Part shown: positions 1 to 64,000 of the stretch, one piece after another
How positions within the stretch are numbered: position 1 is the stretch's first letter
How the letters are laid out: each line of letters starts with the position of its first letter
Virus record (IMG/VR): IMGVR_UViG_3300024333_000003
Length of the DNA: 64,000 nucleotides
Strand: one strand, 5' to 3'
DNA from: a virus
Lineage: Duplodnaviria > Heunggongvirae > Uroviricota > Caudoviricetes
The notes under the pieces: model-generated
Database searches by the model: none
Told to the model about the DNA's origin: nothing
The model's input: the letters and a program-made list of their open reading frames with translations, nothing else
Program-made: the position numbers and the translations under genes

Positions 1-39
1 ACAGATATAAAAGGTGTACAAAAGAATACGTTTATAGAT

Positions 40-558
40 ATGTATTCAAAAAATACACGGGTACAACAATGGAAACATTATTATGAAGTTGTACAGACCA
101 GATCCTTGGAAACTAGAAAGAGCAGGGAATTTTATTTTACGGCTATAACTAATATGCTCGCTAATAGTAAGATTCCTAGGGAACGTGCAGAAATCTACGC
201 AGAAATACCTGATGTAGAAAGTCTGTGGAAACCCTCTGCCATTTCGCATCGTGGCGCCATGGGATTATGGCAAATAATGCCTAACACTGCAAAACGATAT
301 GGGTATAAACCAAATGATATGTATGAGCCAGCAAAAGCTACACAATGCGCTATAAAATATCTGATTTTTTTGGATTCCCTATATAGTGGAGATGTTGCGG
401 CGGTACTATTCGCTTATAATGGAGGCGAAACCGGTGTTGCAACACATGCCAAAATATTTCAAACTAAGAATTTTTGGCATATAGAATTTACAAACCGAGA
501 AACATATAATTTTGCTCCAAAGGTCATAGGAGCGTGGTTGTACAATAACAAATATTAA
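40..558 (+). CDS. SLT-domain lytic transglycosylase; the reading frame is open to nt 1, so the gene may be 5'-truncated by the window edge
   Basis: VESLWKPSAISHRGAMGLWQIMPNTA matches the E-S...GLMQ catalytic motif of the SLT family. No stop codon between nt 1 and the ATG at 40. Confidence 0.6.
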   Translation: MYSKNTRVQQWKHYYEVVQTRSLETRKSREFYFTAITNMLANSKIPRERAEIYAEIPDVESLWKPSAISHRGAMGLWQIMPNTAKRYGYKPNDMYEPAKATQCAIKYLIFLDSLYSGDVAAVLFAYNGGETGVATHAKIFQTKNFWHIEFTNRETYNFAPKVIGAWLYNNKY

Positions 559-560
559 AT

Positions 561-1361
561 ATGAACGCATTAAATACCTATTTTAAAGATGTTTCAAAAT
601 ATGGGGTATTAGACGCAGATAAACAAACAGAGATGGTGCTGAGTGCACAACAGGGAGATAAAAAAGCGCAGCATCATCTCGTTGCGTCCAATCTGAAATT
701 CGTCATTTCAGTGGCTCGTCAATATGTAGGACAAGGAATACCGTTAGAAGATCTAATTGCCGAAGGAAATTTAGGTATTTTAAAAGCTATTGATCGCTTC
801 GATCCAGATCAAGGTACTAAATTCCTGACTTATGCCGCATGGTGGATCAGACAATCTATATTATTTGCTTTAGCTGAACACAATAGACAAATTCGGTTGC
901 CAGCCAATCGAATTGGTATATTACAACAATACAATAAAGCGATAATGCAGATGGAACAGGAGTTGAATAGAGAGGTGTCTTCGGGTGAAGTATTGGCAGA
1001 GTTGGGATTGGAAGCCGAAGATCTTGTGCGTCAATCAAGTGTAAGTTACCATACCATCATAGATGAGGGTACTATGCTTATTGATTTGCTACCTAATCCA
1101 GACGGCGAATCTCCTGATGCGGCTTTATTAAAAGATGCATTGAAACAAGAAATACGTCATGTGTTGGCATTGATTCCTACACGAGAACGTACTATATTAA
1201 AAATGTATTATGGTTTCGATGCACAACGAACTTATACACTGGAAGAAATAGGTGAAAAACTAGGTCTTACCAGAGAACGTATAAGACAATTAAGAAACAA
1301 AGCTATAAAAGATCTACGTAGATTAAACCGTAGACGAAAACTCGAGAATCTGAAAGATTAA
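561..1361 (+). CDS. RNA polymerase sigma-70 family factor, primary-sigma-like, with regions 1.2/2/3/4 but no region 1.1
   Basis: DLIAEGNLGILKAIDRFDPDQGTKFLTYAAWWIRQSI is near-identical to RpoD regions 2.1-2.4. TLEEIGEKLGLTRERIRQLRNKAIKDLR matches the region 4.2 HTH. Confidence 0.85.
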   Translation: MNALNTYFKDVSKYGVLDADKQTEMVLSAQQGDKKAQHHLVASNLKFVISVARQYVGQGIPLEDLIAEGNLGILKAIDRFDPDQGTKFLTYAAWWIRQSILFALAEHNRQIRLPANRIGILQQYNKAIMQMEQELNREVSSGEVLAELGLEAEDLVRQSSVSYHTIIDEGTMLIDLLPNPDGESPDAALLKDALKQEIRHVLALIPTRERTILKMYYGFDAQRTYTLEEIGEKLGLTRERIRQLRNKAIKDLRRLNRRRKLENLKD

Positions 1362-2378
1362 ATGGTACATTTTATAAAAACCACAGGGAAAGAATTCGAT
1401 GAGGCATTAACTTTTCTAAAGACTTTGAAAGTAATAAACGTAGATACAGAGACTACAGGCATTGATGCCATACGTGATAAAATATTGTTAATACAAATGG
1501 GAAATATGTATCAACAATATGTCTTTGATGTCGCACGTTTACATGATAGCATCCAGTTATTACGCCCCTTCTTTGAGAGTCAAAGCATAACGAAAATAAT
1601 GCATAACGCAAAATTTGATTATAAATTCCTAAAAAGAGACCTGGGTATAGAAACAGAAAATATATTTGATACTATGTTAGCCGAACAATTGTTACAAAAA
1701 GGGCGAAAAATGTCCGGGTTCGGATTAGATGTAGTAAGTGAAAAATATACCGGTGTTTTGTTAAATAAAACAGTACGCCAGACGTTTCAAAATATGTCTT
1801 ACGGGGATGCAATAAGTACCCCACAAGTTGAATATGCGGCAGGTGATATAAAGCATTTGGCAGCAATAATGGACGCCCAACAAAAACTTATAATTAGAGA
1901 TAATTTGCAACAGGTTATAAATACTGAGATGGGTGTTATTATGGCTACTGGTGATATGGAATTAAATGGTATGAAAATAGACCGTACCAAATGGCTAGCA
2001 GCTGAAGCTGTGGCAAAACGTGAAAGAACTGTTGCCTTAGATAAGTTAGATAAAATGCTGATACCGTATATCGAAAATGACATTTTTGGAAGACCTATTA
2101 TTAATTATAACAGCCCAAAACAGTTACTTAACGTGCTACAAACGGCTGTCGACAAAAATATCACAACGACTCGTGAAGGGGAATTGAAAGAAATTAGTCA
2201 TCCCATTATCGATGCGTTGTTATATTATCGTGGAATGGAAAAACGTGTAACTACTTATGGTGAAGCGTTTTTAAAAAATATACACGAACTAACTGGATTA
2301 ATACATACTGAATTTAATCAAGCCGAAACTGATACCGGCAGGTATAGCAGTAAAAACCCTAAAATATTGGGGGTTTAA
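1362..2378 (+). CDS. polA: Family-A DNA polymerase, 5' part (3'-5' exonuclease domain plus N-terminal polymerase). It ends inside motif A at TGRYSSKNP, so the exon probably ends at nt 2360.
   Basis: Exo motifs (VDTETTG, YAAGD). The C-terminus TGRYSSKNP matches the start of the PolI motif TGRLSSSDPNLQNIP. The ORF terminates 4 codons into the intervening sequence. Confidence 0.8.
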   Translation: MVHFIKTTGKEFDEALTFLKTLKVINVDTETTGIDAIRDKILLIQMGNMYQQYVFDVARLHDSIQLLRPFFESQSITKIMHNAKFDYKFLKRDLGIETENIFDTMLAEQLLQKGRKMSGFGLDVVSEKYTGVLLNKTVRQTFQNMSYGDAISTPQVEYAAGDIKHLAAIMDAQQKLIIRDNLQQVINTEMGVIMATGDMELNGMKIDRTKWLAAEAVAKRERTVALDKLDKMLIPYIENDIFGRPIINYNSPKQLLNVLQTAVDKNITTTREGELKEISHPIIDALLYYRGMEKRVTTYGEAFLKNIHELTGLIHTEFNQAETDTGRYSSKNPKILGV

Positions 2379-2633
2379 TGAAAATTAAACAAAAAGGTGC
2401 TAATTCGAGGAAACGCTCAAAGAGCCAATCTCGAGCTAAACTTAAGAAGATTGTTTTATCTTTGTGGAAATCTAAACACCGACTTAAGAAACGTGTAACG
2501 ACTAGTCGAAAGACGTAGCGATAAGTATCGCGAAATACACCTCACATTTGTGATGAAATAGTCTGATCTATATAGTAATATATAGCTGGAAAATATTCCG
2601 GAGGTAATTTAACGCATTACCTCGAACAAAATG
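2361..2633 (+). other. Putative self-splicing group I intron (~273 nt, no ORF) interrupting polA between ...KNP and NLQNIP...
   Basis: The 5' exon ends in U (cct) and the intervening sequence ends in G. An internal guide GGGGUU (2370-2375) can pair with the exon end AACCCU (P1). An R-like element AACGACUAGUC (2497-2507) and S-like AAAUAGUCUGA (2556-2566) give a P7 pairing GACUA/UAGUC. Joining the two parts restores the conserved TGR.SS..PNLQNIP motif. Confidence 0.6.
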
Positions 2634-3431
2634 AACTTACAAAATATACCTGTAAAAGATACATCGCTATACCGTGAAGCATTTGTTGCTCACACGGACG
2701 AAGATTTGTTAGTAGATGCTGACTACTCAAATATGGAATTGCGAATTCTCGCAGACCTTTCAAAAGAACCTAAATGGATGGAAATTTTTGAAAAGAATTT
2801 AGATATGCACTGCGAAATTGGTTCCGTAGTTATGGGAAAACCTATACGACTAAAAGGTACTAATGGGCCCGACGACCCAGGTGAAAATCTTGAATTACGC
2901 AAAATTGTAAAATCGCTTAATTTCGGAATTTCATATGGAATGGGGGCACAAAAACTCGCGAGAGAAGCAAAAATACCTTTTGCGGAGGCCCGACAAATAA
3001 TTAATAGTTATTGGGCTAGTTTCCCAAACGTCAAAAACTTCTTTGACGCATATGTTGCGAAGTGCATAACTAATAGATGTGTGCGTTCGCCATATGATAA
3101 TAGATTGCGCTGGCTAGAAGGATTCGATTTCGATTCCAATAAAGAGCGCGCTCGCGTGCGTAATATGACAATGAATTTTCCGATGCAGTCGGGAAATGCT
3201 AGTATAACAAAAATTGCTCTTACACACATACGCGAAGAAATAAAAAAAAGTAAATCAACTGCAAAGATTATTTGCACAATTCATGATGAGATTATACTAA
3301 ACGTGAAAAAATCTCAGGCTGAAGAAGCCGAAGCTATGCTTCGAAAATGCATGTTAGAAGCAGGTGAGCTTTACGTAAAAAACGTAAAAATAAAAGTTGA
3401 ATCATGCATAGCCCCCTATTGGAAGAAATAA
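2631..3431 (+). CDS. polA: Family-A DNA polymerase, 3' part (polymerase palm/fingers). The spliced exon probably starts at 2634.
   Basis: NLQNIP at the N-terminus. O-helix/motif B RKIVKSLNFGISYGMG. Motif C HDEIIL. Confidence 0.8.
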   Translation: MNLQNIPVKDTSLYREAFVAHTDEDLLVDADYSNMELRILADLSKEPKWMEIFEKNLDMHCEIGSVVMGKPIRLKGTNGPDDPGENLELRKIVKSLNFGISYGMGAQKLAREAKIPFAEARQIINSYWASFPNVKNFFDAYVAKCITNRCVRSPYDNRLRWLEGFDFDSNKERARVRNMTMNFPMQSGNASITKIALTHIREEIKKSKSTAKIICTIHDEIILNVKKSQAEEAEAMLRKCMLEAGELYVKNVKIKVESCIAPYWKK

Positions 3432-3697
3432 TGAATGGATTTCAATATTATTTCATGAAGGGATTAGAACTGACAGAAGGTACTAAATTAACAGAATATG
3501 AGCGTTACAATATAGCAACAAAATATGCGCAAGGAATGGCATTATGTGACTTAACAGATAGCTTTCGCGTATTGACTGGTGCATTAAGTTCTATACCAGC
3601 GGAGCTGAATAAGTTGAACGATCGGTATTCAAGTACCAGTCTGGCTTATATAGCAAAAGACATCGAAAATATATCAAAATTTTTCTATAAAAATTAA
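3404..3697 (+). CDS. hypothetical protein
   Basis: ORF with compatible codon usage. Overlaps the polA end by 28 nt. Confidence 0.3.
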   Translation: MHSPLLEEIMNGFQYYFMKGLELTEGTKLTEYERYNIATKYAQGMALCDLTDSFRVLTGALSSIPAELNKLNDRYSSTSLAYIAKDIENISKFFYKN

Positions 3698-4074
3698 TGC
3701 AAGAATTTAATTCAGTAAAAGACAACGGAGTACGGGAAGAGTTTGTCACTGGCTCACGGAGAGATACTCGTGAAGGTAAAGGACGTTTTGATCTAATACC
3801 CACAATACCTCTGCGTAGATTAGCAAGACATTACGAAAACGGTGCTGTAAAATATGGTGATCGTAACTGGGAAAAAGGTCAGCCATTAGGCCGTTATCTA
3901 GATAGTGCTTTCAGACACTTAATATGTGTCATGGAGGGACAAACTGACGAGGATCATGTTAGTGCAGTAAGTTGGAATATGTTCGCATATTTACATACAT
4001 TGGAACGTATCAACAATGGAGAACTGCCTGTAGAACTTGATGACATCGGACATAGTAAAAGACCTAAAGTATAA
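3697..4074 (+). CDS. putative dATP/dGTP diphosphohydrolase-like (MazG-like N-terminal domain) protein
   Basis: RFDLIPTIPLRRLARHYENGAVKYGDRNWEKG resembles the phage dNTP pyrophosphohydrolase N-terminal domain family. Confidence 0.4.
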   Translation: MQEFNSVKDNGVREEFVTGSRRDTREGKGRFDLIPTIPLRRLARHYENGAVKYGDRNWEKGQPLGRYLDSAFRHLICVMEGQTDEDHVSAVSWNMFAYLHTLERINNGELPVELDDIGHSKRPKV

Positions 4075-4080
4075 ACAATA

Positions 4081-4116
4081 AACCCCGGTAGATAACTATC
4101 GGGGTTTATTTTTTTT
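4081..4116. terminator. bidirectional rho-independent terminator between convergent gene blocks
   Basis: Hairpin aaccccg-N12-cggggtt followed by a T9 run. Confidence 0.8.
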
Positions 4117-4122
4117 ACCTAA

Positions 4123-4794
4123 TTAAGGTAATTCTATAGGTATAATTTTTGTACAGCGTACTAATGCACTTTCCATAACAATATATTGTTGTCCTTGTAT
4201 TGTCATTTGATGACTTTGAATCATGCAATTCTCTGCATAAAAAGCTGCGACCCATGGACCGGCACCTTCAGCAATTTGTGTAACAGTGTCGCTGCTTTGA
4301 TACAAAATGGCCAATCCAAAAGGTGTATTAAAGAATGATGATGCTAAGTTCATATAGAATTTACCGCCTGTTTCAACTGATGGATCCGATGCATTATATG
4401 CTTGTTCAAATCCAGGTGCATCGTCTCTAGTTGTTGGAGTAACTGCAGTTGATTTATCAGTTATAGCTCCCAACAACGAATTTCCATTGAATACTACTCT
4501 ATTCAATTGTATTTGTGCATAGGTTCGACCTGGTAACAAGTAAGGTACACGTGACCCTAATTCAAATAATTGAATAATATTTTTATTCTGCTGTATAGAC
4601 GCTGAGTCAGTAAGCCCGATTGGAACTAAGTCGGTTACGTTCCCACTAAAGACTGCCGGACCTGCGGCAAGTACTATAGATTCTGCAGAAATAAAATTAT
4701 TGAGTTTTCCATCAGGTAATAAAATATCCTGCTGTTGTGCATGCTTCGTTTTAAACTCCCATTGTGCAACGGTTGACGTTGTTTCTACTGCCAT
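4123..4794 (-). CDS. hypothetical structural protein, tail tube-like by position downstream of the sheath candidate
   Basis: 223 aa, beta-rich composition. Last gene of the operon before the terminator. Confidence 0.3.
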   Translation of the reverse strand: MAVETTSTVAQWEFKTKHAQQQDILLPDGKLNNFISAESIVLAAGPAVFSGNVTDLVPIGLTDSASIQQNKNIIQLFELGSRVPYLLPGRTYAQIQLNRVVFNGNSLLGAITDKSTAVTPTTRDDAPGFEQAYNASDPSVETGGKFYMNLASSFFNTPFGLAILYQSSDTVTQIAEGAGPWVAAFYAENCMIQSHQMTIQGQQYIVMESALVRCTKIIPIELP

Positions 4795-4808
4795 GATAAT
4801 TTATCTCC

Positions 4809-6452
4809 TTAGAATATCAAATCGATCTTAATATAATTTACTGGATATGGTGGTAATATTGTTATACTTACCAACACAGTATCCCTGCTTACAGTATCCT
4901 GTGCAACAGATGCTACAACAAAATCATTCAAAATTCCATCACGTATTAACAAGCTACCGGCGCCCTTTATCGCGATTGTAATCATATCTAATGTAGCACG
5001 ATTAATTACATATCTACCAATAAATGGCTCTACGGCACTACGTACAAATTTCGCTGTATAATCTACAGTTTTTGTAATACTTACTTCACGTTTTTCTATC
5101 GAACTCATGTCGGTCGATAACTGATGACGACATACGATAGGAGACGTGAGTTTTGATTGCTTCAAAATATAAGTTCCGCCTTGTGCGATTGTATTTAATT
5201 GTGCTTCAGTGAAATAATCGGAACTATATTTTAGTGAATTAATGTTTGCTAACGAAAGGTTCGTCATTGGTTGTTGTGGTGTATTTCCCGCAATCATGCC
5301 TGCTACTGCTGGCACACCTATTACTGAAATAGGTACTGGTACATAAGCATAAAAGAACACATCACCAGTTTCCATAGCATGCGCTCTTAATGCCAACCAT
5401 AGTGCTTCAGTTATTTCTACACCAAGTCCAGCAACTGGACGAACTGTGTAATTTCGGTAAGCTGTTTGTGAATTGGTGGCACTAAATGTTACTAATTGAT
5501 CGATGTATGCATTTACAGTTACACTATAACCGCTCGTATATAAATCACTAATATACTGGGGTCTCAATGTTGAGATATGTCTTAGTTCTCTTATAAATGC
5601 TACATCAGGGAAAACGTAAATAACGCGTTTTGCGCCTACGCCGGCCGACATTGCAGAATAAGCGGTCGCAGTAGCTGCTTTTGATGCACCCCAAGGAATC
5701 TTAGGCCCACCAAACACTATTCGCTCTTTCTTAGCTGTCGATAACGACATAGCGTTTACATGTGTTTTATAATTTGCAATAATTGCTGTATCATAAGTTA
5801 ATGGCGCTAACGCGTACACTTCTTTTGCTTCTAAATCTGTCATAGCCAACGTGTGACTTGCTGAGGCAGTTGCAATACCTGACACATTACAAGTAATAGA
5901 TGCAAAATCGTCAACAACAGTTCCGTATGCATATGTAGCTGCGTTACCGTTATTCAAAGTCTCGACCAACGCAAATCCCAACGGATTCAGCGCCGATACA
6001 TCTGTCATTTCATCTACAACGGCTTGTAAAGATTCATATAATTCTACCGACATCAGATCTGAACGTAATGCGCGATAACCGATAAACACAGAGGCGCCAT
6101 TCCAATCAGCATTAGCCGGAACGGTCACTGTGCCGGCATTCGCATCTATCGTCAGTCCACTTGCTATAATAAGACGAGATCCCACTGGATTGGTCACTGT
6201 ACCAGTAGCTTTCATAACTAGATCAACATAGACTGACGTCGAATCTAAAGCCATTCCTGCTTCAAAACCATGCAATGTATAAGTTGTCTGTGAGCCATCA
6301 AATACAGCATAATCACTGTCTTTGGTTGAATCTAATGCTTCTACATGGTACGCTGGGCCAATAACAGCCGGTACTAAATCTGGCTGAATTAGTGTTGGAG
6401 AAACTGTCTTTTGAATTTGATTTACCTCTACTTGAGGCGGATTATATGCCAT
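4809..6452 (-). CDS. putative contractile tail sheath-like protein
   Basis: 547 aa with Thr/Ser/Ala/Val-rich composition typical of sheath proteins, followed by a ~220-aa tube-sized gene. No motif-level proof. Confidence 0.35.
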   Translation of the reverse strand: MAYNPPQVEVNQIQKTVSPTLIQPDLVPAVIGPAYHVEALDSTKDSDYAVFDGSQTTYTLHGFEAGMALDSTSVYVDLVMKATGTVTNPVGSRLIIASGLTIDANAGTVTVPANADWNGASVFIGYRALRSDLMSVELYESLQAVVDEMTDVSALNPLGFALVETLNNGNAATYAYGTVVDDFASITCNVSGIATASASHTLAMTDLEAKEVYALAPLTYDTAIIANYKTHVNAMSLSTAKKERIVFGGPKIPWGASKAATATAYSAMSAGVGAKRVIYVFPDVAFIRELRHISTLRPQYISDLYTSGYSVTVNAYIDQLVTFSATNSQTAYRNYTVRPVAGLGVEITEALWLALRAHAMETGDVFFYAYVPVPISVIGVPAVAGMIAGNTPQQPMTNLSLANINSLKYSSDYFTEAQLNTIAQGGTYILKQSKLTSPIVCRHQLSTDMSSIEKREVSITKTVDYTAKFVRSAVEPFIGRYVINRATLDMITIAIKGAGSLLIRDGILNDFVVASVAQDTVSRDTVLVSITILPPYPVNYIKIDLIF

Positions 6453-6457
6453 AATAG

Positions 6458-7348
6458 TTAACTTTCTGGATTAATTAATGTTTTTGGTACATCATATGCT
6501 AGCATCTTCGCACCCATGATTGGACTAGCTAGTCCCCAGCCTAATGCTGTAGAGGTGCCTTTAAATAATTTTTTATGTAATGGTGCTGGACTTCCATCCG
6601 GATTTGTAGTCGTCGCACCCTCGAGTACACCAAAACCTATGCCTGATCCCATCCCGGCACCAAGCGCTTTACCTAACAACGAACGGCGATAACGATAACC
6701 ATCTTTTATATAATGCATGGACTCATTTGCTTCACGTCCTAAAACTTTCATTGTACGTGTTGCGACATTTCCTTTTATTCCCAATTCAGCGGCAGTCGCC
6801 GGATCTGCAATGGCCATTCCACCACGAAATGCATTACCAATTGCGCGTGTAACCGCAGATCCTTGTGGGACACTCATTTGTTGTATCGGAGCTTTTTTCG
6901 TAAATGATAACATCGGTCTATTTAGAGGACCATCTATTTTTTTAGTTGGTATTGGTCTTAAATGTTCCGGAGTTGCCCAATTTTGAGAAATATATTTTGC
7001 TGCTCCACGAACACTATCCTTTATTGTACCGCCTTCGGTTGCTAATTGCTTTAGATTATTACCTAACCCCAATATTCTTGCCGAATCCGCGCCACCTGCA
7101 CCAAATCCTGCATATGTTTTCCCGCCAAAATATCCGGCTAGCCCGCCTGCGGTCGCTCCTACTAGAAACCCTTTTGATTTTTCCCCTTCAGGCGCCTGAC
7201 TAGCGCCAAGTATTCCACCACCCAAAGCTCCGGCGGTGGAACCAACCGCTTTTGCAGTAATAGGATTAATTGCCTTTGAACTCAGATTTATTAATCTGGG
7301 GGCTATCTTACCAAAAAGTGCTGCTAAAGGATTTGCTTCTTTTATCAT
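6458..7348 (-). CDS. Gly-rich hypothetical virion protein
   Basis: Repeated GGxxG / Gly-zipper stretches (GGGILGASQAP, GATAGGLAGYFGG). Confidence 0.3.
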   Translation of the reverse strand: MIKEANPLAALFGKIAPRLINLSSKAINPITAKAVGSTAGALGGGILGASQAPEGEKSKGFLVGATAGGLAGYFGGKTYAGFGAGGADSARILGLGNNLKQLATEGGTIKDSVRGAAKYISQNWATPEHLRPIPTKKIDGPLNRPMLSFTKKAPIQQMSVPQGSAVTRAIGNAFRGGMAIADPATAAELGIKGNVATRTMKVLGREANESMHYIKDGYRYRRSLLGKALGAGMGSGIGFGVLEGATTTNPDGSPAPLHKKLFKGTSTALGWGLASPIMGAKMLAYDVPKTLINPES

Positions 7349-8172
7349 GTAATTTCTGTGGTTGTAGTGAATTCAATGTAATGCAATAATGTATCATACA
7401 TATATGGTGCACCGCTTAATGTAAACAACCTATCTATACCATTACCTGGGCCTAACTCTTCCGTTTTTTCTTGTAATGTAATACCATCTAAAAATCTTGC
7501 ATAAACTGTTAACCCTGATACTAATGGACGTGTGAACCAAATATATTGGCCAGATACAGTATACGTTGCATAATCTGCAACTTCATCATATCCGATGATC
7601 GATTGTAAGTAAGCAGTGCCAAACCCGCCTGTATAAATTCTTATATCGTAATTACCCGCTACAGTAGCTATGACACTTTGTTTCGAATAATATACTGTGA
7701 CTGGAACTACTACTGCGCGACCAATTACATCTAATCGAATTAACGATTCTTCGCCCATTTGTATATCTAACAATTGATGAATTTCATTCTTTCGAAAATC
7801 ATCTTTGTAAGCTACTAAGGCATTAAAAAGAACATCTGCAACTAAATTTGCCTCAATACCATTAGGCGAGATACATTGATAAGTCACAGATCCAACTACC
7901 AAATCGGATCTAACTTTTGTTTTGTTATCAATGCCAAGACCAGGAAACGCCTCGCGTTGATCGATGGAAGTGCGTGCCCAACGTTTAGTATTTTCGGTTA
8001 ATATTATTGCTGGATACTTTTCATTGGTGCCGGCTACAGCCGAAAATTTATCGCCTATGAAAATACCTGTTAATTTAGGATTTACGTTCCAAGTATACTT
8101 ATTTGGCACGTCCCTAAAATAATGTTGCGCAAAAGATAAAAATGTACGTTTAATGTTTAGAGATAGACTCAT
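7345..8172 (-). CDS. hypothetical structural protein
   Basis: ORF in the structural operon. Confidence 0.3.
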   Translation of the reverse strand: MSLSLNIKRTFLSFAQHYFRDVPNKYTWNVNPKLTGIFIGDKFSAVAGTNEKYPAIILTENTKRWARTSIDQREAFPGLGIDNKTKVRSDLVVGSVTYQCISPNGIEANLVADVLFNALVAYKDDFRKNEIHQLLDIQMGEESLIRLDVIGRAVVVPVTVYYSKQSVIATVAGNYDIRIYTGGFGTAYLQSIIGYDEVADYATYTVSGQYIWFTRPLVSGLTVYARFLDGITLQEKTEELGPGNGIDRLFTLSGAPYMYDTLLHYIEFTTTTEIT

Positions 8173-8318
8173 CTATCTTTTCCTCTCCAAACAACAACTC
8201 TTCCAAAGATTTTTCTTTCTTCGGTTTTATTTTATCCTCTGCTTCTTTTCGCATTTTTTGGGCCAATTGCACATCAGTTTGATGTACTTTTGGCTCCAAT
8301 CGCACTTTAATATTCATA

Positions 8319-8346
8319 TATTACGTATTATTCTGCTGATTGTCAA
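8319..8346 (-). promoter_or_regulatory. sigma-70-like promoter (TTGACA-16-TAATAT) reading leftward into the 8172 to 4123 operon
   Basis: Minus strand reads ccTATTGACAatcagcagaataatacgTAATAT. Confidence 0.4.
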
Positions 8347-8536
8347 TAGGCACTAAAAGCATATGAAAATCCTTATCCACTTGATCAACTAACGCTTTCA
8401 CTTTTGGACTATCTTCCTCGTATATATCTAATTCCAATCTCCACACATGTGTAGATTTCATGCGTTTGATGCCTACGATATTAATTTTTATAGTTTTGTC
8501 TTGAATAGTTTCTTCAGATTCTTCCGTTGATTCCAT
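8321..8536 (-). CDS. hypothetical small acidic protein
   Basis: 71-aa ORF. Confidence 0.25.
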   Translation of the reverse strand: MESTEESEETIQDKTIKINIVGIKRMKSTHVWRLELDIYEEDSPKVKALVDQVDKDFHMLLVPIDNQQNNT

Positions 8537-10521
8537 AATCCCATACTTAATCCAGTGGCTAGGTCGATACCTATACCAGTGGCTATTCCTTTTCCAATAT
8601 TTTTATTAAACTCATTTTTCGATGAGGTGGCTGCAGTTACCGCAGTACCAATTACAGGGCCAGCAACCAATGATGGTAACAAATATTCTTTTGTCATATG
8701 TTTCCAATCTATTCCGCCCGTCTTTGGCATATTTGCCAAATTATCACCCAGAATCGGTATACTATCTTCGGTTTGCATTTGTTGTGGATCGTCCGGCGGT
8801 ATACGCATTTCCTTTAATCTGGCTATGTTTAATTGCGCATCTGGTCTTGTTGGTTTAAATTTCAGTTTAATTAATCCAGTCTTAGTAAATGCTGGATGAT
8901 AATTACTCATAGAATCTCCTAATACAGGCATTGGTGCAGATGTATCGTTTAATGTAGCTGTCTGAACAGTCTTTAAACCTTTATGTATTTTTGGATCCGG
9001 TGCTTTTTTGTGAAACGGTTCAAGTAATGCAGCTTGTTTGCGTCTTGGCCAAGTTTCACTTCTAATGTCTTTGTATACAGGCATACGAAGTGCACCACTT
9101 GGTAATTTCTCCTGCGCCAGCACACGCGCTACCTGTCCTACATATTTATTTGGAAGTTCAAACATTTCTTTTCTCATTTGATCTGTGAATCCACTACCAA
9201 CCCGACCAATTTCCTCTTTACCATTGTATGAATAAGTAAATCCACCAGCAGCTTTATTTTTATATTTTCCTTCCCCCGGAAATACCGACATTATACGTAC
9301 ATCATAATCTTTGAATAATTTTGCCTTCAATGGTACCGACTTATTTAAATCATATACTACAACGCCCTCTTGTGTTAACGGATGGTTGCCAGAACGTATT
9401 TCATCTAGTAATACTTGTTTTTCATTTATAGTCGTCGCTAGCGGCGGCATTTTTAATTCTGGTATTTCTTTTGAAATATTTTTTAGTATCTCGAGTTTTT
9501 CACTATATGGATGACTACTTACATCTTTACCTTGATAACGAACCACATCAAAAACTACATGATCAAGCGGCGCGTTTTCTTGGAGTTCTCTTGAACGCCA
9601 TACATTTGACAATAATCTAGCTGCAGTGTCTCTTGATGATAAAACATTACCAGATGTTCTATCTTTTGCAAATAGTTCTCCTAATAATACTGTTTTGCCT
9701 GGCATACTCTCCGGAACTATTGCAGTATGAAGTCCAGTACGAAACGTATGATTAATTAACTTTGCAGGTCCTTTCTTGCTTGGACGATAAGAGTATATTT
9801 CAATAGGCATTCCACGTCTAAGCAAAAACGCATTCATTGCTCCATCATACTTCGGTGCTAATATCTCGGTCGACTTTGTTACATCGATGGATTCAGGCTT
9901 TATACTTTGAAATTTAGGTTTCGAAATGTTAACTTCTGGTCGAGTATCTCGCGTAGGTGTAGAGTTCATAAACAGCCAATCATCCCCACCAGTATGTATT
10001 AAAGTATATTTTTCAGTGTCGCCATTAGACTTATACACATTAAAAGATACATGATCAGGTGTACTTTTAGTAACTTCAACCTTATCCGCTGAGAATAACT
10101 TTACTGTTCCAGCGCCGTAACCTGATTTGATTTCACCAGACCATGCCGAGTACTCTGCAGTATGATCAGGTTGATGCACAGCAAGAACTTTTTCGCCTGG
10201 AAACTTAGGTAAGTTACGAGCGGCCCAACTATGTGCAATTCCGGTACGTGGATCAACAAGTCGTAAATCGAAATGTTCTCCAGCCTTATGCGCTTTATGC
10301 TGTTGCACATTAAAGTGCCAATTTTCTGGTGTAGAGAATTCGCGTGGACGTGTTTTTACGTCCCGATCAGGAATACCTAAAGCACCTGCTTTTCCTTTAT
10401 GCTTAAAATATTCAACCTGTTGAAGTCTATGTACAGCCGCTGAACGTGATGAATACGGCCCGCCCAAATTCTTGCCTTTTTCGGACAATACGTGCCAACC
10501 GTCTTTTCTATGTACTATCAT
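8488..10521 (-). CDS. LigD-type 3'-phosphoesterase (PE) domain fused to an ATP-dependent polynucleotide ligase, with a C-terminal Gly-zipper/hydrophobic tail
   Basis: N-terminus EHFDLRLV...AHSWAARNLP...YGAGTVKLFSADK matches the LigD PE signature (H.D.RLE...SWAVPKGP...YGAG). Ligase motif I KYDG in APKYDGAMNAF. Motif IV EGVVVYDL. C-terminus VAGPVIGTAVTAA...GIATGIGIDLATGLSMGLW. Confidence 0.75.
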   Translation of the reverse strand: MIVHRKDGWHVLSEKGKNLGGPYSSRSAAVHRLQQVEYFKHKGKAGALGIPDRDVKTRPREFSTPENWHFNVQQHKAHKAGEHFDLRLVDPRTGIAHSWAARNLPKFPGEKVLAVHQPDHTAEYSAWSGEIKSGYGAGTVKLFSADKVEVTKSTPDHVSFNVYKSNGDTEKYTLIHTGGDDWLFMNSTPTRDTRPEVNISKPKFQSIKPESIDVTKSTEILAPKYDGAMNAFLLRRGMPIEIYSYRPSKKGPAKLINHTFRTGLHTAIVPESMPGKTVLLGELFAKDRTSGNVLSSRDTAARLLSNVWRSRELQENAPLDHVVFDVVRYQGKDVSSHPYSEKLEILKNISKEIPELKMPPLATTINEKQVLLDEIRSGNHPLTQEGVVVYDLNKSVPLKAKLFKDYDVRIMSVFPGEGKYKNKAAGGFTYSYNGKEEIGRVGSGFTDQMRKEMFELPNKYVGQVARVLAQEKLPSGALRMPVYKDIRSETWPRRKQAALLEPFHKKAPDPKIHKGLKTVQTATLNDTSAPMPVLGDSMSNYHPAFTKTGLIKLKFKPTRPDAQLNIARLKEMRIPPDDPQQMQTEDSIPILGDNLANMPKTGGIDWKHMTKEYLLPSLVAGPVIGTAVTAATSSKNEFNKNIGKGIATGIGIDLATGLSMGLWNQRKNLKKLFKTKL

Positions 10522-10540
10522 ATCTAATAATACTAAAAAA

Positions 10541-11566
10541 TTACGACCGGCGCAATACGTTTCTCCAATAAATTAAAAGATCCTTATTTATATCATCAAG
10601 ACCTTTTGTTGGTTTCCATCCAGTAGCTTGCATAAATTTAGTACAATCGGGTATTTGTAGTGTAATATCAGTAGGCCTGATTAATGCTAAATCTATTTCT
10701 ATTTTGAAATCAGTTGGTTGTATATAACTTTTAGATATTAAATCATTTAATGCTTCACCGACAGTACATGTGTGATTGCCACCTATATTATAAACTTCGC
10801 CGACTGTACATTTATTGGCGGCTAACCAATAAGCATGTACAGCATCGTCTATATGAGCATAAGTGCGCACAGAATTAAGATTTCCCACACGAATTATATA
10901 TTTTGAATTTCCATAAGAGCGATTATTTATATCTTGTCTATACTGCATTTCGCCTTGTACAATTTGATATGCAAAACTAGATAATGCAAATTTCCTTCCC
11001 CGGCGTGCACCTTCGTGACTAAACATCCTGGTAGTTATTATTTTTAATCCAAATGCTTTATGATAATACTGTGACATCAGATCGTGTCCGACTTTTGATA
11101 TACTATATGGATTTGCCGCTCTAATTGGGTTAGTTTCTTTTATAGGCACTTCTGAAGGATCCGGCATACCATATACTTCGCTGGAACTAACACTTACTAT
11201 AATCGGATCTATACGGCCATCTAATACCGCAAGATGTATTTCATCTAATAAATTGGCAGTTCCAATGATATTTGTTTGTAAAGTATGTATCGGATAAATA
11301 AAACTCGTTTCAGGAAAACTCTGGGCGGCAAAATGCCAAATAATATCTGGTTTTGCTTTTCGCAATAACAAACTTAGACTGCCACGATCCATCAGATCCG
11401 CCTCTATGAAATTGACTCGCGGATTACCGTACAAATGTACTATATTCTCGTCACGACTGCGCCAACGTCTAGAAGCGTAAATCATGCCATCAGTATTAGC
11501 TAATAAATAATCAATCATATGTGAACCAACAAATCCAGTGGCACCGGTTATAAGATAATTAGGCAT
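10541..11566 (-). CDS. NDP-sugar 4,6-dehydratase (GDP-mannose/dTDP-glucose dehydratase family)
   Basis: GATGFVGSHMIDYL Rossmann motif. KETNPIRAANPYSISKVGHDLM matches the dehydratase TxxPxxPxSPYxxSK motif. Confidence 0.75.
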   Translation of the reverse strand: MPNYLITGATGFVGSHMIDYLLANTDGMIYASRRWRSRDENIVHLYGNPRVNFIEADLMDRGSLSLLLRKAKPDIIWHFAAQSFPETSFIYPIHTLQTNIIGTANLLDEIHLAVLDGRIDPIIVSVSSSEVYGMPDPSEVPIKETNPIRAANPYSISKVGHDLMSQYYHKAFGLKIITTRMFSHEGARRGRKFALSSFAYQIVQGEMQYRQDINNRSYGNSKYIIRVGNLNSVRTYAHIDDAVHAYWLAANKCTVGEVYNIGGNHTCTVGEALNDLISKSYIQPTDFKIEIDLALIRPTDITLQIPDCTKFMQATGWKPTKGLDDINKDLLIYWRNVLRRS

Positions 11567-12068
11567 TTCTATCCCTTTCTGATATAATAATGTTCTCTTT
11601 TGCTATCGGCCAGTAAATTCCTAGATAAGGATTAAATGGAGCTATAGTAAACTGCGACGCACGTTCATAATATGTAGTCTGCTTATAACTATACACGATA
11701 ATGTCCGTCATAGCTAGCAGACTATTGCCGAATCCTGGCGGCACTAATAACTGATAACGATTTTTGTCATTTAGTGTAAATGCTTGCCATTGATAATATG
11801 TTTTAGACTCTTTGTTATTATCAATAATAACAACGTATATACTGCCGTACACACATTGTACCAATTTCCATGTTTTAAAATCACCGTGGAATCCTCGAAG
11901 GACATGCTTGTATGAAATTGAAATATCATCTTGTATAAATTCATCTGGTACATTTAATGCTTTGTAGTTCTCTTTGTTGAAGGTCTCTAAGTATTCGCCA
12001 CGAAAATCATAGAATACCTCTGGTATAATTAATTTTGCTTTTTCAAATTTAGTGTCTATTATCTTCAT
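11559..12068 (-). CDS. RmlC-like cupin (dTDP-4-dehydrorhamnose 3,5-epimerase family)
   Basis: 169-aa cupin-like protein (FHGDFKTWKLVQCVYGSIYVVIID) located in a sugar cluster. Confidence 0.6.
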   Translation of the reverse strand: MKIIDTKFEKAKLIIPEVFYDFRGEYLETFNKENYKALNVPDEFIQDDISISYKHVLRGFHGDFKTWKLVQCVYGSIYVVIIDNNKESKTYYQWQAFTLNDKNRYQLLVPPGFGNSLLAMTDIIVYSYKQTTYYERASQFTIAPFNPYLGIYWPIAKENIIISERDRNA

Positions 12069-13047
12069 TAAAATAATTCTTTCTCTTTAAATACTCTTCT
12101 TTGTTTGCTAAAAACCATTTCCACGTATGTTCTAATCCATCGCGTAATGTAGTGATAGGTTCAAAGTTTATTAACATACGCGCTTTCGTTATATCCATAA
12201 CGCGTTTTGGAAATCCGTTTGATTTTGTTGTATCCCATTCATGATTGAAATCAATAAACTCATGTAGTGTATCAACTAAATTTTTTATTGTATAATCCTT
12301 GCCACTGCCCAAATTAATATAATTTACATCTGGCATATAATGCATTGCTTGTATAATACCCTCAGCTACATCTACATTATAAGCAAAGTCACGAATTGCT
12401 GAACCATCCCCCCATATTTTTACAGGGTTCTCGCCCGAAGCAATACGATACATCAACGAAGGCACAACCATTGCATTATTTGGATCGAAGTTATCTCCAG
12501 GACCATAGACATTACAAGGACGCAATACGACAAAATTTTTAATACCGTATTGTTCTTTATAAGCCTGTATTTGTAACTCAGCCATGCGCTTTGCCCAACC
12601 TGGATACATATCCATCGGTAGCCCTTGCGTTATACCGTCTTCGTGAAATATTTCAGCACTTTCGTATGCGCCAATAGAACTAGTGAAGGCGACTTTTTTT
12701 ACGTTATTAATACGACATGCTTCAAGTATGTTTGTATTAAATTGTAACAAGGGCACAAAAAAACTAGCTGGTTTCGTTTTTGTAACTTCAATCGATCCTT
12801 TGATACCCGCCAAATGAAATACATAATCCATTCCTTTAGTTATAAACTCTGCGGCATTGAAATATCGTAGATCCAAATATACATATTCTGCTAATCGATT
12901 TGGCTGAAGATCGTCTAATGATACCACAGTAACGATGGCGCCGGCGTTAACTAAAATATCAACAACAGGACGACCTATTAATCCTGTGCCGCCTATTACC
13001 AAAACTTTCTTTCCTCTAAATTCATCGTATTCTGATTGTCTCAACAT
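12049..13047 (-). CDS. NAD-dependent sugar epimerase/reductase. The start is trimmed to the internal Met; the track ORF extends to 13128.
   Basis: KKVLVIGGTGLIGRPVVD Rossmann motif. TAATG overlap with the upstream SDR gene at 13047. Confidence 0.65.
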   Translation of the reverse strand: MLRQSEYDEFRGKKVLVIGGTGLIGRPVVDILVNAGAIVTVVSLDDLQPNRLAEYVYLDLRYFNAAEFITKGMDYVFHLAGIKGSIEVTKTKPASFFVPLLQFNTNILEACRINNVKKVAFTSSIGAYESAEIFHEDGITQGLPMDMYPGWAKRMAELQIQAYKEQYGIKNFVVLRPCNVYGPGDNFDPNNAMVVPSLMYRIASGENPVKIWGDGSAIRDFAYNVDVAEGIIQAMHYMPDVNYINLGSGKDYTIKNLVDTLHEFIDFNHEWDTTKSNGFPKRVMDITKARMLINFEPITTLRDGLEHTWKWFLANKEEYLKRKNYFNEDNRH

Positions 13048-13778
13048 TAAAAACTCCTGCTTTCTCCGCCATCTGCGGTTATACATGCTCCATTTATTAA
13101 ACTCGCCTCTTCCGAACATAAGAAGCAAACCAAAGCGGCAACTTCTTCCGGCGTTCCCATACGCCCTAACGGTAATGTTTCCTCGAATGTACTTCTTTCT
13201 TCCGGCGTTAATTTATCCCATCCCGTCCCAGGAATTGCTATCGCACCAGGACATACCGTATTAAATGTAATATTATGTCGAACCAGTTCTTTTCGTATCG
13301 CTAACGATTTCATTAACGCAATCTCAGCTGCTTTTGCTACAGTGAACCACGGACGTCCTCCGGATTCCTTACCATAGATGGACGAAATAGTAACAACGCG
13401 GCCAAAATTATTTTGTTTCATCCACGGCAACGCGGCCAGGGTTAACTGTCGTGCCGTTTCATAATTTTTTAATATCACACCATCCCAAGATTCTTCGGGA
13501 GTTGTTAAAACATCATCTGTACCCCAACGCCCTCCACCTCCTACATTATTTATAAGAATGTCGATATGTAGATTCTTTATCTGTTCAGCAACTTTTCCTA
13601 TATCTACTGTGTTCGTAAAATCGGCTTGTATACCTTCATATACATAGGAATGAGCTAAATCATCTACATGTCGAGCAGCTATATAAATATGTTCGTTACG
13701 GTCGTCGATAGCAAATCTGTTAGCGATGGCCCATCCGATACCATGCGTTCCGCCAGTTATTAGTACATTCATCTCCAA
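13047..13778 (-). CDS. short-chain dehydrogenase/reductase (SDR)
   Basis: LITGGTHGIGWAIANRFA TGxxxGxG motif. SIYGKE...YTVAKAA YxxxK motif. Confidence 0.7.
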   Translation of the reverse strand: MEMNVLITGGTHGIGWAIANRFAIDDRNEHIYIAARHVDDLAHSYVYEGIQADFTNTVDIGKVAEQIKNLHIDILINNVGGGGRWGTDDVLTTPEESWDGVILKNYETARQLTLAALPWMKQNNFGRVVTISSIYGKESGGRPWFTVAKAAEIALMKSLAIRKELVRHNITFNTVCPGAIAIPGTGWDKLTPEERSTFEETLPLGRMGTPEEVAALVCFLCSEEASLINGACITADGGESRSF

Positions 13779-14473
13779 TTCACCTTTCTTAAATGATATT
13801 TAGATGCATTTACATCTCTAGGTATACAGTACAATAGCCCACGATAAGTTTTCTGTGGGGCTGACCATATGAATTTTAACGTATCTCTCATTTCATCGTC
13901 AAGCAACAACGGATCCATTTTACCATCTATGAAGTCTTTCTCGGTTACTATATCGCAGGCTTCTTTATAATTGGTATAAAAAGAAAATCGCGGATTTATC
14001 TTCAAAAGGTTATCACGCACTATCTCAAAATCCAAAGGTATGCCGTCATATGTAATATGGCCTAATCCGTTTCTAGTATCAAAATCATGTATTATAATGA
14101 TACAGTTATTGGATGGGGCCATTGATGCTAATTCTTGTTTTACAACAAAACGTAATTCTTTAGGTAGACTGGGATCGTAAAAATGAGCATCCAAATAATA
14201 AATGAGCGGTTCATTTAATGTTGTAGATATATATTTTAAGAATTTTGAACTATCCATGTGGAAAATTTTTATATTATGTTTATTTATAGTTCTTAACACA
14301 ACATCAGTATAAAAATCCTCAATGATTTCACATGAATAAGCGTGTTTAAAATAACGCGCCGCTATTTGTATTCCTTGTCCTCGAAATGTGCCTGTTTCTA
14401 TATATGTTTCTACTTTAAATTCCCTTGCTAACCCCTTAATTGTATTCACGGCACCATGATCAGTCCACGACAT
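13769..14473 (-). CDS. putative SAM-dependent O-methyltransferase (TylF/MycF, macrocin-O-MTase-like)
   Basis: YIETGTFRGQG resembles the TylF-family E.G.(F/Y)RG.S motif. Confidence 0.5.
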   Translation of the reverse strand: MSWTDHGAVNTIKGLAREFKVETYIETGTFRGQGIQIAARYFKHAYSCEIIEDFYTDVVLRTINKHNIKIFHMDSSKFLKYISTTLNEPLIYYLDAHFYDPSLPKELRFVVKQELASMAPSNNCIIIIHDFDTRNGLGHITYDGIPLDFEIVRDNLLKINPRFSFYTNYKEACDIVTEKDFIDGKMDPLLLDDEMRDTLKFIWSAPQKTYRGLLYCIPRDVNASKYHLRKVNWR

Positions 14474-15371
14474 TATTACTCTCCACTTTCTTTAAAAATT
14501 TATTATTGATATAAATACGATCTCCCGCTATATTACAATATTCATCTTCAAACGCATAAACATTTAATTTCTTGTCCAACCCATGTTGTAATAAAAGCGA
14601 TGCTACAATAGAGGCTAATCCACCTATTTTTGAATGTTCCTCATATACTATTAATTCTTGATATGGTTTTATGGCTTTCAGAAATTCACCCTCATCTAAT
14701 GGTTTTAATCGCTCTACACAAATGCATCCAGCCTCCGGAAAAGTATCCAATGCTTCGTGCGTTAAAGTGCCATAAGTTAAAACGGCCCGAGTTCTTCCTT
14801 GCCTCAAAACATGAACATAATTATTGGAAGTTATTGCTGGTAAGTCTGGATAAATTCCTTTGTCAAGTCGAATATACCGAGGTGTCGTTGAGTTCTTGAG
14901 AATATGTACCGAATTCCTCATACTACTTTCATCAAAAGGTACAAAAATTTCAATATTAGGTAATGTATTCAAGATTCCTATGTCTTGTGGTATATGATGT
15001 GTTAATCCATCATAACTATAACTCATCCCACCACCGATGCCTATTAACGTAACAGGTAACTTCATAGCACATAGATTTACTTTTATCTGTTCTAAGGCAC
15101 GTTGAATAAGAAATGCGGCAATAGTGTATACATATATTCTCTTACCTTCCATTGCCATGCCGGCAGCAACGTTTATGAGATTCTGTTCTGATATACCAAC
15201 ATTGACAAATTGTTTTGGATATTTTGCTTTAAATTTGTCTAATTCGGTAGCACCCATGTCGGCTGATAATATAAATACATCTTTAGATGTATCTGCCAAT
15301 AATATTAATTCATTAAAAATAGCATCACGCAAGTCCATATGATAATTCCTCCAATGCAGAAATTGTATCAC
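14460..15371 (-). CDS. transketolase, C-terminal (pyrimidine-binding) subunit of a split transketolase
   Basis: FVNVGISEQNLINVAAGMA. Confidence 0.75.
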   Translation of the reverse strand: MIQFLHWRNYHMDLRDAIFNELILLADTSKDVFILSADMGATELDKFKAKYPKQFVNVGISEQNLINVAAGMAMEGKRIYVYTIAAFLIQRALEQIKVNLCAMKLPVTLIGIGGGMSYSYDGLTHHIPQDIGILNTLPNIEIFVPFDESSMRNSVHILKNSTTPRYIRLDKGIYPDLPAITSNNYVHVLRQGRTRAVLTYGTLTHEALDTFPEAGCICVERLKPLDEGEFLKAIKPYQELIVYEEHSKIGGLASIVASLLLQHGLDKKLNVYAFEDEYCNIAGDRIYINNKFLKKVESNNVVD

Positions 15372-16104
15372 CCTTATTTGGTAATCCGTGGTGACTTGTT
15401 ACATTATTCTCCATAAAGGATATTCCTTTACCTTTTACTGTACGAGCTATATAAACTGTCGGTGTTACTATAGATGCATTTTTATAGGCTTCTATCAAAT
15501 GCAAAATATTGTGTCCATCCACAACATACGACATCCATCCAAATGCCGACCATATTTTCATTAACTGTCTATATGTGGTGTTTTTATCCACAGCATCGGT
15601 GGACTGAAATCCATTGCAATCAACAATGACTCGTAAATTTGTTAGGGCATGAACAGCTGCAAAACGTACGGCTTCCCACACTGACCCCTCATTGCACTCG
15701 CCATCTCCCATTAATACAAAAACATTGTCCGGAGTATTATTAAGTTTTTTGGCAAAAGCTATTCCTGCGCCAATACCAAGTCCATTACCTAACGATCCTG
15801 TTATAGTTATGATTCCAGGAATATGATTGTTAGGATGCTCTGATAACAAACTACCATTTTTGCAGAATGTATGTAATTCGGTGTTAGATATAATGTTACG
15901 TTCCGCAAGTACAGTATATAAAGCAATCCCAGAATGGCCTTTACTTAAAATAAATTTAGTATCATTTGTAACAATATCGCCATAATATAACGACACTAAT
16001 ATGTCCATGCATGACAACGCACCGCCAAGATGACCGCGACCAGCCCTTACCGCAGTCTCAAACATTTTCTTACGTAATTGTTTAGCCTTTAAATTCAGAT
16101 CCAT
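15325..16104 (-). CDS. transketolase, N-terminal (ThDP-binding) subunit of a split transketolase
   Basis: GHLGGALSCMDILVSLYY. ThDP motif GDGECNEGSVWEA. Confidence 0.8.
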   Translation of the reverse strand: MDLNLKAKQLRKKMFETAVRAGRGHLGGALSCMDILVSLYYGDIVTNDTKFILSKGHSGIALYTVLAERNIISNTELHTFCKNGSLLSEHPNNHIPGIITITGSLGNGLGIGAGIAFAKKLNNTPDNVFVLMGDGECNEGSVWEAVRFAAVHALTNLRVIVDCNGFQSTDAVDKNTTYRQLMKIWSAFGWMSYVVDGHNILHLIEAYKNASIVTPTVYIARTVKGKGISFMENNVTSHHGLPNKGDTISALEELSYGLA

Positions 16105-17035
16105 ACCATTTCATTGTTTTAAAAATACCCTGTGAAAATGTATGTAGCGGCTTCCATCCATAGTCAACTAATGCTTTATTATTATCTAACGCTAGAATAG
16201 TTGGAATCGCGGGTTTAGAAGTGTCATATGTTATTTTTAAATCCTTGCCTGATTGCACTATAATACTTTCAACCATTTCTTTTACAGTTATAGCTTTGCC
16301 ATAAGACACATTCACTAAATCGTATGGTTTATGTTGTAAGTTAATAGCCAAATCAATAAAATGTACTACATCGTCGACATAGATCAAATCGCGTGCTGTA
16401 TCAGTGCCATTACCCCACACCGTAATCGTGTCTCCGTACTCCGCATCCATTACTTTTCTAACCGTGGCGCCGAATACATGTGAGTGCTCATAATCATATT
16501 TATCTTGTGGTCCAAAAGTATTCGAATGTCGTATAACCATATGTTTAGTACGACCTAATCTTGAATAAAATTCACACATTTTTTCGATATATACCTTAGT
16601 CCACCCGACACCAAAATAAGCCGGTACTATTTTATCCGATTCATCATAGTCCGTTTCTTTTCTCGGCGTGTCCCCAGGTTGATACATCACCCCACAACTC
16701 AGGAATATAAACTGCGGTACACTGTGTTCATAAGCCGCACGTAATAACAATGAGTTCATTACAGCATTGTCAGTTACATGTATGTAAGGTTTTGTTGTTA
16801 TATCTTTCGATCCAGATGTTGTTGCGGCTGCTTGAATTATTACATCATATGGGCCATAACTCATCACATGATCTACGCCTTTTTGCGTTGTTAGATCGCA
16901 CGATAATAATTTTATATTATCAGGACAATTTGCTTTAGTATGAGCAACGCCCACTACTTCGTAATCGTGTCTAAAATAATACGAAATATTATACCCCATA
17001 AATCCTGTGCAACCACAAACTAATATTTTTTTCAT
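16082..17035 (-). CDS. NAD-dependent epimerase/dehydratase family protein
   Basis: MKKILVCGCTGFMGYNISYYF Rossmann N-terminus. Confidence 0.7.
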   Translation of the reverse strand: MKKILVCGCTGFMGYNISYYFRHDYEVVGVAHTKANCPDNIKLLSCDLTTQKGVDHVMSYGPYDVIIQAAATTSGSKDITTKPYIHVTDNAVMNSLLLRAAYEHSVPQFIFLSCGVMYQPGDTPRKETDYDESDKIVPAYFGVGWTKVYIEKMCEFYSRLGRTKHMVIRHSNTFGPQDKYDYEHSHVFGATVRKVMDAEYGDTITVWGNGTDTARDLIYVDDVVHFIDLAINLQHKPYDLVNVSYGKAITVKEMVESIIVQSGKDLKITYDTSKPAIPTILALDNNKALVDYGWKPLHTFSQGIFKTMKWYGSEFKG

Positions 17036-17745
17036 GTCCAGCTTCCTTTTTGCCCCTGTGATATTGTTAATAGATCATTATCCTTATAATGATCTACTGG
17101 TTTCTTTCTTTTCTGTTTCCCATATTCCCCATAAAGAAAATTTAAATACATACGATCTGCCGCACCATAATTATTTAACAATTGATGTGGCTGTGTTTCA
17201 TATGCAGCGATATCCCACAAAATTTGCACAAGTCCGCCTAATTCATAAAGACGTAATGCTCGATCCAGGTCCCAATATAATCCTATAAAATTAGTATCAA
17301 GCCCTCCGATTTCATCCGATGTTTCTCTAGATAAGAATCCATTTAAGGGCACTAACGGACTAGTCATAACATTCATATTGTAATGTTGTATACTCTCAAT
17401 ACTTATAAGATCTGCGGAGGCATATCTACCCGAAAACATTGTTTTTTTATTCGGTGCTTTTTCCCACGCGTCTACAAATCTAGCTAACATATCGTCAGGA
17501 TAACACATATCATCAGCCGTATTCATTATAAATCGACCGGTGCAGGCTCGTCTGGTAATCTCAATTGCCTGTGCGGGTTTAACCGACGTATGAATGTGTT
17601 TAAAATTATCGGGTAAAGTATATGATGGTATGTTAGGACCAGCAAATATCATTTCAAAGGAAACGCCTGCCTTGCGAAAATTCTCGTATAACTCAAGCCA
17701 AATATTAGTACGTATTGCCGCACCAAAAATACTTACCTCGATCAT
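17032..17745 (-). CDS. hypothetical protein (sugar cluster)
   Basis: ORF tightly packed with its neighbours. Confidence 0.3.
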   Translation of the reverse strand: MIEVSIFGAAIRTNIWLELYENFRKAGVSFEMIFAGPNIPSYTLPDNFKHIHTSVKPAQAIEITRRACTGRFIMNTADDMCYPDDMLARFVDAWEKAPNKKTMFSGRYASADLISIESIQHYNMNVMTSPLVPLNGFLSRETSDEIGGLDTNFIGLYWDLDRALRLYELGGLVQILWDIAAYETQPHQLLNNYGAADRMYLNFLYGEYGKQKRKKPVDHYKDNDLLTISQGQKGSWT

Positions 17746-18302
17746 GCCTCCACCTTATGATATAGATCACCGTATTCAATTAATATTGTAGACTTACCAT
17801 CTTCTCGGGTATATGCAATATAATAAGCATATAATATATCATACTTACTTTTTAATTGGACAACCTCAATTTCTCCGCGACATAATAACTTCAATGCCTC
17901 AGTATGATCCTGACAATGTTGAGGACCAGGATATAGCGGCTCGATAGCGCCGACGCTAGTTCGTATTATAATTTTAGGTTTATACCCGCCTTCGGATACT
18001 TTACGTATATTTGCCAAATGGTTAGTTATTTGATTCGCAGCTATGATTAAAAAGTCGGCTCTTGGATAAATACTGATTGGAACTATTCCTTCCAAGGCCA
18101 TACCAATACTAAGCCCCATCTGGAAATCTTCGAATACTGGTAATTCAATACGTTTTTCCATTGGCACATCTACTAAACTTTTAAATAAGGCATGACCGTC
18201 CCACACCACTGATTGTCCGATAAACTTTGTATTTGATTGTTCGCCCAAATACTTCATTGCTCGCTTTAATTCATCAAAATAGTCCATTAGAAATGTATCC
18301 AT
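17742..18302 (-). CDS. ThDP-enzyme beta subunit-like (E1-beta / transketolase pyrimidine-binding domain only)
   Basis: LPVFEDFQMGLSIGMALEG...ADFLIIAANQI resembles E1-beta/TK Pyr domains. Too short to carry the C-terminal domain. Confidence 0.55.
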   Translation of the reverse strand: MDTFLMDYFDELKRAMKYLGEQSNTKFIGQSVVWDGHALFKSLVDVPMEKRIELPVFEDFQMGLSIGMALEGIVPISIYPRADFLIIAANQITNHLANIRKVSEGGYKPKIIIRTSVGAIEPLYPGPQHCQDHTEALKLLCRGEIEVVQLKSKYDILYAYYIAYTREDGKSTILIEYGDLYHKVEA

Positions 18303-18940
18303 TTCCCTATCCCTACATGCGGATAGCGTTCACGTTTATAACTAAAATATGATATATATTTTTCGGGGGATTCAATATCTACAAATAATTCGGCCGATCG
18401 TAATTTACCCCATGCTTCCTGTGTTGGCGTATTTGTGCTTAATCCATTATCTTCTATAACAAAATGAATAGGAAGATCATTACGTACCGAATACTTCACT
18501 GCTTCGTAAAAGATACCACTTTCACTGGCCATATCACCAACAAAGCACCACACCATGCGAGTTGTGTTAAGATTTAGTTTCAGTCCAGCCGCCGCACCAA
18601 CTGCAATAGGTAGTATACCACCAACGATAGCTGACGTATAAAGATGATGTTGTGGAGATTGAAATGATATGCTTTGGCCTGCCAATATTTTATTTAATAA
18701 CTCATCTTTGGGAACTCCGTGTAATAATGCATGATAATGATTTCGCCAAGTTGTAAACACCCAGTCATCTGGATGAATAAATTGAAATAATTCGATCAAA
18801 TAATCCTCATTATTAAAAGACAGGTGAACAGGAGCTTTTATTTGCCCTTGTTCCCATCGAGCAGCGACATCACTTTCAAAATCAATGAGCTCTTGTTTTG
18901 TAATAGTTATTTCTCTTTGTTTTTCTCTAAATAATTCCAT
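18287..18940 (-). CDS. ThDP-dependent E1 alpha-like subunit (acetoin/pyruvate dehydrogenase E1-alpha family, short form)
   Basis: ThDP-binding motif GDMASESGIFYEAVKYSVRNDLPIHFVIEDN (GD-x28-N). Confidence 0.6.
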   Translation of the reverse strand: MELFREKQREITITKQELIDFESDVAARWEQGQIKAPVHLSFNNEDYLIELFQFIHPDDWVFTTWRNHYHALLHGVPKDELLNKILAGQSISFQSPQHHLYTSAIVGGILPIAVGAAAGLKLNLNTTRMVWCFVGDMASESGIFYEAVKYSVRNDLPIHFVIEDNGLSTNTPTQEAWGKLRSAELFVDIESPEKYISYFSYKRERYPHVGIGKWIHF

Positions 18941-18942
18941 AA

Positions 18943-20304
18943 TTATGCTAATTTAAAAATTCTGTTTTCTATACTATACTTGTAATACTTATCTCTGACA
19001 AATATAAATAATTTATTAGGTTTTATATAGCGTATAAGTAATTTCATACACGCGCGTAATGGATTAGGTAATTTAGCCGCAAAACTTCCAAGTAAGAAAA
19101 TATTATAGCGTATTTCTTTTTCACGTTCAGAAAAAGACTTGTACGGGGATTTCTTTGAACAGTCTGTCATATCTCCTACATATGTTGGATCAAGAATACC
19201 TTTTTGTAAACTATATTCATAAAGTTTGGTACCATTCATTGGTACTGTAGTTGAACAGGCCAAATATGTAACCTTACCTTTATAACCAAAATCAATGATA
19301 TCCATATCATCTTTCACCGTAGATTCAGGAGCCGCCAACATAAAATTAACCCACGTGCGTATTCCTGTATCTGCGATCATACGCGCTGTTTTCGTTACAT
19401 CGATCTTTTGCATATGTCGTCCCAATACTGCTTCGCGCACATGTTCTGACATACTGTCAACGGATAGATGAACGGAGTAGCAATTGGCGGACTTCAACAT
19501 AGCAAGTAAATCTTTATCTACGTGGTCAATGCGTAAATAGCAATTGAACGGCAAATCTACTTCCTTCTTATATCTACGGGTAAACGCATCAAGCCAACTA
19601 TCTGCTTTTAATGCGAAAAGATCGTCCCCGAATTTTATGAACTCTGTGCGATAATTTTTACGAACACGTTGTATTTCATCAATAATTCGATCTGGTGAAA
19701 ACCGTCTAGCAGATTTACCCTTCCCTTTATACAAAGCACGATACGCGCTATTTGCACAATAATGACAAAAGAACGGGCATCCCCTTGTAGCGTAAAAGGT
19801 TTTTTTAGGAGTATTCTTTAAGAAGGAATTATTCAACACCAAATCCCTGTCCGCTTCGGGCAAAATATTTAAGTCACTAATGAGTGGTCGTATAGGATTT
19901 ATCTTTTCTTTTGTTATTATATTTAAAACATTGTCGTAGGATTCATTATTTTCTACACATTTAAGAAAGTCATCAAATACAAGATCTCCCTCGCCAACAC
20001 AGAAAGCGTCGATGGCCGTGTTTTCGAAATCTTGCGGTGCAAAAGTAATCTGAGGCCCACCAGCTATAGATAAAAAATTGTGTTTTGTTTTCGCTAATTT
20101 ATGTGCATCAATCATTTCTTTATATCCATAAACATTTAAAGAATAAGCTACAATGTCCGGTTTATATGAATTCAAAACAGTTGGATAATCTGTTAAAGCA
20201 CAGAAAAATGTCTGATGATCACGTTTTTTAGCAATAGCGGATAAGTGCGCTATCGCTATATGATCAGCATAATCCAATTCATATATACAGAACAAAATTT
20301 TCAT
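18943..20304 (-). CDS. B12-binding radical SAM enzyme (class B radical-SAM methyltransferase-like). The start is trimmed to MKILF; the track ORF extends to 20382.
   Basis: CxxxCxxC radical-SAM motif in RGCPFFCHYCANSAY, preceded by an N-terminal B12-binding-like domain. ATGA overlap with the upstream gene. Confidence 0.7.
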   Translation of the reverse strand: MKILFCIYELDYADHIAIAHLSAIAKKRDHQTFFCALTDYPTVLNSYKPDIVAYSLNVYGYKEMIDAHKLAKTKHNFLSIAGGPQITFAPQDFENTAIDAFCVGEGDLVFDDFLKCVENNESYDNVLNIITKEKINPIRPLISDLNILPEADRDLVLNNSFLKNTPKKTFYATRGCPFFCHYCANSAYRALYKGKGKSARRFSPDRIIDEIQRVRKNYRTEFIKFGDDLFALKADSWLDAFTRRYKKEVDLPFNCYLRIDHVDKDLLAMLKSANCYSVHLSVDSMSEHVREAVLGRHMQKIDVTKTARMIADTGIRTWVNFMLAAPESTVKDDMDIIDFGYKGKVTYLACSTTVPMNGTKLYEYSLQKGILDPTYVGDMTDCSKKSPYKSFSEREKEIRYNIFLLGSFAAKLPNPLRACMKLLIRYIKPNKLFIFVRDKYYKYSIENRIFKLA

Positions 20305-21149
20305 ACAGTAAATTCTTCTAATGTAAATGGAGACGCGCCCCATGTGGCGGCGTTCTTGGTAGCACCTGCATTTATTAAACAACCGTAGATGTCATTTATT
20401 CGTGAGCCGGTTCCACCGAAACCATATCCCGGATGACTCATATGCATGGTAGCGATATCAAAACATGGTTTTACGGGATATCCTGCGAGAATAGCTTTCT
20501 TATTTAAATTACTATCAGTGTACCCTTTATAAAAATATTCTTCTTCATAACCACGTATTTCAAATAAAACGTCTTTATGAAAAAACTGAAAATCACCACA
20601 ACAATCAAGGATAGACCACACATCACCAGCGCAGGCCCCACTAAAACCGTGCCCACCATATCTTGGTAGATTTTCCCTAAAATACCTTTGAACAACTTCT
20701 ATATCTTTAGCATTAAATTGTTTTAATTCCGCAAAATCTACATCATGCCTAGAAATGACCCAACCTATTTTTGGGTCTGCGGTTAATTTTTCAAATGATG
20801 CTCGATCGGGTACAATCGAATCTAATGATGTTATTAATATCCAGTCTCCTGTGGACCTACGTATTGCCATATTATTACCTAGTAACCCACAACTTGCCGG
20901 CGCACCAGGATCGTTCTTTGTGACTTGATCTGTTTGTGCCTTATTTACTTTTAATACTCGTAATTTACCTGTTTTATTTATGGCATCTCCAAGCGCTGTT
21001 ATCAAGTCTATACCTGACGGTGAATTCCAATCAACATAAATTACTTCATCGAATGTGGCGGTCAATGCATTAATACTAAATGGTACTCGTAAATGTAAAT
21101 CACCCCGATAACCATCATTTCTACAAGTTGCGACGGCAGTTAATTTCAT
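20301..21149 (-). CDS. hypothetical protein, possible GT-A glycosyltransferase
   Basis: EVIYVDWNSPSG weakly resembles the GT2 hhVVDDGS motif. Confidence 0.3.
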   Translation of the reverse strand: MKLTAVATCRNDGYRGDLHLRVPFSINALTATFDEVIYVDWNSPSGIDLITALGDAINKTGKLRVLKVNKAQTDQVTKNDPGAPASCGLLGNNMAIRRSTGDWILITSLDSIVPDRASFEKLTADPKIGWVISRHDVDFAELKQFNAKDIEVVQRYFRENLPRYGGHGFSGACAGDVWSILDCCGDFQFFHKDVLFEIRGYEEEYFYKGYTDSNLNKKAILAGYPVKPCFDIATMHMSHPGYGFGGTGSRINDIYGCLINAGATKNAATWGASPFTLEEFTV

Positions 21150-21631
21150 TTGTCGCCTTTAAATATATTCCAATTACCGAACTCCTGAATTAACCCTGCA
21201 GCCAGCGCATCTATTTTTAAGTCTACACGCTCTCCGCGTTCACGCGAAATAACATTCTTAGCTGTATTACGTACACCATTTATCGAGTGCGTCAATTTTA
21301 AAAGTTTATCTTGTTCTGAACCACCAGCACGCGCCTTGCTTTCGTTCTCCCATATATACCTATTGGTTAGCATAACTATTAATATAGCACGAATCATATC
21401 AGCACTAACTGACGGTGTTGTAGTTAATAACATATTGATATCGGCCATGATAAGTTTTTGTTCTTCTTCGTATGCTGCAGAATTCTCAGATGCGAATATT
21501 GACTTCAAGATAACTATACTAAGACGATCTATAAGTTCGGCAAAAGTAGGTACATAGTAACGTGTTTGAGCCTCCATTAATTTATCCTTTGTTTTAAAGT
21601 GGTAAAAAAGTCTCCAATTAAATGAGACCAT
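21146..21631 (-). CDS. hypothetical protein
   Basis: ORF. Confidence 0.3.
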   Translation of the reverse strand: MVSFNWRLFYHFKTKDKLMEAQTRYYVPTFAELIDRLSIVILKSIFASENSAAYEEEQKLIMADINMLLTTTPSVSADMIRAILIVMLTNRYIWENESKARAGGSEQDKLLKLTHSINGVRNTAKNVISRERGERVDLKIDALAAGLIQEFGNWNIFKGDK

Positions 21632-22419
21632 TTAAATTTATTTACAATCACTAAGCGTTCATTTTCATCCATTGGTCGCGGGGTATCTTTTAGAATTTCA
21701 ACTAATTGTTCTACTATATCTTTGTCCTTGACTATTGTATATGCATGTTCCCGATACCAATCATAAGTTGGATCATCTGGTATAATCGGGCGTGCCCCGC
21801 AAAACAAGCCTTCAATTGCCATTAATTCGAAGCCTTCAATAAAACGTAACGCTGATATATATTGTGTGCCATTAAGTACCTCAGCGAACTCATTATCTGG
21901 CATATAATCTAAGTATCTGTAGAATCGTTTGTCCCATCCAAAATTTTGTCCGGTATGATATAAAGTTTGTTTTAATTGTTTGACTGCTTCATATACTTTA
22001 TCTATGGCCTCAGTTTCAGCGATATGCCCCGTAGCAATTACTTTAATGGCACGATTACCCGTATTTGTGCGACAAAAAACATTATCGTCTGCACCCCATG
22101 GCATACCATAATAAGGGATATCTTTATCAGTATATTTACGTAAGTCATGAAATGAAACGGCCATAATAGATTGTGCCCAATATTTTGCGTAATCTATTTC
22201 ATGCGCACTGGCGGTAAAATAACAATGTTGAATCACCACTTTCGGTTTAGGCATCTCTAATGCAGGAATTTCTCCGCCTCCAACTACATGAACAATCATA
22301 ATGTCACAATTTTCATAGTTGGTCCATTCGACCCAATCAGGCGCATACCTATGCAACGCATCTGAAATGCGTTTAAAAGCTATACCCCATTCATTTCTAC
22401 GAAATTCAAATATCTTCAT
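21577..22419 (-). CDS. hypothetical protein (first gene of the sugar cluster)
   Basis: ORF. Confidence 0.3.
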   Translation of the reverse strand: MKIFEFRRNEWGIAFKRISDALHRYAPDWVEWTNYENCDIMIVHVVGGGEIPALEMPKPKVVIQHCYFTASAHEIDYAKYWAQSIMAVSFHDLRKYTDKDIPYYGMPWGADDNVFCRTNTGNRAIKVIATGHIAETEAIDKVYEAVKQLKQTLYHTGQNFGWDKRFYRYLDYMPDNEFAEVLNGTQYISALRFIEGFELMAIEGLFCGARPIIPDDPTYDWYREHAYTIVKDKDIVEQLVEILKDTPRPMDENERLVIVNKFKWSHLIGDFFTTLKQRIN

Positions 22420-22700
22420 AATGTCTTAAATTTCACTTTCTTTATTTTATTACTTTTCTTTAAATTGCATCGCTCACACGTAATTTGTAAATTACGAACA
22501 CCATTCATACGAAAGGGAGTACGTTTTTTGGAATACCGTGATACTGGTATTATATGATCAAAATGGTATATCTCGTGTTCTATTTGCTGTTTGCATATTT
22601 CGCATGTCAATACTCCGTATTTGTTTATATTGTCACTTTTAACTTTCTCGAGCACAGATGTAAATATTTTAGTGCGCTTTATGTGCCTATCTCCATCCAT
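22416..22700 (-). CDS. HNH endonuclease
   Basis: CEICKQQ...HFDHIIPVS...NLQITCERCNLKKSNK matches the HNH motif. Confidence 0.7.
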   Translation of the reverse strand: MDGDRHIKRTKIFTSVLEKVKSDNINKYGVLTCEICKQQIEHEIYHFDHIIPVSRYSKKRTPFRMNGVRNLQITCERCNLKKSNKIKKVKFKTL

Positions 22701-23086
22701 CTTTGTACATTTTTATGGTGTTGTGGATTTTCTTTTTCCAACAATTCAGGTGTAATTTCTTTATAAACAAAACCTATTACTATACACACTTCAGTACCAG
22801 TCTTCGTAATTTGTGCTTTGAGCCCTTCACCATTTGGACCAATATGATCCACAGCGTTGGCCACTGTTTGCAATATATCTTCTTTTAGTAATGGGCGTTC
22901 ATCTACTTCGCCCCAAAAAGACATTGAATCACCTTTTAATTGGGTAAAAACTGTTATTAATTCTTTTGTGATTTTTGGATTGACTTGTTTAAAAGCATGT
23001 AGTATAGATGTTGAAATGAATTCAAGTGGCTTATCTTTTGATAATAATTCGTCTTGTTTTATTGTAAATAATGCAGACTTTAACAT
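22679..23086 (-). CDS. hypothetical protein
   Basis: ORF. Confidence 0.3.
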   Translation of the reverse strand: MLKSALFTIKQDELLSKDKPLEFISTSILHAFKQVNPKITKELITVFTQLKGDSMSFWGEVDERPLLKEDILQTVANAVDHIGPNGEGLKAQITKTGTEVCIVIGFVYKEITPELLEKENPQHHKNVQRWMEIGT

Positions 23087-23095
23087 GTTTTTTCC

Positions 23096-23104
23096 GGTAT
23101 AAGA
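23096..23104 (+). promoter_or_regulatory. GGTATAAGA promoter element (-10-like TATAAG)
   Basis: One of 13 same-strand intergenic copies of this 9-mer. Confidence 0.5.
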
Positions 23105-23156
23105 TAGTTATAATTTAGAAGCTTTCTTCAAACAAAAACTCTAAAAAAGGAGAACT

Positions 23157-23351
23157 ATGGCTAAACGTCGTAGAAAGAAAAAGTTTTCTAATTTTCATAT
23201 AAAAGCACTACAGTCGTATAAGGTTTTACCTAGTGAAGATACAATAACACTTGCGAACTTGCGCGATCCAAGACTAACAAGAACAGATGGTGGACAAGTA
23301 CGTCCTGTATTTTATGATGAAAATCTAAATGTAGCCTTTGGGTCAAATTAG
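23157..23351 (+). CDS. small highly basic protein (MAKRRRKKK...), lone + strand cassette
   Basis: RBS aaaggag 7 nt upstream. Own promoter and terminator. Confidence 0.45.
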   Translation: MAKRRRKKKFSNFHIKALQSYKVLPSEDTITLANLRDPRLTRTDGGQVRPVFYDENLNVAFGSN

Positions 23352-23385
23352 TTTTGGGTCCGAAAGGACCTAAAACTTTTTTTAC
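23350..23385 (+). terminator. rho-independent terminator
   Basis: 12-bp stem agttttgggtcc/ggacctaaaact (one G-U pair), GAAA loop, T7 run. Confidence 0.8.
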
Positions 23386-23386
23386 T

Positions 23387-24169
23387 TTACCAAGAAATAG
23401 GAAAAGAATATACGATATTGTCAATTTCTACCTGTCTAACTTGTGCCTGCTGTGATATCAAAAACATTGCTTTATTAACTGTTTTTATAGTTACTACACG
23501 CCATCTGACACCTAATCTATCGACGATTATATCGGTGGGACTTAAAACAGGGGTGTTACTCATCGTTATTATAGCATCACTATCCTGCCAGTCACCATAT
23601 GTTGTTAACACATGTCTGGGAGGATTATTATTCATTTGAGCTCTGAACCTGTGTGGAAGATAATAACCTCCAGTATACTTGGTATCAAAGCAAACTGTGC
23701 ATTTAGAGTCAGATTGACGCTGCAAAGTCTCATCATAACATGCGGTGCAAAAAGTTCCAAAAGTCTTGCGTTTTAATAATATAAAATCTGCACCACTTAA
23801 TCGATTAAGCACCAATTCACGATGTTTAATAATATACCTAGCATCGTTGTCGGATGTTACTGAAAGACCCTTTGGCAAAGAATAAACAGTCTCTTCAGTA
23901 GTATTATTTATTACGGCTATTTTATAATTGTATGTGGCGTACTTTGTAGTTAGACCAGAAATGGTTATATCATTATACGATCCATGATAATACGGAGAAA
24001 TACCTGACGCAACTAAATCATAATCCGCTGCTTGCAGGGAAGGTAATTCGCTTCTATAAATATCAATATGATAATCTAAGAAACTTTCAGTTGTTGGTTC
24101 CAATGTCCAACTAACAGTTATAAACGACGGCGACACTTGCGCCAATGCGGTATCAAGAATCTTTATCAT
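23387..24169 (-). CDS. hypothetical structural protein
   Basis: ORF after the capsid gene. Confidence 0.3.
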   Translation of the reverse strand: MIKILDTALAQVSPSFITVSWTLEPTTESFLDYHIDIYRSELPSLQAADYDLVASGISPYYHGSYNDITISGLTTKYATYNYKIAVINNTTEETVYSLPKGLSVTSDNDARYIIKHRELVLNRLSGADFILLKRKTFGTFCTACYDETLQRQSDSKCTVCFDTKYTGGYYLPHRFRAQMNNNPPRHVLTTYGDWQDSDAIITMSNTPVLSPTDIIVDRLGVRWRVVTIKTVNKAMFLISQQAQVRQVEIDNIVYSFPISW

Positions 24170-24645
24170 TAATATACGTCAAAAGAAAATGGAGAACTAA
24201 AACCGCCATAAGCTTGATTAACATTAAAGCGAATTTTTGCAGTCTCCACTGCTTTCTCAAATTTTGGTCTCATTACATTATAATAATTAATATAACGTCC
24301 CCATTTATCGTGATGGCTTATTTGTACTCCACCAGCATCAGAAAAAGCCAGCATATTTCTAGCCGAGCTGATTCCCTTTGCGGTCAGTAATTCTAATATA
24401 GCTCCTAATCTAACTGTACTCCAAGGCATATAGCCATTCTCACCTGGTTCAACTACCACATCTGCGATAGTCCAATAAGTAATTGGTGAAAATTCCATGT
24501 TGATGGTGTTTAAAGATTGTTTTATAAAATCAGCTAACTCATCATCAGTGGATTCAAAATCTTCGTCTAATTCGTTGAGTTGTGGCTGATCGTTCAGATA
24601 GCGTCTTAATGCTTTTGCAGCTTCTTCGTAAGTTGTATATGCCAT
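24169..24645 (-). CDS. hypothetical structural protein
   Basis: ORF. Confidence 0.3.
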   Translation of the reverse strand: MAYTTYEEAAKALRRYLNDQPQLNELDEDFESTDDELADFIKQSLNTINMEFSPITYWTIADVVVEPGENGYMPWSTVRLGAILELLTAKGISSARNMLAFSDAGGVQISHHDKWGRYINYYNVMRPKFEKAVETAKIRFNVNQAYGGFSSPFSFDVY

Positions 24646-24653
24646 AGTGCCTC

Positions 24654-25034
24654 TTAATGTGTACGACGAACAATCCTATTGGTAAATAACTTGCCATTCT
24701 CCACCATATACTTTTCGCCGGAGTCTAAGTTGATATGTATATCATAATAATATACACTGGCTCCATCCATTAATAGCGACACAGTGGGCTCTGCAATAAA
24801 TTGTAATTGTGCTGAACCGTCAGCGTTATTTGTAACCTCACCTATACCCGAGGCTGTCGTATACCTTGTTATATGAATTGAAAATACAGCATCTACATCA
24901 GGAAGATCAACATCAGATTTAACGGTCCAGAAAGCATCTGTTACAATATGGCTGCCAGGCACTGTACTCAACGTGCGGGTTAAAGAATACGTGTCACCAA
25001 TAGTAAAATCATCGATATTTTTAATATCTTGCAT
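24654..25034 (-). CDS. hypothetical structural protein
   Basis: ORF. Confidence 0.3.
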   Translation of the reverse strand: MQDIKNIDDFTIGDTYSLTRTLSTVPGSHIVTDAFWTVKSDVDLPDVDAVFSIHITRYTTASGIGEVTNNADGSAQLQFIAEPTVSLLMDGASVYYYDIHINLDSGEKYMVENGKLFTNRIVRRTH

Positions 25035-25077
25035 TTGTTCTCCTATTAATATACTAAAAAATTATATAAATGTCAAC

Positions 25078-25107
25078 TAATAAAAAAGGCCAACAAATCT
25101 GTTGGCC
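25078..25107 (-). terminator. rho-independent terminator after the candidate capsid gene
   Basis: Minus strand reads GGCCAACAgattTGTTGGCC followed by TTTTTTATT. Confidence 0.8.
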
Positions 25108-25137
25108 TTTAAAATAATGTACCGCTTTTACCAAATG

Positions 25138-26052
25138 TTATGCATTTGACCAAGTTAATTTTGCAACTGCCTTGTTGTTGATAATAGCCATACCAATGGT
25201 CTCATATGCGGACCACTTAATCAGGTTACGTTTCTTCTCTATCCAGAATTTAACATCGTTTAGGACATAGAATTTACCCATAAATTCCTGAGGTGCGAAC
25301 GCATACATTGTGCCTTCTGGAACCAAATCGCCCTTAATTGTCGTTACGAACTTTTTGCCCAAAATTGTTGCGTATTTAAAACCGTTAATATACACTTCAC
25401 TTGCAGCCGGCGAACCTACTGTCGTTGCAGGTAGTGTAGCTAGTTTATTGTAATCTGCTTGGTTCATTAACACTACATCAACTACCAATGGATTTGTTCC
25501 AGTTGTGGAATCTTCCATCTTGTTGAATAGTTTTGTGAACATGTTCAACTCCATAATTCCTGAAGTTGTGGTTGTGTACGTTACCGTCTTACTCGAAGCT
25601 GCAACTGCTGCTGCTACTGCAGTCATGAATGCTGTATCTTCAATCTTCATGATCTCTTTTACTGCATTACGTTCAACTAGTTCAGTTATTGGCATTTCAT
25701 ATGCTAATAGCTCTTCTTCAACCTTTTGGAATTCTTTCGAACTAATACCAAAGAAAGAAACCTCTGCACGGTCGCCTTCAACGTATTGAACGTCTGGTTG
25801 TCCGCGTAGAGTAATCATCATTGCACCTGCATCCGGTTCGATGTCAACGATTTTAACTAATTGCTCGTGTAATGTAGTACGCTGTAAATCAGCCTTAGTT
25901 ACATATTGTGGGTTAATAATTTTGCGAGAAAATGCGTTCTCACGCAATTTGGTACGAATATACTGACCAACCTCTTGTGCCACCTTCTCTAATTCAGTAT
26001 CAAGGCGGTTAACGAAAATTTCGTTCAATGCTTTAGTGTTTACACTTTCCAT
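25138..26052 (-). CDS. putative major capsid protein (HK97-fold size class)
   Basis: 304 aa. Immediately followed by a strong terminator, the typical position and expression context for an MCP. No motif proof. Confidence 0.4.
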   Translation of the reverse strand: MESVNTKALNEIFVNRLDTELEKVAQEVGQYIRTKLRENAFSRKIINPQYVTKADLQRTTLHEQLVKIVDIEPDAGAMMITLRGQPDVQYVEGDRAEVSFFGISSKEFQKVEEELLAYEMPITELVERNAVKEIMKIEDTAFMTAVAAAVAASSKTVTYTTTTSGIMELNMFTKLFNKMEDSTTGTNPLVVDVVLMNQADYNKLATLPATTVGSPAASEVYINGFKYATILGKKFVTTIKGDLVPEGTMYAFAPQEFMGKFYVLNDVKFWIEKKRNLIKWSAYETIGMAIINNKAVAKLTWSNA

Positions 26053-26064
26053 TTTCTAATCTCC

Positions 26065-26508
26065 TTAGACAGTCTGAATATCGATAACGGTATACGTTGT
26101 TCCGAGGTACGTGAGTGAATACGGGGCTTTCACGCAAAAAGCCACAATGTGATCTGTTCCTAAAGTTGCTGTTGCAAGTTTTCCACCCGCGCCAGTCTTT
26201 AGAGGATCACCTAAACTTGGAGTTGATAAATATTGATCTGTCGTTGCAAATACTTTACCAACAATGACAGTCACTTTTTTGGTGTTAACCACATCTGGTG
26301 TCCAGCCTACTAAGCCGGTTCGATATGATTCGTTCCAAATAGGCCATGCTAATCCTGTGGCAGCTTGTGTCAGGGTCGCTTCATTACTAGCGTTTAGTGT
26401 AACCCATGATCCCTGAACACCCGAAGATAACACTTGACCAGCGCCTGATTGTGATAATGTTAATTCTTTTCTAAGAACTAACGAAATATCGCTGAATATT
26501 TTAAACAT
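26065..26508 (-). CDS. hypothetical head protein
   Basis: ORF. Confidence 0.3.
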   Translation of the reverse strand: MFKIFSDISLVLRKELTLSQSGAGQVLSSGVQGSWVTLNASNEATLTQAATGLAWPIWNESYRTGLVGWTPDVVNTKKVTVIVGKVFATTDQYLSTPSLGDPLKTGAGGKLATATLGTDHIVAFCVKAPYSLTYLGTTYTVIDIQTV

Positions 26509-26510
26509 AG

Positions 26511-26843
26511 TTAATTACTGTCTCCATATAATAAATAATAAGTTAGATTGTCTATTTGACCTCCGGGAGCTGGTGTTTCAGTAAGCGATCCTAACTTTAA
26601 TGTACCGCCTTTTATCATGTCAAGCGCTTTTATCGCTGTCTCCAACTCTTCCAGAGCCATTTGCTTGAACTCAGAAACCTTTTGCAAAACATCACTTGCT
26701 TCAAATTCCTGAGTAGTCAACAACTTTCGAATCAGCTCCTCCGCCTTTTCATATCGTGCAAGTTTTTGAATCGCTTCATTACGTTCACGACTTAAAGTAC
26801 GTAAAGTGTTCGCTGCAGTTTTAAGTAGTTGTTTGTCGACCAT
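26511..26843 (-). CDS. hypothetical coiled-coil protein
   Basis: ORF. Confidence 0.3.
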   Translation of the reverse strand: MVDKQLLKTAANTLRTLSRERNEAIQKLARYEKAEELIRKLLTTQEFEASDVLQKVSEFKQMALEELETAIKALDMIKGGTLKLGSLTETPAPGGQIDNLTYYLLYGDSN

Positions 26844-27027
26844 TATACTTTCCTTCTAAATAATCGGCTACAACTGCTAATTCTGCTAACTTGTCTAGCA
26901 GCGTGTCTTCTTCAGCAAATGCTTCCAAAGCTTCTGCTAGTTTCTCTACATCTTCGTCTGGTGTAGAGGCAAGAGGTTGAGGTTTAGCCTCGGCTGACTT
27001 GCGGATAATTTGTTGCAAGTCTATCAT
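26821..27027 (-). CDS. hypothetical acidic small protein
   Basis: ORF. Confidence 0.25.
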   Translation of the reverse strand: MIDLQQIIRKSAEAKPQPLASTPDEDVEKLAEALEAFAEEDTLLDKLAELAVVADYLEGKYNGRQTTT

Positions 27028-27358
27028 TTAAATCCCTCTTGTATTGATAATAACCAAAACCCGCTGCACCCAAACCAAGAGCAGCTGCAGTACCTAATAG
27101 ATTTTTATTTTTCTTCTCTTGTTCCTCGATAACCTTGCTTCTTTGTACAAAAGTTGGTGTCTCATTTAATTCCTTTTGCACTTCATTTATAAAAGTTTGT
27201 ACTTTACCTTTTACTTTTTGTTGCTTTGCAGCGGCAACATCCGCTATCGTACCGAATACTCGAGTTTTAAATAAATTCCATTTAGGTCCAGCTGTTTTTT
27301 CAAATTCCTGAAAAAAGGCCTTTACTATAACGGCTTCTTGATTTTCTACAGAAAGCAT
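26984..27358 (-). CDS. hypothetical protein with C-terminal TM/Gly segment
   Basis: ORF. Confidence 0.3.
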   Translation of the reverse strand: MLSVENQEAVIVKAFFQEFEKTAGPKWNLFKTRVFGTIADVAAAKQQKVKGKVQTFINEVQKELNETPTFVQRSKVIEEQEKKNKNLLGTAAALGLGAAGFGYYQYKRDLNDRLATNYPQVSRG

Positions 27359-27360
27359 GA

Positions 27361-27660
27361 TTACTTACCTTCTTTTGTTACTTCCTCAACAAAAGCACGT
27401 GCCATGATGCGACCTGCTTCTTCGAGTTCGGCAACCTTCTGTTGCTCTTCCTCAACCTGTAAATCATGGTTGATCATGAGTTCAGTTAATTGCGCAACAT
27501 CTTCGTCAGTATGATCCTTTGGATAATTCTGGACCATAAGATCTTTAGCAGCAGATGCGTATTTCTCAATAATACGTACGCGCTCTTCGGCTAATTTTGT
27601 CTGTTGTTCTTTTTCTGCTGCTTCTTTCAGCATCTGTTCGTGAACTTGAAGTAAACCCAT
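27361..27660 (-). CDS. scaffold-like coiled-coil protein. The start is trimmed to MGLLQVHEQ with a GGAGG RBS; the track ORF extends to 27792.
   Basis: Shares an EEQQKVAELEEAGRIMARAF module with the upstream gene. Confidence 0.35.
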   Translation of the reverse strand: MGLLQVHEQMLKEAAEKEQQTKLAEERVRIIEKYASAAKDLMVQNYPKDHTDEDVAQLTELMINHDLQVEEEQQKVAELEEAGRIMARAFVEEVTKEGK

Positions 27661-27661
27661 A

Positions 27662-28228
27662 TTAGTTACCTCCGAAAAACTTGTTATAAACGGCCGTGAT
27701 AATTTTTGCACTTGCATTCTTTGATTGATCATATGCAGTTGGATGTTCTTCAACTGGCAATTCAGGTGCGGTTGGTACTGTTGGTTGACCATTTACTTGG
27801 ATGTAGCCCTCGGGTCCTTTTAGTCTTTCACCCGCAGTTAGTTGCTGAATAATAGAAACTGCTTTCATCGCATTTTCTTGTCTCTCTGGTTTCAAAGAAA
27901 TTTGCGCTGGACTGGCTGGATCTTCGGCTTTGGTTTCAACATATCCATGTGCGCCGACTGCCAATTTATACAGTTCATCGTGAAATGCACGTGCCATTAC
28001 TCGGCCTGCTTCGTCCATCTCTGCTGCAACTTTCTGTTGTTCTTCTAAAGTTGGTTCTGTTACAGCTGGTGCCGGTACTGGTGCTGGTGTTGCCGCCGGT
28101 ACAACTGGTGCCGGCTCCGCAACTACTGGTGCTGGCTCTGTTGCTGCTGGTACTGGTTCAGGAACTGCTTCTTGCGCATTCTTTTCTAAAGTGATGCGAT
28201 TGATGATTTCTTGTAAATCGATAGGCAT
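27662..28228 (-). CDS. scaffold-like protein with a Pro/Ala/Val-rich tandem repeat
   Basis: PAPVVAEPAPVVPAATPAPVPAPAV repeat. EEQQKVAAEMDEAGRVMARAF module. RBS AGGAGA. Confidence 0.4.
   Translation of the reverse strand: MPIDLQEIINRITLEKNAQEAVPEPVPAATEPAPVVAEPAPVVPAATPAPVPAPAVTEPTLEEQQKVAAEMDEAGRVMARAFHDELYKLAVGAHGYVETKAEDPASPAQISLKPERQENAMKAVSIIQQLTAGERLKGPEGYIQVNGQPTVPTAPELPVEEHPTAYDQSKNASAKIITAVYNKFFGGN
28055..28165 (-). repeat. short tandem nucleotide repeat (ggtgcYggYWc units) encoding the (P/A)APV repeats
   Basis: Visible tandem periodicity in the sequence. Confidence 0.5.
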
Positions 28229-28261
28229 AGTAGAAAGTTCTCCTAATTAAATTGTGTTAAA

Positions 28262-28289
28262 TATTAACGAAAAATTTACTTAATGTCAA
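28262..28289 (-). promoter_or_regulatory. sigma-70-like promoter TTGACA-16-TTAATA with an SD-containing leader
   Basis: Minus strand reads ccctaTTGACAttaagtaaatttttcgTTAATA...aggagaactttctATG. Confidence 0.45.
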
Positions 28290-30042
28290 TAGGGATGTAA
28301 TCTATAACGTCGTTGTAAAATTTTTCTAGTTTGTCTGGCTTCAATCCCAAGATAAGACGATCTATTGCATCCAAAGAGTATTCGGATGTTTTTGCCATGA
28401 CCCCGATAGGGGGCATTTTCATTATCTTGTGAAGCTGGCCTAGGGTAAATGTGCCGCCCGCGCCAGCTAGAAATGGATGACGTCGTACGAAGTCTCCAAA
28501 TTCAGTTATCGGCTCACCTTTCTGAAGTTTTGCTTCTTGTGATCCAGCATAGATATACGATGCTGGCACAGCCATAAGCAAACGTTTCAAAAAATGTGGA
28601 CGTATGATAGCCGCGGTCTTATTAAACATAAGATCTTGGATTCCAACAGTGCCGGCTGCTGCCGCACCCAACACGATAGGAATAAGCCATGGTTTTGATA
28701 GGAGAAATTTTTCAAAGTTTCCCGTTTCCGCAAGAGTTTTTCCAGTCAGCCCAATCTTATCCATCAAGGCATTGTAACCAATATACAATGCGCCCAAACC
28801 CAATAACGGCATCAACGGATTTTTTATAGGAGCAAAAGTAGATTCCGCCGGACGTTTCAAGGTTGGGGCATGAACTCCTGGATTAATAGTAATTGCTACG
28901 GGCGATGACTCTGTAGTGAGTTCGGCCCGTTTTATCAAAACACGTTTTATAACATGAGGAACTGTTAATGACATACCTGGTGCCCAATGAGCAATTTTTT
29001 GGGCTAGTTCGTCATTAAAGTTTTGAAGTGATATATCATTTGGAAATTCAGGATCTTCATCCATATCCATTAATGATATGTTAGAGTCGTAACACGACTC
29101 GGCTAATTTTTCTTGCCCGCCCTTTGATAGAATAATGTATTGAAATTCTGTCGGAGTCGGAACTATACGCATACCCAACATAGTCGAAAGAATTTCATTA
29201 GATGCATATTTTGCTACTACTTCTTTTAATTCTTCTTTAGGCATCGGTTGTTGTGATGCGTATATTAAACGCTTCGGATCCGCATCAACAGCCGCTATTG
29301 TACCATCAACCAATTTATTTATAGCTGATTCTTTTACACCTGATTCTTTGAAGAACTGTTGCGCTATTACTGCTGATGGAATTTCAGCTTGTACAGATGC
29401 AATTTTACTAAGTACACTAGCGGTACGATCGGCTGGAATTCGTACAAAACTAATATCAAAAAATTTCAAATCAGTATCATTTATAGCGTAAATTTTTTGA
29501 CCGTCTGGTAATGTAATGCCCATTTGATTTTTTAAATGATCACAATAGTCAGACACGCGCTTGCTTTTTTTCTTACATATACTGCATGTGTCAAAGGGAA
29601 CTTTTACCCCCATAGACACTGCTGGATATTCGCCTTTTTCTATACGATCAAGAATTTCTTTTGCCCGTTCATTGTCAAGCTCAAGCACTAGTTCGACACG
29701 ATGCATATCGGGATTGAATACCGCGATCTTTACCTGACCAAAACTTTTCAAGGGATCTTTGTTCACATGATGCTTGTATGCGTGCCCAAGTTTTTCAAAT
29801 GTCTTGTGATCACGACATAACGACAAGTCGGGGAAATAATCGCCATTGCGATTTGGACCCCAGAATTCGCCAGATCCCATTGCGTTAACAAGCACATACG
29901 TCTTGCTTGCTTTCTTTTCGAGCCCTTTTACACGATCACGGAGTTCTTGTGAATATTCAGCAGTCTTCGTTAACGAGTCTGACCAGAATTGAATAAAAGT
30001 TCCGGAATCGTTATGTAAATCAAAACTTGTAAATTTTATCAT
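28276..30042 (-). CDS. large head-morphogenesis protein (portal and/or prohead protease candidate)
   Basis: 588 aa. Position between the terminase and the scaffold genes. Confidence 0.3.
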   Translation of the reverse strand: MIKFTSFDLHNDSGTFIQFWSDSLTKTAEYSQELRDRVKGLEKKASKTYVLVNAMGSGEFWGPNRNGDYFPDLSLCRDHKTFEKLGHAYKHHVNKDPLKSFGQVKIAVFNPDMHRVELVLELDNERAKEILDRIEKGEYPAVSMGVKVPFDTCSICKKKSKRVSDYCDHLKNQMGITLPDGQKIYAINDTDLKFFDISFVRIPADRTASVLSKIASVQAEIPSAVIAQQFFKESGVKESAINKLVDGTIAAVDADPKRLIYASQQPMPKEELKEVVAKYASNEILSTMLGMRIVPTPTEFQYIILSKGGQEKLAESCYDSNISLMDMDEDPEFPNDISLQNFNDELAQKIAHWAPGMSLTVPHVIKRVLIKRAELTTESSPVAITINPGVHAPTLKRPAESTFAPIKNPLMPLLGLGALYIGYNALMDKIGLTGKTLAETGNFEKFLLSKPWLIPIVLGAAAAGTVGIQDLMFNKTAAIIRPHFLKRLLMAVPASYIYAGSQEAKLQKGEPITEFGDFVRRHPFLAGAGGTFTLGQLHKIMKMPPIGVMAKTSEYSLDAIDRLILGLKPDKLEKFYNDVIDYIPIDIK

Positions 30043-30045
30043 AGG

Positions 30046-30618
30046 TTATTGAAAATCATGATACGTCATAAAACTTGGCACTGATTTACTCGGTGCCTCA
30101 GTCAAACCGCTTAATACTGAACCTAGTATTGATGGTGGTGCATTCTTTTTTGCTTCCATAGTTTGTTTTTGTATCTGTGTTAGTTCACCAACACTTGCCG
30201 GTAATGGACCTCCTGCAACATGATCATATTGCAGTGCTTGTCGAATGTATGCACCAGCGGTAAGTGGGTTCTGTGCAACAGCCGGTGAAAAGTGTATCAA
30301 TGCTTCAAAATATAATTTGGCACGTTCTTTATTACTGGTTAAATCAGGATGTAGTTTTAATACTTCTTTAAAGAGGGTATCTTTTTGAGATTCAATAACA
30401 CTTTTTTCATAAAGTCCTATACCAATCTTTGCCGCACCTGCTGCTAATCCTAGTCCAGTACTTACTGCCAATCCAGTGGCCAGATAACGTAAAAAGGTCG
30501 ATATGTCTGGTGTCGCAACTTTTTCTAGTTCCTCTTTAAATGCAGCTGCCTTCGCCATTGTGCTTGGGCGAATTTTTCCGGCTTTATATAATTCAATAAA
30601 TTTTCCTAGTGCTGACAT
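30046..30618 (-). CDS. hypothetical protein with Gly-zipper segment
   Basis: LATGLAVSTGLGLAAGAAKIGIGLY. Confidence 0.3.
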   Translation of the reverse strand: MSALGKFIELYKAGKIRPSTMAKAAAFKEELEKVATPDISTFLRYLATGLAVSTGLGLAAGAAKIGIGLYEKSVIESQKDTLFKEVLKLHPDLTSNKERAKLYFEALIHFSPAVAQNPLTAGAYIRQALQYDHVAGGPLPASVGELTQIQKQTMEAKKNAPPSILGSVLSGLTEAPSKSVPSFMTYHDFQ

Positions 30619-30619
30619 A

Positions 30620-31567
30620 TTATCCTCGATAGTTTACTGGAATATTGTGTAACGGGCTATTTTCTCGTTTTATTGTTTCCTTAGCCACAACTGGAAGTGC
30701 TAATGCGCCTATTCCAGTACCAACAGCTAGACCAGTACCAAATACTGCTGGGTGCTTTAAAACTTTTTTCACTGTCTCACCAATTACTCCACCAAGTTTA
30801 TAAAGTTCCCATTCTTCGTATAGTTGTGCAAGTTTATCTTGCAGTGTTTTATACTCATTAGCAATCTTTATTAACAATAACGATTGTTGAAACAAAGGAT
30901 GGCGTGTGTTTACCGGATGTGTATAAGCCACATCCGCTGTTTTTGTCATAGATCCAATCGGCATATTGGAAGTTAACCTGGTTTCCACTTCCTTTAACGT
31001 TTCAACAAATATCGGGTCATTATTTATACTAAGTGCCGCACTAATATCGTTATAACTTGTGCCACCAAGTACTGCTTGTTTTATCATGTCTTCCAGAACG
31101 CACGCTTCCTTTGCAAACAATAATTGACCATCAGTAATCATTCCCAATATAGTTGCTTCAGCTGCCTTAAAACGCCAATAGTCTTTTAACTTAGCATCTG
31201 CAGCTTCTTGCGGCTGAGTTTCTGCGACCTTTTCAAAAATAGGTGCAAACTCAGGAACTTCGTATTCTGGAGCTTCGTAATAATCGATATTATAATTTTT
31301 AGTTTCGGCCGTCTTTGTCGATGTAGTTGCGGCCTGAATAGCTATTGGATCTGCAGTATCAAATTGTATATATTTCTCATCACTCTTGTTAAATAAATTC
31401 ATATACACATCGGTGTTGGCAGCTTCGATTACCCTAGCTACTTGTGCTTGATTTAATCCATTATCCGCCGCAATTTTTATGATCGACTCATTTAGCGACT
31501 TTCCGTCTTTCAGGTACTCTGTTGCTGCTTGTTTAGCAAAGAGTTCTAATTCATAACTTGATACCAT
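30620..31567 (-). CDS. hypothetical protein with C-terminal Gly-zipper
   Basis: GTGLAVGTGIGALALPVV. Confidence 0.3.
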   Translation of the reverse strand: MVSSYELELFAKQAATEYLKDGKSLNESIIKIAADNGLNQAQVARVIEAANTDVYMNLFNKSDEKYIQFDTADPIAIQAATTSTKTAETKNYNIDYYEAPEYEVPEFAPIFEKVAETQPQEAADAKLKDYWRFKAAEATILGMITDGQLLFAKEACVLEDMIKQAVLGGTSYNDISAALSINNDPIFVETLKEVETRLTSNMPIGSMTKTADVAYTHPVNTRHPLFQQSLLLIKIANEYKTLQDKLAQLYEEWELYKLGGVIGETVKKVLKHPAVFGTGLAVGTGIGALALPVVAKETIKRENSPLHNIPVNYRG

Positions 31568-31603
31568 GTAATTGATTCTCCTATAGTAGATTATACAAAA
31601 ATC

Positions 31604-31981
31604 TTAACTCTCAGTCAAGACCTTAAGTAATTCTGTTTTGAATGCAGCGATCTTGCTTGCATTTATACCTTTAAACCCGGGAGCAGTGCGTTTCATACCA
31701 ATAGCATTAATACAGCCAGGAGTAGTACGATTATTACTACCTATTTTTTCGACACCTGCGTATGAAAATACCACTTTTTTTGCTACTTCCCGTTCTTCGG
31801 GGTTTAAGTTGTGAAATACGTTAGCTATTTGTTTAGCTGACTCTAGCACTGTTTTAGGAGTAGCTAATGGTTGATGCGCTTCGGTCCTTTTTGTGTTTAG
31901 ATAAAGTTTAGTTAATCTTTCATTTACCGCGTTGCCGGAAGTATCGGTAAGCCTTGAAAAACGTTTAATAGGTGTCTTCAT
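31604..31981 (-). CDS. hypothetical protein
   Basis: ORF. Confidence 0.3.
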   Translation of the reverse strand: MKTPIKRFSRLTDTSGNAVNERLTKLYLNTKRTEAHQPLATPKTVLESAKQIANVFHNLNPEEREVAKKVVFSYAGVEKIGSNNRTTPGCINAIGMKRTAPGFKGINASKIAAFKTELLKVLTES

Positions 31982-31992
31982 ATAGTTCTTTA

Positions 31993-34653
31993 TTAATTAT
32001 TAAATGCAGAGGCACGGTAATATAATTCTGCAGCCAGGTCTCCATACAAAATGCTATGGAAGGTGTCGTCGGCGGCAGACTTAATATATCTGTACGTGTT
32101 CTTTTCTTCGTTATATTCAATCGCAATAGCCAGTATATCTTTCGCATAATATTGAAAGTCACTCCATTGCGGGAAAACGATCTTCCGCTGTTTTATCTTA
32201 GTAAATAAATCAGTCATCACGGTGTTGCGAGATAAGGTATATGCCTGAATATGCCCATTGAACTGACCACGTTGTTTTTGATTCGGCACATGTTGAAATG
32301 CTATTAATCTGGTTTTATCATTTATACGATTTCGTACTTCAGCATTCACTGCCTCACCAAAACCGGCATCAGCTCCTATTAATGCACAGCCCCATCTGTA
32401 ATATTCTGCCGGTATATGCTCATGTAGATAAGCATAATCAGCTTCTTTACCTTCATACTTATGTAGGTAGATTATTTCTGTAACATCACCGCGACGTTGC
32501 GAAATTGTCATCAACGTTTTTGACATTTCGCTGTTAATTGGCCCCCAGTCCATTCCCATAAACGTGGGATAATCTCTGGTGCGACGATCTGGTTCCTGAA
32601 TCATTGGCCCACCAGTGCAACATGCTTTAATTTCCTCTTCGGTTACTGGAGCGACACCGGCATCATATGGTAGCCCTAGATACTCGTTAAAAAATACGCC
32701 TTTGGATTTTGTTTGAAATGGTATATAAACATCCGTCTGCCAATTTACCCAAGGCGCGTGGGCAAACATTAAAACACTAACTCTAAACCCCTCAAACAAG
32801 TACGATCCATCATGAATAGATTTGTCTGATTCGGGATTTGTACGCACCCATTGTCCGTTGCGCGCGTCTAGAGACATTTTGCAATATCTACAAGCAAGCC
32901 CCCATGGTTGAATGTTTTCTTCGTCAAGAAAGTTTTGTTTCTCACAATGCTGGCATTTTGCAATCCATTCATTTCTAGTAGTCTGACGCCATCGATTTGC
33001 TAATGGCCCGATAATATGTTTTGGAGTTCCTGCATATATCGAATGTTTGTAAAATGATCGCGCCATTGTTTGTTCAATGACATCGATGTTATCATCGGGA
33101 ATATCTTGGATTTCGTCCAGACACTGATGACACACTATAGGTAACTTTTCTATCGCATCTCTTACAAAAATCAAGTGATTCTTTACGCCGACACAATAAA
33201 CTGGTCCAATGTAATCTATATATTCGATGCGCGAATTATTTGTATATCCGTTCCAAAATATTATGCTGTCTTTTTTATAGCGTCCGACGTTATATAAAAT
33301 TGTTCCGTTATATGCTGGTTTTCGACTTCTAATACTACAAAGATACCCCAAGCGAAGCCATGCCTCCTGTACTGTATTTGCTAACTCGATTGATGCTGTA
33401 ACTAACTGTCCCCCGTTATGACCGAAGTCTTGTACATGCATGGCATCTCCTTTATATAAGGCATTTAAAAGGTCCGGTAGATATTGTATGTAATTTAATA
33501 ATTCCCTAGGTATATATTTATCATGCGAGGTGCCCAAAGCATATAAGTATCTAGATAAAGCAGCGTTTGCAAAGTAAAATGTATTACATACAGCATTTTT
33601 ATTATGTCTGGCAACAACGCCCCATTTAACTCCCATTGCTGTTAAGCAATGTCGAATTTCGTCTGAGTATGCACCTTCGTTTTGTATTATACGTATTTGT
33701 CCCGCAGGAGATATATACCCCTCAGCTAAAAACCACCCCATAAATTGCATGAAAATTTTCAATGGCGCTGAAAAACTGGGTATCTTTTTGGGATATTTAT
33801 ACGGAGATCCGTCTAACTTATTTGCAACAATTTGTTCAGGTAATTTAAAATCGACGGGATTGGCTGACTCCCAATTTCCCCTAACACCTAATTTAAAATT
33901 TTTTCCTGCTAACTGTTGTGCTTTTATATTAAACCAGCCTTTAACTTTTGGATTCTGATAGTAACCAGTACTTAATTCCTGTGATACGTTCATTATATGA
34001 TCAGGGGTCACGCAAAGATTAAAACTGCGCTGCGTAAATTTAACTAGTTTACCTTGATATGCTTTTTGGATATACATATCGGGTAAATGATATTCTACCA
34101 TTCCCGTTTTGTCATTTACTGTAGCAACTCTTTCATCGTCGAGAAGATTTTTAAATAATTTCCAACCATTCTCGGTGAGAATTTCTGTATTTGCATCAAA
34201 ACAATTCATGTCAGCAGATATACCACGAATACGATCGGCAGTTGCAGATCCATAACGTAAATAAATAACACTACCATTAAGGAAACGTTTTTGGAATACG
34301 TTTTGAATTGTGGAACTACTTACAAAATATTTTTTAAATATCGGGCTTTGTTCTATAACAGTATCAACACGATCATATGAAAATACGCGTACCTGTTCAA
34401 CAGTGGGCGATACTGCCAAAATTTTAAATCCACCCTTATGCCTGTTGCTAACATATGGCATTAAAATACATTTAGCTAACATGAAATTTGACAGCGTGGT
34501 AGATTTAGCGACTTGGCGACTCGTATGTAAACACAACTTCATTGGATCAATATCATAAATCAATTTCATGTGTGGATAGTCATCCAAACTGAATGGTTCA
34601 TTATTAAGATAAAAAAACTTTTGTACGAAGTCTGATAATTTAAATTGTAACAT
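31993..34653 (-). CDS. terL: terminase large subunit interrupted by an intein (extein ~526 aa)
   Basis: N-terminal deviant Walker A TSRQVAKST. A Walker-B-like LDE is reconstituted across the intein. C-terminal nuclease-sized domain. Confidence 0.7.
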   Translation of the reverse strand: MLQFKLSDFVQKFFYLNNEPFSLDDYPHMKLIYDIDPMKLCLHTSRQVAKSTTLSNFMLAKCILMPYVSNRHKGGFKILAVSPTVEQVRVFSYDRVDTVIEQSPIFKKYFVSSSTIQNVFQKRFLNGSVIYLRYGSATADRIRGISADMNCFDANTEILTENGWKLFKNLLDDERVATVNDKTGMVEYHLPDMYIQKAYQGKLVKFTQRSFNLCVTPDHIMNVSQELSTGYYQNPKVKGWFNIKAQQLAGKNFKLGVRGNWESANPVDFKLPEQIVANKLDGSPYKYPKKIPSFSAPLKIFMQFMGWFLAEGYISPAGQIRIIQNEGAYSDEIRHCLTAMGVKWGVVARHNKNAVCNTFYFANAALSRYLYALGTSHDKYIPRELLNYIQYLPDLLNALYKGDAMHVQDFGHNGGQLVTASIELANTVQEAWLRLGYLCSIRSRKPAYNGTILYNVGRYKKDSIIFWNGYTNNSRIEYIDYIGPVYCVGVKNHLIFVRDAIEKLPIVCHQCLDEIQDIPDDNIDVIEQTMARSFYKHSIYAGTPKHIIGPLANRWRQTTRNEWIAKCQHCEKQNFLDEENIQPWGLACRYCKMSLDARNGQWVRTNPESDKSIHDGSYLFEGFRVSVLMFAHAPWVNWQTDVYIPFQTKSKGVFFNEYLGLPYDAGVAPVTEEEIKACCTGGPMIQEPDRRTRDYPTFMGMDWGPINSEMSKTLMTISQRRGDVTEIIYLHKYEGKEADYAYLHEHIPAEYYRWGCALIGADAGFGEAVNAEVRNRINDKTRLIAFQHVPNQKQRGQFNGHIQAYTLSRNTVMTDLFTKIKQRKIVFPQWSDFQYYAKDILAIAIEYNEEKNTYRYIKSAADDTFHSILYGDLAAELYYRASAFNN
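33124..34203 (-). mobile_element. intein (360 aa) with a LAGLIDADG homing-endonuclease domain inside terL
   Basis: Block A CFDANTEILTENG. Block B CVTPDHIMNVS. LAGLIDADG-like FMGWFLAEGYIS and LLNALYKGDAMH. Block F VYCVGVKNHLIFV. Block G LPIVCHQ followed by +1 Cys (C-terminal Gln instead of Asn). Confidence 0.6.
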
Positions 34654-34655
34654 AA

Positions 34656-34931
34656 TTATTTTCTATTTATAAACGTACCGCCAACACTATTCCATTCTGA
34701 CACACCGTCTGTGCCATATAGCTTTTTTTGTCGGACTTTATTTTCACCTTGTCGTTTTACAAAATCAGGGCCTAATAATGTTTTAATCTCGCGGTCCAAC
34801 GCTTTATCTTGTGCTTTACGAAAAAGCCGCATCTGCCGTTTATTACCTATTCGCTGAGCCTTTAAAAAAGCACGCTCATATAATTCTGAACTTAACGCTA
34901 ATTTCTCCATTACAATCTCTGCTTTTGTCAT
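34656..34931 (-). CDS. hypothetical protein
   Basis: ORF. Confidence 0.3.
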   Translation of the reverse strand: MTKAEIVMEKLALSSELYERAFLKAQRIGNKRQMRLFRKAQDKALDREIKTLLGPDFVKRQGENKVRQKKLYGTDGVSEWNSVGGTFINRK

Positions 34932-34932
34932 A

Positions 34933-35442
34933 TTATCTCCTTGCCAATGATTTAGTACGTGTATCTATAAATTTTCTTGCGTCAGCGTCAGCGATTTCAT
35001 CAACCCATTGCTCGCGATTTATCAGATGTGGATAACGTTTTATTGCCGGTTCTCTTCGAAATAATCTATGAGTGATATTACCTTTCTCATCGGTGCCAAA
35101 AACATTAATGTGGAACTCTTTACCGGCCTCAGCTGTGTCTACAGCAAGATCTTTGAATTTTAATGTGGTGTCATTCATACTTGATTTCAGTTCGTCCATG
35201 AATCCTGCATATAACGGATGTTCTTTAGAAATCCAGCGAACGCCTGATTTGGATGAAAATGTATTCATGAGTTCAGGTATTTTATGTGAACCCATGAGTT
35301 TCTCAACTATTGGCGCAAATAATTTCTTGGTAAACTGCGCTTTTGCCGGATTGGCAGCTAGTGCTGCCGCTAATCCTAAAGTAATGGCCTTAGATTTAAG
35401 ACCGGCGTCTTTATTAATGTTTAACTGATTTGCGTCTTCCAC
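34933..35442 (-). CDS. hypothetical protein
   Basis: ORF. Confidence 0.3.
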   Translation of the reverse strand: MEDANQLNINKDAGLKSKAITLGLAAALAANPAKAQFTKKLFAPIVEKLMGSHKIPELMNTFSSKSGVRWISKEHPLYAGFMDELKSSMNDTTLKFKDLAVDTAEAGKEFHINVFGTDEKGNITHRLFRREPAIKRYPHLINREQWVDEIADADARKFIDTRTKSLARR

Positions 35443-35546
35443 CCTGTCCCCGATATTTACAAATACTGCCTTTATGCCGACCTATTTTTGTAAATGTACC
35501 AGCTCCTTGACGAGTATTTTTCTTACTTCCGCCTTTATATGGAGCG

Positions 35547-35918
35547 TTACTTTGCTTTATCATTACTTCCTTCGAGAATCTTGTTTAGTTGCACTTTAGT
35601 TGCTTCTAAAAAGTCAATACGTTTCTTAACTTCCTCTAAACGTTCGCGATGACGTTGCTTTGCCTTGCCTGAGTCGATTAAATCCAACAATTCATTTTTC
35701 TCTTTTTTCAGTAACGAAACTTCGAGGTCACCATTAGCTATTTTTAACGATGCTATATTTGTATCAAGTTTAAGTTCTAATCGTTTAACTTCTTGTGCCA
35801 TTACTTCGGGAGTTACTAAAAAATTTGTATACGTCGTTGCTACAATAAATCCAAAGGCAATGAATGAAATTATTAGCGTCCATTTTTTACCGATATATTT
35901 TTTTATTTCGTCAAACAT
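35547..35918 (-). CDS. membrane-anchored coiled-coil protein
   Basis: N-terminal TM helix plus coiled coil. Confidence 0.3.
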   Translation of the reverse strand: MFDEIKKYIGKKWTLIISFIAFGFIVATTYTNFLVTPEVMAQEVKRLELKLDTNIASLKIANGDLEVSLLKKEKNELLDLIDSGKAKQRHRERLEEVKKRIDFLEATKVQLNKILEGSNDKAK

Positions 35919-36645
35919 GGGTGCTTTCCTTGTTTTTTATATATTCGCCAGGCACTTTAGCTGATCGCCCATAATTACGATTACGCAACACAATCTGCGC
36001 ATATCGTTTCCACACAGCTTTTTGTTTATCTACCGCCATATTTCTGGTCAAAGCTTTTACTAAGGGGTCACCTGAGGCAATTGTATATTCAAGTGATGTA
36101 TATTTATTTTCTTTTTTAGCCGCTATTTTTAATCTTTGTTCTGCGTCCATAATTGTACCTTTGTCTATAGGAAATCTATTTTTACGTTCTTCAAACCAAT
36201 CCTTAAAGGATTTATTAGTAAGTCCTTTGGCCCGATTCACTCCATACCAATCTGCTATGGCCTCTAATTTGTATTTTGTCGGTACATCCTTTGGATGTTT
36301 ATGTAATGCCCGCCAATGATGAGGATTTCGATGATAATGTTGTTGTACTACATCACGCCATTGCATATATAACTTAGGATCCTTGGCCCCTTGTAATCCT
36401 TCTGGTCCATTGAACCATGCAGAATAAGCAGACCACTCGGATGGACGAAATTTAGTACTGTCATGTGTTATAGCCTGCACTAACGGCAAATTCATCTCGA
36501 GCATAGCTTTTCCCGTGTACCATTTATGTGGAAGCAAATATCCAGCATAGCCGACGTGTTGTTTGATCTTATCTCTGTTGGCGTAACCAAACCCAGCACC
36601 TATTAAAAAACCAGCTGCTGCTGCTGGAAGAATGTATTTATTCAT
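35911..36645 (-). CDS. hypothetical protein with N-terminal Gly-zipper
   Basis: AAAAGFLIGAGFGYAN. Confidence 0.3.
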   Translation of the reverse strand: MNKYILPAAAAGFLIGAGFGYANRDKIKQHVGYAGYLLPHKWYTGKAMLEMNLPLVQAITHDSTKFRPSEWSAYSAWFNGPEGLQGAKDPKLYMQWRDVVQQHYHRNPHHWRALHKHPKDVPTKYKLEAIADWYGVNRAKGLTNKSFKDWFEERKNRFPIDKGTIMDAEQRLKIAAKKENKYTSLEYTIASGDPLVKALTRNMAVDKQKAVWKRYAQIVLRNRNYGRSAKVPGEYIKNKESTHV

Positions 36646-36866
36646 ACCTTCACCAATAATGTTTGAATATTACCTGTGCGTAAAAACAAATTTCGTGCTA
36701 ACATAGCTGCTCGTAATTGTATTTTTGTAAATGCCTTAAACCGTGTAGCAGTTATTGCTGAACCAGTGAATGTTCGAGCTGGATATTTTGGCATTTCGTG
36801 CCAACCACCTCCGTGATATTGATAATATTTATTTAATTCGCTTTGCGATGTAATCGGTATTATCAT
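36642..36866 (-). CDS. hypothetical small protein
   Basis: ORF. Confidence 0.25.
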   Translation of the reverse strand: MIIPITSQSELNKYYQYHGGGWHEMPKYPARTFTGSAITATRFKAFTKIQLRAAMLARNLFLRTGNIQTLLVKV

Positions 36867-37567
36867 CCAACCAGGTCTTTCAGTAATTTGCCGTACGGTC
36901 CGCGTGATAGAAGTTTAAATATTACGTGATCTTCTTCTTTATTAGGAGTGCCTGCACCCCATCTATATGCGTCCTTAGAATCTTCGTCTATACGTTTAAA
37001 AAACCTTTGCAAGGTTTTAAGCGATGTGAGCGCCTTATCATAGTCTTTATTTCGGATGGCCGTACGCACACTATCAATTTCACTTTCGATCATAATCATC
37101 ATCATTTTAACATACGCAATTTCACTTGCGTACTCGACTTCAGGGTCTTTTATTTTATCATATGGTGTGGGGCGTTTTAACCAACGATCAGTCATAAGAT
37201 CATAAGCGCCTAGTGATCGCTCCCACCCGCGGGTAATTTTATCTGGGGGTATATATTCAATAAAGAAAAATTGTAGTGGGTGGTTAGTGCCCGGCAGTAA
37301 TACTTCCTGCCGATTAAATTCTTTAAATAAAGGATGCCACTTATCAAACTCTTCTTCCTTGGTAGACATAATTTGTACATCAATATCGGAATCATCGCTA
37401 TACTGCAATGTCACATTACTACCCTGCATAACGGCATTATATAATTTAGTGAGAGGGAAGAAAGTTGATAAATGATCAAATATCCATTCTTTTACTTCAG
37501 GACGAACAGTCTCGTTTTCGAATATATATGGATTTAAAACATGTCGTGGAGGATCTAGTATTCCCAT
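36863..37567 (-). CDS. hypothetical protein
   Basis: ORF. Confidence 0.3.
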   Translation of the reverse strand: MGILDPPRHVLNPYIFENETVRPEVKEWIFDHLSTFFPLTKLYNAVMQGSNVTLQYSDDSDIDVQIMSTKEEEFDKWHPLFKEFNRQEVLLPGTNHPLQFFFIEYIPPDKITRGWERSLGAYDLMTDRWLKRPTPYDKIKDPEVEYASEIAYVKMMMIMIESEIDSVRTAIRNKDYDKALTSLKTLQRFFKRIDEDSKDAYRWGAGTPNKEEDHVIFKLLSRGPYGKLLKDLVG

Positions 37568-37576
37568 AATATTAAT

Positions 37577-38473
37577 TTATTCAAATTTTAATTTATCTAA
37601 AGCTATACTGGTGCCACCAGTGCCACGTTTGGGCAACTCGACGGGAACTTCGCTAATGTCGGTTATTTTGGACTCAGTTTTATCAGAAGTATTTTCTACG
37701 ACCAGTTTAATTTTAAGTTCATCCAATAAGTTATGACTTTCCTTCTTGCGCGCATCGCTTGAATCTAATCGATCGGCTATCTTTAATGCTAATTGTGCAA
37801 ACTTCTGCGCATCATCCGGACGTAAACGTACATTTTCTTTAAAGGTAAAATATGCATCAGACAACATATCAGAAAATACTTGTTCTAATGACATATGAGG
37901 ATCGGTGCCAAGACCTAACTTCCATACCAAATAATGTCTGTCACCCTTTAATGCTGCTTTCTTTAGAATCATTTTGAATTCAGCGTCACGCTGAGACTCT
38001 ACAAAAAATTCTCGGTCAGCATAACCCCATTCTTCGAAGTTAGCAAAATATTTTAAGAAGTTTTGAAAATCAGGCGAGTCGTGTGACACTTCATAGCGGC
38101 CGTTTACCAGTAATTCAATATCCATGGGATTAATTCCAGATAACGCCAGTGCTGTAATAATTTTTCGTAATCTAGAATCTGCTAATATTTCAAAAGCTCC
38201 CTCGCACCCGTCGATACTGGTCTTAGCCGGTGCTGGTTTTTTAAAGCGATAATAATACATCGGAGATAACTGCAAATCTTCAAGCTCGATATCATCGAAT
38301 TGTAAATTCGCAGAAGTCTCGCGGAGCTGATCTACAATAGGTGCTAAAGTTGCTAAGTCTAACTCTATATTATGCAATTTACAATCTTCCAACACCATCT
38401 CAGGCTTGAATCCTCCTGCGATTAATGTTTGTATATAAAGCTTTTCAGGTACACGTATAATTTTCTTTACCAT
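37577..38473 (-). CDS. hypothetical protein
   Basis: ORF. Confidence 0.3.
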   Translation of the reverse strand: MVKKIIRVPEKLYIQTLIAGGFKPEMVLEDCKLHNIELDLATLAPIVDQLRETSANLQFDDIELEDLQLSPMYYYRFKKPAPAKTSIDGCEGAFEILADSRLRKIITALALSGINPMDIELLVNGRYEVSHDSPDFQNFLKYFANFEEWGYADREFFVESQRDAEFKMILKKAALKGDRHYLVWKLGLGTDPHMSLEQVFSDMLSDAYFTFKENVRLRPDDAQKFAQLALKIADRLDSSDARKKESHNLLDELKIKLVVENTSDKTESKITDISEVPVELPKRGTGGTSIALDKLKFE

Positions 38474-38931
38474 AAGTTTTTCACGTCTTGTATAGTGACT
38501 GGTTTGGGTTTACGTTTTAACTTTCCTTCTTTTCTCAGCTTAACTTCGTAATTGGTACGATTCCCAAGCCAATAGGGTCTCTTTTCTCCCATGAGGTATC
38601 TACGAACAAAATTAACAAACTTGCTAAGCGGAATGCCATGCTTTTGCGCCATGCCTTTGTACGTACATTCCCGCAGTTCTTTAAAAAATGCTTCCTTACC
38701 AATTGTATTATAGTATTCTAACAATTTTTTATTTTCAGAACTCTGTGGTTGACGACGCAAAACACCGGGACATCTACGACCCCATCTTGGTTTTGGATGC
38801 CACTTCTGATCTTGAAATATAACGTCTTTCACATACTGTAACGAAATCAACGGATCGCCGGCTTCCTCCACTATCTGTTCGGGAGTGTAACCTTTGTCTT
38901 TTTGGATTAAAACATATGCACTCCATTTCAT
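38467..38931 (-). CDS. hypothetical basic, possibly DNA-binding protein (first gene of the head/packaging operon)
   Basis: ORF preceded by a leaderless promoter. Confidence 0.3.
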   Translation of the reverse strand: MKWSAYVLIQKDKGYTPEQIVEEAGDPLISLQYVKDVIFQDQKWHPKPRWGRRCPGVLRRQPQSSENKKLLEYYNTIGKEAFFKELRECTYKGMAQKHGIPLSKFVNFVRRYLMGEKRPYWLGNRTNYEVKLRKEGKLKRKPKPVTIQDVKNLW

Positions 38932-38965
38932 AGAGAAATTTACGCATATTTAATATAAATGTCAA
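38932..38965 (-). promoter_or_regulatory. sigma-70-like promoter TTGACA-17-TAAATT with the ATG 5 nt downstream (leaderless)
   Basis: Minus strand reads TTGACAtttatattaaatatgcgTAAATTtctctATG. Confidence 0.55.
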
Positions 38966-38971
38966 TAGTAT

Positions 38972-38980
38972 GGTATAAGA
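38972..38980 (+). promoter_or_regulatory. GGTATAAGA promoter element, back-to-back with the divergent minus-strand promoter
   Basis: aTGGTATAAGAt upstream of gene 39007. Confidence 0.5.
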
Positions 38981-39006
38981 TATACAGTTTATAGAAAGGA
39001 GACTAT

Positions 39007-39279
39007 ATGTATTTATACGAATTAAAAGGTCCGGCCAGAATTCGCGTCCTAGAAGATGTCGTGACACCAATAGGCGCATTACCTATATATAAAGGAATGG
39101 TACTGAATTTTTATCATCTCGATGGCATGTATTCTGTTTGTGCTACATATGACGGAACAATCTATCATGCAAGCGCACATACAAAAGTTGAAGTTCTTCG
39201 GGGCGAACCATCGTCGCAAAAAAGATTAAAATTTAAATTAAAAGGAAAATATAATGACGCGAAAAGTAAGAGTTATTGA
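39007..39279 (+). CDS. hypothetical protein
   Basis: RBS aaaggag. Confidence 0.35.
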   Translation: MYLYELKGPARIRVLEDVVTPIGALPIYKGMVLNFYHLDGMYSVCATYDGTIYHASAHTKVEVLRGEPSSQKRLKFKLKGKYNDAKSKSY

Positions 39280-39313
39280 ACCACATTCATACTTATATAG
39301 AGTTTAGTTTAGC

Positions 39314-39553
39314 ATGAAACCAATATGTTTTAAAGGATGTAACTGCATTTACGCTAAAGACCAGCCTGAGTACCTGCCTCTGCATGTACATAAAAAATTA
39401 GATGGCGAAGTTATTAGCTGTTGGGAATTTAATTGGCGTGACCGCCTGAAAATATTGTTTGGTGCAAAGTTATATTGGCACCAGTTAACGTTTAATAAAC
39501 CATTACAACCCGTTAGAGCGGAATTAGAATTTAATATACATGATCAAACATAA
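39314..39553 (+). CDS. hypothetical protein
   Basis: ORF. Confidence 0.3.
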   Translation: MKPICFKGCNCIYAKDQPEYLPLHVHKKLDGEVISCWEFNWRDRLKILFGAKLYWHQLTFNKPLQPVRAELEFNIHDQT

Positions 39554-39773
39554 AAAACAATTCGGAGTATACCATTGGGATACATTCGATAATGAAACCA
39601 TTCTAATCACAAAGGATTGGCGCACTTTAGAAATGGCAGAATTTGATACGATACTAGAAGCCGACGCATTTGTACAAGAACAATATGCCGGGTGTATAAG
39701 TGATCAAGGCGCGGATCAGGTAGATATTGTAGATCTACAAGGAAACGTAGTTCAATCTTATAGGGTTTGCTAA
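39540..39773 (+). CDS. hypothetical protein
   Basis: ORF. Confidence 0.3.
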   Translation: MIKHKKQFGVYHWDTFDNETILITKDWRTLEMAEFDTILEADAFVQEQYAGCISDQGADQVDIVDLQGNVVQSYRVC

Positions 39774-39933
39774 CGAATGATCCGCAAAATTCGTAATAAG
39801 GCGAAAGCCTTTTGGAAACATGGAAAACATAAAAACCTGTACGAAATAAATATTTTGAATAATAGGAAAAAAATAATTAGAAGTACAGATATGGTTGATA
39901 GTATTAAAACGCTCTTTGCTAAAAAGGTGGTAA

Positions 39934-40251
39934 ATGATAAAGCTACGTGATATATTTGACGACAAGGTAGAATTGCCCAAGACTTATAAAGGAATAAACC
40001 TTTATAAAAGTGATTGGACACATAGTGCTTTGCGTTCTATTACCTGTTCAATAGTTGGAGCAGAGATCTTAGATTTCACTATTATACAAACTGAATATGG
40101 CTTCCGTGCTTGGTGTTATAAAACTTCGTATTATACAAATCCCGTAATTTCAACTAATTTTTATTCTCCAGACACATTGTTAGAAGAAGTGCTAGAGACG
40201 TTCATTCGTTGTTTCACAAAGATAAGTCAGGCGATAAATGATATTCATTAA
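39934..40251 (+). CDS. hypothetical protein
   Basis: ORF. Confidence 0.3.
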   Translation: MIKLRDIFDDKVELPKTYKGINLYKSDWTHSALRSITCSIVGAEILDFTIIQTEYGFRAWCYKTSYYTNPVISTNFYSPDTLLEEVLETFIRCFTKISQAINDIH

Positions 40252-40346
40252 AGAAGATGTCATGATTAGCGGGTATACTAGTATGCCACAAGTGATAAAA
40301 GTAATAAATTGGCATATGACCTTTAAACATTGGAAAAGGTGTATTT

Positions 40347-40829
40347 ATGAACTTATTATTTTTAGACATTGACGGTGTATTAATTAACGCACGTGGTTGT
40401 ATTGCGCACGATCTACATGATATTGGACAACCGAGTCGTGCAACAGATGTTAATTTTGATCCGACATCAGTAAAATTGCTTCAGCGGGTGTGTGAAATAT
40501 GCGACTTAAAAATATTCATACACAGTACGTGGTGGCATGACGGTATATACGACACTGAATATTTTGTTGCTGCGTTAGAGAAATATGGGTGGGCAAATGC
40601 TCCGGTTATTGGCGGTATCGATGTACGTGGGCGCAAAAATCGCGTCAATTATGGACTGCTAACATTTCAACCAGAAAGATGGATTATCTTGGATGATGCC
40701 TGTATGAAAGAAGAGTATGGTAGTAATATGCTTTGTATAAATCCAATGGAAGGCATAACATTTGCTGATTATGCATATATACTTACATACTTTGGCAAAG
40801 CCGATAAAATAGGTTGTTTCTTCTTTTAA
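40347..40829 (+). CDS. HAD-superfamily phosphatase-like protein
   Basis: Motif I LFLDIDGVL (DxDG). Motif III-like IILDD. Confidence 0.5.
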   Translation: MNLLFLDIDGVLINARGCIAHDLHDIGQPSRATDVNFDPTSVKLLQRVCEICDLKIFIHSTWWHDGIYDTEYFVAALEKYGWANAPVIGGIDVRGRKNRVNYGLLTFQPERWIILDDACMKEEYGSNMLCINPMEGITFADYAYILTYFGKADKIGCFFF

Positions 40830-40834
40830 TTTAT

Positions 40835-40843
40835 GGTATAAGA
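40835..40843 (+). promoter_or_regulatory. GGTATAAGA promoter element
   Basis: aTGGTATAAGAat with a possible -35 TTGTTT 17 nt upstream. Confidence 0.5.
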
Positions 40844-40905
40844 ATTTTACTTTTAAGATAGGGTTTTATTACTTATGTGTTCGACTTCCTATCTTAGTCG
40901 AACTG

Positions 40906-41541
40906 TTGTTAATATTTAAGGAGATTCACATGAGTCAACTTCCGTTAGTTCCCACACAATTGGTGGCCGAATTTCGGGCTTTCGCGCGCGTGCATGATAT
41001 GCGAAGGCAAGAACTGAAAAAAGCCTTGCTCACCAATGTGTACTCGAGTCTTGATAAGCGCCGCATTGTTGTGGTGTTGAAGGATCGAGTTGCACCTGGA
41101 TCAGATCGCCGTAAATTTTACCCAGAGGTAAAAGGAGCAACATTACATATCCAAGCAAATGAGTGCGGACCATTTTCCAAGGGTTCGGGATCATTTGCAC
41201 AGGTTGTAACAGATCTCGAAGGAAACAAATTAAGGCCAATCGTAGATTTCGCCAAAGTAAAAGGCGGATACGTAGCTCCCGGCGGACATCGTGCGATTTT
41301 TGATGCCCCAACATTAATGGTATTAAAGGCCTACCAAGACCAAAATGTGGTTACGATAAGCAAACTCACACCATATGTTGATGGTGAAGAAGCATGGATC
41401 CATGAAGATGCCATGTGCGTAGTGCCAAAAAATCAGGCATTGCCACCCGAATGGGAAAAATATACACCGGCTTTTCAGGCGTTATTGGTACGACTACATA
41501 AGGTCGCCACTATTGAATTACATTATGGTATCATAGGATAG
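40906..41541 (+). CDS. hypothetical protein
   Basis: RBS aaggag. Confidence 0.35.
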   Translation: MLIFKEIHMSQLPLVPTQLVAEFRAFARVHDMRRQELKKALLTNVYSSLDKRRIVVVLKDRVAPGSDRRKFYPEVKGATLHIQANECGPFSKGSGSFAQVVTDLEGNKLRPIVDFAKVKGGYVAPGGHRAIFDAPTLMVLKAYQDQNVVTISKLTPYVDGEEAWIHEDAMCVVPKNQALPPEWEKYTPAFQALLVRLHKVATIELHYGIIG

Positions 41542-41545
41542 TAAT

Positions 41546-41761
41546 ATGCTTACCCCGAAAGACTTAGAAGCGCTTAATAAAACACACAACGATTTTTTGG
41601 TGCTACCTGATCGAGTGGTTGGGTCGACCTATTTATGTTTGCCTGAAACTGATCAATGCGGCAACAGTAAGAAACCGTATCTATCTGCAGAAGAATCACG
41701 TAAACAACTTGCATTGCTGGAATCAGACCGAATTCGTGAATTATGTAGTAAACCGCGCTAG
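41546..41761 (+). CDS. hypothetical protein
   Basis: ORF. Confidence 0.3.
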   Translation: MLTPKDLEALNKTHNDFLVLPDRVVGSTYLCLPETDQCGNSKKPYLSAEESRKQLALLESDRIRELCSKPR

Positions 41762-41768
41762 AAACTAA

Positions 41769-41803
41769 AAGACCCGAGATGATGACCCGGGTCTTTTTTT
41801 TTA
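41769..41803 (+). terminator. rho-independent terminator
   Basis: aagacccg-N10-cgggtctt followed by a T9 run. Confidence 0.8.
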
Positions 41804-42310
41804 CTGTTTCAATCGTTTATGCGCTTTATCTGGTCCAAATATTTTTAGACCTAATCCGATATCTGGATACATCGGGGCTATAATAGGAGGTTGTGGTTGG
41901 TTACGATAAGGAGCGGCCATTTTTTGTATCTCATCATTTCTGGCACGTAATACCGTTAGAAATTGTGGTAAGGTACGTTGACCTTTTAAACTATTACAAG
42001 CCGGGCATATAATATTTAAATTATCAGTATTATGTATATTACCACGGTATCGTTTATAGTACGATCGAGGAACTTTGTGATCGATCGTCAGGGCATCCCA
42101 CGTCATTGGCATGCCGCATGTCTCGCAGGCTATAAAATTGCCTGGGAGTAATAATTGCTTGAGTCGATTGTAAAGCCATTCTTCAGTGATGTTACTTTTA
42201 CCGTTACGTTTCGAAATATCGTCACTGAATCTTTTTATTTTATTTGTTACGAGAGCCTTCAATGAAAATCGAAAGCCATTGTTACCATTAGTTTGTTTTT
42301 GTTTGGTCAT
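41801..42310 (-). CDS. HNH endonuclease
   Basis: CETCGMP...IDHKVPRS...NLNIICPACNSLKGQ. Confidence 0.65.
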   Translation of the reverse strand: MTKQKQTNGNNGFRFSLKALVTNKIKRFSDDISKRNGKSNITEEWLYNRLKQLLLPGNFIACETCGMPMTWDALTIDHKVPRSYYKRYRGNIHNTDNLNIICPACNSLKGQRTLPQFLTVLRARNDEIQKMAAPYRNQPQPPIIAPMYPDIGLGLKIFGPDKAHKRLKQ

Positions 42311-42851
42311 AATTTATCGACACCGGTGCGTCAGGCGGTCTATCTGTATTATCAGTAAATATTAATGGAGGGTACATGTATAATTTGTTTGTAGATGGTA
42401 ATGGATTAAACTGCGCTTGTGCGGCGTTGAATTCTAAGTATAATTCATTATAAAATATTATTTTTTCTATTACTACGATAGCCTCGGGTGCTTCAGCAGA
42501 TGTTTTTGGAAAACGAATATCAAAACAAGACGTTTGATCGTAAGCTTCGTAGTATTTTAGTATCTCTGCCGGAGATACTGCATAAATATCTTTATTTATT
42601 ACCCGTTGAAAAAGTTTTTCCGGAAACAGCTTTTCGATATAATTAGTGGCTTCATCTTTTGTAAGAAGTCTGGAAGAAAATTTATAAAATGTATTTCGAG
42701 CTATTATAACACGGCCCTTAAATAATGTATTTAATACCAATAAAACCTGACGGCCTTTTTCTCTTAAATCAGCGGTCAAAGAAATACCAGTATTTATACT
42801 ATATATATTACCACTTAATATCGGACTGCCAAGAGAAGGTGTACTCATCAT
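42288..42851 (-). CDS. hypothetical protein
   Basis: ORF. Confidence 0.3.
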   Translation of the reverse strand: MMSTPSLGSPILSGNIYSINTGISLTADLREKGRQVLLVLNTLFKGRVIIARNTFYKFSSRLLTKDEATNYIEKLFPEKLFQRVINKDIYAVSPAEILKYYEAYDQTSCFDIRFPKTSAEAPEAIVVIEKIIFYNELYLEFNAAQAQFNPLPSTNKLYMYPPLIFTDNTDRPPDAPVSINYDQTKTN

Positions 42852-43077
42852 CGATCTTTAAAGTGTCTGGATAGTTTGCGGTGTTGTATTGTTTTTGAAA
42901 AATACGCACGATCCGACTAGCAACCGCTCTGCTAAAAATTTTATCTGTAACGTGTCGTACATTGTTTTGAATACATAATATCTTACCAGCATCGTATTGC
43001 ATATTGACATATTGTGATATTTCCGACGCAATTCGAGTAGTGGCTAATAATTCTAAATCGTCTATAGTTACTGGCAT
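42808..43077 (-). CDS. hypothetical protein
   Basis: ORF. Confidence 0.3.
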   Translation of the reverse strand: MPVTIDDLELLATTRIASEISQYVNMQYDAGKILCIQNNVRHVTDKIFSRAVASRIVRIFQKQYNTANYPDTLKIDDEYTFSWQSDIKW

Positions 43078-43080
43078 TAT

Positions 43081-43089
43081 GGTATAAGA
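43081..43089 (+). promoter_or_regulatory. GGTATAAGA promoter element
   Basis: aTGGTATAAGAt. Confidence 0.5.
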
Positions 43090-43144
43090 TATTTGTTATG
43101 CATTTACATATATAATATACATAAAATTTAGGAGAAAAGCAAAT

Positions 43145-43531
43145 ATGAAGGCATTTAGTATACCAGCATTAAATGCAGCTAAGAGACTAGCTCAGCTGTA
43201 TCGAGATCTTACATGCGTACAAGTAGAGAACGCGTTTAAGACTTATGGTGTTAAAGATGTCGCTAGGGCGTTAACAGGGTTTGGTGATACCAATGAATGT
43301 ATAATTTGTGCTATTGCGGACACATGTATAGATTGCTTTTACATGCAAGTAGCTGAAGAACATTGCACAGCGGGTGTTAATGAGAAAACTTATCGTGCAA
43401 TCGCCAGCGCAGATACACCAGAAAAATTATACTTGGCCTATAAAGCAAGAATGAACTATATACAACAACTTATTGAAAGGTGCGAATATGAAATGGATGA
43501 TGATGTTAGTGGTAAGTATGCTATTATATAG
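43145..43531 (+). CDS. Cys-rich small protein (paralog of 44007-44396)
   Basis: CIICAIADTCIDC...TPEKLYLAYKARMNYIQQL. Confidence 0.35.
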   Translation: MKAFSIPALNAAKRLAQLYRDLTCVQVENAFKTYGVKDVARALTGFGDTNECIICAIADTCIDCFYMQVAEEHCTAGVNEKTYRAIASADTPEKLYLAYKARMNYIQQLIERCEYEMDDDVSGKYAII

Positions 43532-43802
43532 CTGCGGATTGTTAGAAGCTCCTGCTCCATCAAAGAATGATCCAAAAATCCAAATACAAAATTTACGAAT
43601 AACCATGGGGGCCGACCATGTCCTTGTGTCCGGTGAAGCAAAGAATCTCAAAGATACCGCAGTAAGTGTTCAAATAAATATAACACTTAATGGTATAAGC
43701 GGTGGTACAGAAGTATACTTTGGAATGTATACTATGCGCGAGTTCTCGATCAAGTACCCAGGTGTTACTGAAATAAGAAAGGTGGAAATAGAATGTTTAT
43801 AG
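43488..43802 (+). CDS. small lipoprotein (start trimmed to MKWMMM)
   Basis: Signal peptide with lipobox LLYSC. Confidence 0.4.
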   Translation: MKWMMMLVVSMLLYSCGLLEAPAPSKNDPKIQIQNLRITMGADHVLVSGEAKNLKDTAVSVQINITLNGISGGTEVYFGMYTMREFSIKYPGVTEIRKVEIECL

Positions 43803-44017
43803 TAGTAATGGATCGATGTCGCCGTCCAGCAGTTATTAACGTTGATAAAATTATATCGATTGAAATCCATGAAAACTCAGCAGACAAACATGTTGTATTT
43901 TATTTGGACAATAATAACCAACTGCACTGTCATGTTGCAGAAGACATTAATAAAATTATGGTATTATTAGAAAAAGAAACAATGCTGTTAAAAACGGAAG
44001 GTGTAAATGCATCCTAA
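43793..44017 (+). CDS. hypothetical protein
   Basis: ORF. Confidence 0.3.
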   Translation: MFIVVMDRCRRPAVINVDKIISIEIHENSADKHVVFYLDNNNQLHCHVAEDINKIMVLLEKETMLLKTEGVNAS

Positions 44018-44396
44018 AAATATAACGGCTGCAAGACAGTTAATGAAGTTTTATAAAACTGTGACATTAGAAACTATAAAAGATGTTTGGAACGCGCATT
44101 GTTATGAATGTTCCATAATTATAGATGGAGAGCTGATTGCTCGAAAATTAATTGGATTTAATAGATATCATTCATGTAGTTTATGTAAAGCCGTAAACAG
44201 CCAATGTGCCTTATGTATATATGCCCCCAAGAATGGACCAAAAAATGCATATATGAAAGCTTATTGTGGAAATTCTTCTACTTATAAGAACATCAAGTCT
44301 GCAAAAACACCTGAGGAGTTGTTAACGGCATTTCGAAAACGCGCTACATTTATACAAAGGAGATTAAATGCAATCGCTAAACGTGAAAGAGTTTAA
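44007..44396 (+). CDS. Cys-rich small protein (paralog of 43145-43531)
   Basis: CSLCKAVNSQCALC...TPEELLTAFRKRATFIQRRL. Confidence 0.35.
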   Translation: MHPKNITAARQLMKFYKTVTLETIKDVWNAHCYECSIIIDGELIARKLIGFNRYHSCSLCKAVNSQCALCIYAPKNGPKNAYMKAYCGNSSTYKNIKSAKTPEELLTAFRKRATFIQRRLNAIAKRERV

Positions 44397-44733
44397 CGAA
44401 AAAATTTATAATGTGTCCGGTGTTAATACTGGATTTTCAGGATTAGTGCCGGCGTTAATTTTGTTTTATATACCGTGTTCATTTATGAAATCTACTGTTG
44501 ATATGTTAGAAAATATTTCACAAAAATATACTGGTAAATTAAATTTATATGGAGTAGATGTTAGTGATGCTGGTTATGAATTAGCTGAGATGCTTGGTAT
44601 ACGTGCACTGCCGTCATTACTGATCATATCTATGACCGGAGAACCGATGTTTTTAATGGGACGAATGGAGACAAGCAAGATGTTAGAAAATATATTATCA
44701 AAATTGGGTATAGGGAGTAAAATAATTTTATGA
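44368..44733 (+). CDS. thioredoxin-fold protein with a degenerate, single-Cys active site
   Basis: LILFYIPCSFMKS...KLNLYGVDVSDAGYELAEMLGIRALPSLLI matches the Trx layout, but CxxC is reduced to CSFM. Confidence 0.4.
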   Translation: MQSLNVKEFNEKIYNVSGVNTGFSGLVPALILFYIPCSFMKSTVDMLENISQKYTGKLNLYGVDVSDAGYELAEMLGIRALPSLLIISMTGEPMFLMGRMETSKMLENILSKLGIGSKIIL

Positions 44734-45035
44734 ATGTATCACGTAAAAGTTGGAAGTATGCTATTTCAAAAAGTGTATTTCCGGACCTGGAGAAAACAGC
44801 CGTTACAAAATATCAATCGAGGCTGCTATTTGCGGGTGCGTTACTCATAATGACGGTAACAATTGTAGTTTATGGAGGCATGGCGGGATTAATTCTGTAT
44901 GTTGTTTTATTATGTCCTTGGCTAATTCGGATTATTATAATTAGTATAACCATTGTAATAGCAGTAATAATATATTTAGTAACTATTTATAAAAGGCTGT
45001 CAAACAAAGAAGAACCGATAATTTATAAGGATTAG
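44730..45035 (+). CDS. small membrane protein (2 TM)
   Basis: Hydrophobic helices. Confidence 0.3.
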   Translation: MNVSRKSWKYAISKSVFPDLEKTAVTKYQSRLLFAGALLIMTVTIVVYGGMAGLILYVVLLCPWLIRIIIISITIVIAVIIYLVTIYKRLSNKEEPIIYKD

Positions 45036-45041
45036 TAATAG

Positions 45042-45251
45042 ATGGCAATCATTAACAAAAAAGTTAAACCACAAAAGATAAAAGCTAAGGCCAGTTTGAA
45101 AATTGTGTGCGATATTGAATTAGAAGCTGGGATATCTATAGAGGAAGTTTGCAAAAACATTACAACAGGACTCGAGCACTTCTTAAGTGAAACAGGCTGT
45201 GCCTTGGTTCATGGAGAGGTAACATTAGATGACAATCATCGAAAATCATAA
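45042..45251 (+). CDS. hypothetical protein
   Basis: ORF. Confidence 0.3.
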   Translation: MAIINKKVKPQKIKAKASLKIVCDIELEAGISIEEVCKNITTGLEHFLSETGCALVHGEVTLDDNHRKS

Positions 45252-45615
45252 TCCTAATATACATGCTTATTATGGATACTGGCGCGGAGAAGATGACAAA
45301 GACAGCACCTATTTCATATATCGTTTTCCAATAATAGGGTATCGTGTGGAGGATTCCGAGGCAATTGTACTATTGGATGACGGACGTATAGGAAGTGCAG
45401 TTGGATCTATATACACTGGTGAATATCCCGGAAAAGAAGTCTTATTACGACAAGCAAGTTGCTTCGAGGAAGTAGACGAAAGTGAAATCAACTTAGTACT
45501 CGAGAATAGTTTAATATTATCAATGGTTATGGAGAAAAAAAATGTGCTTCTATCCGAAATCGCCGGCAAAACCGAAGAGGGCCTGGTGGCCAATAAAAGT
45601 TGTAAAAGCAATTAA
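45229..45615 (+). CDS. hypothetical protein
   Basis: ORF. Confidence 0.3.
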   Translation: MTIIENHNPNIHAYYGYWRGEDDKDSTYFIYRFPIIGYRVEDSEAIVLLDDGRIGSAVGSIYTGEYPGKEVLLRQASCFEEVDESEINLVLENSLILSMVMEKKNVLLSEIAGKTEEGLVANKSCKSN

Positions 45616-45994
45616 AATTGTGGATGGGATATGGTATACCGCGGCGCTGAAAGTCCAGATTAAGCCAGGCGTAACACAGCGCCCTGAAGTTAAAGTAAAT
45701 TATAAAGAAACTGTACATTATGCCGAAGAGGGTTGGATTCATAGTTACCTGTACGCCGCAGAAAAAGGGGACAAGTTTTGTTGTCATTTTAAAATTCGTA
45801 ATATTTTTTATCGTGATGTAATGGCAGTTATACCATTTGGCGCGTTTTATTTAAAAAATGATACAGAGGTAATATCATCCAAATTAAAAATTGGAAAAAA
45901 ATTAATACCGTGCGCCCATGAGCCGGAAAAACCAAAAAATCCCTTATATAGGCAAATAATTCAAAAATTAAAAAATTTTGGGAGAACCTGTTGA
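45542..45994 (+). CDS. hypothetical basic protein
   Basis: ORF. Confidence 0.3.
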   Translation: MCFYPKSPAKPKRAWWPIKVVKAIKIVDGIWYTAALKVQIKPGVTQRPEVKVNYKETVHYAEEGWIHSYLYAAEKGDKFCCHFKIRNIFYRDVMAVIPFGAFYLKNDTEVISSKLKIGKKLIPCAHEPEKPKNPLYRQIIQKLKNFGRTC

Positions 45995-46808
45995 CTTTGA
46001 TTCACCACATACTAGCATCCTTGAACACGAAAGACCGGAATCACGGGTTGAGGCTCATTTTATGATTGCATTAACTAGCGACGAAGCACGTGAATTTTTA
46101 ACTGAATTTGGTTTCGATATAATAGCTAAATATATATACACCGAACAGCACTCAAGTCCACTAAATGTCACATTCACAGATCTATCTGATTCAGCTATAG
46201 CATCGGGAGCCATACAATACTTCGAAGAGTACTCTGCGCTAAAATTGCACAAAGTATTAAATAAGTACGGACTAGACGCATATAACGTATTAACACGTAA
46301 TAACAAGGCAGATAGTATCACCGTTAAAGACATACTTGAATCAAGCATGTATACATACAGCACACAGTACAAGTTATTAAATAGTTTCGGTGTATTTGCC
46401 ACCACGATATTAAATGCAGATCATGAACGTATATTGACCCCCGCTGCTTTTATGATAATTCAAGATCGAATAGCTGGCGTTGATGAAAATCTATTTAAAT
46501 TATTTGAAGCTTATGTAAATTCGGCACCATTATTTTCAATTGCACCAATTCTCGAATGTGTGCCCCGTACATTGCACGCATCTGATCTAAAATTTAGCGC
46601 TATATATCATCCAAGAGCGCTGCCCATATTTGTTCAGATGTTACAAACAATCGATCCGACTATATTAAATACACATCGCGATAATTTTAATAACTGGTTA
46701 ATTACAAATGTACCGAGCAGTCAATTCGAAGCTTTTGGTGTTGTTGCTGCTGGAGCGTTACAAAGTTTTTATGACAATTTACTCGAAAAGAGTGATTGGC
46801 CAAAATAG
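45978..46808 (+). CDS. hypothetical protein
   Basis: ORF. Confidence 0.3.
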   Translation: MGEPVDFDSPHTSILEHERPESRVEAHFMIALTSDEAREFLTEFGFDIIAKYIYTEQHSSPLNVTFTDLSDSAIASGAIQYFEEYSALKLHKVLNKYGLDAYNVLTRNNKADSITVKDILESSMYTYSTQYKLLNSFGVFATTILNADHERILTPAAFMIIQDRIAGVDENLFKLFEAYVNSAPLFSIAPILECVPRTLHASDLKFSAIYHPRALPIFVQMLQTIDPTILNTHRDNFNNWLITNVPSSQFEAFGVVAAGALQSFYDNLLEKSDWPK

Positions 46809-46831
46809 CTCAGAACATGGGCTATTTTTTT

Positions 46832-47065
46832 TTATTTTCTTGAGGATGAGGGGATATATTTTTTTGATTTATTTTTGGCGAATGTAATGTGCTTTAGGGC
46901 TGAAGGAAGTAATGCGGTATAAGAACATAGAAGGATTAGATGTCCTCTTTCTAACCGACACCGTGCACGGTTTTTGTCACAAAGGGAAGGCGAGTAACTA
47001 TCGCCACCTTCTCTTTTACATAAATGAAAAAGGGCAGCCTCAGCCACCCTTTTCATAATTTTCAA
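46832..47065 (-). CDS. hypothetical small protein
   Basis: ORF. Confidence 0.25.
   Translation of the reverse strand: MKIMKRVAEAALFHLCKREGGDSYSPSLCDKNRARCRLERGHLILLCSYTALLPSALKHITFAKNKSKKYIPSSSRK
46916..46924 (+). promoter_or_regulatory. GGTATAAGA promoter element. It shares a 17-nt identity (ggtataagaacatagaa) with the copy at 57340 and is followed by a short palindrome plus T5.
   Basis: cGGTATAAGAACATAGAAgg. Downstream accgtgcacggt followed by ttttt at about 46961-46977. Confidence 0.4.
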
Positions 47066-47222
47066 TTTGTGAGTATATGTATTTTTGTCTATTTTTTAAT
47101 CGCCATGTGATTTTAAATTTATAACCACATCCTTCGCAAGTTGCTTCATCCGTTGCTACTGATTCAGTAGTACAGATAAGTTCCAACCTAAACTTCTTTT
47201 GATTGCATTTGGGACACCACAT
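47040..47222 (-). CDS. zinc-ribbon small protein
   Basis: CPKCN...CEGCG. Confidence 0.35.
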   Translation of the reverse strand: MWCPKCNQKKFRLELICTTESVATDEATCEGCGYKFKITWRLKNRQKYIYSQIENYEKGG

Positions 47223-47412
47223 CGTCTTTTGCTTCTATTAACGATTCCAATATTTCGTTGCAAAGCTCGTTGTATAACTCAAAAAAATCTTTTGTGGTTA
47301 CTACTCCGCCAGGCACGGTAAGCTGGATTAATTGCGCCGCTAACTCTGCAATTTGCATCTTCATATCAACTTCTTGATGTACAAGAGCTAGTTTTATATC
47401 ATTTAATTTCAT
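47188..47412 (-). CDS. hypothetical small protein
   Basis: Leaderless promoter immediately upstream. Confidence 0.35.
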   Translation of the reverse strand: MKLNDIKLALVHQEVDMKMQIAELAAQLIQLTVPGGVVTTKDFFELYNELCNEILESLIEAKDDVVSQMQSKEV

Positions 47413-47446
47413 GGTATAATATACGAAATTATTTAAACAAAGTCAA
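47413..47446 (-). promoter_or_regulatory. sigma-70-like promoter TTGACT-17-TATATT with the ATG 5 nt downstream (leaderless)
   Basis: Minus strand reads TTGACTttgtttaaataatttcgTATATTataccATG. Confidence 0.5.
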
Positions 47447-47451
47447 ATAGT

Positions 47452-47460
47452 GGTATAAGA
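47452..47460 (+). promoter_or_regulatory. GGTATAAGA promoter element. An additional TGGTATAAT extended -10 lies at 47412-47420.
   Basis: gTGGTATAAGAg upstream of gene 47563. Confidence 0.45.
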
Positions 47461-47562
47461 GAATATGAGCAATTTACCCGGATTGTTCACAATAAATCAA
47501 TAACAATCGGCCTACCTGGGCCATTGCAACGGGTATGCATAAACAGGTAAAGGAGTAATAAT

Positions 47563-48168
47563 ATGTTACACGCTTTATTAAATAGTGGCATTATGCTTGC
47601 CCTAAAAGCGATCACAATCGCAGCTGCGCCATTATCCTGGATTAAAGATGGCGGCATTCACAAACTTGGTGCTTTTGTAAATTACAGTGCTAAATGGAGC
47701 AAGCCGCAATATCCAAAAGGTAATCCCGATGATGTCCTCAAGGTCATGTGCGATACACTGCCCGACAAAATCGTGCGGTTACACGTGCAACACGAAGGGA
47801 TGCTTCGATTGCTCGATGAGGGAGTAATAAGTAAACGCTGGCATGGGGGATATGATGAGTCAGACGCAGTGGTGTTAGCAAAAGTCACTAAGATATATGC
47901 TGACGATCATATAATTCATTTTGAAGCTGTTGCCGAAGGTGACGTTGAGAATTGCATTATCACTGACTCCGACGACAAGCCATATAACTTGCTCCTTACT
48001 TTCAACGAAATCGATGCTATCGAAATTCTTGACCCCTCAAAGGTCCTGCAGATCGAAAATGATGAGGATGAGAGTGAGGATGAGGACGAGAATAAATCAA
48101 TCGCCGATCAGGTAAAAGCTCTTTCAAGTAAAGAGCCAGCCGCATCAAAGGAAAATAAAGAGTCATAA
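47563..48168 (+). CDS. protein with an extremely acidic C-terminal tail (ENDEDESEDEDEN)
   Basis: RBS aaaggag. Confidence 0.4.
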   Translation: MLHALLNSGIMLALKAITIAAAPLSWIKDGGIHKLGAFVNYSAKWSKPQYPKGNPDDVLKVMCDTLPDKIVRLHVQHEGMLRLLDEGVISKRWHGGYDESDAVVLAKVTKIYADDHIIHFEAVAEGDVENCIITDSDDKPYNLLLTFNEIDAIEILDPSKVLQIENDEDESEDEDENKSIADQVKALSSKEPAASKENKES

Positions 48169-48197
48169 ACCAGAGAACACTGGCTGATATAAATGAG

Positions 48198-48228
48198 AAA
48201 AGCCTGATTAATCTCAGGCTTTTTCTTT
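48198..48228. terminator. rho-independent terminator (bidirectional)
   Basis: agcctga-ttaatc-tcaggct followed by TTTTCTTT. Confidence 0.75.
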
Positions 48229-49374
48229 ACGTTCTATAAGTGCAGTGCTACCTACAACGGTAGATGTAGCTATTGCTTTAATGCCTGCTGTAACTTTAGT
48301 ATCGCGACCAGTTACTTTTTTGTACAAATTGTGGGCAGTATTTGGACGATAATTGACTGTTAGTATCGCGGGATCTAAATTACCGCTTTGATCATTTATT
48401 TCTACTATCCGTGTTTTGCCTTTCACATCTTTAATGACATCAGCACCAAGCAAGAAACTGCGTTCTTTGAATACTTTTGGATTAGCTTTTACTATCCTTT
48501 GTAATGATCCCATAGTTGATGATATAAATTTTTTATCTGCATGAGATTTATTTATTGGTATTACCCCACCAGCCCAATCTGCGTTACGTCCGGTAATATT
48601 AACCGGACTAACTTTATTCTTATGTACAGAAAACTCAACTCTAAATTCGTGTCTTGGTTTACCTTTATCCATACCACTACTAATTCTTTCGTAATCGACC
48701 TCAGGCTGTATAACATATTTAGACTGATTCTTAAATAAGTGTCCGACTGCTTTACGATATTGTTTTGGGACTTCGCCTGTTAATTTATAATGCTCTTGAA
48801 TCTCACTAATAACTGATGACGGAAAATGTCCTTCTTGTCTGGATGCATAATCAACAGTAGGTTTAATATAATGCTTATTACGAATCTTACTGAATGCTTC
48901 CAAAAATTTTGCCTTTGATTTAGGCGAACCAACTGCTTCACTAAATGCACGACCTGGCACGATACTGTGTGTTGGATCTTTAAGTCTTGAAAACTCTATT
49001 TTGTTTTGTAATTTCTCACGAATAATATGTGATGCCGTATTAAGACCAATATCGGCTTTAGGTAAATTTGGTGTTTTGCCTAATACATCAATGTCTGCGT
49101 ACAACGCACCTTCAACTTTTTTTACATTCTTGAGCTTATCAACAGATGTAACATCAATGTCGCCGTAGAATATATTCTTTAATGTTCTACTTAGTGGATT
49201 TTTACCGCTCATTATTTTTCGCGTGCCTGCGTCACTAACCCAGGTAAGTTTACCCTTTGATGCTCGTTGTAATGCTGTAGGATTCCATGCTTTACGTGCT
49301 ACAGCATAAGTTGCAGCGCCTACGGCTGCGGCTAATCCGGGAATAATATATTTATTCTTTTCGTTTTTTGGCAT
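48214..49374 (-). CDS. hypothetical tail-module protein with N-terminal Gly-zipper
   Basis: IIPGLAAAVGAATYAV. Confidence 0.3.
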   Translation of the reverse strand: MPKNEKNKYIIPGLAAAVGAATYAVARKAWNPTALQRASKGKLTWVSDAGTRKIMSGKNPLSRTLKNIFYGDIDVTSVDKLKNVKKVEGALYADIDVLGKTPNLPKADIGLNTASHIIREKLQNKIEFSRLKDPTHSIVPGRAFSEAVGSPKSKAKFLEAFSKIRNKHYIKPTVDYASRQEGHFPSSVISEIQEHYKLTGEVPKQYRKAVGHLFKNQSKYVIQPEVDYERISSGMDKGKPRHEFRVEFSVHKNKVSPVNITGRNADWAGGVIPINKSHADKKFISSTMGSLQRIVKANPKVFKERSFLLGADVIKDVKGKTRIVEINDQSGNLDPAILTVNYRPNTAHNLYKKVTGRDTKVTAGIKAIATSTVVGSTALIERKEKA

Positions 49375-50107
49375 GATCTAATGCAAACCCTAATGCACCT
49401 AATGCTACAGCAGGAGCTACGACATACTTTAATAATGATTTATTTGATGCTGGTAGATGTGTTTCTACTTTCTTTAGTTCTGCTACTAATGTAAATTTTT
49501 TTGGATTGGTGAAATCTTTTGGCATAGCAATTGATTTATTGACTTTGAATAATCGCTGTGGTAAATGTTTGGCTGGAGCATTACTGCAAAAATCTCCTTC
49601 ACACTTTATATTTTTTAATCCAAATGAGTTCGCTAGATACGCTTTTATAGCAGCGGGAGAGCTGTATGAAGACTTAGTATAACGTTTATTTACACCCTTT
49701 AAGAAATTTTTGCGCTCAGTATCAGTAATGTGAGGACGCCATGCTTCATGTGCTTCTTCAGTGAGTGCTTGTCGTAAATCTTTTTTGGTTGTATCTCCGC
49801 CCGGCTGTTGATGACGTAATAAAAATTCGGAATATTGCCCCTTGCCAGTATATACACCAATATGATAAACAGGTTTATTGCGATTTAGAAATGTATCAAA
49901 ACCTTTTTCCCATGGACCCTTGTCGTACGCCCCAGTTAGTAACACGTCGCCAGGTTTCAACTTGGATATAAATTTTTCTTTTTCCAGTGCTGAAATATGT
50001 ACTGGCTTACTGACCTTCGGCAGACTAGAACGTCCATATGTATAAGCTATCCCACCACCGGTGCCTAATGCTACACCAGTTAGTGTGTTATTATTTTCCT
50101 TTGCCAA
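49352..50107 (-). CDS. hypothetical tail-module protein with N-terminal Gly-zipper
   Basis: LTGVALGTGGGIAYTYG. Confidence 0.3.
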   Translation of the reverse strand: MAKENNNTLTGVALGTGGGIAYTYGRSSLPKVSKPVHISALEKEKFISKLKPGDVLLTGAYDKGPWEKGFDTFLNRNKPVYHIGVYTGKGQYSEFLLRHQQPGGDTTKKDLRQALTEEAHEAWRPHITDTERKNFLKGVNKRYTKSSYSSPAAIKAYLANSFGLKNIKCEGDFCSNAPAKHLPQRLFKVNKSIAMPKDFTNPKKFTLVAELKKVETHLPASNKSLLKYVVAPAVALGALGFALDHAKKRKE

Positions 50108-50339
50108 ATAAAACCTTCATTGTTTGTTTACCACGCTTGGTTGTTGCAATAAATGCACCCGTTGCACCTCCCATGATTGCACCACCTAATACTCCGGCAA
50201 TTGGGGTGTCATTGAATGTGTTTGCTCCCAAAATTCCACCAGTTAATGCACCAATCGCACCCCCAGCTAAATTGGGATTTTTTGCTAAGTGTTTCGCAAC
50301 TGGTGTAAATAATTCACCTATACTAGATTGTTTTACCAC
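50091..50339 (-). CDS. small Gly-zipper membrane protein
   Basis: GGAIGALTGGILGAN...GGAIMGGATGAFIA. Confidence 0.35.
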   Translation of the reverse strand: MVKQSSIGELFTPVAKHLAKNPNLAGGAIGALTGGILGANTFNDTPIAGVLGGAIMGGATGAFIATTKRGKQTMKVLFGKGK

Positions 50340-50342
50340 AAC

Positions 50343-50750
50343 TTATCCTTTCACTACTCTAAACCCTTCTACGCCGGGAATAGCTGAATCTACTGGTTTC
50401 TGTTGTTTCTTTAAATTAAGTAAGCGTTTATCGTGTGCCTGTGCATTTTGCGCATGCTGAATTCGATTCATACGCAATTCTTTTTCAGACAAAGCTATAT
50501 TAGCCATGGAAGGCACGGTTTCACGTACTTTATTAACTAAGGGTGTTATTGCTTTATTAAATTTAGCACCAAATGCCACGCCTGCTCCAGTACCAAATGC
50601 GGTGCCCACAATAGTACCACGTGCATTACCATCATCGATAACATTGCCTCCAACGGCCCCCACTGCACCGCCAGCAATTCCCGTAGTTGTGCGAGGAAAT
50701 TGTCTTACTTTGTTAATTGCTTTTGCAAATAAGTTAGCTATTTCGTTCAT
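50343..50750 (-). CDS. Gly-zipper protein
   Basis: GIAGGAVGAVGG...GTAFGTGAGVAFGA. Confidence 0.35.
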   Translation of the reverse strand: MNEIANLFAKAINKVRQFPRTTTGIAGGAVGAVGGNVIDDGNARGTIVGTAFGTGAGVAFGAKFNKAITPLVNKVRETVPSMANIALSEKELRMNRIQHAQNAQAHDKRLLNLKKQQKPVDSAIPGVEGFRVVKG

Positions 50751-52477
50751 TTTAATCCCTTTACTCCACGTAATATTTCAATTATATCTAACAAACCAAA
50801 CATTACTTTGCGCAATGCGCCTTCATCTACTAACTGTACACCAATTCTTGCTTTCATAATCATTTCTGCTAACGCTGCCACAGCATTTTCAAATAACGGG
50901 ATTGAGTCTATAAATACCGCAATTGTATCTTTGTTAACAAAATTTAGTGCTAACACTTTATCAACAGTAGGTACATCAGGTATAGCGCTTGCTTCTTTAA
51001 CATAATTTCGAGATACTCTTTGGATATCACTTAATTCTTTTGCAACAATACTGTCATACTCAAATGCTATCTTTTCAATGGACGAAACTGGTTCAGTAAA
51101 TTCGTATTCAAACTCTAAGGCTTCACCATCCCGTAACGATCCAAGTTTTTTTACATCATCCTCTAGTGCACCTTTCTGAATTAACGTCCAAATGCCATCA
51201 TGTAGGTTGACTGGTGTTGCACCATCTATTGATAATTCAGTAGCTGTTTTAATAACACGATGTTTTATATTTTTTACTTTCTTTTCTGTGCATTGTTCAC
51301 AACCTAACTTAACAAATGCATTTTCTGGCACCCATGTCCACCCATCAACATTTGCAGTCTTTTCAATACCACTATACACCGCAAACTTGGCTCCATTATT
51401 TGCATACACATACTGTATATCACGCATAGCAAGTAATCGATCTACGGTTAATACATCGCTATATGTACCATCTCCGTATTTAAACATACCGGATTTATGT
51501 AATTCAGGCGGCTGTCCAGGAGGTTCCATTGATATTTTTACCGGTGCATCTACATACATGTGATTAGGTATACGAACATAGTCACCATTTTCAAGTAACA
51601 CAATTGACGTGTCACTATTTTTAATTGGTAGTATTACTACAGGCTTAGATTGCTGTTTAGCTTCTAATGTTTTGGCTTTCGCACATTTAATAAGCTGTCC
51701 TTTAAATGCGGCAACATCTGCTTCGGTCATGTTATCAAATGTAATTGCAGTATCGGCAACCTTACTATTCCCGAATGTACCATGATATGAAAACTCACCA
51801 TTTTTATAAATGTACCAAATATCACGGTCGAGTAAATCATTTACACGTGCTGCAGTTTTCTCGAGAACCACATCTTCGTGCGATTCACTGGCAATCTTAA
51901 CTACACACGACGCTGTGCCGTTCATACGATAACCTTCAGTTACTTGCTCGTTTTCAATTTCTGTCAAAATCTTTTCACGTTCGGCCTTTGTTGTTAAAGG
52001 CAATACTTTATCTAATAATGATTCGTCTGCACCAGCAGTTTTGTAGGTTTCGATTGGTGCCTCTCTCATATATCCCAATCCGCCTGAACTAAATAACAAT
52101 GTAGTGATATCACCTGTTTCTCGTTTCACCGTTTTCAGGAACGGAGTTTTACCTGCAATATATGTATTGATTGTATAATCAGTTAATGGTATAACTTGTC
52201 CATTAATTAAGCAAACGTCAAATGGATACAATTCACGATTTTTAATAACGATGGGCACTGCGACACCTCCACCATTTTCAACAATGATTGCACCAATTGC
52301 ATATCCTTTTTGTTCATCTTTTTGTTTGAATTCTACTCTGACCGGATAATTAATAAAATAAGGAAATGCCACATAGAACTGTTCCATTACATCTCTAGTC
52401 CATTCAGTAGGATTTTCACTTACTCGTAGGTATGCAGTCTTTTCAAATTCTAATGGTTTAATAAATAGATCTGTCAT
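50747..52477 (-). CDS. large tail/baseplate structural protein
   Basis: 576-aa ORF. Confidence 0.3.
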   Translation of the reverse strand: MTDLFIKPLEFEKTAYLRVSENPTEWTRDVMEQFYVAFPYFINYPVRVEFKQKDEQKGYAIGAIIVENGGGVAVPIVIKNRELYPFDVCLINGQVIPLTDYTINTYIAGKTPFLKTVKRETGDITTLLFSSGGLGYMREAPIETYKTAGADESLLDKVLPLTTKAEREKILTEIENEQVTEGYRMNGTASCVVKIASESHEDVVLEKTAARVNDLLDRDIWYIYKNGEFSYHGTFGNSKVADTAITFDNMTEADVAAFKGQLIKCAKAKTLEAKQQSKPVVILPIKNSDTSIVLLENGDYVRIPNHMYVDAPVKISMEPPGQPPELHKSGMFKYGDGTYSDVLTVDRLLAMRDIQYVYANNGAKFAVYSGIEKTANVDGWTWVPENAFVKLGCEQCTEKKVKNIKHRVIKTATELSIDGATPVNLHDGIWTLIQKGALEDDVKKLGSLRDGEALEFEYEFTEPVSSIEKIAFEYDSIVAKELSDIQRVSRNYVKEASAIPDVPTVDKVLALNFVNKDTIAVFIDSIPLFENAVAALAEMIMKARIGVQLVDEGALRKVMFGLLDIIEILRGVKGLK

Positions 52478-53214
52478 TTTGTTTTCTTTATATAAGGTAT
52501 AATTTTTAATTCGTTGAGCGCCTCTTTGGAACGATTAACAAAATAATTTACATAATTTAGTTTATCTTGTAATTGTGCTGGAGCCAATGCTGTCGTTCTT
52601 ATTGCGTTAGCTCCTTCAGATGCAGGCGCTTTTTCTGCGGTCATCTTTTGTATTAGATTAGACCCCTGTGATATATTACGTTTCAATAATTGTTTTGTTA
52701 ATGGTACATTGCCGTTTAAAATCAATTCGTTTGTTGTGGTAATTCGTTTATCCAATGCCTGTCGTAATGCTTTAGGACTAACGGCAGCCATTTTATTATA
52801 TGTGCTTTCAGCAATACGTGCCTTTTTACCAGCAGACCATTCTGGGTGTTCGCGTTTTAATGCACGATATATTTCTTTTACCTTTTCAGGACGATCCTGG
52901 CTGGTGAATGACGGCATGTCTTTTGCGGTCTTTTGAAATCCTAGTTCTTGCATTTTTTTACCTTCACGATATCTATCCCATTCATCTGCAAAATATTTAC
53001 GATTTACCGTATTGGCAATTAATGCAGATCCTGCGCCAATACCCGCACCTATTAATGCGTCTTTCCATCCTACATTGCGCCCACGTGCTAACTGATATAA
53101 TATAGCCATGGGTATACCGTAAGCTGCACCTAAACTAACTGCGGGCAGTAGTGGTGTTTGTGGATCACTTATTTTTTCGTTGAAGTATGTCTTTGGTAAT
53201 TCCATAGAGTGCAA
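52474..53214 (-). CDS. hypothetical protein with Gly-zipper
   Basis: LIGAGIGAGSALIAN. Confidence 0.3.
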   Translation of the reverse strand: MHSMELPKTYFNEKISDPQTPLLPAVSLGAAYGIPMAILYQLARGRNVGWKDALIGAGIGAGSALIANTVNRKYFADEWDRYREGKKMQELGFQKTAKDMPSFTSQDRPEKVKEIYRALKREHPEWSAGKKARIAESTYNKMAAVSPKALRQALDKRITTTNELILNGNVPLTKQLLKRNISQGSNLIQKMTAEKAPASEGANAIRTTALAPAQLQDKLNYVNYFVNRSKEALNELKIIPYIKKTK

Positions 53215-53482
53215 ATGATAGAGCTGAAGCAGGTGCTACTTTAAGCATTTTTACACCGGCTCCAGAAAAAAATCCTTTGGGGCCACCTATGTAATACATT
53301 TCTTTTATCTGCGCCGGAATAGTTTTTGACATAAGTTTATGTCCTAAAAATGTACCAGCGCGACGTGAATCTGCGATTGCATCAATAGGGGCGACAACTA
53401 AATTAGCCAAGGCACCTGCGGTACCACCAGCTATTAAGTCATCTGTTCTTTTCTTTTCAAATCCGAGTTTATTTAGATTCAT
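53165..53482 (-). CDS. small Gly-rich membrane protein, leaderless
   Basis: Promoter places the ATG 5 nt after the -10. Confidence 0.35.
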   Translation of the reverse strand: MNLNKLGFEKKRTDDLIAGGTAGALANLVVAPIDAIADSRRAGTFLGHKLMSKTIPAQIKEMYYIGGPKGFFSGAGVKMLKVAPASALSFALYGITKDILQRKNK

Positions 53483-53516
53483 ACGTAATATTACTCAAAT
53501 AATCTGAGTATGTCAA
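53483..53516 (-). promoter_or_regulatory. sigma-70-like promoter TTGACA-17-TAATAT with the ATG 5 nt downstream (leaderless)
   Basis: Minus strand reads ctaTTGACAtactcagattatttgagTAATATtacgtATG. Confidence 0.55.
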
Positions 53517-53521
53517 TAGTA

Positions 53522-53773
53522 TTAACTGATTGTTCCTTTTATTGTAATAGGTGCCGCATTTTGTTGTGCTGACGGACTACCTGCTACCATGATTTCACCA
53601 ATATTAGCTGTTACTGACACGACGGTGTTGGCTGTTAAGTAATCAATAATAGCTTTTGCAATGGCTTCAAACATTTCATCATTAGTATAATTATCACGTA
53701 ATTTTATTTTTTGTTTTTTCTTGTCGACCTCAGCTTTTATCTTAACCACAAGATCGCTCGCACTTAATGACAT
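53522..53773 (-). CDS. hypothetical small protein
   Basis: ORF. Confidence 0.3.
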   Translation of the reverse strand: MSLSASDLVVKIKAEVDKKKQKIKLRDNYTNDEMFEAIAKAIIDYLTANTVVSVTANIGEIMVAGSPSAQQNAAPITIKGTIS

Positions 53774-55044
53774 TATTCTGCCCTCGTTGTATTTGTAAAT
53801 TGATTTGAACTGCTGTCTGAGCCTGGTGAATATATACTCATATCTAATGGAAAAGGTGTACTTGTAGGTGATGCCGGGCCTTGTGCTTGATGTTGATGCT
53901 TAGCGTACTCGTCCTTGACCCAACTTTCTGTCACTAATCGCTGTTCATTACCGGATCCACCAATCTTAATTGTACCGTCCGCTTTAATCGTAACATCACC
54001 GCTAGCGGTAACAGTAATTACACATTTACCATTATCTAATATAATACCACCATCACTGGCAATATCTAATTTAACTTTATCATCGGCTAGACGTAGTATT
54101 AATGCACTTGAACCCGTGCCCATTGCTAATGAATATTTCTTACTTGCACCTTCGCCACTACCAATAATACTAAATTGATTGTCCACTGATGAATCCAGTA
54201 TTAGATCAACTTTAGCTTTAGCATCGTTGAAGGTCAGTGTGCTTATCAATGACTTCTCATCAAACTTCCACTGAACATTATTTTTTGTGTCAGTGTTTTT
54301 TACAGAATATAATAATGCACCATCGGTTGTCCATGTAATATCTGATGTAATTTTTAAATCTGTCTCAGCAAACGACAAAGCAATAATATTTTTGTCGCCT
54401 ATTGTACCAGTTAATGAATATATGGAAGATCCAGTTGAATCATAATTTTCTTTTATCCAAAAGTTAACAGTGCCTTTAGCTTCATCTGATTTACCAATAT
54501 CGATTATAAAATTATCTGGCTTAGTATCTGTTTTGTGTGTAGGTAATGCGGTAAGATCTTGATCCTTGGCATAATAGAATCGGTATATACCAGGTCTGAT
54601 ACTATTACTGCCTGTCCAATATTTAAAGGTTACATTTTTGAATTGTCCAAATAACGATTCAGCTCGTGGCTCTAATACTAATTGTGAATATTCAGATGTA
54701 TATAAACTTAATGATCCGTCACCGAATGCTTTAACATGTGTATTATCTGCACTAGCTAATACAAATCCACCAGGTTCAGATCTAGTAATTTCTCGCGCAA
54801 AACTACCTGGAACAAACCCCAGGATAAAAACCATATATGCAGAATCTTTAAAACATACAGCATATAAATTATCGCATTTACTAGCACCAGCACGAAATCC
54901 AGCACCTCGTCCTGTTGGCATCATAGACAGTACTGTTGCTACTTCAGCTAATGACGCTTCGCTCCTTTCAACTGCATTCATACGCTTGACCTTGAATCGA
55001 TAATCGTCCAGCTGTTCTAATACCTTAGCATAAAAAGTTTCCAT
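53773..55044 (-). CDS. tail/baseplate structural protein
   Basis: 423 aa, beta-rich. First gene of the operon. Confidence 0.3.
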   Translation of the reverse strand: METFYAKVLEQLDDYRFKVKRMNAVERSEASLAEVATVLSMMPTGRGAGFRAGASKCDNLYAVCFKDSAYMVFILGFVPGSFAREITRSEPGGFVLASADNTHVKAFGDGSLSLYTSEYSQLVLEPRAESLFGQFKNVTFKYWTGSNSIRPGIYRFYYAKDQDLTALPTHKTDTKPDNFIIDIGKSDEAKGTVNFWIKENYDSTGSSIYSLTGTIGDKNIIALSFAETDLKITSDITWTTDGALLYSVKNTDTKNNVQWKFDEKSLISTLTFNDAKAKVDLILDSSVDNQFSIIGSGEGASKKYSLAMGTGSSALILRLADDKVKLDIASDGGIILDNGKCVITVTASGDVTIKADGTIKIGGSGNEQRLVTESWVKDEYAKHQHQAQGPASPTSTPFPLDMSIYSPGSDSSSNQFTNTTRAE

Positions 55045-55078
55045 ACAAGAATATACGAAAGTATATTCAAAAATGCAA
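55045..55078 (-). promoter_or_regulatory. sigma-70-like promoter TTGCAT-17-TATATT with the ATG 5 nt downstream (leaderless)
   Basis: Minus strand reads TTGCATttttgaatatactttcgTATATTcttgtATG. Confidence 0.5.
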
Positions 55079-55087
55079 GGTATAAGA
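55079..55087 (+). promoter_or_regulatory. GGTATAAGA promoter element, abutting the divergent -35 box
   Basis: aGGTATAAGAat upstream of gene 55131. Confidence 0.45.
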
Positions 55088-55130
55088 ATATGATAACTAA
55101 TATACCCACTATACTTAGAAAGGATAAATC

Positions 55131-56246
55131 ATGATTCTTATCGGAATCGTTATTATTGCAATTGCTGAAGCAGTTTGTTTTGTGTTTTTTAAAGACAAAA
55201 TGTCTTGGCAGAAATATGTAATACTACTGAATATTGGGTTTATAATTTTATTCGGTAGTCAATTAATAGCTACATATGGAACAGCTTTAGAAACTGAATA
55301 TATCGGCGAATATGCGTTAGCATGTGATTACTATGAACCATGGAATGAATGGCATCATGATATGTGTTCACGCGACATTCCTTCGGGGACTGATTCAGAC
55401 GGTAATATTACATATACCACATATTACTATGATTGTTCACATGTGGATAGTCATGGACCTAGTTATAAAATAACTACAAATCTCGGTAAAAATTATGACG
55501 TAGATTTGGGTATGTATAACTACTTAACCAAGATATGGAAAAATAAACAATACATAGACCTAGGCCGAAATTATTATACACAGGATGGTGATAAATATAC
55601 TACACATTGGAATAACGATGATCATACTATTATTCCATATATTAGTACACAACTATACACTAATAAAACACGACATGCGCCAAGTGTATTTAAATTCTAT
55701 CAGCCTGATACAGCACATATAAAATTGTTTAATTATCCGAAAGTGATAAATAACACCTGTCCTTCGATATTGCAAGAAGGGAATATAATGGATTATACTC
55801 AAGCAGATCAGCTGCTGACAAATTACAATGGCTTAATCGGATCAGTAAAACAAGTACGTATGTGGTTATTAATATTCCACGACCGGCCAGATGGATACGC
55901 TGTTCATCAAGAAAGCTATTGGAAAGGTGGTAATAAGAACGAAGTAGTTGTATGTGTAAGTATTAACGATACGGCCAAAATACAGTGGGCTAAAGTCTTC
56001 TCATGGACTAAACGGAATGATATGAAAGAAGATATACAAGCTATGATATTAGCTCAAAGTAAATTCGATCCATTGACTACGGTGACTAATCTTAAAGATA
56101 TAGTGGCCCAAAAATTTGAGCGGCGGCAATTTAAGGAATTTGACTATTTGACTGTAGAAATAGAACCAATCATACAAATACTTATTCTTTCATTATTGTT
56201 AATGGTACTAATAATAACTATTATATTTTTCACAATAAGGAATTAA
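55131..56246 (+). CDS. membrane protein (N- and C-terminal TM helices)
   Basis: RBS aaaggat. Hydrophobic ends. Confidence 0.35.
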   Translation: MILIGIVIIAIAEAVCFVFFKDKMSWQKYVILLNIGFIILFGSQLIATYGTALETEYIGEYALACDYYEPWNEWHHDMCSRDIPSGTDSDGNITYTTYYYDCSHVDSHGPSYKITTNLGKNYDVDLGMYNYLTKIWKNKQYIDLGRNYYTQDGDKYTTHWNNDDHTIIPYISTQLYTNKTRHAPSVFKFYQPDTAHIKLFNYPKVINNTCPSILQEGNIMDYTQADQLLTNYNGLIGSVKQVRMWLLIFHDRPDGYAVHQESYWKGGNKNEVVVCVSINDTAKIQWAKVFSWTKRNDMKEDIQAMILAQSKFDPLTTVTNLKDIVAQKFERRQFKEFDYLTVEIEPIIQILILSLLLMVLIITIIFFTIRN

Positions 56247-56248
56247 TT

Positions 56249-56647
56249 ATGATTATCAAACTTTTCCATTCTGCGTTGCAGTCCGCGTCTACAATATCGG
56301 CGTATCGTGTTTTATGTCCATGCTGTGCTGAAGGTGTACTAGGTTGCATACGGAATGATAGTGCGAAATTAACTAATTATGATTTTTGTCAAGAATGCGG
56401 CCAACAGTACCAATACCTGGATACTGCGATAAACGAAGAAGTGTTAGTAAAACATACAAATATACCAATTGAAACGTGTGTTATATGTCATACCAAAAAT
56501 GCGCACACTGTCACAAATGTAGGCTACCTACCAAGTCTCAGTATTTACATAGACTTACAGCTATTACCTAAAAAATATATAAGCGACATCCCCCTAAGTC
56601 TTTGTGAAAAATGTGCACGTAGTTACGACCGCGAATTTCACTCATAA
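56249..56647 (+). CDS. Cys-rich zinc-finger protein
   Basis: CPCC...CQEC...CVIC...CEKC. Confidence 0.35.
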   Translation: MIIKLFHSALQSASTISAYRVLCPCCAEGVLGCIRNDSAKLTNYDFCQECGQQYQYLDTAINEEVLVKHTNIPIETCVICHTKNAHTVTNVGYLPSLSIYIDLQLLPKKYISDIPLSLCEKCARSYDREFHS

Positions 56648-56657
56648 TCGCCACCTA

Positions 56658-56692
56658 AATATTTGCCTGGACTGACCCTCCAGGCAAATATT
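56658..56692. repeat. perfect 13-bp inverted repeat (aatatttgcctgg-N9-ccaggcaaatatt), terminator-like without an adjacent U-tract
   Basis: Seen directly in the sequence. Confidence 0.5.
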
Positions 56693-57339
56693 GAAAAGTA
56701 CATTTTTTACTTTTCAAAAAAACTTTTTACCCAAAAAATCCGAAAAAATTTTCCTTCGCAAAAAATTCTCATTTTGATACACTTTTTTGGTCAAAAACCC
56801 CAATGATTTTGCAACAAAAAATGACCGGTGCAGCAGCGGACCCGCATAAACAGGGGCCAGAAAAATTTTTTTCAAAATCAACTTCGACCGGTCCCATGAA
56901 AAATCGCATTTCCGATCAATGAAATCAGCTTAAAGTAAATTGTGAACTCAGAATTAGACCTATTTATATTTATTTTTAGTAAAAGTAATAATATTCTAAA
57001 GTTGAAATAAAATTGATTTTCAAATATTAAAAAACGACCCCTAAAAATGAGGATCGATATTACGCTAAAACCCTCATTTTTATTTAAGATTTTACTTTAG
57101 CGTGGTGTGCTAAGTGCTTAATTTATAAGAACTTAATCCCTCAAAAACGCGAAAAACGCGACCGGTCCCTAAACGGCGATTTTGTTCCAAAATCGCTAAT
57201 TTCAAAACGTAAGTTTAAAGGCCTTCAATCAACTGCTTAAAATACACCAAAACGGCCATTTAATTTTGTCACGCGACTTTGTCAAAAATATGATAAAATG
57301 ACGAAAAAATCTGCTTGTGGTCCCATAGCCATTCACCGT
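56693..57339. other. ORF-free A-tract-rich region, a candidate replication origin or regulatory hub
   Basis: Multiple A5-7 tracts. GACCGGTCC appears twice. AAAAACGCG is repeated directly. Divergent promoter-like elements. Confidence 0.35.
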
Positions 57340-57348
57340 GGTATAAGA
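57340..57348 (+). promoter_or_regulatory. GGTATAAGA promoter element
   Basis: gTGGTATAAGAACATAGAAaggag upstream of gene 57368. Confidence 0.5.
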
Positions 57349-57367
57349 ACATAGAAAGGAGTATATT

Positions 57368-57910
57368 ATGAAATACGCAATATTACTCATTAGCACGATT
57401 CTTTTATATAACGTGATAGATTCCAGCACATTACCAAAAATTACGTCTATACAGGAACTGTGCGAAATTAGACAGGTGTCCTATAGTATGATCAAACGAC
57501 AAATATTCCGTGAGTCGTCTTATCGACCACATGTTATCAGCCATAAAGGCGCGGTAGGATTAATGCAGGTGTTGCCATCAACTGCCAGCGATTTCTGTCA
57601 ATATTCAATAACTATCGAAATGTTGAAAGATAAATTATTCAACGTAACTATAGGAATACGCTACTTATTGCATTTGCGTGGATTTTATATTTATCTAGGA
57701 TATGATTCGAGCAAAGCAATGCAGTTAGCCATGTGTTCATACTATGAAGGACCCGGTGCTACTATATCTAGGCACTTCAAGGGTAAGCTTTGTAAGGCAA
57801 CAAAAAAAGCTTACTATAGATATTATGTATTTAATAAAACACCAAAACCATTAACCAATTTGCCTAAAGTTAAATTAAACTCTTACGCAAAATTTATTGT
57901 CGGAGTATAA
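57368..57910 (+). CDS. SLT-domain lytic transglycosylase with an N-terminal signal/SAR-like hydrophobic segment
   Basis: FRESSYRPHVISHKGAVGLMQVLPSTA. N-terminus MKYAILLISTILLYNV. Confidence 0.65.
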   Translation: MKYAILLISTILLYNVIDSSTLPKITSIQELCEIRQVSYSMIKRQIFRESSYRPHVISHKGAVGLMQVLPSTASDFCQYSITIEMLKDKLFNVTIGIRYLLHLRGFYIYLGYDSSKAMQLAMCSYYEGPGATISRHFKGKLCKATKKAYYRYYVFNKTPKPLTNLPKVKLNSYAKFIVGV

Positions 57911-58445
57911 TATGAATATAGCGATTCACTTTGCCGACTTCAATGCATATGGGTGTCCGCAATGCGGGTGTTCTTCCGCTACTGGTTATCTTTCTGGGAA
58001 TGGGACAACTTGCGTACAATGCCTTGAATGCAAGGAAGCTTTTTATATTGTTTCGGATCATCTATCAGTATCTACCATAGGTCATGGTGATCCTGCCGTA
58101 TTTCCAGAGGTATCACCACATCCACGTGCGCATGTTCCAGCACATAATTTGGTAGTGCCAGACAACCCACCTCCCGAGGGGGAATATTTTGCGCCCAGAG
58201 GTGTTGGTTATGATTTGGCTGGATTTGTAAGATGTAAGCAAGCCGGAGAACGAATAGTTCAAATGTTTACAGAGATACTACGGTGTAAACCAAAAACTTT
58301 TCTTGATTATCGTCCAAATGAACCACTGTGGATTCAGGTTAAGGTAAAAGCTGAAGATCATATAGATCTTGAAAAACTTAACGAACTTACGCAAAACGGA
58401 ATCATTACAAAACAAAAGATACAGCAATGTTTAATTCAGGTATAA
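57897..58445 (+). CDS. Cys-rich (zinc-ribbon) protein
   Basis: CPQCGC...CVQCLEC. Confidence 0.3.
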   Translation: MSEYNMNIAIHFADFNAYGCPQCGCSSATGYLSGNGTTCVQCLECKEAFYIVSDHLSVSTIGHGDPAVFPEVSPHPRAHVPAHNLVVPDNPPPEGEYFAPRGVGYDLAGFVRCKQAGERIVQMFTEILRCKPKTFLDYRPNEPLWIQVKVKAEDHIDLEKLNELTQNGIITKQKIQQCLIQV

Positions 58446-58447
58446 GA
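58439..58447 (+). promoter_or_regulatory. GGTATAAGA promoter element
   Basis: aGGTATAAGAt, followed by a ~460-nt ORF-free region. Confidence 0.45.
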
Positions 58448-58448
58448 T

Positions 58449-58903
58449 AATAAGTACCAAAGCTATCATTATATGGAAGGCGCATACCAACCATATTAAT
58501 GATTAAATCATGTTACTCTAATCTGCGGACGTGAGTGTGGTTCTAAATAGTAGTATGCTAACGCGAAGCATATACTAAAAGGGACCGTTGGAAGATAACA
58601 ACGTATTATCTCCAAACTGGTGATGACTATGCAAAAGTCGTTGCTTGGGTGATGATAAAAGCAGGTACTCTTTTCAGCCTATTCAATGTATGACTGAAGG
58701 GTATGCGCGAACAAAAAATTCATCCAACCTACATTGGGTCTATGCATCTACATAGGGTTGGGTCGAACTGGACTATTACTAGGATAGCCGAGGGGTACCG
58801 GCGAAAAGGTACAGTGTGTACATCGAAATACATACTTCTGAATACTAGATGATTCAGCCAAGAACAAAATCTGGAGGATCGTCCTAGCGGATCCTCCATT
58901 TTA
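58449..58903 (+). ncRNA. candidate non-coding RNA (a promoter-to-terminator unit with no ORF of 30 aa or more). Function unknown.
   Basis: Bounded by the promoter at 58439 and the terminator at 58873. Locally higher GC. Several hairpins, e.g. gtatgct-N7-agcatac. Confidence 0.3.
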
Positions 58904-58905
58904 AA
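58873..58905 (+). terminator. stem-loop terminator
   Basis: ggaggatc-N9-gatcctcc followed by ATTTT. Confidence 0.55.
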
Positions 58906-58915
58906 GGAGTAATTT

Positions 58916-59104
58916 ATGAGCTGGAGAAATGTTTTTTGTTCTGCCCATGTTCGTTGGGAAGGTATATTGTCTGTTCAAAGAGTAGCAAGAGCGAGTGGTT
59001 ATGAGTTCTATACCTGGAACGATAAAGTATATCGTACAGATGATAATAAATACAAACCACATGCTATAATTAATGGCGATGATTTTGAAATAGGTGTACC
59101 ATGA
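58916..59104 (+). CDS. hypothetical protein
   Basis: RBS aaaggag. Confidence 0.35.
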   Translation: MSWRNVFCSAHVRWEGILSVQRVARASGYEFYTWNDKVYRTDDNKYKPHAIINGDDFEIGVP

Positions 59105-59496
59105 TCACAATTCGAGAATCATTAACACCATCATTATGTATGGAAGGAATATGTCCAAACGATGCCGCCATATATCTATTCAATCGTAGAGCCCATACAT
59201 TGGCACGGTTGATATATGTATCTCCTGAAAAAATAGTTCTTCAAGGAACTGTAATGCCTAAGTATCTTCATTTACAAATAGCCGCGACCGGCGCTCCAAT
59301 GCCGATGTCGTTATTGTTACATATGTTTGCAGAGATCGAATTTAATAATAAAGTATTAATAGGATCTCTATCAGATTTCAAACACCATTTTTTCAGGGCT
59401 TGGGGCATGCCTGTGCCTGAACAACCACCTGAAAGCTTTTTTAAAGAACGATTAGATCAATGTATTTTACAACAGCTTACTCCTATCCCATTGTAG
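59101..59496 (+). CDS. hypothetical protein
   Basis: ORF. Confidence 0.3.
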   Translation: MITIRESLTPSLCMEGICPNDAAIYLFNRRAHTLARLIYVSPEKIVLQGTVMPKYLHLQIAATGAPMPMSLLLHMFAEIEFNNKVLIGSLSDFKHHFFRAWGMPVPEQPPESFFKERLDQCILQQLTPIPL

Positions 59497-59582
59497 CCCG
59501 ATGCCCAGAACCATTAGGTTACTTCTTTCCTGAACCGGCAGCACAACATACTGTCGGTTCAGTAGTTAATTTGGAGATCATT

Positions 59583-59741
59583 ATGAAAATAAATAATTTT
59601 GTTAAGATTGCAGTAATATGTTTAGTGACATCTCTTTTTTGTATATGTTGGTGCGCCATCCTTAATCCCGAAGGAATATTTTTCTTCTCGCTTACTGCTG
59701 GAGCCGCGTTTTTAATAATCTCGCAAGGAAATAAAACATGA
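59583..59741 (+). CDS. small 2-TM membrane protein, a holin candidate (start trimmed to MKINNF)
   Basis: RBS ggag. IAVICLVTSLFCICWCAIL...FFFSLTAGAAFLII. Confidence 0.3.
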   Translation: MKINNFVKIAVICLVTSLFCICWCAILNPEGIFFFSLTAGAAFLIISQGNKT

Positions 59742-59965
59742 GTACCAAAGATATAATTTATACGGGCATACTTATTCTTTTTGCCGTAATATTATTTGAA
59801 CAACAGCTACAGATAAATGATAATTACACTGAAGCACAAATGCGACAACTAGATTATGTAGCTGAGAAAGCAAAAATTAAGGATCGTATGAAACAAATGC
59901 AAAAGACAATCGACAGTTTAAAGATATCTTCTGATTCTATAAAAACTTATTATCTATATCATTAA
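59738..59965 (+). CDS. small membrane protein with 1 TM plus coiled coil, a holin/spanin candidate
   Basis: IIYTGILILFAVILF followed by a charged coiled coil. Confidence 0.3.
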   Translation: MSTKDIIYTGILILFAVILFEQQLQINDNYTEAQMRQLDYVAEKAKIKDRMKQMQKTIDSLKISSDSIKTYYLYH

Positions 59966-59974
59966 AGGAGCATT

Positions 59975-60136
59975 ATGCAAAATGTTAATATTTATGCTGT
60001 AATTGGTTTTATTGTAGCGTTGTTATTAGATTTTTTGGCGATACAATTAATACTATTCAAAAATAAGCGCTGGGGGCTAGTCCTACACATATTTTGTATG
60101 ATTCTAGCTTTCATCTCGGGATTTTATCTTCTATGA
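59975..60136 (+). CDS. small 2-TM membrane protein (53 aa, below the ORF-track threshold)
   Basis: RBS aaaggag 5 nt upstream. ATGA overlap with the next gene. Confidence 0.35.
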   Translation: MQNVNIYAVIGFIVALLLDFLAIQLILFKNKRWGLVLHIFCMILAFISGFYLL

Positions 60137-60624
60137 TACGCCTCGGAATAGTACCTATAGATGAGGTATTCACACAGATTTATGACGGCCGAGGGCGTCC
60201 AGATCGATTAATCTGTGGACAATGGATACACATGGAGTCAATACGTTATAAGGTATTTCGTCAAAGCCTAAGCTGTAAACACTGCGGACTACGTGGAGAA
60301 TATTTTGCTGTGGAAAAACATATTCACGGGTACGATGCCAGTGTTGAGAACACCAGATATCATCTTAATTTATACGCACGTGTTGGTGATGAAGAAATAT
60401 TATTTACTAAAGATCATATATTACCCAAGTCACTGGGCGGCAAAGATGACCTAGAAAATTTGCAGACATTATGTGTTAAATGCAACCATAAAAAAGGTAA
60501 CAATATAATAAAGGACCAGCATTTGATTCCTTGGCCAAGTAAACGAATTAAGATGAAAATGATTGCAGAAGCTGTTAAACAAAAGAAAGGAGTAGTCTAT
60601 GGCGGTATATGTAATGTGTTCTAA
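60133..60624 (+). CDS. HNH endonuclease (start trimmed to MIRLG)
   Basis: HILPKSLGGKDDLENLQTLCVKCNHKKGN. Confidence 0.65.
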   Translation: MIRLGIVPIDEVFTQIYDGRGRPDRLICGQWIHMESIRYKVFRQSLSCKHCGLRGEYFAVEKHIHGYDASVENTRYHLNLYARVGDEEILFTKDHILPKSLGGKDDLENLQTLCVKCNHKKGNNIIKDQHLIPWPSKRIKMKMIAEAVKQKKGVVYGGICNVF

Positions 60625-60829
60625 ACACGGAGAATGCAAAAATGCACATCCAGGCGATCCGTGTCCTAGGTGCGGAAAGCCTGTGATTCAAACCGTGTTA
60701 ACGTCAAAGCCAACACATATTCCCCGTGATCTAGGGAATCAAGTTGGTAGTATAAGTCATCGTACCCATAGCGACTATGAGCATGTTTCTATGGGAGGTC
60801 GAATTCTACCACATCGTATCATTAATTAA
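60599..60829 (+). CDS. small zinc-ribbon protein
   Basis: C..HGEC...CPRCGKP. Confidence 0.3.
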   Translation: MAVYVMCSKHGECKNAHPGDPCPRCGKPVIQTVLTSKPTHIPRDLGNQVGSISHRTHSDYEHVSMGGRILPHRIIN

Positions 60830-60860
60830 CATATTAACCACATTTTTTAAGGAGTAATTT

Positions 60861-61820
60861 ATGCTTGTATTTATCGGAATATTGGGATGTATTGGTATGG
60901 CTTATGGTATAATTGGTATTGTAAACAAAAAGAATCCGGAGTTTCGATTACGCGCTCCTCGTACCATACTCGCCATTGGATTTATAGTTTTCATTGCTAT
61001 CATCAATTTCAAGATTGTTAACGGACAAAAAGTTGGTGTGTTATTTAAACCTAGTGGTATTGATACGGTAGCAGTTCAGTCCGGCTGGCGCTTTGTACCA
61101 ATATGGTATGATCTTTTTCTTATGGATAAAACTGTACAGGTATACACATTTTCAAATAAGCATAATGAGGGCGCAAAAAGTGAGTATGACGCTATATGGG
61201 CTCCTACCAAAGATGGTATCAAGATGGGATTTAATCTTACCGTACCTTGGCGTATAGATCCAAATTATGCACCATGGATTTATGCCAATGTAAGTGAACA
61301 AGATGGTAAAGATCGGTTTGAGTGGATCGAAGAAAACATTATCCGACCAATGGCAGTTGCGGCTCTACAAATGTCGGCCAATGATTTTACCCCTGTTGAA
61401 CTGTATGGTGAACGTCGTAAAGATTTACAGGCAGCGGCTTGGAAAAAAATGCAAGCTAGTTTCCGTGAATATCATATTCTTTGCGATGGCATATCTCTTA
61501 GAGAGGTATTTTATAATGAAGCATATGAAGCCATGATAAACAAGAAAAAACTTGAAGAACAAGAAAAGCTACGTCTTGAGGTTGTAACACAGCAAAAAAT
61601 CGAACTCAAGAAACAAGCCGATATAGATAAATCGATTGCAATAGTCGGAGCTGAGGGGCGGGCGCGTGCATTGCAAATCGAGGGGCAATCTGTTACTAAC
61701 AATCCAAAAATAGTAGCACTAAAATGGATCGAAAGGTGGAATGGGCAACCTCCACAAACATATGTAGGTGGAGCTGGAAAAGAGCCGATGTTTATATTGG
61801 ATTTGAAAGACACTAAGTAA
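60861..61820 (+). CDS. SPFH/band-7 (stomatin/prohibitin/HflKC-like) membrane protein
   Basis: N-terminal TM helices. SPFH-like core VGVLFKPSGIDTVAVQSGWRFVPIW. C-terminal coiled coil. Confidence 0.55.
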   Translation: MLVFIGILGCIGMAYGIIGIVNKKNPEFRLRAPRTILAIGFIVFIAIINFKIVNGQKVGVLFKPSGIDTVAVQSGWRFVPIWYDLFLMDKTVQVYTFSNKHNEGAKSEYDAIWAPTKDGIKMGFNLTVPWRIDPNYAPWIYANVSEQDGKDRFEWIEENIIRPMAVAALQMSANDFTPVELYGERRKDLQAAAWKKMQASFREYHILCDGISLREVFYNEAYEAMINKKKLEEQEKLRLEVVTQQKIELKKQADIDKSIAIVGAEGRARALQIEGQSVTNNPKIVALKWIERWNGQPPQTYVGGAGKEPMFILDLKDTK

Positions 61821-61821
61821 C

Positions 61822-61830
61822 GGTATAAGA
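61822..61830 (+). promoter_or_regulatory. GGTATAAGA element
   Basis: aCGGTATAAGAat. Confidence 0.35.
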
Positions 61831-61878
61831 ATATAAGTACACGATACCCTCCCTTTCGTGTATCTAAGCCTTCCTAAT

Positions 61879-61916
61879 GCACGAGTTTCTGACTGGTTAC
61901 TCGTGCATTTTTTTTA
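61879..61916 (+). terminator. rho-independent terminator
   Basis: gcacgagt-N12-actcgtgc followed by a T9 run. Confidence 0.8.
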
Positions 61917-61918
61917 CG

Positions 61919-61927
61919 GGTATAAGA
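61919..61927 (+). promoter_or_regulatory. GGTATAAGA promoter element
   Basis: cGGGTATAAGAt upstream of gene 61953. Confidence 0.45.
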
Positions 61928-61952
61928 TTAAATAACGAAAGGAGAACCAGTC

Positions 61953-63170
61953 ATGGAAAAAGATTATGATATGATCGTAAAACGACGATCAAGAAAAAAG
62001 ATTCGTAAATTTATTCAGCACAACCTTGTTGGTGATGCTAAGAATAAAAAAGTATTATTTCTTCCAGGGGTCACCGCGTATGATGTATTTGAAATTTTTG
62101 ATCCATTAGGGTTCAAGAGGGAAAACTTATATGGTTTAGAATGTAATCCTTCGCTGTATCCTCAAGTACAAAAAATTGCGCAACAGTTAAAATTTAATCT
62201 ATTACCAAGGACTACCTATGCTGATTTCGCAACAATCACCACTCAGGTATTTGATGTAATGTGGCTTGATTTTCAAGGACAATTTACACAAATTGGTGGC
62301 ACGTCCCCTAATATCTTAGCCAAAGATGGTATTGTAATCACTAATTTTTTGGGAGCACGTGAAAACGGATTTTCTGCCGAAACCTACGCTTTTATGAAAA
62401 ATATCTATAAAGATTTAAACAAAGAGGCGCTTGTCAGTGTTTTTGTATTAAGCATGTTTTCCGAGAATTACCCTTGTAATGCAGTCGATTTTGTGACCGG
62501 TATGAATAAAGAGGAATTCGATAATTCATTTCACGAACGGATATCAGCAACAAGTACAAATAATGTAATCTCCGAGGATACATGGGAATGTATAGAAGAG
62601 GATGCCGTAAACATGACACGTAGATATTGTCAAGATTTATTAAAAGAATTCCTCAAAGCTGCTGATCATAACATTCCCTATGAGGCGCTTGCAAAATTCT
62701 TGTGGGCAGCCAAAGTTCAGCCACGTCGTGTGATGGATCACTCTGCATTTAAGTACAATAGTAATCCTAGCCCCATGTTCATTGATATGTTTTCATTTGC
62801 TCCAATAATGATAAATATGCATATTCCAGCAACCATACAGACATTAGAGCAAGCCTTAAAAGATATTGTAGATCATGGAACAGCAGCATTAGTGTCCACC
62901 ATATGTGAAGCGCTAGATTGGTTTATAGATCGAAACGTAGTTCCCACAATACAAGCCCGTATTGATCTGGGAAAAGAAAAAGAGGCGGAAAGGAGAATAC
63001 TTATGGATTCAATACGAGTTCATTTAAAAGCAGGCGACAAAATGCAGGCGGCGAAGGTCTTAGTAGAAAAAAATCCTACTATGTCTTCAAACGCTATTGC
63101 TAAGTTGACCGGCACCAAGAAAATGGCCGTTGCGGGACTTAAGGCACATAGAACCCGACGGCTAGGTTAA
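61953..63170 (+). CDS. hypothetical protein (405 aa) with a C-terminal HTH-like segment
   Basis: RBS aaaggag. Confidence 0.35.
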   Translation: MEKDYDMIVKRRSRKKIRKFIQHNLVGDAKNKKVLFLPGVTAYDVFEIFDPLGFKRENLYGLECNPSLYPQVQKIAQQLKFNLLPRTTYADFATITTQVFDVMWLDFQGQFTQIGGTSPNILAKDGIVITNFLGARENGFSAETYAFMKNIYKDLNKEALVSVFVLSMFSENYPCNAVDFVTGMNKEEFDNSFHERISATSTNNVISEDTWECIEEDAVNMTRRYCQDLLKEFLKAADHNIPYEALAKFLWAAKVQPRRVMDHSAFKYNSNPSPMFIDMFSFAPIMINMHIPATIQTLEQALKDIVDHGTAALVSTICEALDWFIDRNVVPTIQARIDLGKEKEAERRILMDSIRVHLKAGDKMQAAKVLVEKNPTMSSNAIAKLTGTKKMAVAGLKAHRTRRLG

Positions 63171-63178
63171 TAAGTAAA

Positions 63179-63207
63179 ATGTGACGAATATCCGTCACAT
63201 TTTTTTA
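63179..63207 (+). terminator. rho-independent terminator
   Basis: atgtgacg-aatatc-cgtcacat followed by a T7 run. Confidence 0.85.
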
Positions 63208-63214
63208 CTATTTT

Positions 63215-63223
63215 GGTATAAGA
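63215..63223 (+). promoter_or_regulatory. GGTATAAGA promoter element
   Basis: tTGGTATAAGAat. Confidence 0.45.
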
Positions 63224-63283
63224 ATCATGTTTCCAAGAACGGGAGCGGCATCGGAGATGCGGTGGTAGGAGGGTGGGGATTTT

Positions 63284-63292
63284 GGTATAAGA
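63284..63292 (+). promoter_or_regulatory. GGTATAAGA promoter element
   Basis: tTGGTATAAGAt. Confidence 0.45.
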
Positions 63293-63621
63293 TTATAGTC
63301 CAGTAATATAACTAGCTAGTTTGTAGAACCAGTAAAAAAATGTCAAAGATATTAACATAACTTGATTTGTTAACTTCGGGTTTTAATACATTTATGGAGT
63401 CGACGACTCTAGCTGCCTGGTGAAGATATATTATGTGTCATATAAGGACCTTGTGTAAACCCAATAACCCCTAAGACGGGAAGGAGAGACTCGGGTAGAT
63501 AATGTGATAGGACACCAAGGCTGCCGGGGCTTATCTCCGGCAGCTAATTATTCGAAACTGGTAAATAACTGATGAATGTAGTTCAGTATAACTCCAAATC
63601 ACAGGCCAGTATCCCTGGCCT
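63293..63621 (+). ncRNA. candidate structured leader or ncRNA (ORF-free, two strong hairpins)
   Basis: gctgccgg-N9-ccggcagc at about 63513-63537. 10-bp stem cacaggccag-N5-ctggcctgtg at about 63599-63623. Confidence 0.25.
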
Positions 63622-63999
63622 GTGCACCGAAAGGAAGGTATTATCATGTTTGAAAACACCATAGACACGATGTCAACGTTAGTCGGTGTTTGTTTAGAAA
63701 TAGAATTTCCAAATCACCTTGTTGATTTTCCCGACTTCCGTGTAATTCGCTCATTTCCATTTTGTACTGAACTAGGGGGATCCCAGCTAAAAATTTGTGG
63801 TCATGTCGCTGATCAATTGCTACTGGCACGCCGAGCTATATTAATGGCTCCTCCCAACAGTCTGTTACACAGTTTAGCGATAAAGATTGAACACGATATC
63901 GTTCGTACAGCGGCAATGTATATGGGCTGTGCTCCACAGTCCTTAGTTTTACGCAGACACCCTCAAGAGACTCAAACAATTGTAGTTGTCAGGTTATAA
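63622..63999 (+). CDS. hypothetical protein, 3'-truncated by the window edge
   Basis: RBS aaggaagg. ORF runs to the end of the window. Confidence 0.35.
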   Translation: MHRKEGIIMFENTIDTMSTLVGVCLEIEFPNHLVDFPDFRVIRSFPFCTELGGSQLKICGHVADQLLLARRAILMAPPNSLLHSLAIKIEHDIVRTAAMYMGCAPQSLVLRRHPQETQTIVVVRL

Positions 64000-64000
64000 C

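Follow-up and report, generated by a model that had tools for sequence, protein, structure and literature searches.

A variable sugar-gene island in the late gene block of an uncultured myovirus and its possible role in glycosylating a phage product

An uncultured myovirus with a genome of about 215 kb (IMG/VR record IMGVR_UViG_3300024333_000003) carries a dense run of genes for sugar-nucleotide enzymes within the 64,000-nucleotide stretch analysed here (the window). Why would a phage encode such a pathway, what might it produce, and onto which molecule would the product be placed? A sequence-only reading had described a phage-encoded pathway for a tailored deoxysugar. Our analysis upheld the core of this description, namely two ThDP systems, a radical SAM enzyme and candidate glycosyltransferases (GTs), but corrected its statements on a TylF-like O-methyltransferase, a C-methylase, the genomic position and an HNH gene.

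Position and phage origin of the island

Sixteen co-directional ORFs, the HNH gene and 15 cluster genes, make up the region (table 1). Neighbouring ORFs overlap by up to 23 nt or are at most 2 nt apart; six of the junctions are ATGA overlaps and two are TAATG overlaps. ORF listing and junction analysis agree with the proposed overlapping cluster of 15 genes, a single tightly coupled operon for fifteen soluble proteins, none of which contains a transmembrane segment. The operon is placed within the late head-to-tail gene block, flanked on the same strand by the genes for the major head protein (25138-26052, called by PHROG) and the tail sheath (4809-6452), which contradicts the earlier statement that it is not a morphogenesis module by position. 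Both boundaries are conserved. The LigD-like ligase downstream of the island is also found in the related loci L011 and L013, and the three upstream proteins show 36-81% identity to L010 and L011 (tblastn), the 158-aa protein being SU10-adaptor-like in L011 (Pfam SU10_adaptor). The HNH gene had been taken as a hint of horizontal acquisition. It does adjoin the island, but L010 (61% identity) and L013 have a homologue at the equivalent position, and such genes are frequent in this phage genome, so it is not a marker of recent acquisition.

Table 1. Features of the island and its boundaries (positions within the window).
Feature	Assignment	Coordinates	Strand	Evidence
Boundary	LigD-like DNA ligase, conserved downstream island boundary	8488..10521	-	LigD_N, ligase, OB domains
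g16	GDP-sugar 4,6-dehydratase, GDP-heptose/mannose type	10541..11566	-	GDP_Man_Dehyd E 9e-64
g15	RmlC-like cupin, 3,5- (or 3- / 5-) epimerase of 4-keto-6-deoxy sugar nucleotide	11559..12068	-	dTDP_sugar_isom E 1e-42
g14	Extended SDR, GDP-fucose-synthase-like	12049..13047	-	Epimerase E 5e-43
g13	Classical short-chain dehydrogenase, ketoreductase type	13047..13772	-	adh_short_C2 E 1e-38
g12	Class I SAM-methyltransferase-fold protein, unannotated family	13769..14473	-	AF2/Foldseek
g11	Split transketolase, C-terminal (PYR plus TKC) subunit	14460..15338	-	Transket_pyr E 2e-26, Transketolase_C E 4e-9
g10	Split transketolase, N-terminal (ThDP/PP) subunit	15325..16104	-	Transketolase_N E 6e-25
g9	Extended SDR, GDP-fucose-synthase-like (epimerase/reductase type)	16082..17035	-	Epimerase E 2e-34
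g8	Soluble 237-aa protein, possible GT-A/GT2-like transferase	17032..17745	-	Pfam Glycos_transf_2 E 0.015
g7	Mini E1-beta-like PYR-domain subunit, 186 aa	17742..18302	-	Transket_pyr E 1.8e-3 (weak)
g6	Mini E1-alpha-like ThDP (PP-domain) subunit, 217 aa	18287..18940	-	E1_dh E 4e-15
g5	Radical SAM enzyme, N-terminal B12-binding-type Rossmann domain	18943..20304	-	Radical_SAM E 5e-15, CPFFCHYC motif
g4	Soluble 282-aa protein, possible GT-A-type glycosyltransferase	20301..21149	-	Weak assignment
g3	143-aa protein	21146..21577	-	Only sub-threshold DUF4254, TaqI_C matches
g2	Compact GT-B (GT4-like) glycosyltransferase, conserved island anchor	21577..22419	-	AF2, Foldseek, PHROG
g1	HNH endonuclease, 94 aa, directly upstream of island	22416..22700	-	Pfam HNH E 2.6e-8
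Boundary	Conserved upstream boundary: 126-aa, 158-aa, 260-aa proteins	23387..25034	-	Downstream of major head gene

The best homologues of most of the enzymes are bacterial, which could point to an assembly artefact or to contaminating bacterial DNA. We give this explanation next to no chance and consider it effectively refuted. Cluster and flanks are identical in 16 contigs, loci were returned from four Logan (SRA) runs, carriers of 0.2-1 Mb occur in eight index blocks, and the junctions recur unchanged in independent assemblies of no fewer than four sequencing runs. The GC content of the cluster (36.5%; GC3 24-31%) equals that of the phage backbone, compared with 41-67% for the bacterial loci L005-L008 and 32% for L009. 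Diverged relatives have the same architecture at 40-76% protein identity, and the phage encodes a tail sheath, a major head protein, a protease, TerL, a DNA polymerase and a sigma factor. The cluster is genuine phage DNA and not a chimera.

Predicted sugar-nucleotide chemistry

The dehydratase g16, in which the motifs SSE and YSISK can be read, had as its top PDB match 7US5, a GDP-D-glycero-D-manno-heptose 4,6-dehydratase (E 5e-61, versus 1e-27 for GMD), with dTDP/UDP enzymes far behind. The cupin g15 matched RmlC and GDP-heptose 3,5-epimerases about equally well (both E about 1e-30), while the top PDB match of g14 was a GDP-4-keto-6-deoxy-mannose epimerase/reductase (E 7e-32). The NCBIfam GDP-L-fucose synthase model was matched by g9 at E 6e-34, which is under the cut-off, and none of the cluster enzymes reached an NCBIfam equivalog cut-off. 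The three dehydratase/epimerase-type proteins of the sequence-only reading were recovered by Pfam and NCBIfam as the extended SDRs g16, g14 and g9, and its RmlC-like cupin and separate SDR by Pfam as g15 and g13. It had also noticed the absence of a sugar nucleotidyltransferase and proposed that a host NDP-hexose is diverted. Indeed, searches of the cluster, the whole window and 10 kb on each side revealed no such gene, and a kinase is likewise missing from the island. Since g16 is closest to 7US5 and the reductases are GDP-fucose-synthase-like, however, the chemistry is probably of the GDP-heptose/mannose type and not that of a generic NDP-hexose.

The split transketolase with N- and C-terminal subunits was confirmed by Pfam and PDB comparisons. 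The top PDB match of g10 was the split-chain transketolase 6YAK (E 6e-51), and g10 retains the GDG...N motif as well as counterparts of four catalytic His. The g11 subunit (292 aa counted from the ATG at 15338; E 1e-32 against 6YAJ) retains the Glu of ISEQN and the residues corresponding to human Arg318 and Arg474, and it has Gly at the position of His416. Two such phosphate-binding Arg are typical of sugar-phosphate transketolases, and their retention would be compatible with precursor supply as much as with branching. Keto sugars are branched by ThDP enzymes of the E1 (alpha-KADH2) class, and split transketolases have been proposed as keto-sugar branchers as well (review PMC12247030). The second ThDP system, described before as E1 alpha/beta-like, does match E1 families, g7 weakly (E 5e-7 against NCBIfam PDH E1-beta), but is a truncated mini version in which Pfam detected no Transketolase_C domain. 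The ThDP motif of g6 (GDM...x28...N, with D136 and N165 invariant) has GDM where GDG otherwise stands.

The radical SAM enzyme g5 (453 aa counted from the ATG at 20304) is 54-60% identical to members of a highly conserved bacterial family. It had been read as a B12-binding C-methyltransferase of class B. The radical SAM assignment held, but the B12-binding match (25.9 bits) lies under the Pfam gathering cut-off of 32.1, and the nearest solved structure is AprD4 (3e-12), a dehydratase that does not bind cobalamin, followed by TokK (7e-7). Cobalamin may therefore go unbound by g5, and C-methylation is only one option for its role. Likewise, a TylF-like O-methyltransferase was not borne out: no cluster protein matched Pfam TylF even at E 10. 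The protein g12 (265 homologues) matched no Pfam family, and its assignment to the class I methyltransferase fold comes from AF2 and Foldseek only. Its model (pLDDT 94.6) gave 641 PDB matches at E<=1e-3, of which the best 50 were all SAM-methyltransferase folds at TM about 0.47, including the cyclase SpnF; TylF, MycF and NovP were not among these 50.

From family membership we infer a putative order of chemical steps; the sugar structure and its acceptor are likewise predictions. Host-made GDP-D-glycero-D-manno-heptose or GDP-mannose would be taken up as starting sugar, dehydrated by g16 to a 4-keto-6-deoxy intermediate and then epimerised by g15. A two-carbon (hydroxy)acyl branch might be put on the keto sugar by g10/g11 and/or the mini-E1 pair g6/g7; alternatively, the transketolase might supply a heptose-phosphate precursor. 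Ring and side-chain ketones would be reduced by the SDRs g9, g13 and g14, while g5 might methylate an unactivated carbon or remove a hydroxyl group as in AprD4, and g12 might add a methyl group. In the cytoplasm, g2 would transfer the finished GDP-sugar onto a phage product, and g4 and g8 may act as additional transferases.

Glycosyltransferases and relatives of the island

Glycosyltransferases had been suspected among the unassigned proteins, and g2 supports this most clearly. Its AF2 model (pLDDT 95.9) matched ManT, BshA, PimA and MshA in the PDB (TMq 0.7-0.79, E about 1e-11), the residues E195-x7-E203 are invariant, and PHROG glycosyltransferase was matched at E 1.5e-4. Homologues were found in L010, L011, L013-L015 and 135 IMG/VR contigs, and a second GT accompanies the g2-type GT in 59 of 80 IMG/VR loci. 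One search returned 32 homologues, the longer carrier contigs of which (80-215 kb) mostly look like related phages; one short carrier contig bears a Clostridia label. Evidence that g4 and g8 belong to GT-A is weak. Some of the 649 g4 homologues have fused methyltransferase domains, two of 28 gave a weak Pfam GT2 match (E 2.6e-4), and D40, D110 and G185-D186 are invariant. With hhalign, g8 aligns weakly with the g4 family across a GGxD...D.D region; it is also 36% identical to the product of the L009 gene that directly precedes the one for the radical SAM enzyme. In L010, g4 has a counterpart with 51% identity, and g3 is the best-conserved island protein there (76%).

The gene order in L010, L011 and L013 is head/adaptor genes, in part an HNH gene, g2 and then differing sugar genes, with an NTP transferase of its own in the L013 island. 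To our knowledge this is a new finding: a sugar island anchored by g2 occupies a constant site in this phage lineage while its gene content changes. A second new finding is that the enzymes are versions, adapted to the phage, of those in a bacterial GDP-sugar cluster that is widespread and uncharacterised. In the syntenic loci L005-L008 the dehydratase is 42-45%, the RmlC-like protein 43-48%, the radical SAM enzyme 54-58% and g14 59-64% identical, whereas g13 has counterparts in L005 and L007 only (48-49%). These clusters also carry E1 alpha/beta or transketolase N/C genes, a GHMP kinase, an NTP transferase and NUDIX. L009 contains counterparts of g8, the radical SAM enzyme, g9 (48%), the transketolase pair and the mini-E1 pair (g6 50%, g7 57%).

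Candidate acceptors of the sugar

The sugar genes differ between related phages at the same spot, which suggests that the phages decorate something of their own. We tentatively favour, at somewhat less than even confidence, a virus-encoded island that places a variable glycan on a phage product, with a virion structural protein as the most likely acceptor. This would mean particles with a variable glycan coat. The late-gene position is only circumstantial evidence for virion glycosylation; a DNA ligase lies in the same block as well. It is quite improbable that the transketolase, ThDP pair and SDRs are auxiliary metabolic genes (pentose-phosphate/keto-acid) or make a diffusible small molecule. 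The g10/g11 pair is closest to true split transketolases and keeps the catalytic His and both phosphate-binding Arg, and transketolase pairs lie beside a GHMP kinase and an NTP transferase in L006, L008 and L013; yet the translational coupling to a 4,6-dehydratase, an RmlC-like epimerase and glycosyltransferases, together with the recurrence of the ThDP genes with the same partners in bacteria, argues for a single sugar-nucleotide pathway.

Two other acceptors deserve more weight, although we regard either as unlikely. The new GDP-sugar may, with a modest chance, be fed by the soluble GTs into host LPS, capsule, S-layer or flagellin glycosylation, and changed receptors would then lead to superinfection exclusion or release. 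The enzymes come from bacterial clusters of a cell-surface type, and the one in L006 adjoins flgD and flgE of the flagellar hook. Among isolated phages, the closest homologue of g16 belongs to a cyanophage, where it is part of a heptose cluster that also encodes GmhA, a kinase, a nucleotidyltransferase and GTs, and envelope remodelling has been proposed for cyanophages that carry many 'cell wall synthesis and modification' genes (PMC12801897). The island, however, is free of membrane proteins and of genes for a flippase, a polymerase or a polyprenyl-phosphate transferase, and the window showed no lysogeny functions. In addition, the anchor GT is specific to the phage lineage with only 32 homologues, and the location in the structural block is unlike that of typical seroconversion modules. 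It is also rather unlikely that g2, g4 or g8 put the tailored sugar on a modified base of the phage DNA, for example 5-hydroxymethyl-pyrimidine, and thereby block host nucleases as in T4 and glycan-hypermodifying phage clusters. GT4-like folds do serve phage DNA glycosyltransferases: BshA/MshA-like phage GT-B enzymes glycosylate 5hmC, also with heptose, and glycan-hypermodifying clusters can adjoin structural genes and include epimerases (Pyle et al.). A GT of Bacillus phage SP-15 is among the fold matches of g2 (rank 28), a DNA ligase, a family-A polymerase and a MazZ-like dGTP diphosphohydrolase are encoded nearby, and a variable island would suit an arms race against restriction systems. 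Against this, no dCMP/dUMP hydroxymethylase, TET/JBP dioxygenase or C5-methyltransferase was detected in the window or its 10-kb flanks (for hydroxymethylase/TET-type enzymes, ORFs of at least 120 aa in the window and called genes in the flanks, about 83 of about 215 kb), nor were such base-activating enzymes found in the 20-kb loci of L010, L011 and L013. Furthermore, g2-type GTs adjoin the tape measure gene in L014 and L015, and in Synechococcus phage S-CBS4 the genes for portal and head protease flank the usual GT406-type partner of g2, in both cases beside structural and not replication genes.

A sugar operon within the structural gene block

All 16 ORFs between 10541 and 22700 are encoded on the minus strand, and the gaps at their junctions range from -23 to +2 nt. 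Six junctions overlap as ATGA and two as TAATG, so that the ORFs make up a single translationally coupled unit of an HNH endonuclease gene (g1) and 15 further genes (g2-g16, numbered in transcription order; see table). Family assignments of the cluster proteins were backed by Pfam and NCBIfam with E-values as low as 1e-64, and at the family level they bear out the sequence-only reading of this region as a phage-encoded pathway for a heavily tailored deoxysugar. NCBIfam equivalog cut-offs were reached by no cluster protein, so that all cluster enzymes are divergent members of their families. Catalytic motifs are intact, as read in the translations of g5, g6, g7, g10, g11, g15 and g16, and none of the 16 proteins contains a hydrophobic 19-mer fitting a transmembrane helix.

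From ~38.9 kb down to 4.1 kb of the window all genes are on the minus strand, which places the island inside one block, with head/adaptor genes on one side and ligase plus tail-sheath genes on the other. This location contradicts the earlier view that the cluster is, by position, not a morphogenesis module. The window also codes for a split family-A DNA polymerase and a sigma factor.

The cluster is genuine phage DNA and not a chimera. The g16 protein recurs unchanged on 16 contigs, each time between the same neighbours, loci were returned from four Logan (SRA) runs, and carriers of 0.2-1 Mb were present in eight index blocks. GC content (36.5%) and GC3 (24-31%) of the cluster equal those of the phage backbone, compared with 41-67% GC in four bacterial loci with homologue clusters (L005-L008) and 32% in L009, an environmental contig of bacterial or viral origin with related sugar genes. 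No match to the cluster (megablast) or to g5 and g2 (tblastn) turned up among 50,697 phage records. The phage belongs to a lineage without a sequenced isolate; in the capsid, Salmonella phage Arash (33% identity), Vibrio phage D69 and Bacillus phage G come closest to it.

Promoter-like sites occur at chance level (78 found, 81 expected), and neither tRNA genes nor Rfam families were detected in the window. A strong hairpin terminator directly 3' of the major head gene is followed by an 11/12 sigma-70-like promoter. A second hairpin with a perfect 12-bp stem lies just upstream of the island, 3' of a small opposite-strand ORF that is kept in the related jumbo-phage loci L010 and L013. On its other side the island adjoins a LigD-like protein in which an ATP-dependent ligase is joined to a 3'-phosphoesterase and an OB domain. 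The family-A DNA polymerase is divided into two ORFs ~250 bp apart, encoding the exonuclease plus N-terminal part and the C-terminal part; the window contained no Rfam intron. The large terminase (886 aa, minus strand) carries a LAGLIDADG-type insert at about residues 396-461, which is probably an intein. A PHROG match to thymidylate synthase in the terminase (residues 138-270) was considered as a base-modifying enzyme and rejected, since Pfam identifies a LAGLIDADG intein-type insert. The match probably reflects this insert, although it does not overlap the LAGLIDADG segment itself.

Genes of the island and further features in the phage and in compared loci. Coordinates refer to the locus named; identities are to the homologous bacterial cluster.
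Feature	Locus	Coordinates (strand)	Assignment or size	Identity
g1	window		HNH endonuclease	
g2	window		280 aa	
g3	window		143 aa	
g4	window		282 aa	
g5	window		radical SAM enzyme, 453 aa	54-58%
g6	window		E1-alpha-like, 217 aa	
g7	window		E1-beta-like, 186 aa	
g8	window		237 aa	
g9	window		extended SDR	
g10, g11	window		transketolase N and C subunits	
g12	window		234 aa	
g13	window		classical SDR	48-49%
g14	window		extended SDR	59-64%
g15	window		RmlC-like cupin	43-48%
g16	window		4,6-dehydratase-like SDR	42-45%
Mini ThDP pair	window	17742-18940 (g6/g7)		
Mini ThDP pair	L009	16523-17718		
Mini ThDP pair	L009	19168-20275		
Mini ThDP pair	L011	15249-16332		
Mini ThDP pair	L013	15670-16756		
Mini ThDP pair	L031	2492-3575		
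DNA polymerase, first ORF	window	1362-2378 (+)		
DNA polymerase, second ORF	window	2631-3431 (+)		
MazZ-like protein	window	3697-4074 (+)	125 aa	
Tail sheath	window	4809-6452		
LigD-like protein	window	8488-10521 (-)		
HNH gene	window	22416-22700 (g1)		
Small opposite-strand ORF	window	23157-23351		
Second hairpin	window	23350-23377		
Terminator and promoter	window	25048-25110 (-)		
Major head protein	window	25138-26052		
Head protease-like protein	window	28276-30042		
Large terminase	window	31993-34653 (-)	with LAGLIDADG intein-type insert	
HAD domain protein	window	40347-40829 (+)		
HNH gene	window	41801-42310		
HNH gene	window	60094-60624		
SPFH/Band 7 protein	window	60861-61820 (+)		
HNH gene	L097	5101-5730		
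PARP, NAD and RNA ligase genes	L098	13576-21218		
Co-directional sugar genes	L009	1-21365		
Homologue cluster	L006	16397-21371		

Predicted chemistry of the pathway

The sugar-nucleotide core consists of g16, g15, g14, g9 and g13. Translated g16 contains GATGFVGS, SSSEVYG and YSISK and thereby the extended-SDR signature (GxxGxxG, Ser/Thr-x-Glu triad, YxxxK), and it scored 216 bits against Pfam GDP_Man_Dehyd (cut-off 27). It matched 7US5, a GDP-D-glycero-D-manno-heptose 4,6-dehydratase (E 5e-61), and Rmd (2e-44) in the PDB, and more weakly GMD (~1e-27) and the dTDP-glucose dehydratase RmlB (~1e-24); its score of 109 against the NCBIfam gmd equivalog was below the cut-off of 415. By these matches g16 is nearer to characterised GDP-specific dehydratases than to dTDP-, UDP- or CDP-specific ones. 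The cupin g15 scored 146 bits against Pfam dTDP_sugar_isom (threshold 27) and 137.1 against the NCBIfam rmlC equivalog, under its cut-off of 155.75. It has RGFHG, WKLVQC and the C-terminal Tyr residues, in keeping with the catalytic His, Lys and Tyr of this family, and matched RmlC and Campylobacter jejuni GDP-heptose epimerases equally in the PDB search. The nearest relative of g14 is GDP-fucose synthase (GFS), and g9 is likewise GFS-like. The best relatives of g16, g14 and g15, together with the GHMP kinase and nucleotidyltransferase of homologous bacterial clusters, point to a 6-deoxy pathway based on GDP-activated heptose or mannose.

Genes for GDP-sugar activation were absent among window ORFs of at least 120 aa and the called genes of the 10-kb flanks; the relative L013 has its own NTP transferase inside its island. 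Because no activation step was found in this phage, we infer that a GDP-sugar of the host serves as starting material. The proposed diversion of a host NDP-hexose thus holds as regards the missing nucleotidyltransferase, while the substrate would rather be of the GDP-heptose/mannose type.

The C. jejuni GDP-6-deoxy-heptose pathways use DmhA/WcbK-type dehydratases, RmlC-like C3/C5 epimerases and GFS-like C4 reductases, which g16, g15, g14 and g9 resemble, and the GHMP kinase and nucleotidyltransferase of the bacterial homologue clusters follow the HddA/HddC logic of such pathways. However, the phage set, whose specificity is predicted, has no kinase, nucleotidyltransferase or isomerase, and the C. 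jejuni capsule pathways have neither the two ThDP enzymes nor the radical SAM enzyme and methyltransferase-fold protein of the phage. The closest homologue of g16 in an isolated phage (39% identity) is found in heptose/LPS-like clusters of cyanomyoviruses (SynMITS9220M01, Bellamy, S-SCSM-type), annotated with phosphoheptose isomerase (GmhA), heptose kinase, nucleotidyltransferase and glycosyltransferases. These clusters lack ThDP enzymes and B12-type radical SAM enzymes, and the phage lineage is not related.

Two ThDP systems accompany this core. The split transketolase g10/g11 consists of an N subunit (PP) and, in a second protein, a C subunit (PYR plus TKC), with domains of each above Pfam thresholds; NCBIfam transketolase cut-offs were not attained. 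Best PDB matches were the two chains of the Carboxydothermus hydrogenoformans split transketolase, and human transketolase was also similar. The motif GDG...DCN is present in g10 and ISEQN, with the cofactor Glu, in g11. In the alignment to human transketolase, the equivalents of four active-site His residues, of Arg318 and of Arg474 are retained, whereas those of His416 and Ser345 are Gly and Ala.

The second system, g6/g7, had been read as resembling E1 alpha/beta. By sequence the two proteins share the E1 alpha/beta fold class in a reduced architecture: g6 is a PP domain of 217 aa covering E1_dh profile positions 6-172 of 300, and g7, a PYR domain of 186 aa, matches PYR weakly and lacks Transketolase_C. 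This corrects the earlier comparison to a mini E1 pair; the architecture of alpha-KADH2 enzymes (E1-alpha of ~320 aa, E1-beta of PYR plus Transketolase_C) was not matched. GDM...N replaces the GDG motif in g6, with Asp and Asn invariant across relatives, and g7 carries FEDFQ. Mini two-gene ThDP enzymes recur in other loci (see table) as a PP protein of ~210 aa and a PYR protein of ~160-186 aa without Transketolase_C. They come in E1-like and transketolase-like flavours with the ThDP motif variants GDM, SDG and GDA, and such compact pairs might be of interest as biocatalysts.

Keto sugars of LPS are branched by YerE-like enzymes and those of ~120 antibiotic clusters by E1 alpha/beta-type alpha-KADH2 enzymes, and a branching role that is proposed and unproven has been assigned to split-gene transketolases, of which 13 of 13 known cases are from Streptomyces (review PMC12247030). 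As in alpha-KADH2 pathways, a 4,6-dehydratase (g16) and a ketoreductase-type SDR (g13) share the operon with g6/g7. ThDP genes likewise stand beside a 4-keto-sugar-forming dehydratase and ketoreductases in the alpha-KADH2 (aldgamycin, kibdelomycin KbDH, avilamycin-type) and split transketolase (miharamycin/amipurimycin) clusters, and g6/g7 may be likened to AviB1/B2, AlmDI/DII and KbDH by fold class and gene setting. The pathways known so far make actinomycete antibiotics and work on dTDP-sugars, whereas here a virus combines such genes with GDP-type enzymes. By analogy, two-carbon branching of a keto sugar by the ThDP enzymes is a reasonable prediction. Precursor supply is an alternative role for g10/g11, because the phosphate-binding Arg residues are kept and transketolase pairs adjoin a kinase/nucleotidyltransferase in L006, L008 and L013. 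A phosphonate pathway with a split decarboxylase and a Fom3-like radical SAM enzyme was rejected: PEP mutase is absent, and the order PP then PYR is that of transketolase and E1.

The radical SAM enzyme g5 shows the CxxxCxxC core (CPFFCHYC) and 56.5 bits against Radical_SAM (threshold 29.5). Its Pfam B12-binding match of 25.9 bits is under the gathering threshold of 32.1; bacterial orthologues carry a precomputed match. The best solved relatives are remote, namely AprD4 (E 3e-12), which has the same length and domain order, and TokK (E 7e-7). AprD4 is a radical SAM diol dehydratase that acts with the reductase AprD3 in apramycin C3' deoxygenation; it belongs to the B12-radical-SAM similarity network and has a B12-type domain, yet does not bind cobalamin, whereas TokK is a true cobalamin methylase. 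Scores against the characterised methylase clades (GenK, Fom3, TokK) were far below NCBIfam cut-offs (best 81 versus 360), and the g5 family is a clade of its own with high conservation. The radical SAM part of the earlier assignment to class-B C-methyltransferases stands, membership in a methylase clade does not, and AprD4-like dehydration is an added option; both C-methylation and radical deoxygenation are candidate reactions.

A TylF-like O-methyltransferase had also been expected, but no cluster protein matched the TylF profile at E<=10. The candidate, g12, lacks a Pfam match; its family is unannotated, has at least 265 members and keeps E26-T27-G28 invariant. Searches of the PDB with sequences or profiles of g12 and g2 were not significant, and AF2 structure prediction resolved both. 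For g12 (pLDDT 94.6), Foldseek returned 641 PDB matches at E<=1e-3 (TM ~0.47); the best 50 of these were SAM-methyltransferase-fold proteins only, with TylF, MycF and NovP absent from them. By its predicted structure g12 is a class I SAM-methyltransferase-fold protein. The suggestion that glycosyltransferases are hidden among the unknown proteins fared best for g2, which has no Pfam GT1 match at the sequence level. Its model (pLDDT 95.9) resembles ManT, BshA, PimA and MshA (TMq 0.7-0.79), the EX7E motif has invariant E195 and E203, and the fold predicts a compact GT-B, GT4-like transferase. For g4 and g8, profile searches and hhalign gave weak GT-A/GT2 signals.

Homologous gene clusters in bacteria

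Inspection of five genomic contexts of g5 homologues (L005-L009) revealed a recurrent gene cluster with a 4,6-dehydratase, NUDIX, E1 alpha/beta or transketolase N/C subunits, an unknown protein of ~250-310 aa, a GFS-like SDR, a radical SAM enzyme, RmlC and a further SDR. An adh_short gene occurs in L005 and L007, and GHMP kinase and NTP transferase genes in L005, L006 and L008. The bacterial carriers are MAGs assigned to Desulfobacterota, Verrucomicrobiota, Thermodesulfovibrionales, Omnitrophota and an alphaproteobacterium. Besides the matches to this cluster listed in the table, phage proteins match L009 through g8 (36%), g5 (60%), g9 (48%), the transketolase subunits (38-39%) and the mini E1 pair (50% and 57%). 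The phage operon thus combines two module types in a mosaic. The bacterial cluster is homologous to and partly syntenic with the phage genes; it has a kinase, a nucleotidyltransferase, NUDIX and full-length E1 subunits, whereas the phage adds the L009-type module and its own glycosyltransferases.

The two best-conserved cluster proteins are g5 and the SDR g14, which are neighbours in L005 and L008. Across phyla the g5 family keeps 54-60% identity, in MAGs of Desulfobacterales, Syntrophales, Verrucomicrobia, Omnitrophota, Parcubacteria, Thermodesulfovibrionales and an alphaproteobacterium. A scan of IMG/VR with g5 gave no match. In a genome-contig scan with the g5 alignment, the matches listed were only paralogues of at most 37% identity, all from MAGs, and included no cultured organism with a known glycan.

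Literature searches found no paper on the bacterial cluster, no characterised GDP-sugar pathway combining a B12-type radical SAM enzyme with ThDP enzymes, and nothing on DUF4254 bearing on this gene combination. The island thus exposes a widespread and apparently unstudied bacterial GDP-sugar cluster, which would assign E1-type and transketolase-type ThDP enzymes, together with a radical SAM/SDR pair of very high conservation, to the synthesis of cell-surface glycans, beyond the antibiotic setting from which branching enzymes of this sort are known. In L006 (LT599022, uncultured alphaproteobacterium) the cluster ends beside the flagellar hook genes flgD and flgE, and decoration of flagellin or another surface protein by the bacterial sugar is therefore a possibility. 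Contig L009 (ENA ERZ27247128 k141_967114) is 21 kb of co-directional sugar genes and is unusually dense in C-C bond-forming enzymes. It encodes two YerE-like enzymes, a split transketolase and two mini ThDP pairs, along with NeuB, DegT, ketopantoate hydroxymethyltransferase, two radical SAM enzymes and several methyltransferases.

An island of changing content at one genomic position, and candidate acceptors of the sugar

Homologues of g2 numbered 32 in 5.8 billion clusters, and most of the longer carrier contigs (80-215 kb) appear to be related phages. L010 (215 kb), L011 (203 kb) and L013 (130 kb) share the order of head/adaptor genes, 126-, 158- and 260-aa proteins, in part an HNH gene, g2 and sugar genes; the LigD-like ligase closes the island in L011 and L013, and the L010 locus stops within it. 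The sugar genes themselves vary from phage to phage. L010 combines g3 (76% identical) and g4 with a g12-like protein, DJ-1, RmlC and the dehydratase; its E1 pair is fuller, and its radical SAM enzyme is a different one (25% identity). In L011 and L013 the SDR differs, and several unknowns and a mini transketolase pair are present, with the NTP transferase also in L013. The HNH gene upstream of the cluster had been taken as a hint of horizontal acquisition. An HNH gene is present at the same site in L010 and L013, and at least four HNH genes lie in ~70 kb of this genome (see table), so the gene is no mark of recent acquisition.

In more distant phages, g2 relatives adjoin the tape measure gene (L014, L015), and 59 of 80 IMG/VR loci pair them with a second glycosyltransferase (~400 aa, GT406-type), sometimes near DegT-like or dehydratase-like genes. 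This second type lies between portal and head-protease genes in Synechococcus phage S-CBS4, and beside nucleotidyltransferase, epimerase and methyltransferase genes in Tetrasphaera phage TJE1. A metagenome scan with the g2 alignment added short or distant loci only.

Phage-encoded sugar genes and glycosyltransferases are known, and glycosylation of virions and of DNA has each been shown in a few phages. Our favoured acceptor is the virion proteins, a reading to which we give slightly less than an even chance. It is favoured by the fixed place of the island within late morphogenesis genes, by related glycosyltransferase cassettes in head/tail modules of other phages, by the wholly soluble enzyme set, by the lack of a base-activating gene nearby, and by the hypervariability expected of a surface feature. 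Glycosyltransferase genes within or beside morphogenesis genes characterise virion glycosylation systems, and the island, the g2 relatives and the GT406-type partner all have this arrangement. Mycobacteriophage capsid and tail-tube glycans and the S-CBS4 and TJE1 cassettes likewise involve soluble glycosyltransferases in or beside morphogenesis genes, sometimes with a methyltransferase, epimerase or nucleotidyltransferase. Those cassettes comprise 2-5 genes and common sugars, whereas this island comprises 15 genes and is predicted to add C-C bond formation and radical reactions.

Remodelling of the host envelope is unlikely in our view. The island product could still feed host machinery, but the island has no membrane components, unlike Gtr and Wzy/Oac-type modules for seroconversion or O-antigen modification, which have a membrane-embedded transferase, flippase or polymerase. 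Rather improbable, too, is glycosylation of DNA by the island transferases. GT4-like phage enzymes are able to glycosylate 5hmC, also with heptose, a MazZ-like gene hints at manipulation of the nucleotide pool, and ~130 kb of the ~215-kb genome lie outside the stretch inspected; however, hydroxymethylase, TET/JBP and C5-MT genes were absent from ~83 kb around the island and from the L010, L011 and L013 loci. In phage DNA glycosylation systems (T4 alpha/beta-GT, 5hmC glycan clusters) a base-activating enzyme of this kind accompanies the glycosyltransferase. The MazZ-like protein, encoded just downstream of the DNA polymerase genes, has the dATP/dGTP diphosphohydrolase N-terminal domain PF18909 (E 9e-19), which occurs in MazZ of phages with 2-aminoadenine genomes, and it may indicate a modified nucleotide pool or base.

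Returning to virion glycosylation, we tentatively propose a serotype-like locus of jumbo phages, possible and on balance doubtful, in which a conserved structural-block glycosyltransferase is combined with a swappable island and a branched, higher-carbon deoxysugar coats the virion. The two ThDP carboligases and the radical SAM enzyme would build this sugar, and turnover of the island would diversify particle surfaces as O-antigen loci do for bacteria. To our knowledge, ThDP/radical SAM sugar chemistry of this kind has so far been described for antibiotics of actinomycetes and for a few LPS sugars, and not for a virus. New are the size and chemistry of the viral pathway, whose 15 genes include two ThDP systems for C-C bond formation and a radical SAM enzyme, and its fixed site in the structural block of a jumbo-phage lineage, with one conserved anchor transferase and content differing among relatives. 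Sugar structure, acceptor and function of the island are predictions. Were virions to carry the glycan, the particles would come in variable glycan 'serotypes', with consequences for receptor or decoy binding, particle stability and recognition.

Further genes of this phage concern other functions. A region 9 kb past the window end (L098) encodes a PARP-domain protein with WGR, NAD synthase, RNA ligase and ClpP protease, which suggests NAD/ADP-ribosylation and RNA-repair functions. Two more genes within the window encode an SPFH/Band 7 protein (E 9e-20) and a HAD domain known from 'Swiss-army-knife' RNA-repair proteins (E 1e-14).

Follow-up and report, generated by a model that had tools for sequence, protein, structure and literature searches.

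A split transketolase and a minimal E1-type enzyme pair within one nucleotide-sugar operon of a phage

A split transketolase and an E1 alpha/beta-like pair are encoded together on the minus strand of a single nucleotide-sugar operon in the 64,000-nucleotide stretch of viral DNA analysed here (the window). Four reading frames had been proposed by a sequence-only reading to encode two two-subunit ThDP enzymes. All four exist, with the start of the transketolase C-terminal half moved to the ATG at 15338, and Pfam, NCBIfam, PDB, profile and fold matches support the proposed enzyme types. Since both pairs belong to ThDP families, profile searches place neither in a non-ThDP family. The nucleotide-sugar setting was also correctly recognized: a 4,6-dehydratase, an RmlC-like 3,5-epimerase and reductases accompany both pairs in the operon (Table 1). 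We put at about even odds (0.5) the reading that this operon makes unusual nucleotide-activated 6-deoxy sugars, one or two in number, by means of two independent ThDP carboligases.

The window is viral, with genes for a major head protein, terminase and tail sheath, and the sugar operon (~22419 to 10541) lies within the late/structural region. An identical copy of the E1-like protein is also found on contigs of up to 215 kb.

Table 1 Features of the sugar operon, in order of position (aa, amino acids)
Feature	Coordinates	Strand	Evidence or remark
NDP-hexose 4,6-dehydratase	10541..11566	-	GDP_Man_Dehyd 9e-64; dTDP-, GDP- and CDP-type dehydratase matches all under their cutoffs
RmlC-like 3,5-epimerase	11559..12068	-	dTDP_sugar_isom 1.1e-42, TIGR01221 5.4e-40
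Extended SDR, GDP-fucose-synthase-like epimerase/reductase	12049..13128	-	Epimerase 4.9e-43, NF047922 6.5e-44
FabG-like classical SDR	13047..13778	-	adh_short_C2 1.3e-38
Class I SAM-methyltransferase-fold protein, 234 aa	13769..14473	-	AlphaFold pLDDT 94 and Foldseek
Split transketolase C-terminal (Pyr + TK_C) subunit, 292 aa	14460..15338	-	Transket_pyr 2.3e-26, Transketolase_C 3.9e-9, PDB 6yaj 7.5e-33
Split transketolase N-terminal (PP) subunit, 259 aa	15325..16104	-	Transketolase_N 6e-25, NCBIfam NF004559 3.5e-68, PDB 6yak 1.2e-51
ThDP/Mg motif of the N-terminal subunit, GDGECNEG...DCNG	15610..15708	-	Sequence
Second extended SDR, Fcl-like epimerase/reductase	16082..17035	-	Epimerase 2e-34, NF047922 5.8e-34
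GT-A / GT2-like glycosyltransferase, 237 aa	17032..17745	-	14-homologue profile against PDB: GalT1 5hea 9.5e-6, SpsA 4.6e-5
Mini-E1 beta, Pyr (pyrimidine-binding) domain only, 186 aa (181 aa from next ATG)	17742..18302	-	PDB 1ik6 7.8e-10
Mini-E1 alpha, PP (diphosphate-binding) domain core of E1 alpha type, 217 aa	18287..18940	-	E1_dh 3.8e-15, TIGR03182 9.8e-22, PDB E1 alpha 5.4e-9
Conserved C-terminal tail of mini-E1 alpha, YPHVGIGKWIHF	18290..18325	-	P207, H208, G210, G212, F217 invariant
ThDP/Mg motif of mini-E1 alpha, GDMASESG...EDNG	18443..18538	-	Sequence; GDM variant, not GDG
B12-binding radical SAM enzyme, 453 aa as called	18943..20304	-	Radical_SAM 5e-15, B12-binding 9.5e-6; ORF to 20382
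282-aa protein without family assignment	20301..21149	-	Specific to this phage lineage
~143-161 aa protein recurring near mini-E1	21146..21631	-	Homologues in 18/98 mini-E1 loci
Possible second glycosyltransferase, 280 aa	21577..22419	-	Weak match, phrog_2170 glycosyltransferase 1.5e-4

The E1-like pair, hereafter mini-E1, is reduced in both subunits. All of the best 50 Foldseek PDB matches to the AlphaFold model of the alpha subunit (pLDDT 81) are E1 alpha chains. In an alignment with the full-length E1 alpha of two megaphage contigs (L019 and L020) and of human PDHA1, ~30 internal and ~95 C-terminal amino acids are missing. The metal ligands Asp and Asn are retained, and G135, D136, M137, E163 and N165 do not vary among 13 family members. 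The clear GDG-type motif claimed for both enzymes is thus present in the transketolase (GDGECNEG), whereas mini-E1 alpha carries a GDM variant that is invariant family-wide. In the conserved tail, a region of low model confidence, His208 lines up with the His of the active-site loop in full-length E1 alpha and may take the same role.

The beta subunit was rightly described as a Pyr domain only. Its family profile matches E1 beta chains exclusively (4.9e-13 to 4.6e-5), and the matched stretch, residues 6-177 of those chains, is the Pyr domain; Pfam Transket_pyr scores below threshold (1.8e-3), and the Pfam scan shows no Transketolase_C domain. Two residues are invariant: E58, the Glu that activates the cofactor, within ELPVFE (18114-18146), and H129, the counterpart of beta-His128, within GPQHCQD (17907-17927). 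In canonical E1, the beta C-terminal domain docks E2. Mini-E1 lacks this domain together with the alpha C-terminal region, and no E2, E3 or lipoyl protein occurs among the ORFs scanned; we therefore do not regard it as part of a dehydrogenase complex.

That the beta truncation is unusual, as first supposed, does not hold. Homologues have a median length of 178 aa (n=78 distinct, six of them alpha-beta fusions), and alpha is shortened too (217 aa vs ~325). The minimal form is the norm of a sizeable family and therefore no peculiarity of this phage. Its alpha and beta genes are without exception neighbours (gap -12 to +28 nt) or fused, and members lie in nucleotide-sugar clusters, with occurrences in cyanophages S-SM2 and P-TIM68, in SAR11 and in many further lineages; homologues are called 'pyruvate/acetoin dehydrogenase alpha subunit' by JGI. 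Across 84 distinct loci, the neighbours within 6 kb of mini-E1 include extended SDRs (65), DegT aminotransferases (38), RmlC (27), FabG (15), aldo-keto reductases (11) and YerE/ALS-type ThDP enzymes (10), with the B12-radical-SAM family in 27 of these loci. The S-SM2 protein SSM2_198 and its P-TIM68 homologue, 39-41% identical to the alpha part, likewise lie in a phage sugar/LPS-like cluster and are annotated 'transketolase central region-containing protein' (phrog_34187, function listed as unknown). Unlike the window's pair, they are alpha-beta fusions of ~400 aa in a heptose-type cluster without transketolase.

The N-terminal subunit of the split transketolase retains equivalents of E. coli H26, H66, H100, D155, N185 and H261, its donor-binding histidines being intact, and the C-terminal subunit those of R358, S385, E411, D469 and H473. 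The ORF of the latter extends to a GTG at 15371, the ATG start being preferred by gene callers and by the sequence. Two positions in this subunit are substituted, H461 by Gly and R520 by Lys (GIGGGMSYSYDGLTHH at 14994-15041). Across 25 aligned cluster-linked transketolases, the H461 equivalent is never His (Gly 24, Leu 1), and the R520 equivalent varies (Lys 20, Arg 2, other residues 3). By sequence, these enzymes are a subgroup lacking one phosphate-binding histidine (H461). The best solved match for both halves is the split transketolase of Carboxydothermus hydrogenoformans (6yak/6yaj), which shares the alpha2beta2 split architecture and cofactor motifs (PMC7661550). Its phosphate-binding His site, however, reads THAG plus Arg (R520) where the window's enzyme has GIGGG plus Lys, and only the latter lies in a sugar operon.

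Pairing of mini-E1 with the split transketolase is above chance: among 78 bacterial and archaeal genome loci picked solely by the mini-E1 alpha motif, 16 have a split transketolase within 10 kb. A 134-kb phage contig has 12 genes in common with the window operon. On the two megaphage contigs, a full-length E1 pair lies immediately upstream of the split transketolase, with E1 alpha of 316 aa in L019 and fused behind a GT-like N-terminal part in L020 (608-aa ORF), and E1 beta of 351 and 348 aa, respectively. Two sequential C2 transfers on one sugar, as first proposed, are nevertheless not supported, the modules being separable. Mini-E1 occurs without transketolase in ~80% of the genome loci and in the close relative L008, and transketolase without any E1 in six further loci (L021-L026). 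Modules that occur independently need not act together on one sugar. Where the transketolase lies in a mini-E1 locus, it is accompanied by FabG in 8/12 cases, YerE/ALS-type enzymes in 7/12 and GT2-like enzymes in 5/12, with SIS in only 2/12. Since the transketolase tends to bring along a GT2-like glycosyltransferase of its own, a pair of different sugars and a single sugar are equally likely.

C2-branching chemistry on keto-sugars is plausible for both ThDP pairs by analogy, because E1-type acetyl branching has been published and hydroxyacetyl branching by split transketolases has been proposed. Genetics and in vitro work on KbDH show that alphaKADH2 E1-type pairs put a pyruvate-derived C2 branch on keto-sugars (PMC12247030, PMC4425429, PMC4802897), the genetic cases being aldgamycin, avilamycin and paulomycin (PMC12247030, PMC9306805, PMC4425429, PMC4802897). 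The named pairs are AviB1/AviB2 (avilamycin), Pau11/Pau12 = Plm8/Plm9 (paulomycin), EvdU5/EvdS3 and KbDH-alpha/beta (kibdelomycin). The aldgamycin pair is AlmDI/DII. Mini-E1 resembles them as a two-gene E1 alpha/beta in a deoxysugar cluster, beside a 4,6-dehydratase, epimerase and reductases and without E2/E3, and the related megaphage contigs have the full-length form in the same position beside the split transketolase. The likeness would predict transfer of a pyruvate-derived C2 unit to a keto-sugar, then ketoreduction (PMC12247030, PMC4425429, PMC4802897, PMC10338323). The two groups are nonetheless set apart by their descriptions: Pau11 and Pau12 have 325 and 345 aa against 217 and 186 in the window, where the whole beta C-terminal domain and the alpha segments noted above are absent, and the motif is GDM rather than GDG. 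Furthermore, alphaKADH2 pairs come from actinomycete antibiotic clusters, whereas mini-E1 is carried by phages, by SAR11 and by a variety of uncultured lineages.

In miharamycin and amipurimycin biosynthesis, split transketolases are the proposed source of hydroxyacetyl branches: as in the window, a two-subunit enzyme in a sugar-modification cluster would pass a C2 ketol unit to a keto-sugar (PMC12247030). The usual acceptors of transketolases are aldehydes, and keto-sugar activity is unproven even in Streptomyces; 13 further putative keto-sugar transketolases are uncharacterised and exclusively from Streptomycetes (PMC12247030). The window's enzyme differs in being phage-borne, with relatives in SAR11, Chloroflexota and further lineages. 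In yersiniose and erwiniose biosynthesis, the ALS-like ThDP flavoenzymes YerE and ErwE add an acyl anion equivalent to an NDP-4-keto-deoxysugar, which YerF or ErwF then reduces with NAD(P)H (PMC9306805). These single-chain proteins of Pyr-middle-PP order belong to another ThDP superfamily, of which the window has no gene, in contrast to the related loci counted above. The branch ketone is reduced afterwards by YerF or, as proposed, by Pau7 (PMC12247030, PMC9306805, PMC4425429, PMC4802897).

Several neighbouring genes fit such a pathway. The FabG-like SDR, whose family always adjoins that of the methyltransferase-fold protein, is a candidate reductase for a branch ketone by analogy with YerF and Pau7. 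The extended SDR next to it, with a true start probably ~37 codons inside the ORF, shares 55-62% identity with its counterparts in split-transketolase loci of bacteria and phages. The methyltransferase-fold protein has no Pfam, NCBIfam or PHROG match, and its 265 homologues are all named 'hypothetical protein'; the best 50 Foldseek PDB matches to its model are nearly all class I SAM-dependent methyltransferases (TM ~0.45), one being SpnF, a cyclase of the same fold. D78 and D79 are invariant in the 14-homologue profile of the GT2-like glycosyltransferase. The B12-radical-SAM gene ends 2 nt upstream of mini-E1 alpha. Of the three genes beyond it, the first has no family match and no homologue in any fetched locus, the second no PDB match and only sub-threshold Pfam matches, and the third no Pfam match.

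From this context we infer the donors, acceptors, order of steps and final target as follows. The 4,6-dehydratase and RmlC-like epimerase would make an NDP-4-keto-6-deoxyhexose, at whose carbonyl the two ThDP enzymes would independently form C-C bonds. The mini-E1 heteromer (PP core plus Pyr core) would decarboxylate pyruvate and add the hydroxyethyl-ThDP carbanion to the keto-sugar, so that a tertiary alcohol bearing a C-acetyl branch results. With a ketose phosphate or hydroxypyruvate as donor, the split transketolase would pass a dihydroxyethyl (hydroxyacetyl) unit to a keto-sugar, possibly the same one. The FabG-like and Fcl-like reductases could then reduce the new and ring ketones, the methyltransferase-fold protein and B12-radical-SAM enzyme may tailor the product, and GT2-like enzymes would move it onto the virion or host envelope. 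One point against this scheme is that the window shows no gene for a nucleotidyltransferase.

It is also conceivable, if unlikely, that mini-E1 alone acts on a nucleotide sugar and that the split transketolase, as an auxiliary metabolic gene, works on ordinary sugar phosphates, supplying precursors (e.g. sedoheptulose-7-P for heptoses) or rebalancing the pentose-phosphate pathway during infection. The retained canonical residues, namely all histidines of the N-terminal half and R358, S385, D469 and H473, are consistent with this, as is the functional split transketolase that is its nearest solved relative. SIS (GmhA-like) and GHMP-kinase heptose genes adjoin the transketolase in L021 and L022, several mini-E1 loci and cyanophage S-SM2 contain heptose genes, and an island-borne transketolase of Nanopelagicales was taken by its authors as a pentose-phosphate enhancer (PMC12817590). 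The window itself, however, has no SIS, GHMP-kinase or nucleotidyltransferase gene. The transketolase gene pair overlaps the Fcl-like reductase gene on one side and the methyltransferase-fold gene on the other by 14-23 nt, its subgroup departs from the canonical phosphate site at His461 and mostly at Arg520, and its partners are FabG, YerE/ALS-type and GT2-like genes, not SIS.

We regard as improbable a reading in which the ThDP enzymes and FabG-like reductase use acetoin/butanediol-like chemistry to make a small acyloin or diol, not a sugar, that later becomes a glycan substituent on an unbranched sugar skeleton. The toolkit elsewhere includes YerE/ALS-type, PanB and aldo-keto-reductase enzymes, all three types being added in the related phage L001 (its YerE/ALS-type member being an ALS-type enzyme), and the JGI naming, the match of the FabG-like protein to meso-2,3-butanediol dehydrogenase (1.9e-32, under that model's cutoff) and the acetoin chemistry of the E1-type Ao:DCPIP oxidoreductase (PMC12247030) point the same way. 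Yet scans of the operon revealed no acyl/alkyl transferase, CoA ligase or carrier protein, keto-sugar-making enzymes are constant neighbours, and characterised sugar-cluster E1-type pairs act on the keto-sugar (PMC12247030). Still less probable is that mini-E1 is a simple ThDP decarboxylase with phosphonopyruvate, sulfopyruvate or a 2-keto-acid sugar (for instance a nonulosonic or octulosonic acid) as its substrate. Subunits of ~210 and 180 aa resemble those of split sulfopyruvate/phosphonopyruvate decarboxylases; NeuB and CMP-sugar synthetase genes occur in some mini-E1 loci; and B12-radical-SAM enzymes are often encoded nearby, as they are in phosphonate pathways. Against this, sequence, profile and fold all indicate the E1 family (PP then Pyr order), PEP mutase, NeuB and CMP-transferase genes were not found in the window's operon, and SDR keto-sugar enzymes are the commonest neighbours.

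The two-carboligase reading would concern more than a single phage: the gene set is found again in further phages and among abundant aquatic bacteria, SAR11 included.

The shortened E1 alpha/E1 beta pair encoded in the sugar operon of the window, here called mini-E1, is recognizable as an E1 enzyme by both profile and fold. Its alpha subunit (217 aa) matches E1_dh (3.8e-15), TIGR03182 (9.8e-22) and an E1 alpha in the PDB (5.4e-9), and the best 50 Foldseek neighbours listed for its AlphaFold model (pLDDT 81) are all E1 alpha chains. The TM scores to these neighbours are 0.61-0.73 on the query and about 0.42 on the target, and mini-E1 alpha therefore spans less than half of a full E1 alpha. Taken alone, the beta subunit gives a Pfam value of 1.8e-3, below threshold, and matches the E1 beta 1ik6 in the PDB at 7.8e-10; a profile of its 23-member family matches E1 beta chains only (4.9e-13 to 4.6e-5), over residues 6-177. 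The cofactor-activating glutamate E58, the counterpart of human beta-E59, and H129, the equivalent of beta-His128, are both invariant and aligned. Profile searches thus place both two-subunit enzymes of the operon in ThDP families (Transketolase_N/Transket_pyr and E1_dh/E1 beta), as the sequence-only reading had proposed.

Both subunits of mini-E1 are reduced. That reading had described the beta subunit as cut down to its pyrimidine-binding domain, which agrees with the span of its E1 beta matches and with the lack of a C-terminal Transketolase_C-like domain in its 186 residues, but the alpha subunit is shortened as well. Nor is the short beta unusual, as had been thought: it is the rule in the family, with a median of 178 aa across 78 distinct ORFs. 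Aligned with human PDHA1 and with full-length E1 alpha from the megaphage contigs L019 and L020, mini-E1 alpha lacks about 30 internal and about 95 C-terminal residues, having lost an internal unit and all sequence past the active-site loop. Its invariant His208 aligns with the loop histidine of full-length E1 alpha, in a part of the model with low confidence, and may act as the active-site-loop histidine. The C-terminal domain of E1 beta docks E2. No lipoyl, E2 or E3 domain was found in the approximately 37 window ORFs scanned, which include the whole operon, and the missing C-terminal parts of beta (a domain) and alpha (a region) are consistent with an E1 that has ceased to contact the lipoyl domain of an E2. 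An identity as a phosphonate or sulfonate decarboxylase was considered and rejected, since the best families are E1_dh and PDH E1, with TPP_enzyme_C (6.2e-6) a secondary match, and the operon holds no PEP mutase.

At E <= 1e-30, a search of 1.84 billion representatives places 191 representative clusters in the mini-E1 alpha family. The proteins are mostly 195-255 aa long, with a few fused forms of about 350-550 aa, and the alpha and beta genes are always neighbours (gap -12 to +28 nt) or fused. Family signatures are WRNHYHALLHG, GDM(T/A)xE(S/T)G...EDN and a C-terminal YPHxGxGxWxxF. A genome scan recovered 78 mini-E1 loci, many of them from Pelagibacteraceae single cells and a Pelagibacter chromosome, and others on chromosomal contigs of Verrucomicrobiota, Actinomycetota, Chloroflexota, CPR bacteria and DPANN archaea. 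The isolated cyanophages S-SM2 and P-TIM68 carry a fused mini-E1, labelled 'transketolase central region-containing protein' (phrog_34187, a PHROG without an assigned function), whereas the window has two genes.

To describe the genomic surroundings, all ORFs within 6 kb of mini-E1 alpha were clustered across 84 distinct loci (L004-L104 in our numbering of fetched relatives). Extended SDRs were found in 65 of the 84, followed by DegT aminotransferases (38), GHMP kinases (35), RmlC-like epimerases (27), B12-radical-SAM enzymes (27), nucleotidyltransferases (26), SIS isomerases (16), FabG-like SDRs (15), split transketolase (12), aldo-keto reductases (11) and YerE/ALS-type ThDP enzymes (10). These recurrent neighbours mark mini-E1 as a component of nucleotide-sugar pathways. 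The B12-binding radical SAM enzyme of these 27 loci, of about 510 aa, is only distant kin of the window's own B12-radical-SAM enzyme; the recurrent neighbourhood suggests that B12-radical-SAM enzymes and mini-E1 are functionally connected.

The split transketolase of the operon is assigned unambiguously in both halves by profile matches. Its N-half matches Transketolase_N (6e-25), NCBIfam NF004559 (3.5e-68) and the split transketolase 6yak (1.2e-51), and its C-half matches Transket_pyr (2.3e-26), Transketolase_C (3.9e-9) and 6yaj (7.5e-33). The GDG-type motif claimed earlier for both ThDP enzymes is present here (GDGECNEG...DCNG), but mini-E1 alpha has GDM...EDN instead, with the Asp and Asn ligands kept and GDM invariant in the family. 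Residues were compared with an E. coli transketolase reference, the numbering of which agrees at H26, H66 and H100. The N-half in the window retains the equivalents of H26, H66, H100, D155, N185 and H261; in some relatives, mostly Pelagibacteraceae, H100 becomes Gln and H261 Ser. The C-half keeps R358, S385, E411 (the cofactor-activating Glu, in GISEQN), D469 and H473. The set that binds the sugar phosphate (R358, S385, H461, R520) is incomplete in the window enzyme, where H461 is replaced by Gly and R520 by Lys: 6yaj has THAG and Arg at positions where the window has GIGGG and Lys. At position 461, the 25 aligned cluster-linked homologues from phages and bacteria have Gly (24) or Leu (one) and never His; at position 520, 20 of them have Lys, two have Arg and three have another residue. 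From this pattern of kept and changed residues, cofactor chemistry and recognition of the ketol donor look intact while the sugar-phosphate grip appears altered, which would fit a non-standard substrate.

Mini-E1 and this transketolase occur together repeatedly. A split transketolase lies within 10 kb of mini-E1 in 16 of 78 genome loci that were chosen regardless of transketolase. Roughly estimated, if a genome of a few Mb has a single transketolase, the chance of meeting it in a given 20 kb is below 1%, and the observed 20% is far above this. Mini-E1 loci with a transketolase form a distinct flavour, with FabG in 8/12, a YerE/ALS-type enzyme in 7/12, a GT2-like gene in 5/12 and DegT in 1/12. 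A 134-kb phage contig (L018) has a 12-gene set in common with the window at 27-69% identity and in shuffled order, and JALNZI010000002.1 (164,629 bp; L001/L027) carries three ThDP enzymes (ALS/YerE-type, split transketolase and mini-E1) together with PanB and an aldo-keto reductase. The latter was deposited as a 'Candidatus Omnitrophota' MAG contig; it bears NrdD, a UvsW-like helicase and a sigma factor, is the same contig as one recorded by JGI that has a viral relative, and is probably a mis-binned phage genome. Two megaphage contigs place a full-length E1 pair immediately upstream of the split transketolase: L019 (351 kb; 8009-11700) has E1 alpha (316 aa) and E1 beta (351 aa), and L020 (548 kb; 7123-11730) has E1 beta (348 aa) with E1 alpha inside a 608-aa ORF, fused behind a GT2-like N-terminal part. 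Locus L008 has the same core as the window minus the transketolase and the GT2-like gene, and L021-L026 have a transketolase without any E1. From the locus statistics and the phage contigs it follows that E1 and transketolase form a recurrent and selected combination, and also that they are separable modules.

In the window, which is viral by its major head protein, large terminase and tail sheath genes, the operon is placed between head genes and sheath, and most adjoining genes overlap by 4-23 nt. Promoter-like sites are at chance level (76 found, 75.5 expected), so the limits of the operon were set by gene overlaps, a 300-nt gap (23086-23387) and a hairpin within it. This hairpin, upstream of the operon, has a 12-bp stem with T and A runs on either side and resembles a bidirectional terminator that sets the sugar operon apart from the head genes. 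The HNH endonuclease gene inside the operon may mark a mobile insertion. No tRNAs were found in the window, nor any nucleotidyltransferase, SIS, GHMP-kinase, DegT or ALS-type gene. The 4,6-dehydratase falls below every specific cutoff of the dehydratase-type family models, and the nucleotide carrier is therefore left unassigned. Metagenomic contigs as long as 215 kb encode an identical mini-E1 alpha protein. When the 12-kb cluster was compared by megablast with 50,697 phage records, nothing matched, and hence at the DNA level there is no close annotated phage; a protein search of the phage collection with the transketolase N-half returned only unannotated fragments or bacterial-looking records.

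Features of the window, with the sugar operon in transcription order followed by other genes and sites
Coordinates (strand)	Feature	Remarks
22679-23086 (-)	Small ORF	First in transcription order
22416-22700 (-)	HNH endonuclease	Adjoins possible glycosyltransferase on its upstream side
21577-22419 (-)	Possible glycosyltransferase	Weak PHROG match only
21146-21631 (-)	Uncharacterised protein	~143-161 aa
20301-21149 (-)	Uncharacterised protein	282 aa
18943-20304 (-)	B12-binding radical SAM enzyme	
18287-18940 (-)	E1 alpha-like (mini-E1)	
17742-18302 (-)	E1 beta-like (mini-E1)	
17032-17745 (-)	GT-A/GT2-like glycosyltransferase	237 aa
16082-17035 (-)	Fcl-like extended SDR	
15325-16104 (-)	Transketolase N-half	
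14460-15338 (-)	Transketolase C-half	
13769-14473 (-)	Methyltransferase-fold protein	234 aa
13047-13778 (-)	FabG-like SDR	
12049-13128 (-)	Second Fcl-like SDR	
11559-12068 (-)	RmlC-like 3,5-epimerase	
10541-11566 (-)	4,6-dehydratase	
8488-10521 (-)	LigD 3'-phosphoesterase and ATP-dependent DNA ligase fusion	677 aa; directly downstream of the operon
4809-6452 (-)	Tail sheath	
25138-26052 (-)	Major head protein	
31993-34653 (-)	Large terminase	886 aa
1362-2378 (+)	Family A DNA polymerase piece	
2631-3431, 3404-3697, 3697-4074	ORFs after the polymerase piece	
60861-61820 (+)	SPFH/Band 7 family protein	Phage-encoded; Band_7 9.2e-20
23350-23377	Hairpin	

Two genes elsewhere in the window have unusual layouts. 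The large terminase has a GpA-type ATPase segment (residues 39-138) and a terminase body (511-877), and the insert between them, bearing a LAGLIDADG_3 domain (396-461), looks like an intein or a homing-endonuclease insertion. The family A DNA polymerase is apparently split, its first piece containing a 3'-5' exonuclease and only positions 29-128 of the 381 of the polymerase domain, with three ORFs following up to 4074.

Several other operon proteins could be characterized to some extent. A word-indexed homology search with the 237-aa protein gave two matches only. A profile built from the fetched loci matched GalT1 (9.5e-6) and SpsA (4.6e-5) in the PDB and has an invariant DD pair, which identifies the protein as a GT-A/GT2-type glycosyltransferase. 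The family of the 234-aa protein has 265 members, none with a Pfam model, and all names given to them are 'hypothetical protein'. Of the structural neighbours listed for its confident AlphaFold model (pLDDT 94), nearly all belong to the class I SAM-dependent methyltransferases; SpnF, also listed, is a cyclase sharing this fold. Genes of this family adjoin a FabG-like reductase gene in all five cases. The family of the 161-aa protein (about 140-160 aa) occurs near mini-E1 in 18 of 98 loci, with three copies in megaphage L020 and members such as L018:17378-17818 and L059:12860-13357, and shows invariant Arg, Asn, Trp and His residues. Profile comparison with the PDB and Pfam scans of 13 members gave no reliable family or solved relative; matches to TaqI_C and DUF4254 were below threshold and inconsistent among members, and both were rejected.

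ThDP-dependent sugar branching has precedents in antibiotic biosynthesis. In deoxysugar clusters, E1-type (alphaKADH2) pairs transfer a pyruvate-derived C2 unit to a C3 or C4 keto group, as shown by knockouts in the aldgamycin, avilamycin and paulomycin clusters, by feeding for aldgamycin, and by C2 transfer to a keto-sugar in vitro for KbDH-alpha/beta; the branch ketone is afterwards reduced, aminated or otherwise altered (PMC12247030, PMC9306805, PMC4425429, PMC4802897, PMC10338323). Split-gene transketolases have been proposed, though unproven, to add hydroxyacetyl to keto-sugars in miharamycin and amipurimycin biosynthesis, and YerE/YerF and ErwE/ErwF follow a pattern of ThDP branching and then NAD(P)H reduction (PMC12247030, PMC9306805, PMC4425429, PMC4802897, PMC10338323). 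Mini-E1 shares with AviB1/B2, Pau11/12 and KbDH its setting in a deoxysugar cluster that also encodes a 4,6-dehydratase and, here, a candidate branch reductase. E1 alpha/beta genes in the virenose region of the Coxiella O-antigen were considered as a parallel and discarded, the phase-variation paper making no mention of them.

By analogy with these systems, the dehydratase and epimerase would produce an NDP-4-keto-6-deoxyhexose, to which mini-E1 would attach a pyruvate-derived acetyl branch. The transketolase would then place a hydroxyacetyl unit on the same or a second sugar, the FabG-like and Fcl-like reductases would reduce the ketones, and the methyltransferase-fold protein and the B12-radical-SAM enzyme would tailor the product for transfer by the glycosyltransferases. 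Since the operon lies in the structural module and on the same strand, virion glycosylation is a possibility; the host envelope is an equally possible target, and its modification has been proposed for the LPS genes of pelagimyophages (PMC7029224). A more far-reaching reading, of one sugar with two ThDP-installed C2 units (acetyl/hydroxyethyl and hydroxyacetyl), methylated by B12-radical-SAM and SAM enzymes and glycosylating the phage's own virion, has in our estimate a probability of about 15%.

Other assignments would leave one or both ThDP enzymes out of sugar branching. The transketolase could be a pentose-phosphate enzyme supplying precursors, a role favoured by the heptose genes adjoining it in L021 and L022; however, the window lacks heptose genes, the phosphate site is altered, and the transketolase correlates with FabG, YerE-type and GT2-like genes, so that this role seems rather unlikely. 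That the ThDP enzymes build a small acyloin substituent, with the sugar itself unbranched, appears distinctly improbable, and a mini-E1 acting as a plain keto-acid decarboxylase very improbable.

That ThDP enzymes branch keto-sugars was already known, or at least proposed. A 2025 review counted, beyond miharamycin and amipurimycin, 13 candidate keto-sugar transketolases, all from Streptomycetes and none characterised, and its E1-type sugar-branching enzymes are all full-length (PMC12247030). New here are a minimal E1 of two cores that makes up a widespread family, the finding of mini-E1 together with the transketolase subgroup in phages and in aquatic bacteria of high abundance instead of actinomycete antibiotic clusters, and the repeated grouping of two or three putative ThDP carboligases within a single sugar cluster. 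Earlier accounts glimpsed this arrangement without interpreting it: a Fonsibacter hypervariable region was noted for 'four transketolase genes with one or two of three domains', the function of which was called uncertain (PMC6811365), and Nanopelagicales for an island-borne 'specific transketolase' (PMC12817590).

Keto-sugar-branching ThDP enzymes are wanted as biocatalysts for chiral tertiary alcohols, and our results point to a much wider non-actinobacterial and viral reservoir of candidates, in which the minimal E1 core totals only about 400 aa and is expected to be readily expressed. They also draw attention to an uncharacterised sugar pathway that large phages have in common with SAR11 and other abundant aquatic bacteria, where it lies in hypervariable islands for surface glycans; such glycans probably decide phage recognition. 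If the doubly C2-branched virion sugar is real, no heteromeric ThDP carboligase smaller than mini-E1 would be known, and the transketolase subgroup would be the first shown to accept nucleotide-keto-sugars. The occurrence of this toolkit in hypervariable islands of SAR11 would then mean that multiply C-branched sugars are displayed by the most abundant bacteria of the ocean as well as by their phages.

Follow-up and report, generated by a model that had tools for sequence, protein, structure and literature searches.

Why should one nine-base word, GGTATAAGA, recur at 13 places on a single strand of DNA from an uncultured jumbo phage, and what would read it? The original prediction took it for a phage-specific promoter class. 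We analysed the window, that is, the whole stretch of 64,000 nucleotides, together with its flanks. The sequence examined amounts to ~76 kb, about a third of the ~215-kb phage genome.

A strand-specific, invariant word

On recount, the 13 start coordinates reported for GGTATAAGA were all exact, and all 13 copies lay on the + strand. Over the whole sequence examined (75,686 bases), 15 copies were counted on the + strand and none on the - strand. The two extra copies are found ~3.7 kb upstream of the window start (L023:5732, + strand) and ~28 nt past the window end (L014:18898, + strand). The claim of non-randomness was upheld: in 100 dinucleotide-preserving shuffles of the window the word occurred 0.59 times on average and never more than 3 times, compared to 13 observed. 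When the non-trivial 9-mers of the window were ranked by frequency, it came first. The next most frequent words, CAAAATATT and AATATTTTG, were rejected as signals, every copy being intragenic, in ORFs of either strand. Seventeen one-mismatch variants of GGTATAAGA were scored on both strands, all but one inside genes, and no weaker intergenic variants were found. These variants are ordinary background, meaning that the word is all-or-none.

Information content was restricted to the nine bases. Outside them, only weak preferences were seen, for T at -4/-3, W at +9 and T at +12, the latter followed by a purine at +13/+14 compatible with a start site. From -45 to -5, no information above background was present across the copies, which confirms the reported absence of a conserved -35. 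All 15 copies have TATAAG as hexamer, and no other register yields a conserved T-7; position 8 of the word, at the place equivalent to T-7, is thus always G. The -14-equivalent G is likewise present in all 15 copies, with -13 also fixed as G. A T immediately 5′ of the word, giving TGGTATAAGA, was found in 7 of the 13 window copies, the number originally given, and in 8/15 overall. Two longer identities quoted among copies proved real as well. One G-to-T change in GGTATAAGA would make a perfect extended -10.

Units downstream of the word

The window copies, and a candidate small RNA lying between two of them, are as follows.

23096..23104, + strand: GGTATAAGA, 52 nt ahead of the ATG of a solitary + strand ORF of 64 aa (23157-23351) nested in a - strand structural block
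38972..38980, + strand: GGTATAAGA, 26 nt before ATG 39007 (SD AAAGGAG); 6 nt from the back-to-back - strand TTGACA 38965-38960
40835..40843, + strand: GGTATAAGA as TTATGGTATAAGA, upstream of ORF 40906-41541; leader able to form a hairpin
43081..43089, + strand: GGTATAAGA as TTATGGTATAAGA, 55 nt before ATG 43145; heads a 12-gene block of small + strand ORFs
46916..46924, + strand: GGTATAAGA, 78 nt after + strand terminator 46802-46828, then an ORF-free stretch without SD-led small ORF
47452..47460, + strand: GGTATAAGA, 102 nt before ATG 47563; tandem with the canonical extended -10 at 47412-47420; 5 nt from the back-to-back - strand TTGACT 47446-47441
55079..55087, + strand: GGTATAAGA, 43 nt before ATG 55131; its reverse complement is contiguous with the -35 TTGCAT 55078-55073 of a divergent - strand promoter
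57340..57348, + strand: GGTATAAGA, 19 nt before ATG 57368 (SLT lytic transglycosylase)
58439..58447, + strand: GGTATAAGA, overlapping the stop codon of ORF 57897-58445, then ~470 nt without convincing ORF
61822..61830, + strand: GGTATAAGA, 2 nt after the Band_7 gene stop; heads the two-hairpin unit 61835-61917
61835..61917, + strand: candidate small RNA of ~80 nt, a hairpin, then a G+C-rich hairpin and U-run (intrinsic terminator); MFE -26.2 kcal/mol, z = -6.6
61919..61927, + strand: GGTATAAGA, directly after the terminator of the 61835-61917 unit; 25 nt before ATG 61953
63215..63223, + strand: GGTATAAGA, 11 nt after terminator 63176-63203 plus T-run
63284..63292, + strand: GGTATAAGA, 60 nt after the preceding copy, then ~330 nt without SD-led ORF

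From the end of the word to the start codon, which is SD-led, 19 to 102 nt were measured, a wider range than the 20-70 nt first proposed. All copies had been described as intergenic. This holds with two exceptions, the copy at 58439 with its stop codon overlap, and the copy at 46916, contained in a mechanical - strand ORF (46832-47065). The latter lies downstream of a - strand terminator (47054-47027) and is probably no gene.

Behind the word, + strand units consist of small-ORF blocks, SLT, HNH and Band_7 genes, tRNA-Val (one copy precedes its gene) and several short non-coding units. The copies at 61919, 63215 and L014:18898 are directly preceded by intrinsic terminators. No Rfam match was obtained for the ORF-free units, 61835-61917 included, even at E <= 1, and no homologue for ORF 61953-63170, an ORFan flanked by four copies. 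At an orthologous HNH-to-hairpin-to-tRNA site, the exact word is kept in this phage and in the related L240 and L323, whose sigma factors are 79% and 71% identical to that of this phage; the flanks differ, and the word appears to be under selection at this site.

The order terminator, word, then SD and ATG, the tRNA and the terminator-bounded small RNA downstream, the co-orientation of the copies and the orthologous conservation all argue for a promoter, and we consider this reading of the sequence well supported. RNA polymerase would bind GGTATAAGA, melt the DNA within the word and begin transcription ~5-7 nt downstream, at the purine after the +12 T.

A second, host-type promoter class

Another class of promoter-like sites, called class A here, consists of a degenerate TTGaca-17-TAtATT and serves the - strand. 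Its variants in the phage combine TTGACA, TTGACT or TTGCAT with TATATT, TAAATT or TAATAT at a spacing of 17. These sites are listed below with a canonical extended -10 of the + strand.

38937..38965, - strand: class A TTGACA-17-TAAATT, -10 box 5 nt before ATG 38931, without SD
47418..47446, - strand: class A TTGACT-17-TATATT, 5 nt before ATG 47412
53488..53516, - strand: class A TTGACA-17-TAATAT, 5 nt before ATG 53482
55050..55078, - strand: class A TTGCAT-17-TATATT, 5 nt before ATG 55044
25048..25076, - strand: class A TTGACA-17-TATATT, beyond the terminator at the end of the major head protein gene; SD-containing leader
47412..47420, + strand: canonical extended -10 TGGTATAAT, continuing ATAC, of the type found ahead of the sigma gene in relatives

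Class A fits the C. tepidum RpoD consensus, TTG-N17-23-TA[ATC][ATC][AT]T (10.1101/172254), and promoter-like sites at a Melioribacteraceae rpoD locus. Genes for tail sheath, terminase, head protein and protease are all on the - strand, behind promoters other than GGTATAAGA. At three loci the word and a host-type promoter stand back-to-back, 0-6 nt apart, so that occupancy of one should hinder the other.

The word outside this phage

No nucleotide relatives were present in the cultured-phage collection. Among related phages, L018 has in a comparable small-ORF region an invariant, canonical, -35-less TTATTGTATAATA, which differs from TTATGGTATAAGA at only two bases, and the comparable region of L022 is driven by the Bacteroidota TTTG...TAnnTTTG type. 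Since near-identical host-type promoter copies thus occur in related phages, invariance alone is no proof of a phage factor. Relatives found via the 55131-56246 protein were too distant, with other hosts and other promoters, and a CAACCATTAAGATACAA array in L021, clustered within a single intergenic region, was iteron-like rather than a promoter class.

In IMG/VR, an exact 17-mer scan gave chance matches only. A scan for tandem pairs returned for the most part tandem repeats, iteron-like arrays and repeats within coding sequence, of the MORN 'WYKNG' and collagen-like kinds; the only promoter-like cases were L065 and L105/L109. These contigs use the same word in the same manner without detectable proteins in common with the window, and in L065 the word also abuts the -35 of a - strand promoter. 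The promoter part of the original prediction is well backed by context; its phage-specific part holds only partly, the word being used alike in at least two apparently unrelated viral contig families. Among the matches listed from a tandem-pair scan of bacterial genomes, CRISPR repeats and repeat families dominated and no host clade stood out. A Melioribacteraceae CRISPR repeat ends in GGTATAAGAAC, and its 81 spacers were without phage match. A literature search for the word retrieved nothing relevant.

Comparison with known promoter systems

GGTATAAGA would define a phage promoter class whose general type is familiar. It resembles extended -10 sigma-70 promoters (TGnTATAAT) in its place in the -10 region, the lack of need for a -35 and the identical TATAA core, and partly in the TG, with G always at -14 and T often at -15 (7/13). 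It departs from them by its last hexamer base, G in place of the near-universal T-7, by the fixed G at -13 and by tolerating no mismatch; relatives themselves use the canonical form, as TTATTGTATAATA in L018 and as CATATGTATAATATAC ahead of the sigma gene in L026, L322 and L323.

T4 late promoters consist of TATAAATA and are recognized by gp55, acting together with gp33 and the sliding clamp. Like these, GGTATAAGA is a single short, near-invariant, A/T-rich word of the -10 region, without -35, in many copies and strand-specific. Unlike them, it has another sequence and serves small accessory and RNA genes rather than structural or virion genes. No relatives of gp55, gp33 or the clamp loader were found among the window proteins scanned, and the phage sigma is full-length and RpoD-like, unlike gp55, a minimal region-2 protein.

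With Bacteroidota/Chlorobi RpoD promoters (TTG-N17-23-TAnnTTTG or TA[ATC][ATC][AT]T close to +1), the common points are the RpoD lineage of the phage sigma and class A, which fits (box 5 nt from the start). The word does not: it is without a TTG partner and ends G-A, not T, and TATAAG fails at the last position. Finally, in phage sigma cascades (SPO1 gp28 and gp33/34; phiEco32 gp36), a phage sigma redirects the host core to a consensus unused by the host sigma. The sigmas of these cascades have diverged strongly or are ECF-like, and they act on middle or late genes, whereas the one encoded here resembles primary sigmas, with 43-47% identity to cellular RpoD, and is a putative reader of the motif.

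What reads the word

The sequence examined encodes a sigma factor.

561..1361, + strand: phage sigma factor with regions 1.2, 2, 3 and 4; candidate reader of the motif

Regions 2, 3 and 4 score above Pfam cut-offs, and the protein is a complete RpoD-like sigma. Among cellular proteins, it is closest to the short primary sigmas of Bacteroidota/Ignavibacteriota. In E. coli, sigma takes up a flipped-out T-7 in a pocket (PMC10979975; PMC4593229), and T-7A lowers affinity 210-710-fold (PMC3753650). The invariant G found where primary sigmas need T-7 therefore favours a phage-encoded specificity factor over unaided host polymerase. Our preferred reading, to which we give a little less than an even chance, is that GGTATAAGA is the -10-region core of promoters that do not depend on a -35, a class read by host core polymerase with a phage-encoded specificity subunit, the RpoD-like sigma 561-1361 being the best candidate. 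That this sigma would be the reader is plausible. In three relatives the sigma gene has its own canonical TGTATAAT promoter, which means that the sigma can be made first by host polymerase. Of the two mechanisms originally offered, the phage sigma is thus preferred, and a strong extended -10 early promoter for host polymerase is less likely, given the G at the T-7 place and the T-containing host-type promoters elsewhere in the genome.

No sigma residues were found to co-vary with presence of the motif. A93, beside the W-dyad, was rejected: it is common only to the first two motif-bearing phages, and L323 has S93 yet carries the motif. Sigmas of this kind are encoded in more than 400 stretches of IMG/VR, and no enrichment of GGTATAAGA was detected in 80 IMG/VR loci encoding related ones.

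A more elaborate proposal is that the phage sigma, of primary type, has had its -7 pocket altered to read G, making GGTATAAGA a private, host-orthogonal code, and that the back-to-back sites act as a switch silencing the leaderless - strand genes under the phage holoenzyme. We regard it as unlikely.

Alternatively, the copies may be early promoters for the unaided host RpoD holoenzyme, a host-adapted, -35-independent extended -10 whose identity is kept by selection for strength; the sigma would then serve the -35-containing structural promoters of the - strand. Early genes are normally transcribed by host polymerase. Those behind the word look early (small ORFs, accessory genes), which counts against the phage sigma as reader. 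The -35-reading helix of the sigma, LTRERIRQ, is unchanged and so suits class A better than a -35-less word, and structural genes do carry -35/-10 promoters. The invariant TTATTGTATAATA of L018 in the equivalent region also speaks for the host enzyme, as does the word in L065, L105 and L109, which a shared host enzyme would explain. On a Zixibacteria chromosome the word lies 12 nt before a tRNA-Val gene, but this example of host use is ambiguous because a canonical TTGACA-17-TATATT is found ~50 nt upstream. The invariant G speaks against this reading; class A, not the 9-mer, resembles the host-group RpoD consensus, and the TATAAT-type box ahead of the sigma gene in relatives indicates that the host enzyme reads T there. 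On balance, unaided host reading seems somewhat unlikely.

Less probable again, and in our view quite doubtful, is another phage factor encoded beyond the sequence examined, be it a phage RNA polymerase, a factor of the T4 gp55 type or a further sigma-like protein. Promoters read by dedicated phage polymerases and factors typically show all-or-none invariance (T7, T4 late and phiKZ early promoters), which counts for such a factor, as do the ~76 kb covered out of ~215 kb and the several large window proteins without family or PDB match. These proteins, considered as a phage RNA polymerase, yielded no such match, nothing resembling an RNA polymerase or gp55 was found among the window proteins, and a full sigma in the genome implies that the host core polymerase is used.

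Very improbable, lastly, is a site for a phage DNA-binding regulator of adjacent divergent promoters, or a processing or translation signal carried by the + strand RNAs: the word does lie 0-6 nt from a - strand -35 at three loci, and similarly in L065, and an RNA motif would fit the strand specificity too, but 12/15 copies are without divergent partner, the word lacks palindromic symmetry, copies right after strong terminators would often leave an RNA motif untranscribed, no other conserved -10-like box is present downstream to act as the true promoter, and the distance to the start codon varies.

Significance

If the promoter reading is true, transcription units belonging to one temporal class of this uncultured jumbo phage can be mapped directly from the word, several candidate small RNAs among them; the phage host, from a poorly studied group, is probably a member of the Ignavibacteriota or a related bacterium of the FCB group. 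Should GGTATAAGA turn out to be a host-read early promoter, the finding would be ordinary. If the RpoD-like sigma is the reader, it would represent a natural primary-type sigma with altered -7 specificity, which would aid the study of -10 recognition and may supply an orthogonal expression part.

A nine-base word confined to one strand

Exact copies of the nine-base word GGTATAAGA occur 13 times in the window, on the + strand only and at the coordinates given in the original prediction. Their excess is indeed non-random: dinucleotide-preserving shuffles of the window gave a mean of 0.59 copies and a maximum of 3, and no other non-trivial 9-mer is as common. The form with the extended upstream T, TGGTATAAGA, was again counted seven times among these copies. 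Identical assemblies of the same phage extended the sequence 9.4 kb leftward and 2.2 kb rightward, each extension adding one more + strand copy (L023:5732 in the left assembly, L014:18898 in the right one), which brings the total to 15 on the + strand and 0 on the - strand over 75.7 kb.

When the 15 sites were counted position by position, information proved to be restricted to the nine bases. Around them only weak preferences were seen, namely T at positions -4 and -3, W at +9, and at +12 a T with a purine after it; the -35 region upstream held no information, as had been claimed. One-mismatch variants (17, on both strands) were intragenic in 16 cases, and a search for weaker intergenic relatives of the word found none. 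GGTATAAGA thus occurs exactly or not at all, which sets it apart from the usual bacterial -10 box.

Promoter context of the word

All 15 copies are co-oriented with the units downstream. A start codon led by a Shine-Dalgarno (SD) sequence follows 19-102 nt downstream of 8 copies, a tRNA-Val gene lies downstream of one, and an intrinsic terminator immediately precedes three (61919, 63215 and L014:18898). The T at +12 and the next purine fit a start site 5-7 nt past the word. The copies at 46916, 58439, 63215 and 63284 head stretches without an SD-led ORF, which are candidate non-coding RNAs, and a stretch of about 80 nt behind copy 61822 would form a complete small transcription unit with it. 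No Rfam match was found for any of these stretches.

46925-47030 (+), ORF-free stretch behind a GGTATAAGA copy
58448-58915 (+), ORF-free stretch behind a GGTATAAGA copy
61835-61917 (+), putative small RNA, hairpin plus terminator (-26.2 kcal/mol, z = -6.6)
63293-63621 (+), ORF-free stretch behind a GGTATAAGA copy

From its context we conclude that GGTATAAGA is very probably a promoter element; that the word itself is no promoter appears highly improbable. The original interpretation is partly supported: its promoter class is retained, and of the mechanisms then offered an extended -10 for host polymerase is the less likely.

Phage tRNA genes lie left of the window (Met, L023:5003-5085; Val, 5840-5914; Ser, 6345-6436), with a TATATT box 5 nt upstream of the 5′ end of tRNA-Met and tRNA-Val behind its GGTATAAGA copy. 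Within the 486-nt gap 56882-57367 lie a TTGACA (57280) and a terminator (57056-57035), both on the - strand, so it may hold a second non-coding unit.

Conservation in relatives

The gene order OmpA-ABC-HNH-tRNA-...-ThiF-SLT-sigma-PolA-...-sheath is kept in relatives found through the sigma protein of the window (64-79% identity). At the site that separates the HNH gene from a conserved hairpin and tRNA, this phage has the exact word, and so do the relatives L240 (sigma 79% identical) and L323 (71%), with flanking bases that differ among the three; other relatives have GGCATAAGA (L322), GGAACAATGA (L241) or GGTAATATGA (L026) in its place. Conservation of the exact word with changed flanks indicates that it is old in the clade and under selection where retained. 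The hairpin just 3′ of the word, TTTCCyrG-TTTAyaTAAA-CyrGG(T)GG, shows compensatory changes between relatives and is retained even where GGTATAAGA was lost.

L023:5741-5775, hairpin in this phage
L240:5818-5852, hairpin
L323:932-965, hairpin
L322:240-331, hairpin, two copies
L241:6331-6366, hairpin

Relatives reached via the 55131-56246 protein are more distant (33-45% identity), and their promoters differ: a canonical extended -10, TTATTGTATAATA, occurs four or five times in L018, and L022 has a Bacteroidota-style AATATTTGG...TAnnTTTG. TTATGGTATAAGA, found twice in this phage, differs from the L018 word at two positions, both T-to-G. In a single intergenic region of a distant relative (L021:17410-17660), gaCAACCATTAAGATACAA occurs six times, about 35-40 nt apart, as an iteron-like array and possibly an origin.

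The phage and its likely host

The phage is uncultured and about 215 kb long, judging from the longest contig with identical proteins; no nucleotide relatives were found among cultured phages. Genes for tail sheath, terminase, protease-like protein, major head protein, ligase and radical-SAM enzyme are on the - strand. The + strand carries SLT, the sigma factor, a split family-A DNA polymerase, a MazZ-like dNTP pyrophosphohydrolase, HNH, Band_7 and small ORFs in long runs, with PARP-like genes outside the window.

Regions 2, 3 and 4 of the window sigma (561-1361, +) pass Pfam thresholds. Its closest cellular kin are short (~284 aa) primary sigmas of Bacteroidia, Marinilabiliales and Melioribacteraceae, at 43-47% identity. 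The phage has a GC content of 37% and strong AGGAG ribosome sites, and the Melioribacteraceae rpoD locus likewise has SD sites and 35% GC; these likenesses make an Ignavibacteriota-like or other FCB-group host plausible. Related sigmas are encoded by at least 427 IMG/VR viral stretches, so primary-type sigmas are common in large uncultured phages.

The large terminase (31993-34653, -, 886 aa) has about 400 aa inserted N-terminally, which resemble a methylase/ThyX-like segment of Lak megaphages and other phages. A 252-nt insert with no ORF (gap 2379-2630) and no Rfam match at the gathering threshold divides the polymerase gene (1362-3431); the gene is uninterrupted in L240, L322 and L323, and in L026 and L241 inserts in the same gene hold HNH or LAGLIDADG ORFs. 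The insert resembles an intron or the site of a mobile element. Beside the polymerase in all relatives lies a MazZ-like dATP/dGTP diphosphohydrolase N-terminal domain (PF18909; 3697-4074, +), a hint of a role in base modification (2-aminoadenine-type) or in the dNTP pool; PurZ was not seen in the window.

A second promoter class, back to back with the word

Intergenic TTGAC[AT] occurs six times on the - strand of the window and never on the +. Promoters of the form TTGaca-17-TAtATT, hereafter class A, differ from copy to copy, like host promoters; one has TTGCAT.

25076-25048 (-), class A promoter
38965-38937 (-), class A promoter
47446-47418 (-), class A promoter
53516-53488 (-), class A promoter
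55078-55050 (-), class A promoter

In Chlorobaculum tepidum, whose RpoD clusters with Bacteroidetes RpoD, dRNA-seq gave the RpoD consensus TTG-N17-23-TA[ATC][ATC][AT]T, the box lying some 4 nt from +1 (10.1101/172254). Class A promoters fit this consensus. Similar TTGCAA/TTGAAT-17-TAAATT sites occur at the Melioribacteraceae rpoD locus. At the four genes that start at 38931, 47412, 53482 and 55044, the class A box stands exactly 5 nt before an SD-less ATG, implying leaderless mRNAs; every + strand gene has a strong SD.

At three places (38960-38980, 47441-47460 and 55073-55087) the reverse complement of GGTATAAGA lies 0-6 nt upstream of a class A -35. The same back-to-back arrangement, TCTTATACC-N3-TTTGCA-17/18-TATATT or TATAAT, was found at three sites, including 3826-3952, of the viral contig L065. 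Since two polymerases would hardly fit on one such pair, the pairs may work as switches between mutually exclusive promoters.

Which enzyme reads the word

Holoenzymes of the sigma-70 type flip A-11 and T-7 into pockets of sigma (PMC10979975; PMC4593229), and with T-7A, affinity in E. coli drops 210-710-fold (PMC3753650). The base equivalent to T-7 is G in 15/15 copies of GGTATAAGA and in three diverged lineages; it is kept, yet G-to-T alone would give a perfect TGGTATAAT. The host enzyme evidently reads T at -7, because a canonical extended -10 is present in this genome at 47412, and canonical CATATGTATAATATAC drives the sigma gene in L026, L322 and L323. A G fixed where the host reads T suggests that the word was selected to differ from the host -10, and a sigma that the phage itself makes, from a host-type promoter, is the obvious candidate reader. 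We tentatively favour the window sigma in this role. Against it, its -35-binding helix LTRERIRQ is unchanged while the GGTATAAGA class has no need of a -35, the genes served look early, and 80 other sigma-bearing viral loci showed no enrichment of the word.

Reading by the host holoenzyme alone is unlikely in view of the invariant G, but a shared host enzyme would explain why unrelated viral contigs use the word alike. It occurs five times in L065 (IMGVR_UViG_3300025655_000163), six in L105 (…3300017613_001772) and three in L109 (…3300027917_000059), on one strand per contig, after terminators and before SD-led genes, and these stretches have no detectable protein similarity to the window. Another phage factor is a still more doubtful reader.

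Two more points tell against the window sigma, the favoured reader. Compared with cellular RpoD, its regions 2.1-2.4 have K for R (E. coli 385), T for Y/F (425) and F at 441, differences that are suggestive only, and A93, the one residue that appeared to track GGTATAAGA, failed on a further relative. In L026, L322 and L323 a small divergent gene is inserted before the sigma gene (L026:9602-10000, RHH-type; L322:4530-4725; L323:5108-5304), and the sigma gene behind it has its own conserved CATATGTATAATATACAC element. It resembles an extended -10 promoter overlapped by an operator, and is of the same type as the element at 47412.

A Melioribacteraceae MAG (CAXXGC010000001.1, 552-568 kb) carries a large CRISPR array whose 37-nt repeat, GTTTCAATCCTTGTTATGTTGGATTGGGTATAAGAAC, ends in GGTATAAGA. 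None of 81 spacers matched the phage sequences examined, and the phage word at the repeat end is probably a coincidence of search design.

Likeness to known promoters

GGTATAAGA is functionally like extended -10 promoters, but lacks T-7, and it does not follow the TTG/TAnnT(TTG) pattern of host-group RpoD promoters. T4 late promoters combine the TATAAATA word with the gp55 machinery and a late gene set. The GGTATAAGA class resembles them in its invariance and absent -35, and departs from them in all three of those features. A phage-specific promoter consensus is known already as a kind of thing; new are the GGTATAAGA word with its G at -7, a sigma of primary-like type and the back-to-back placement.
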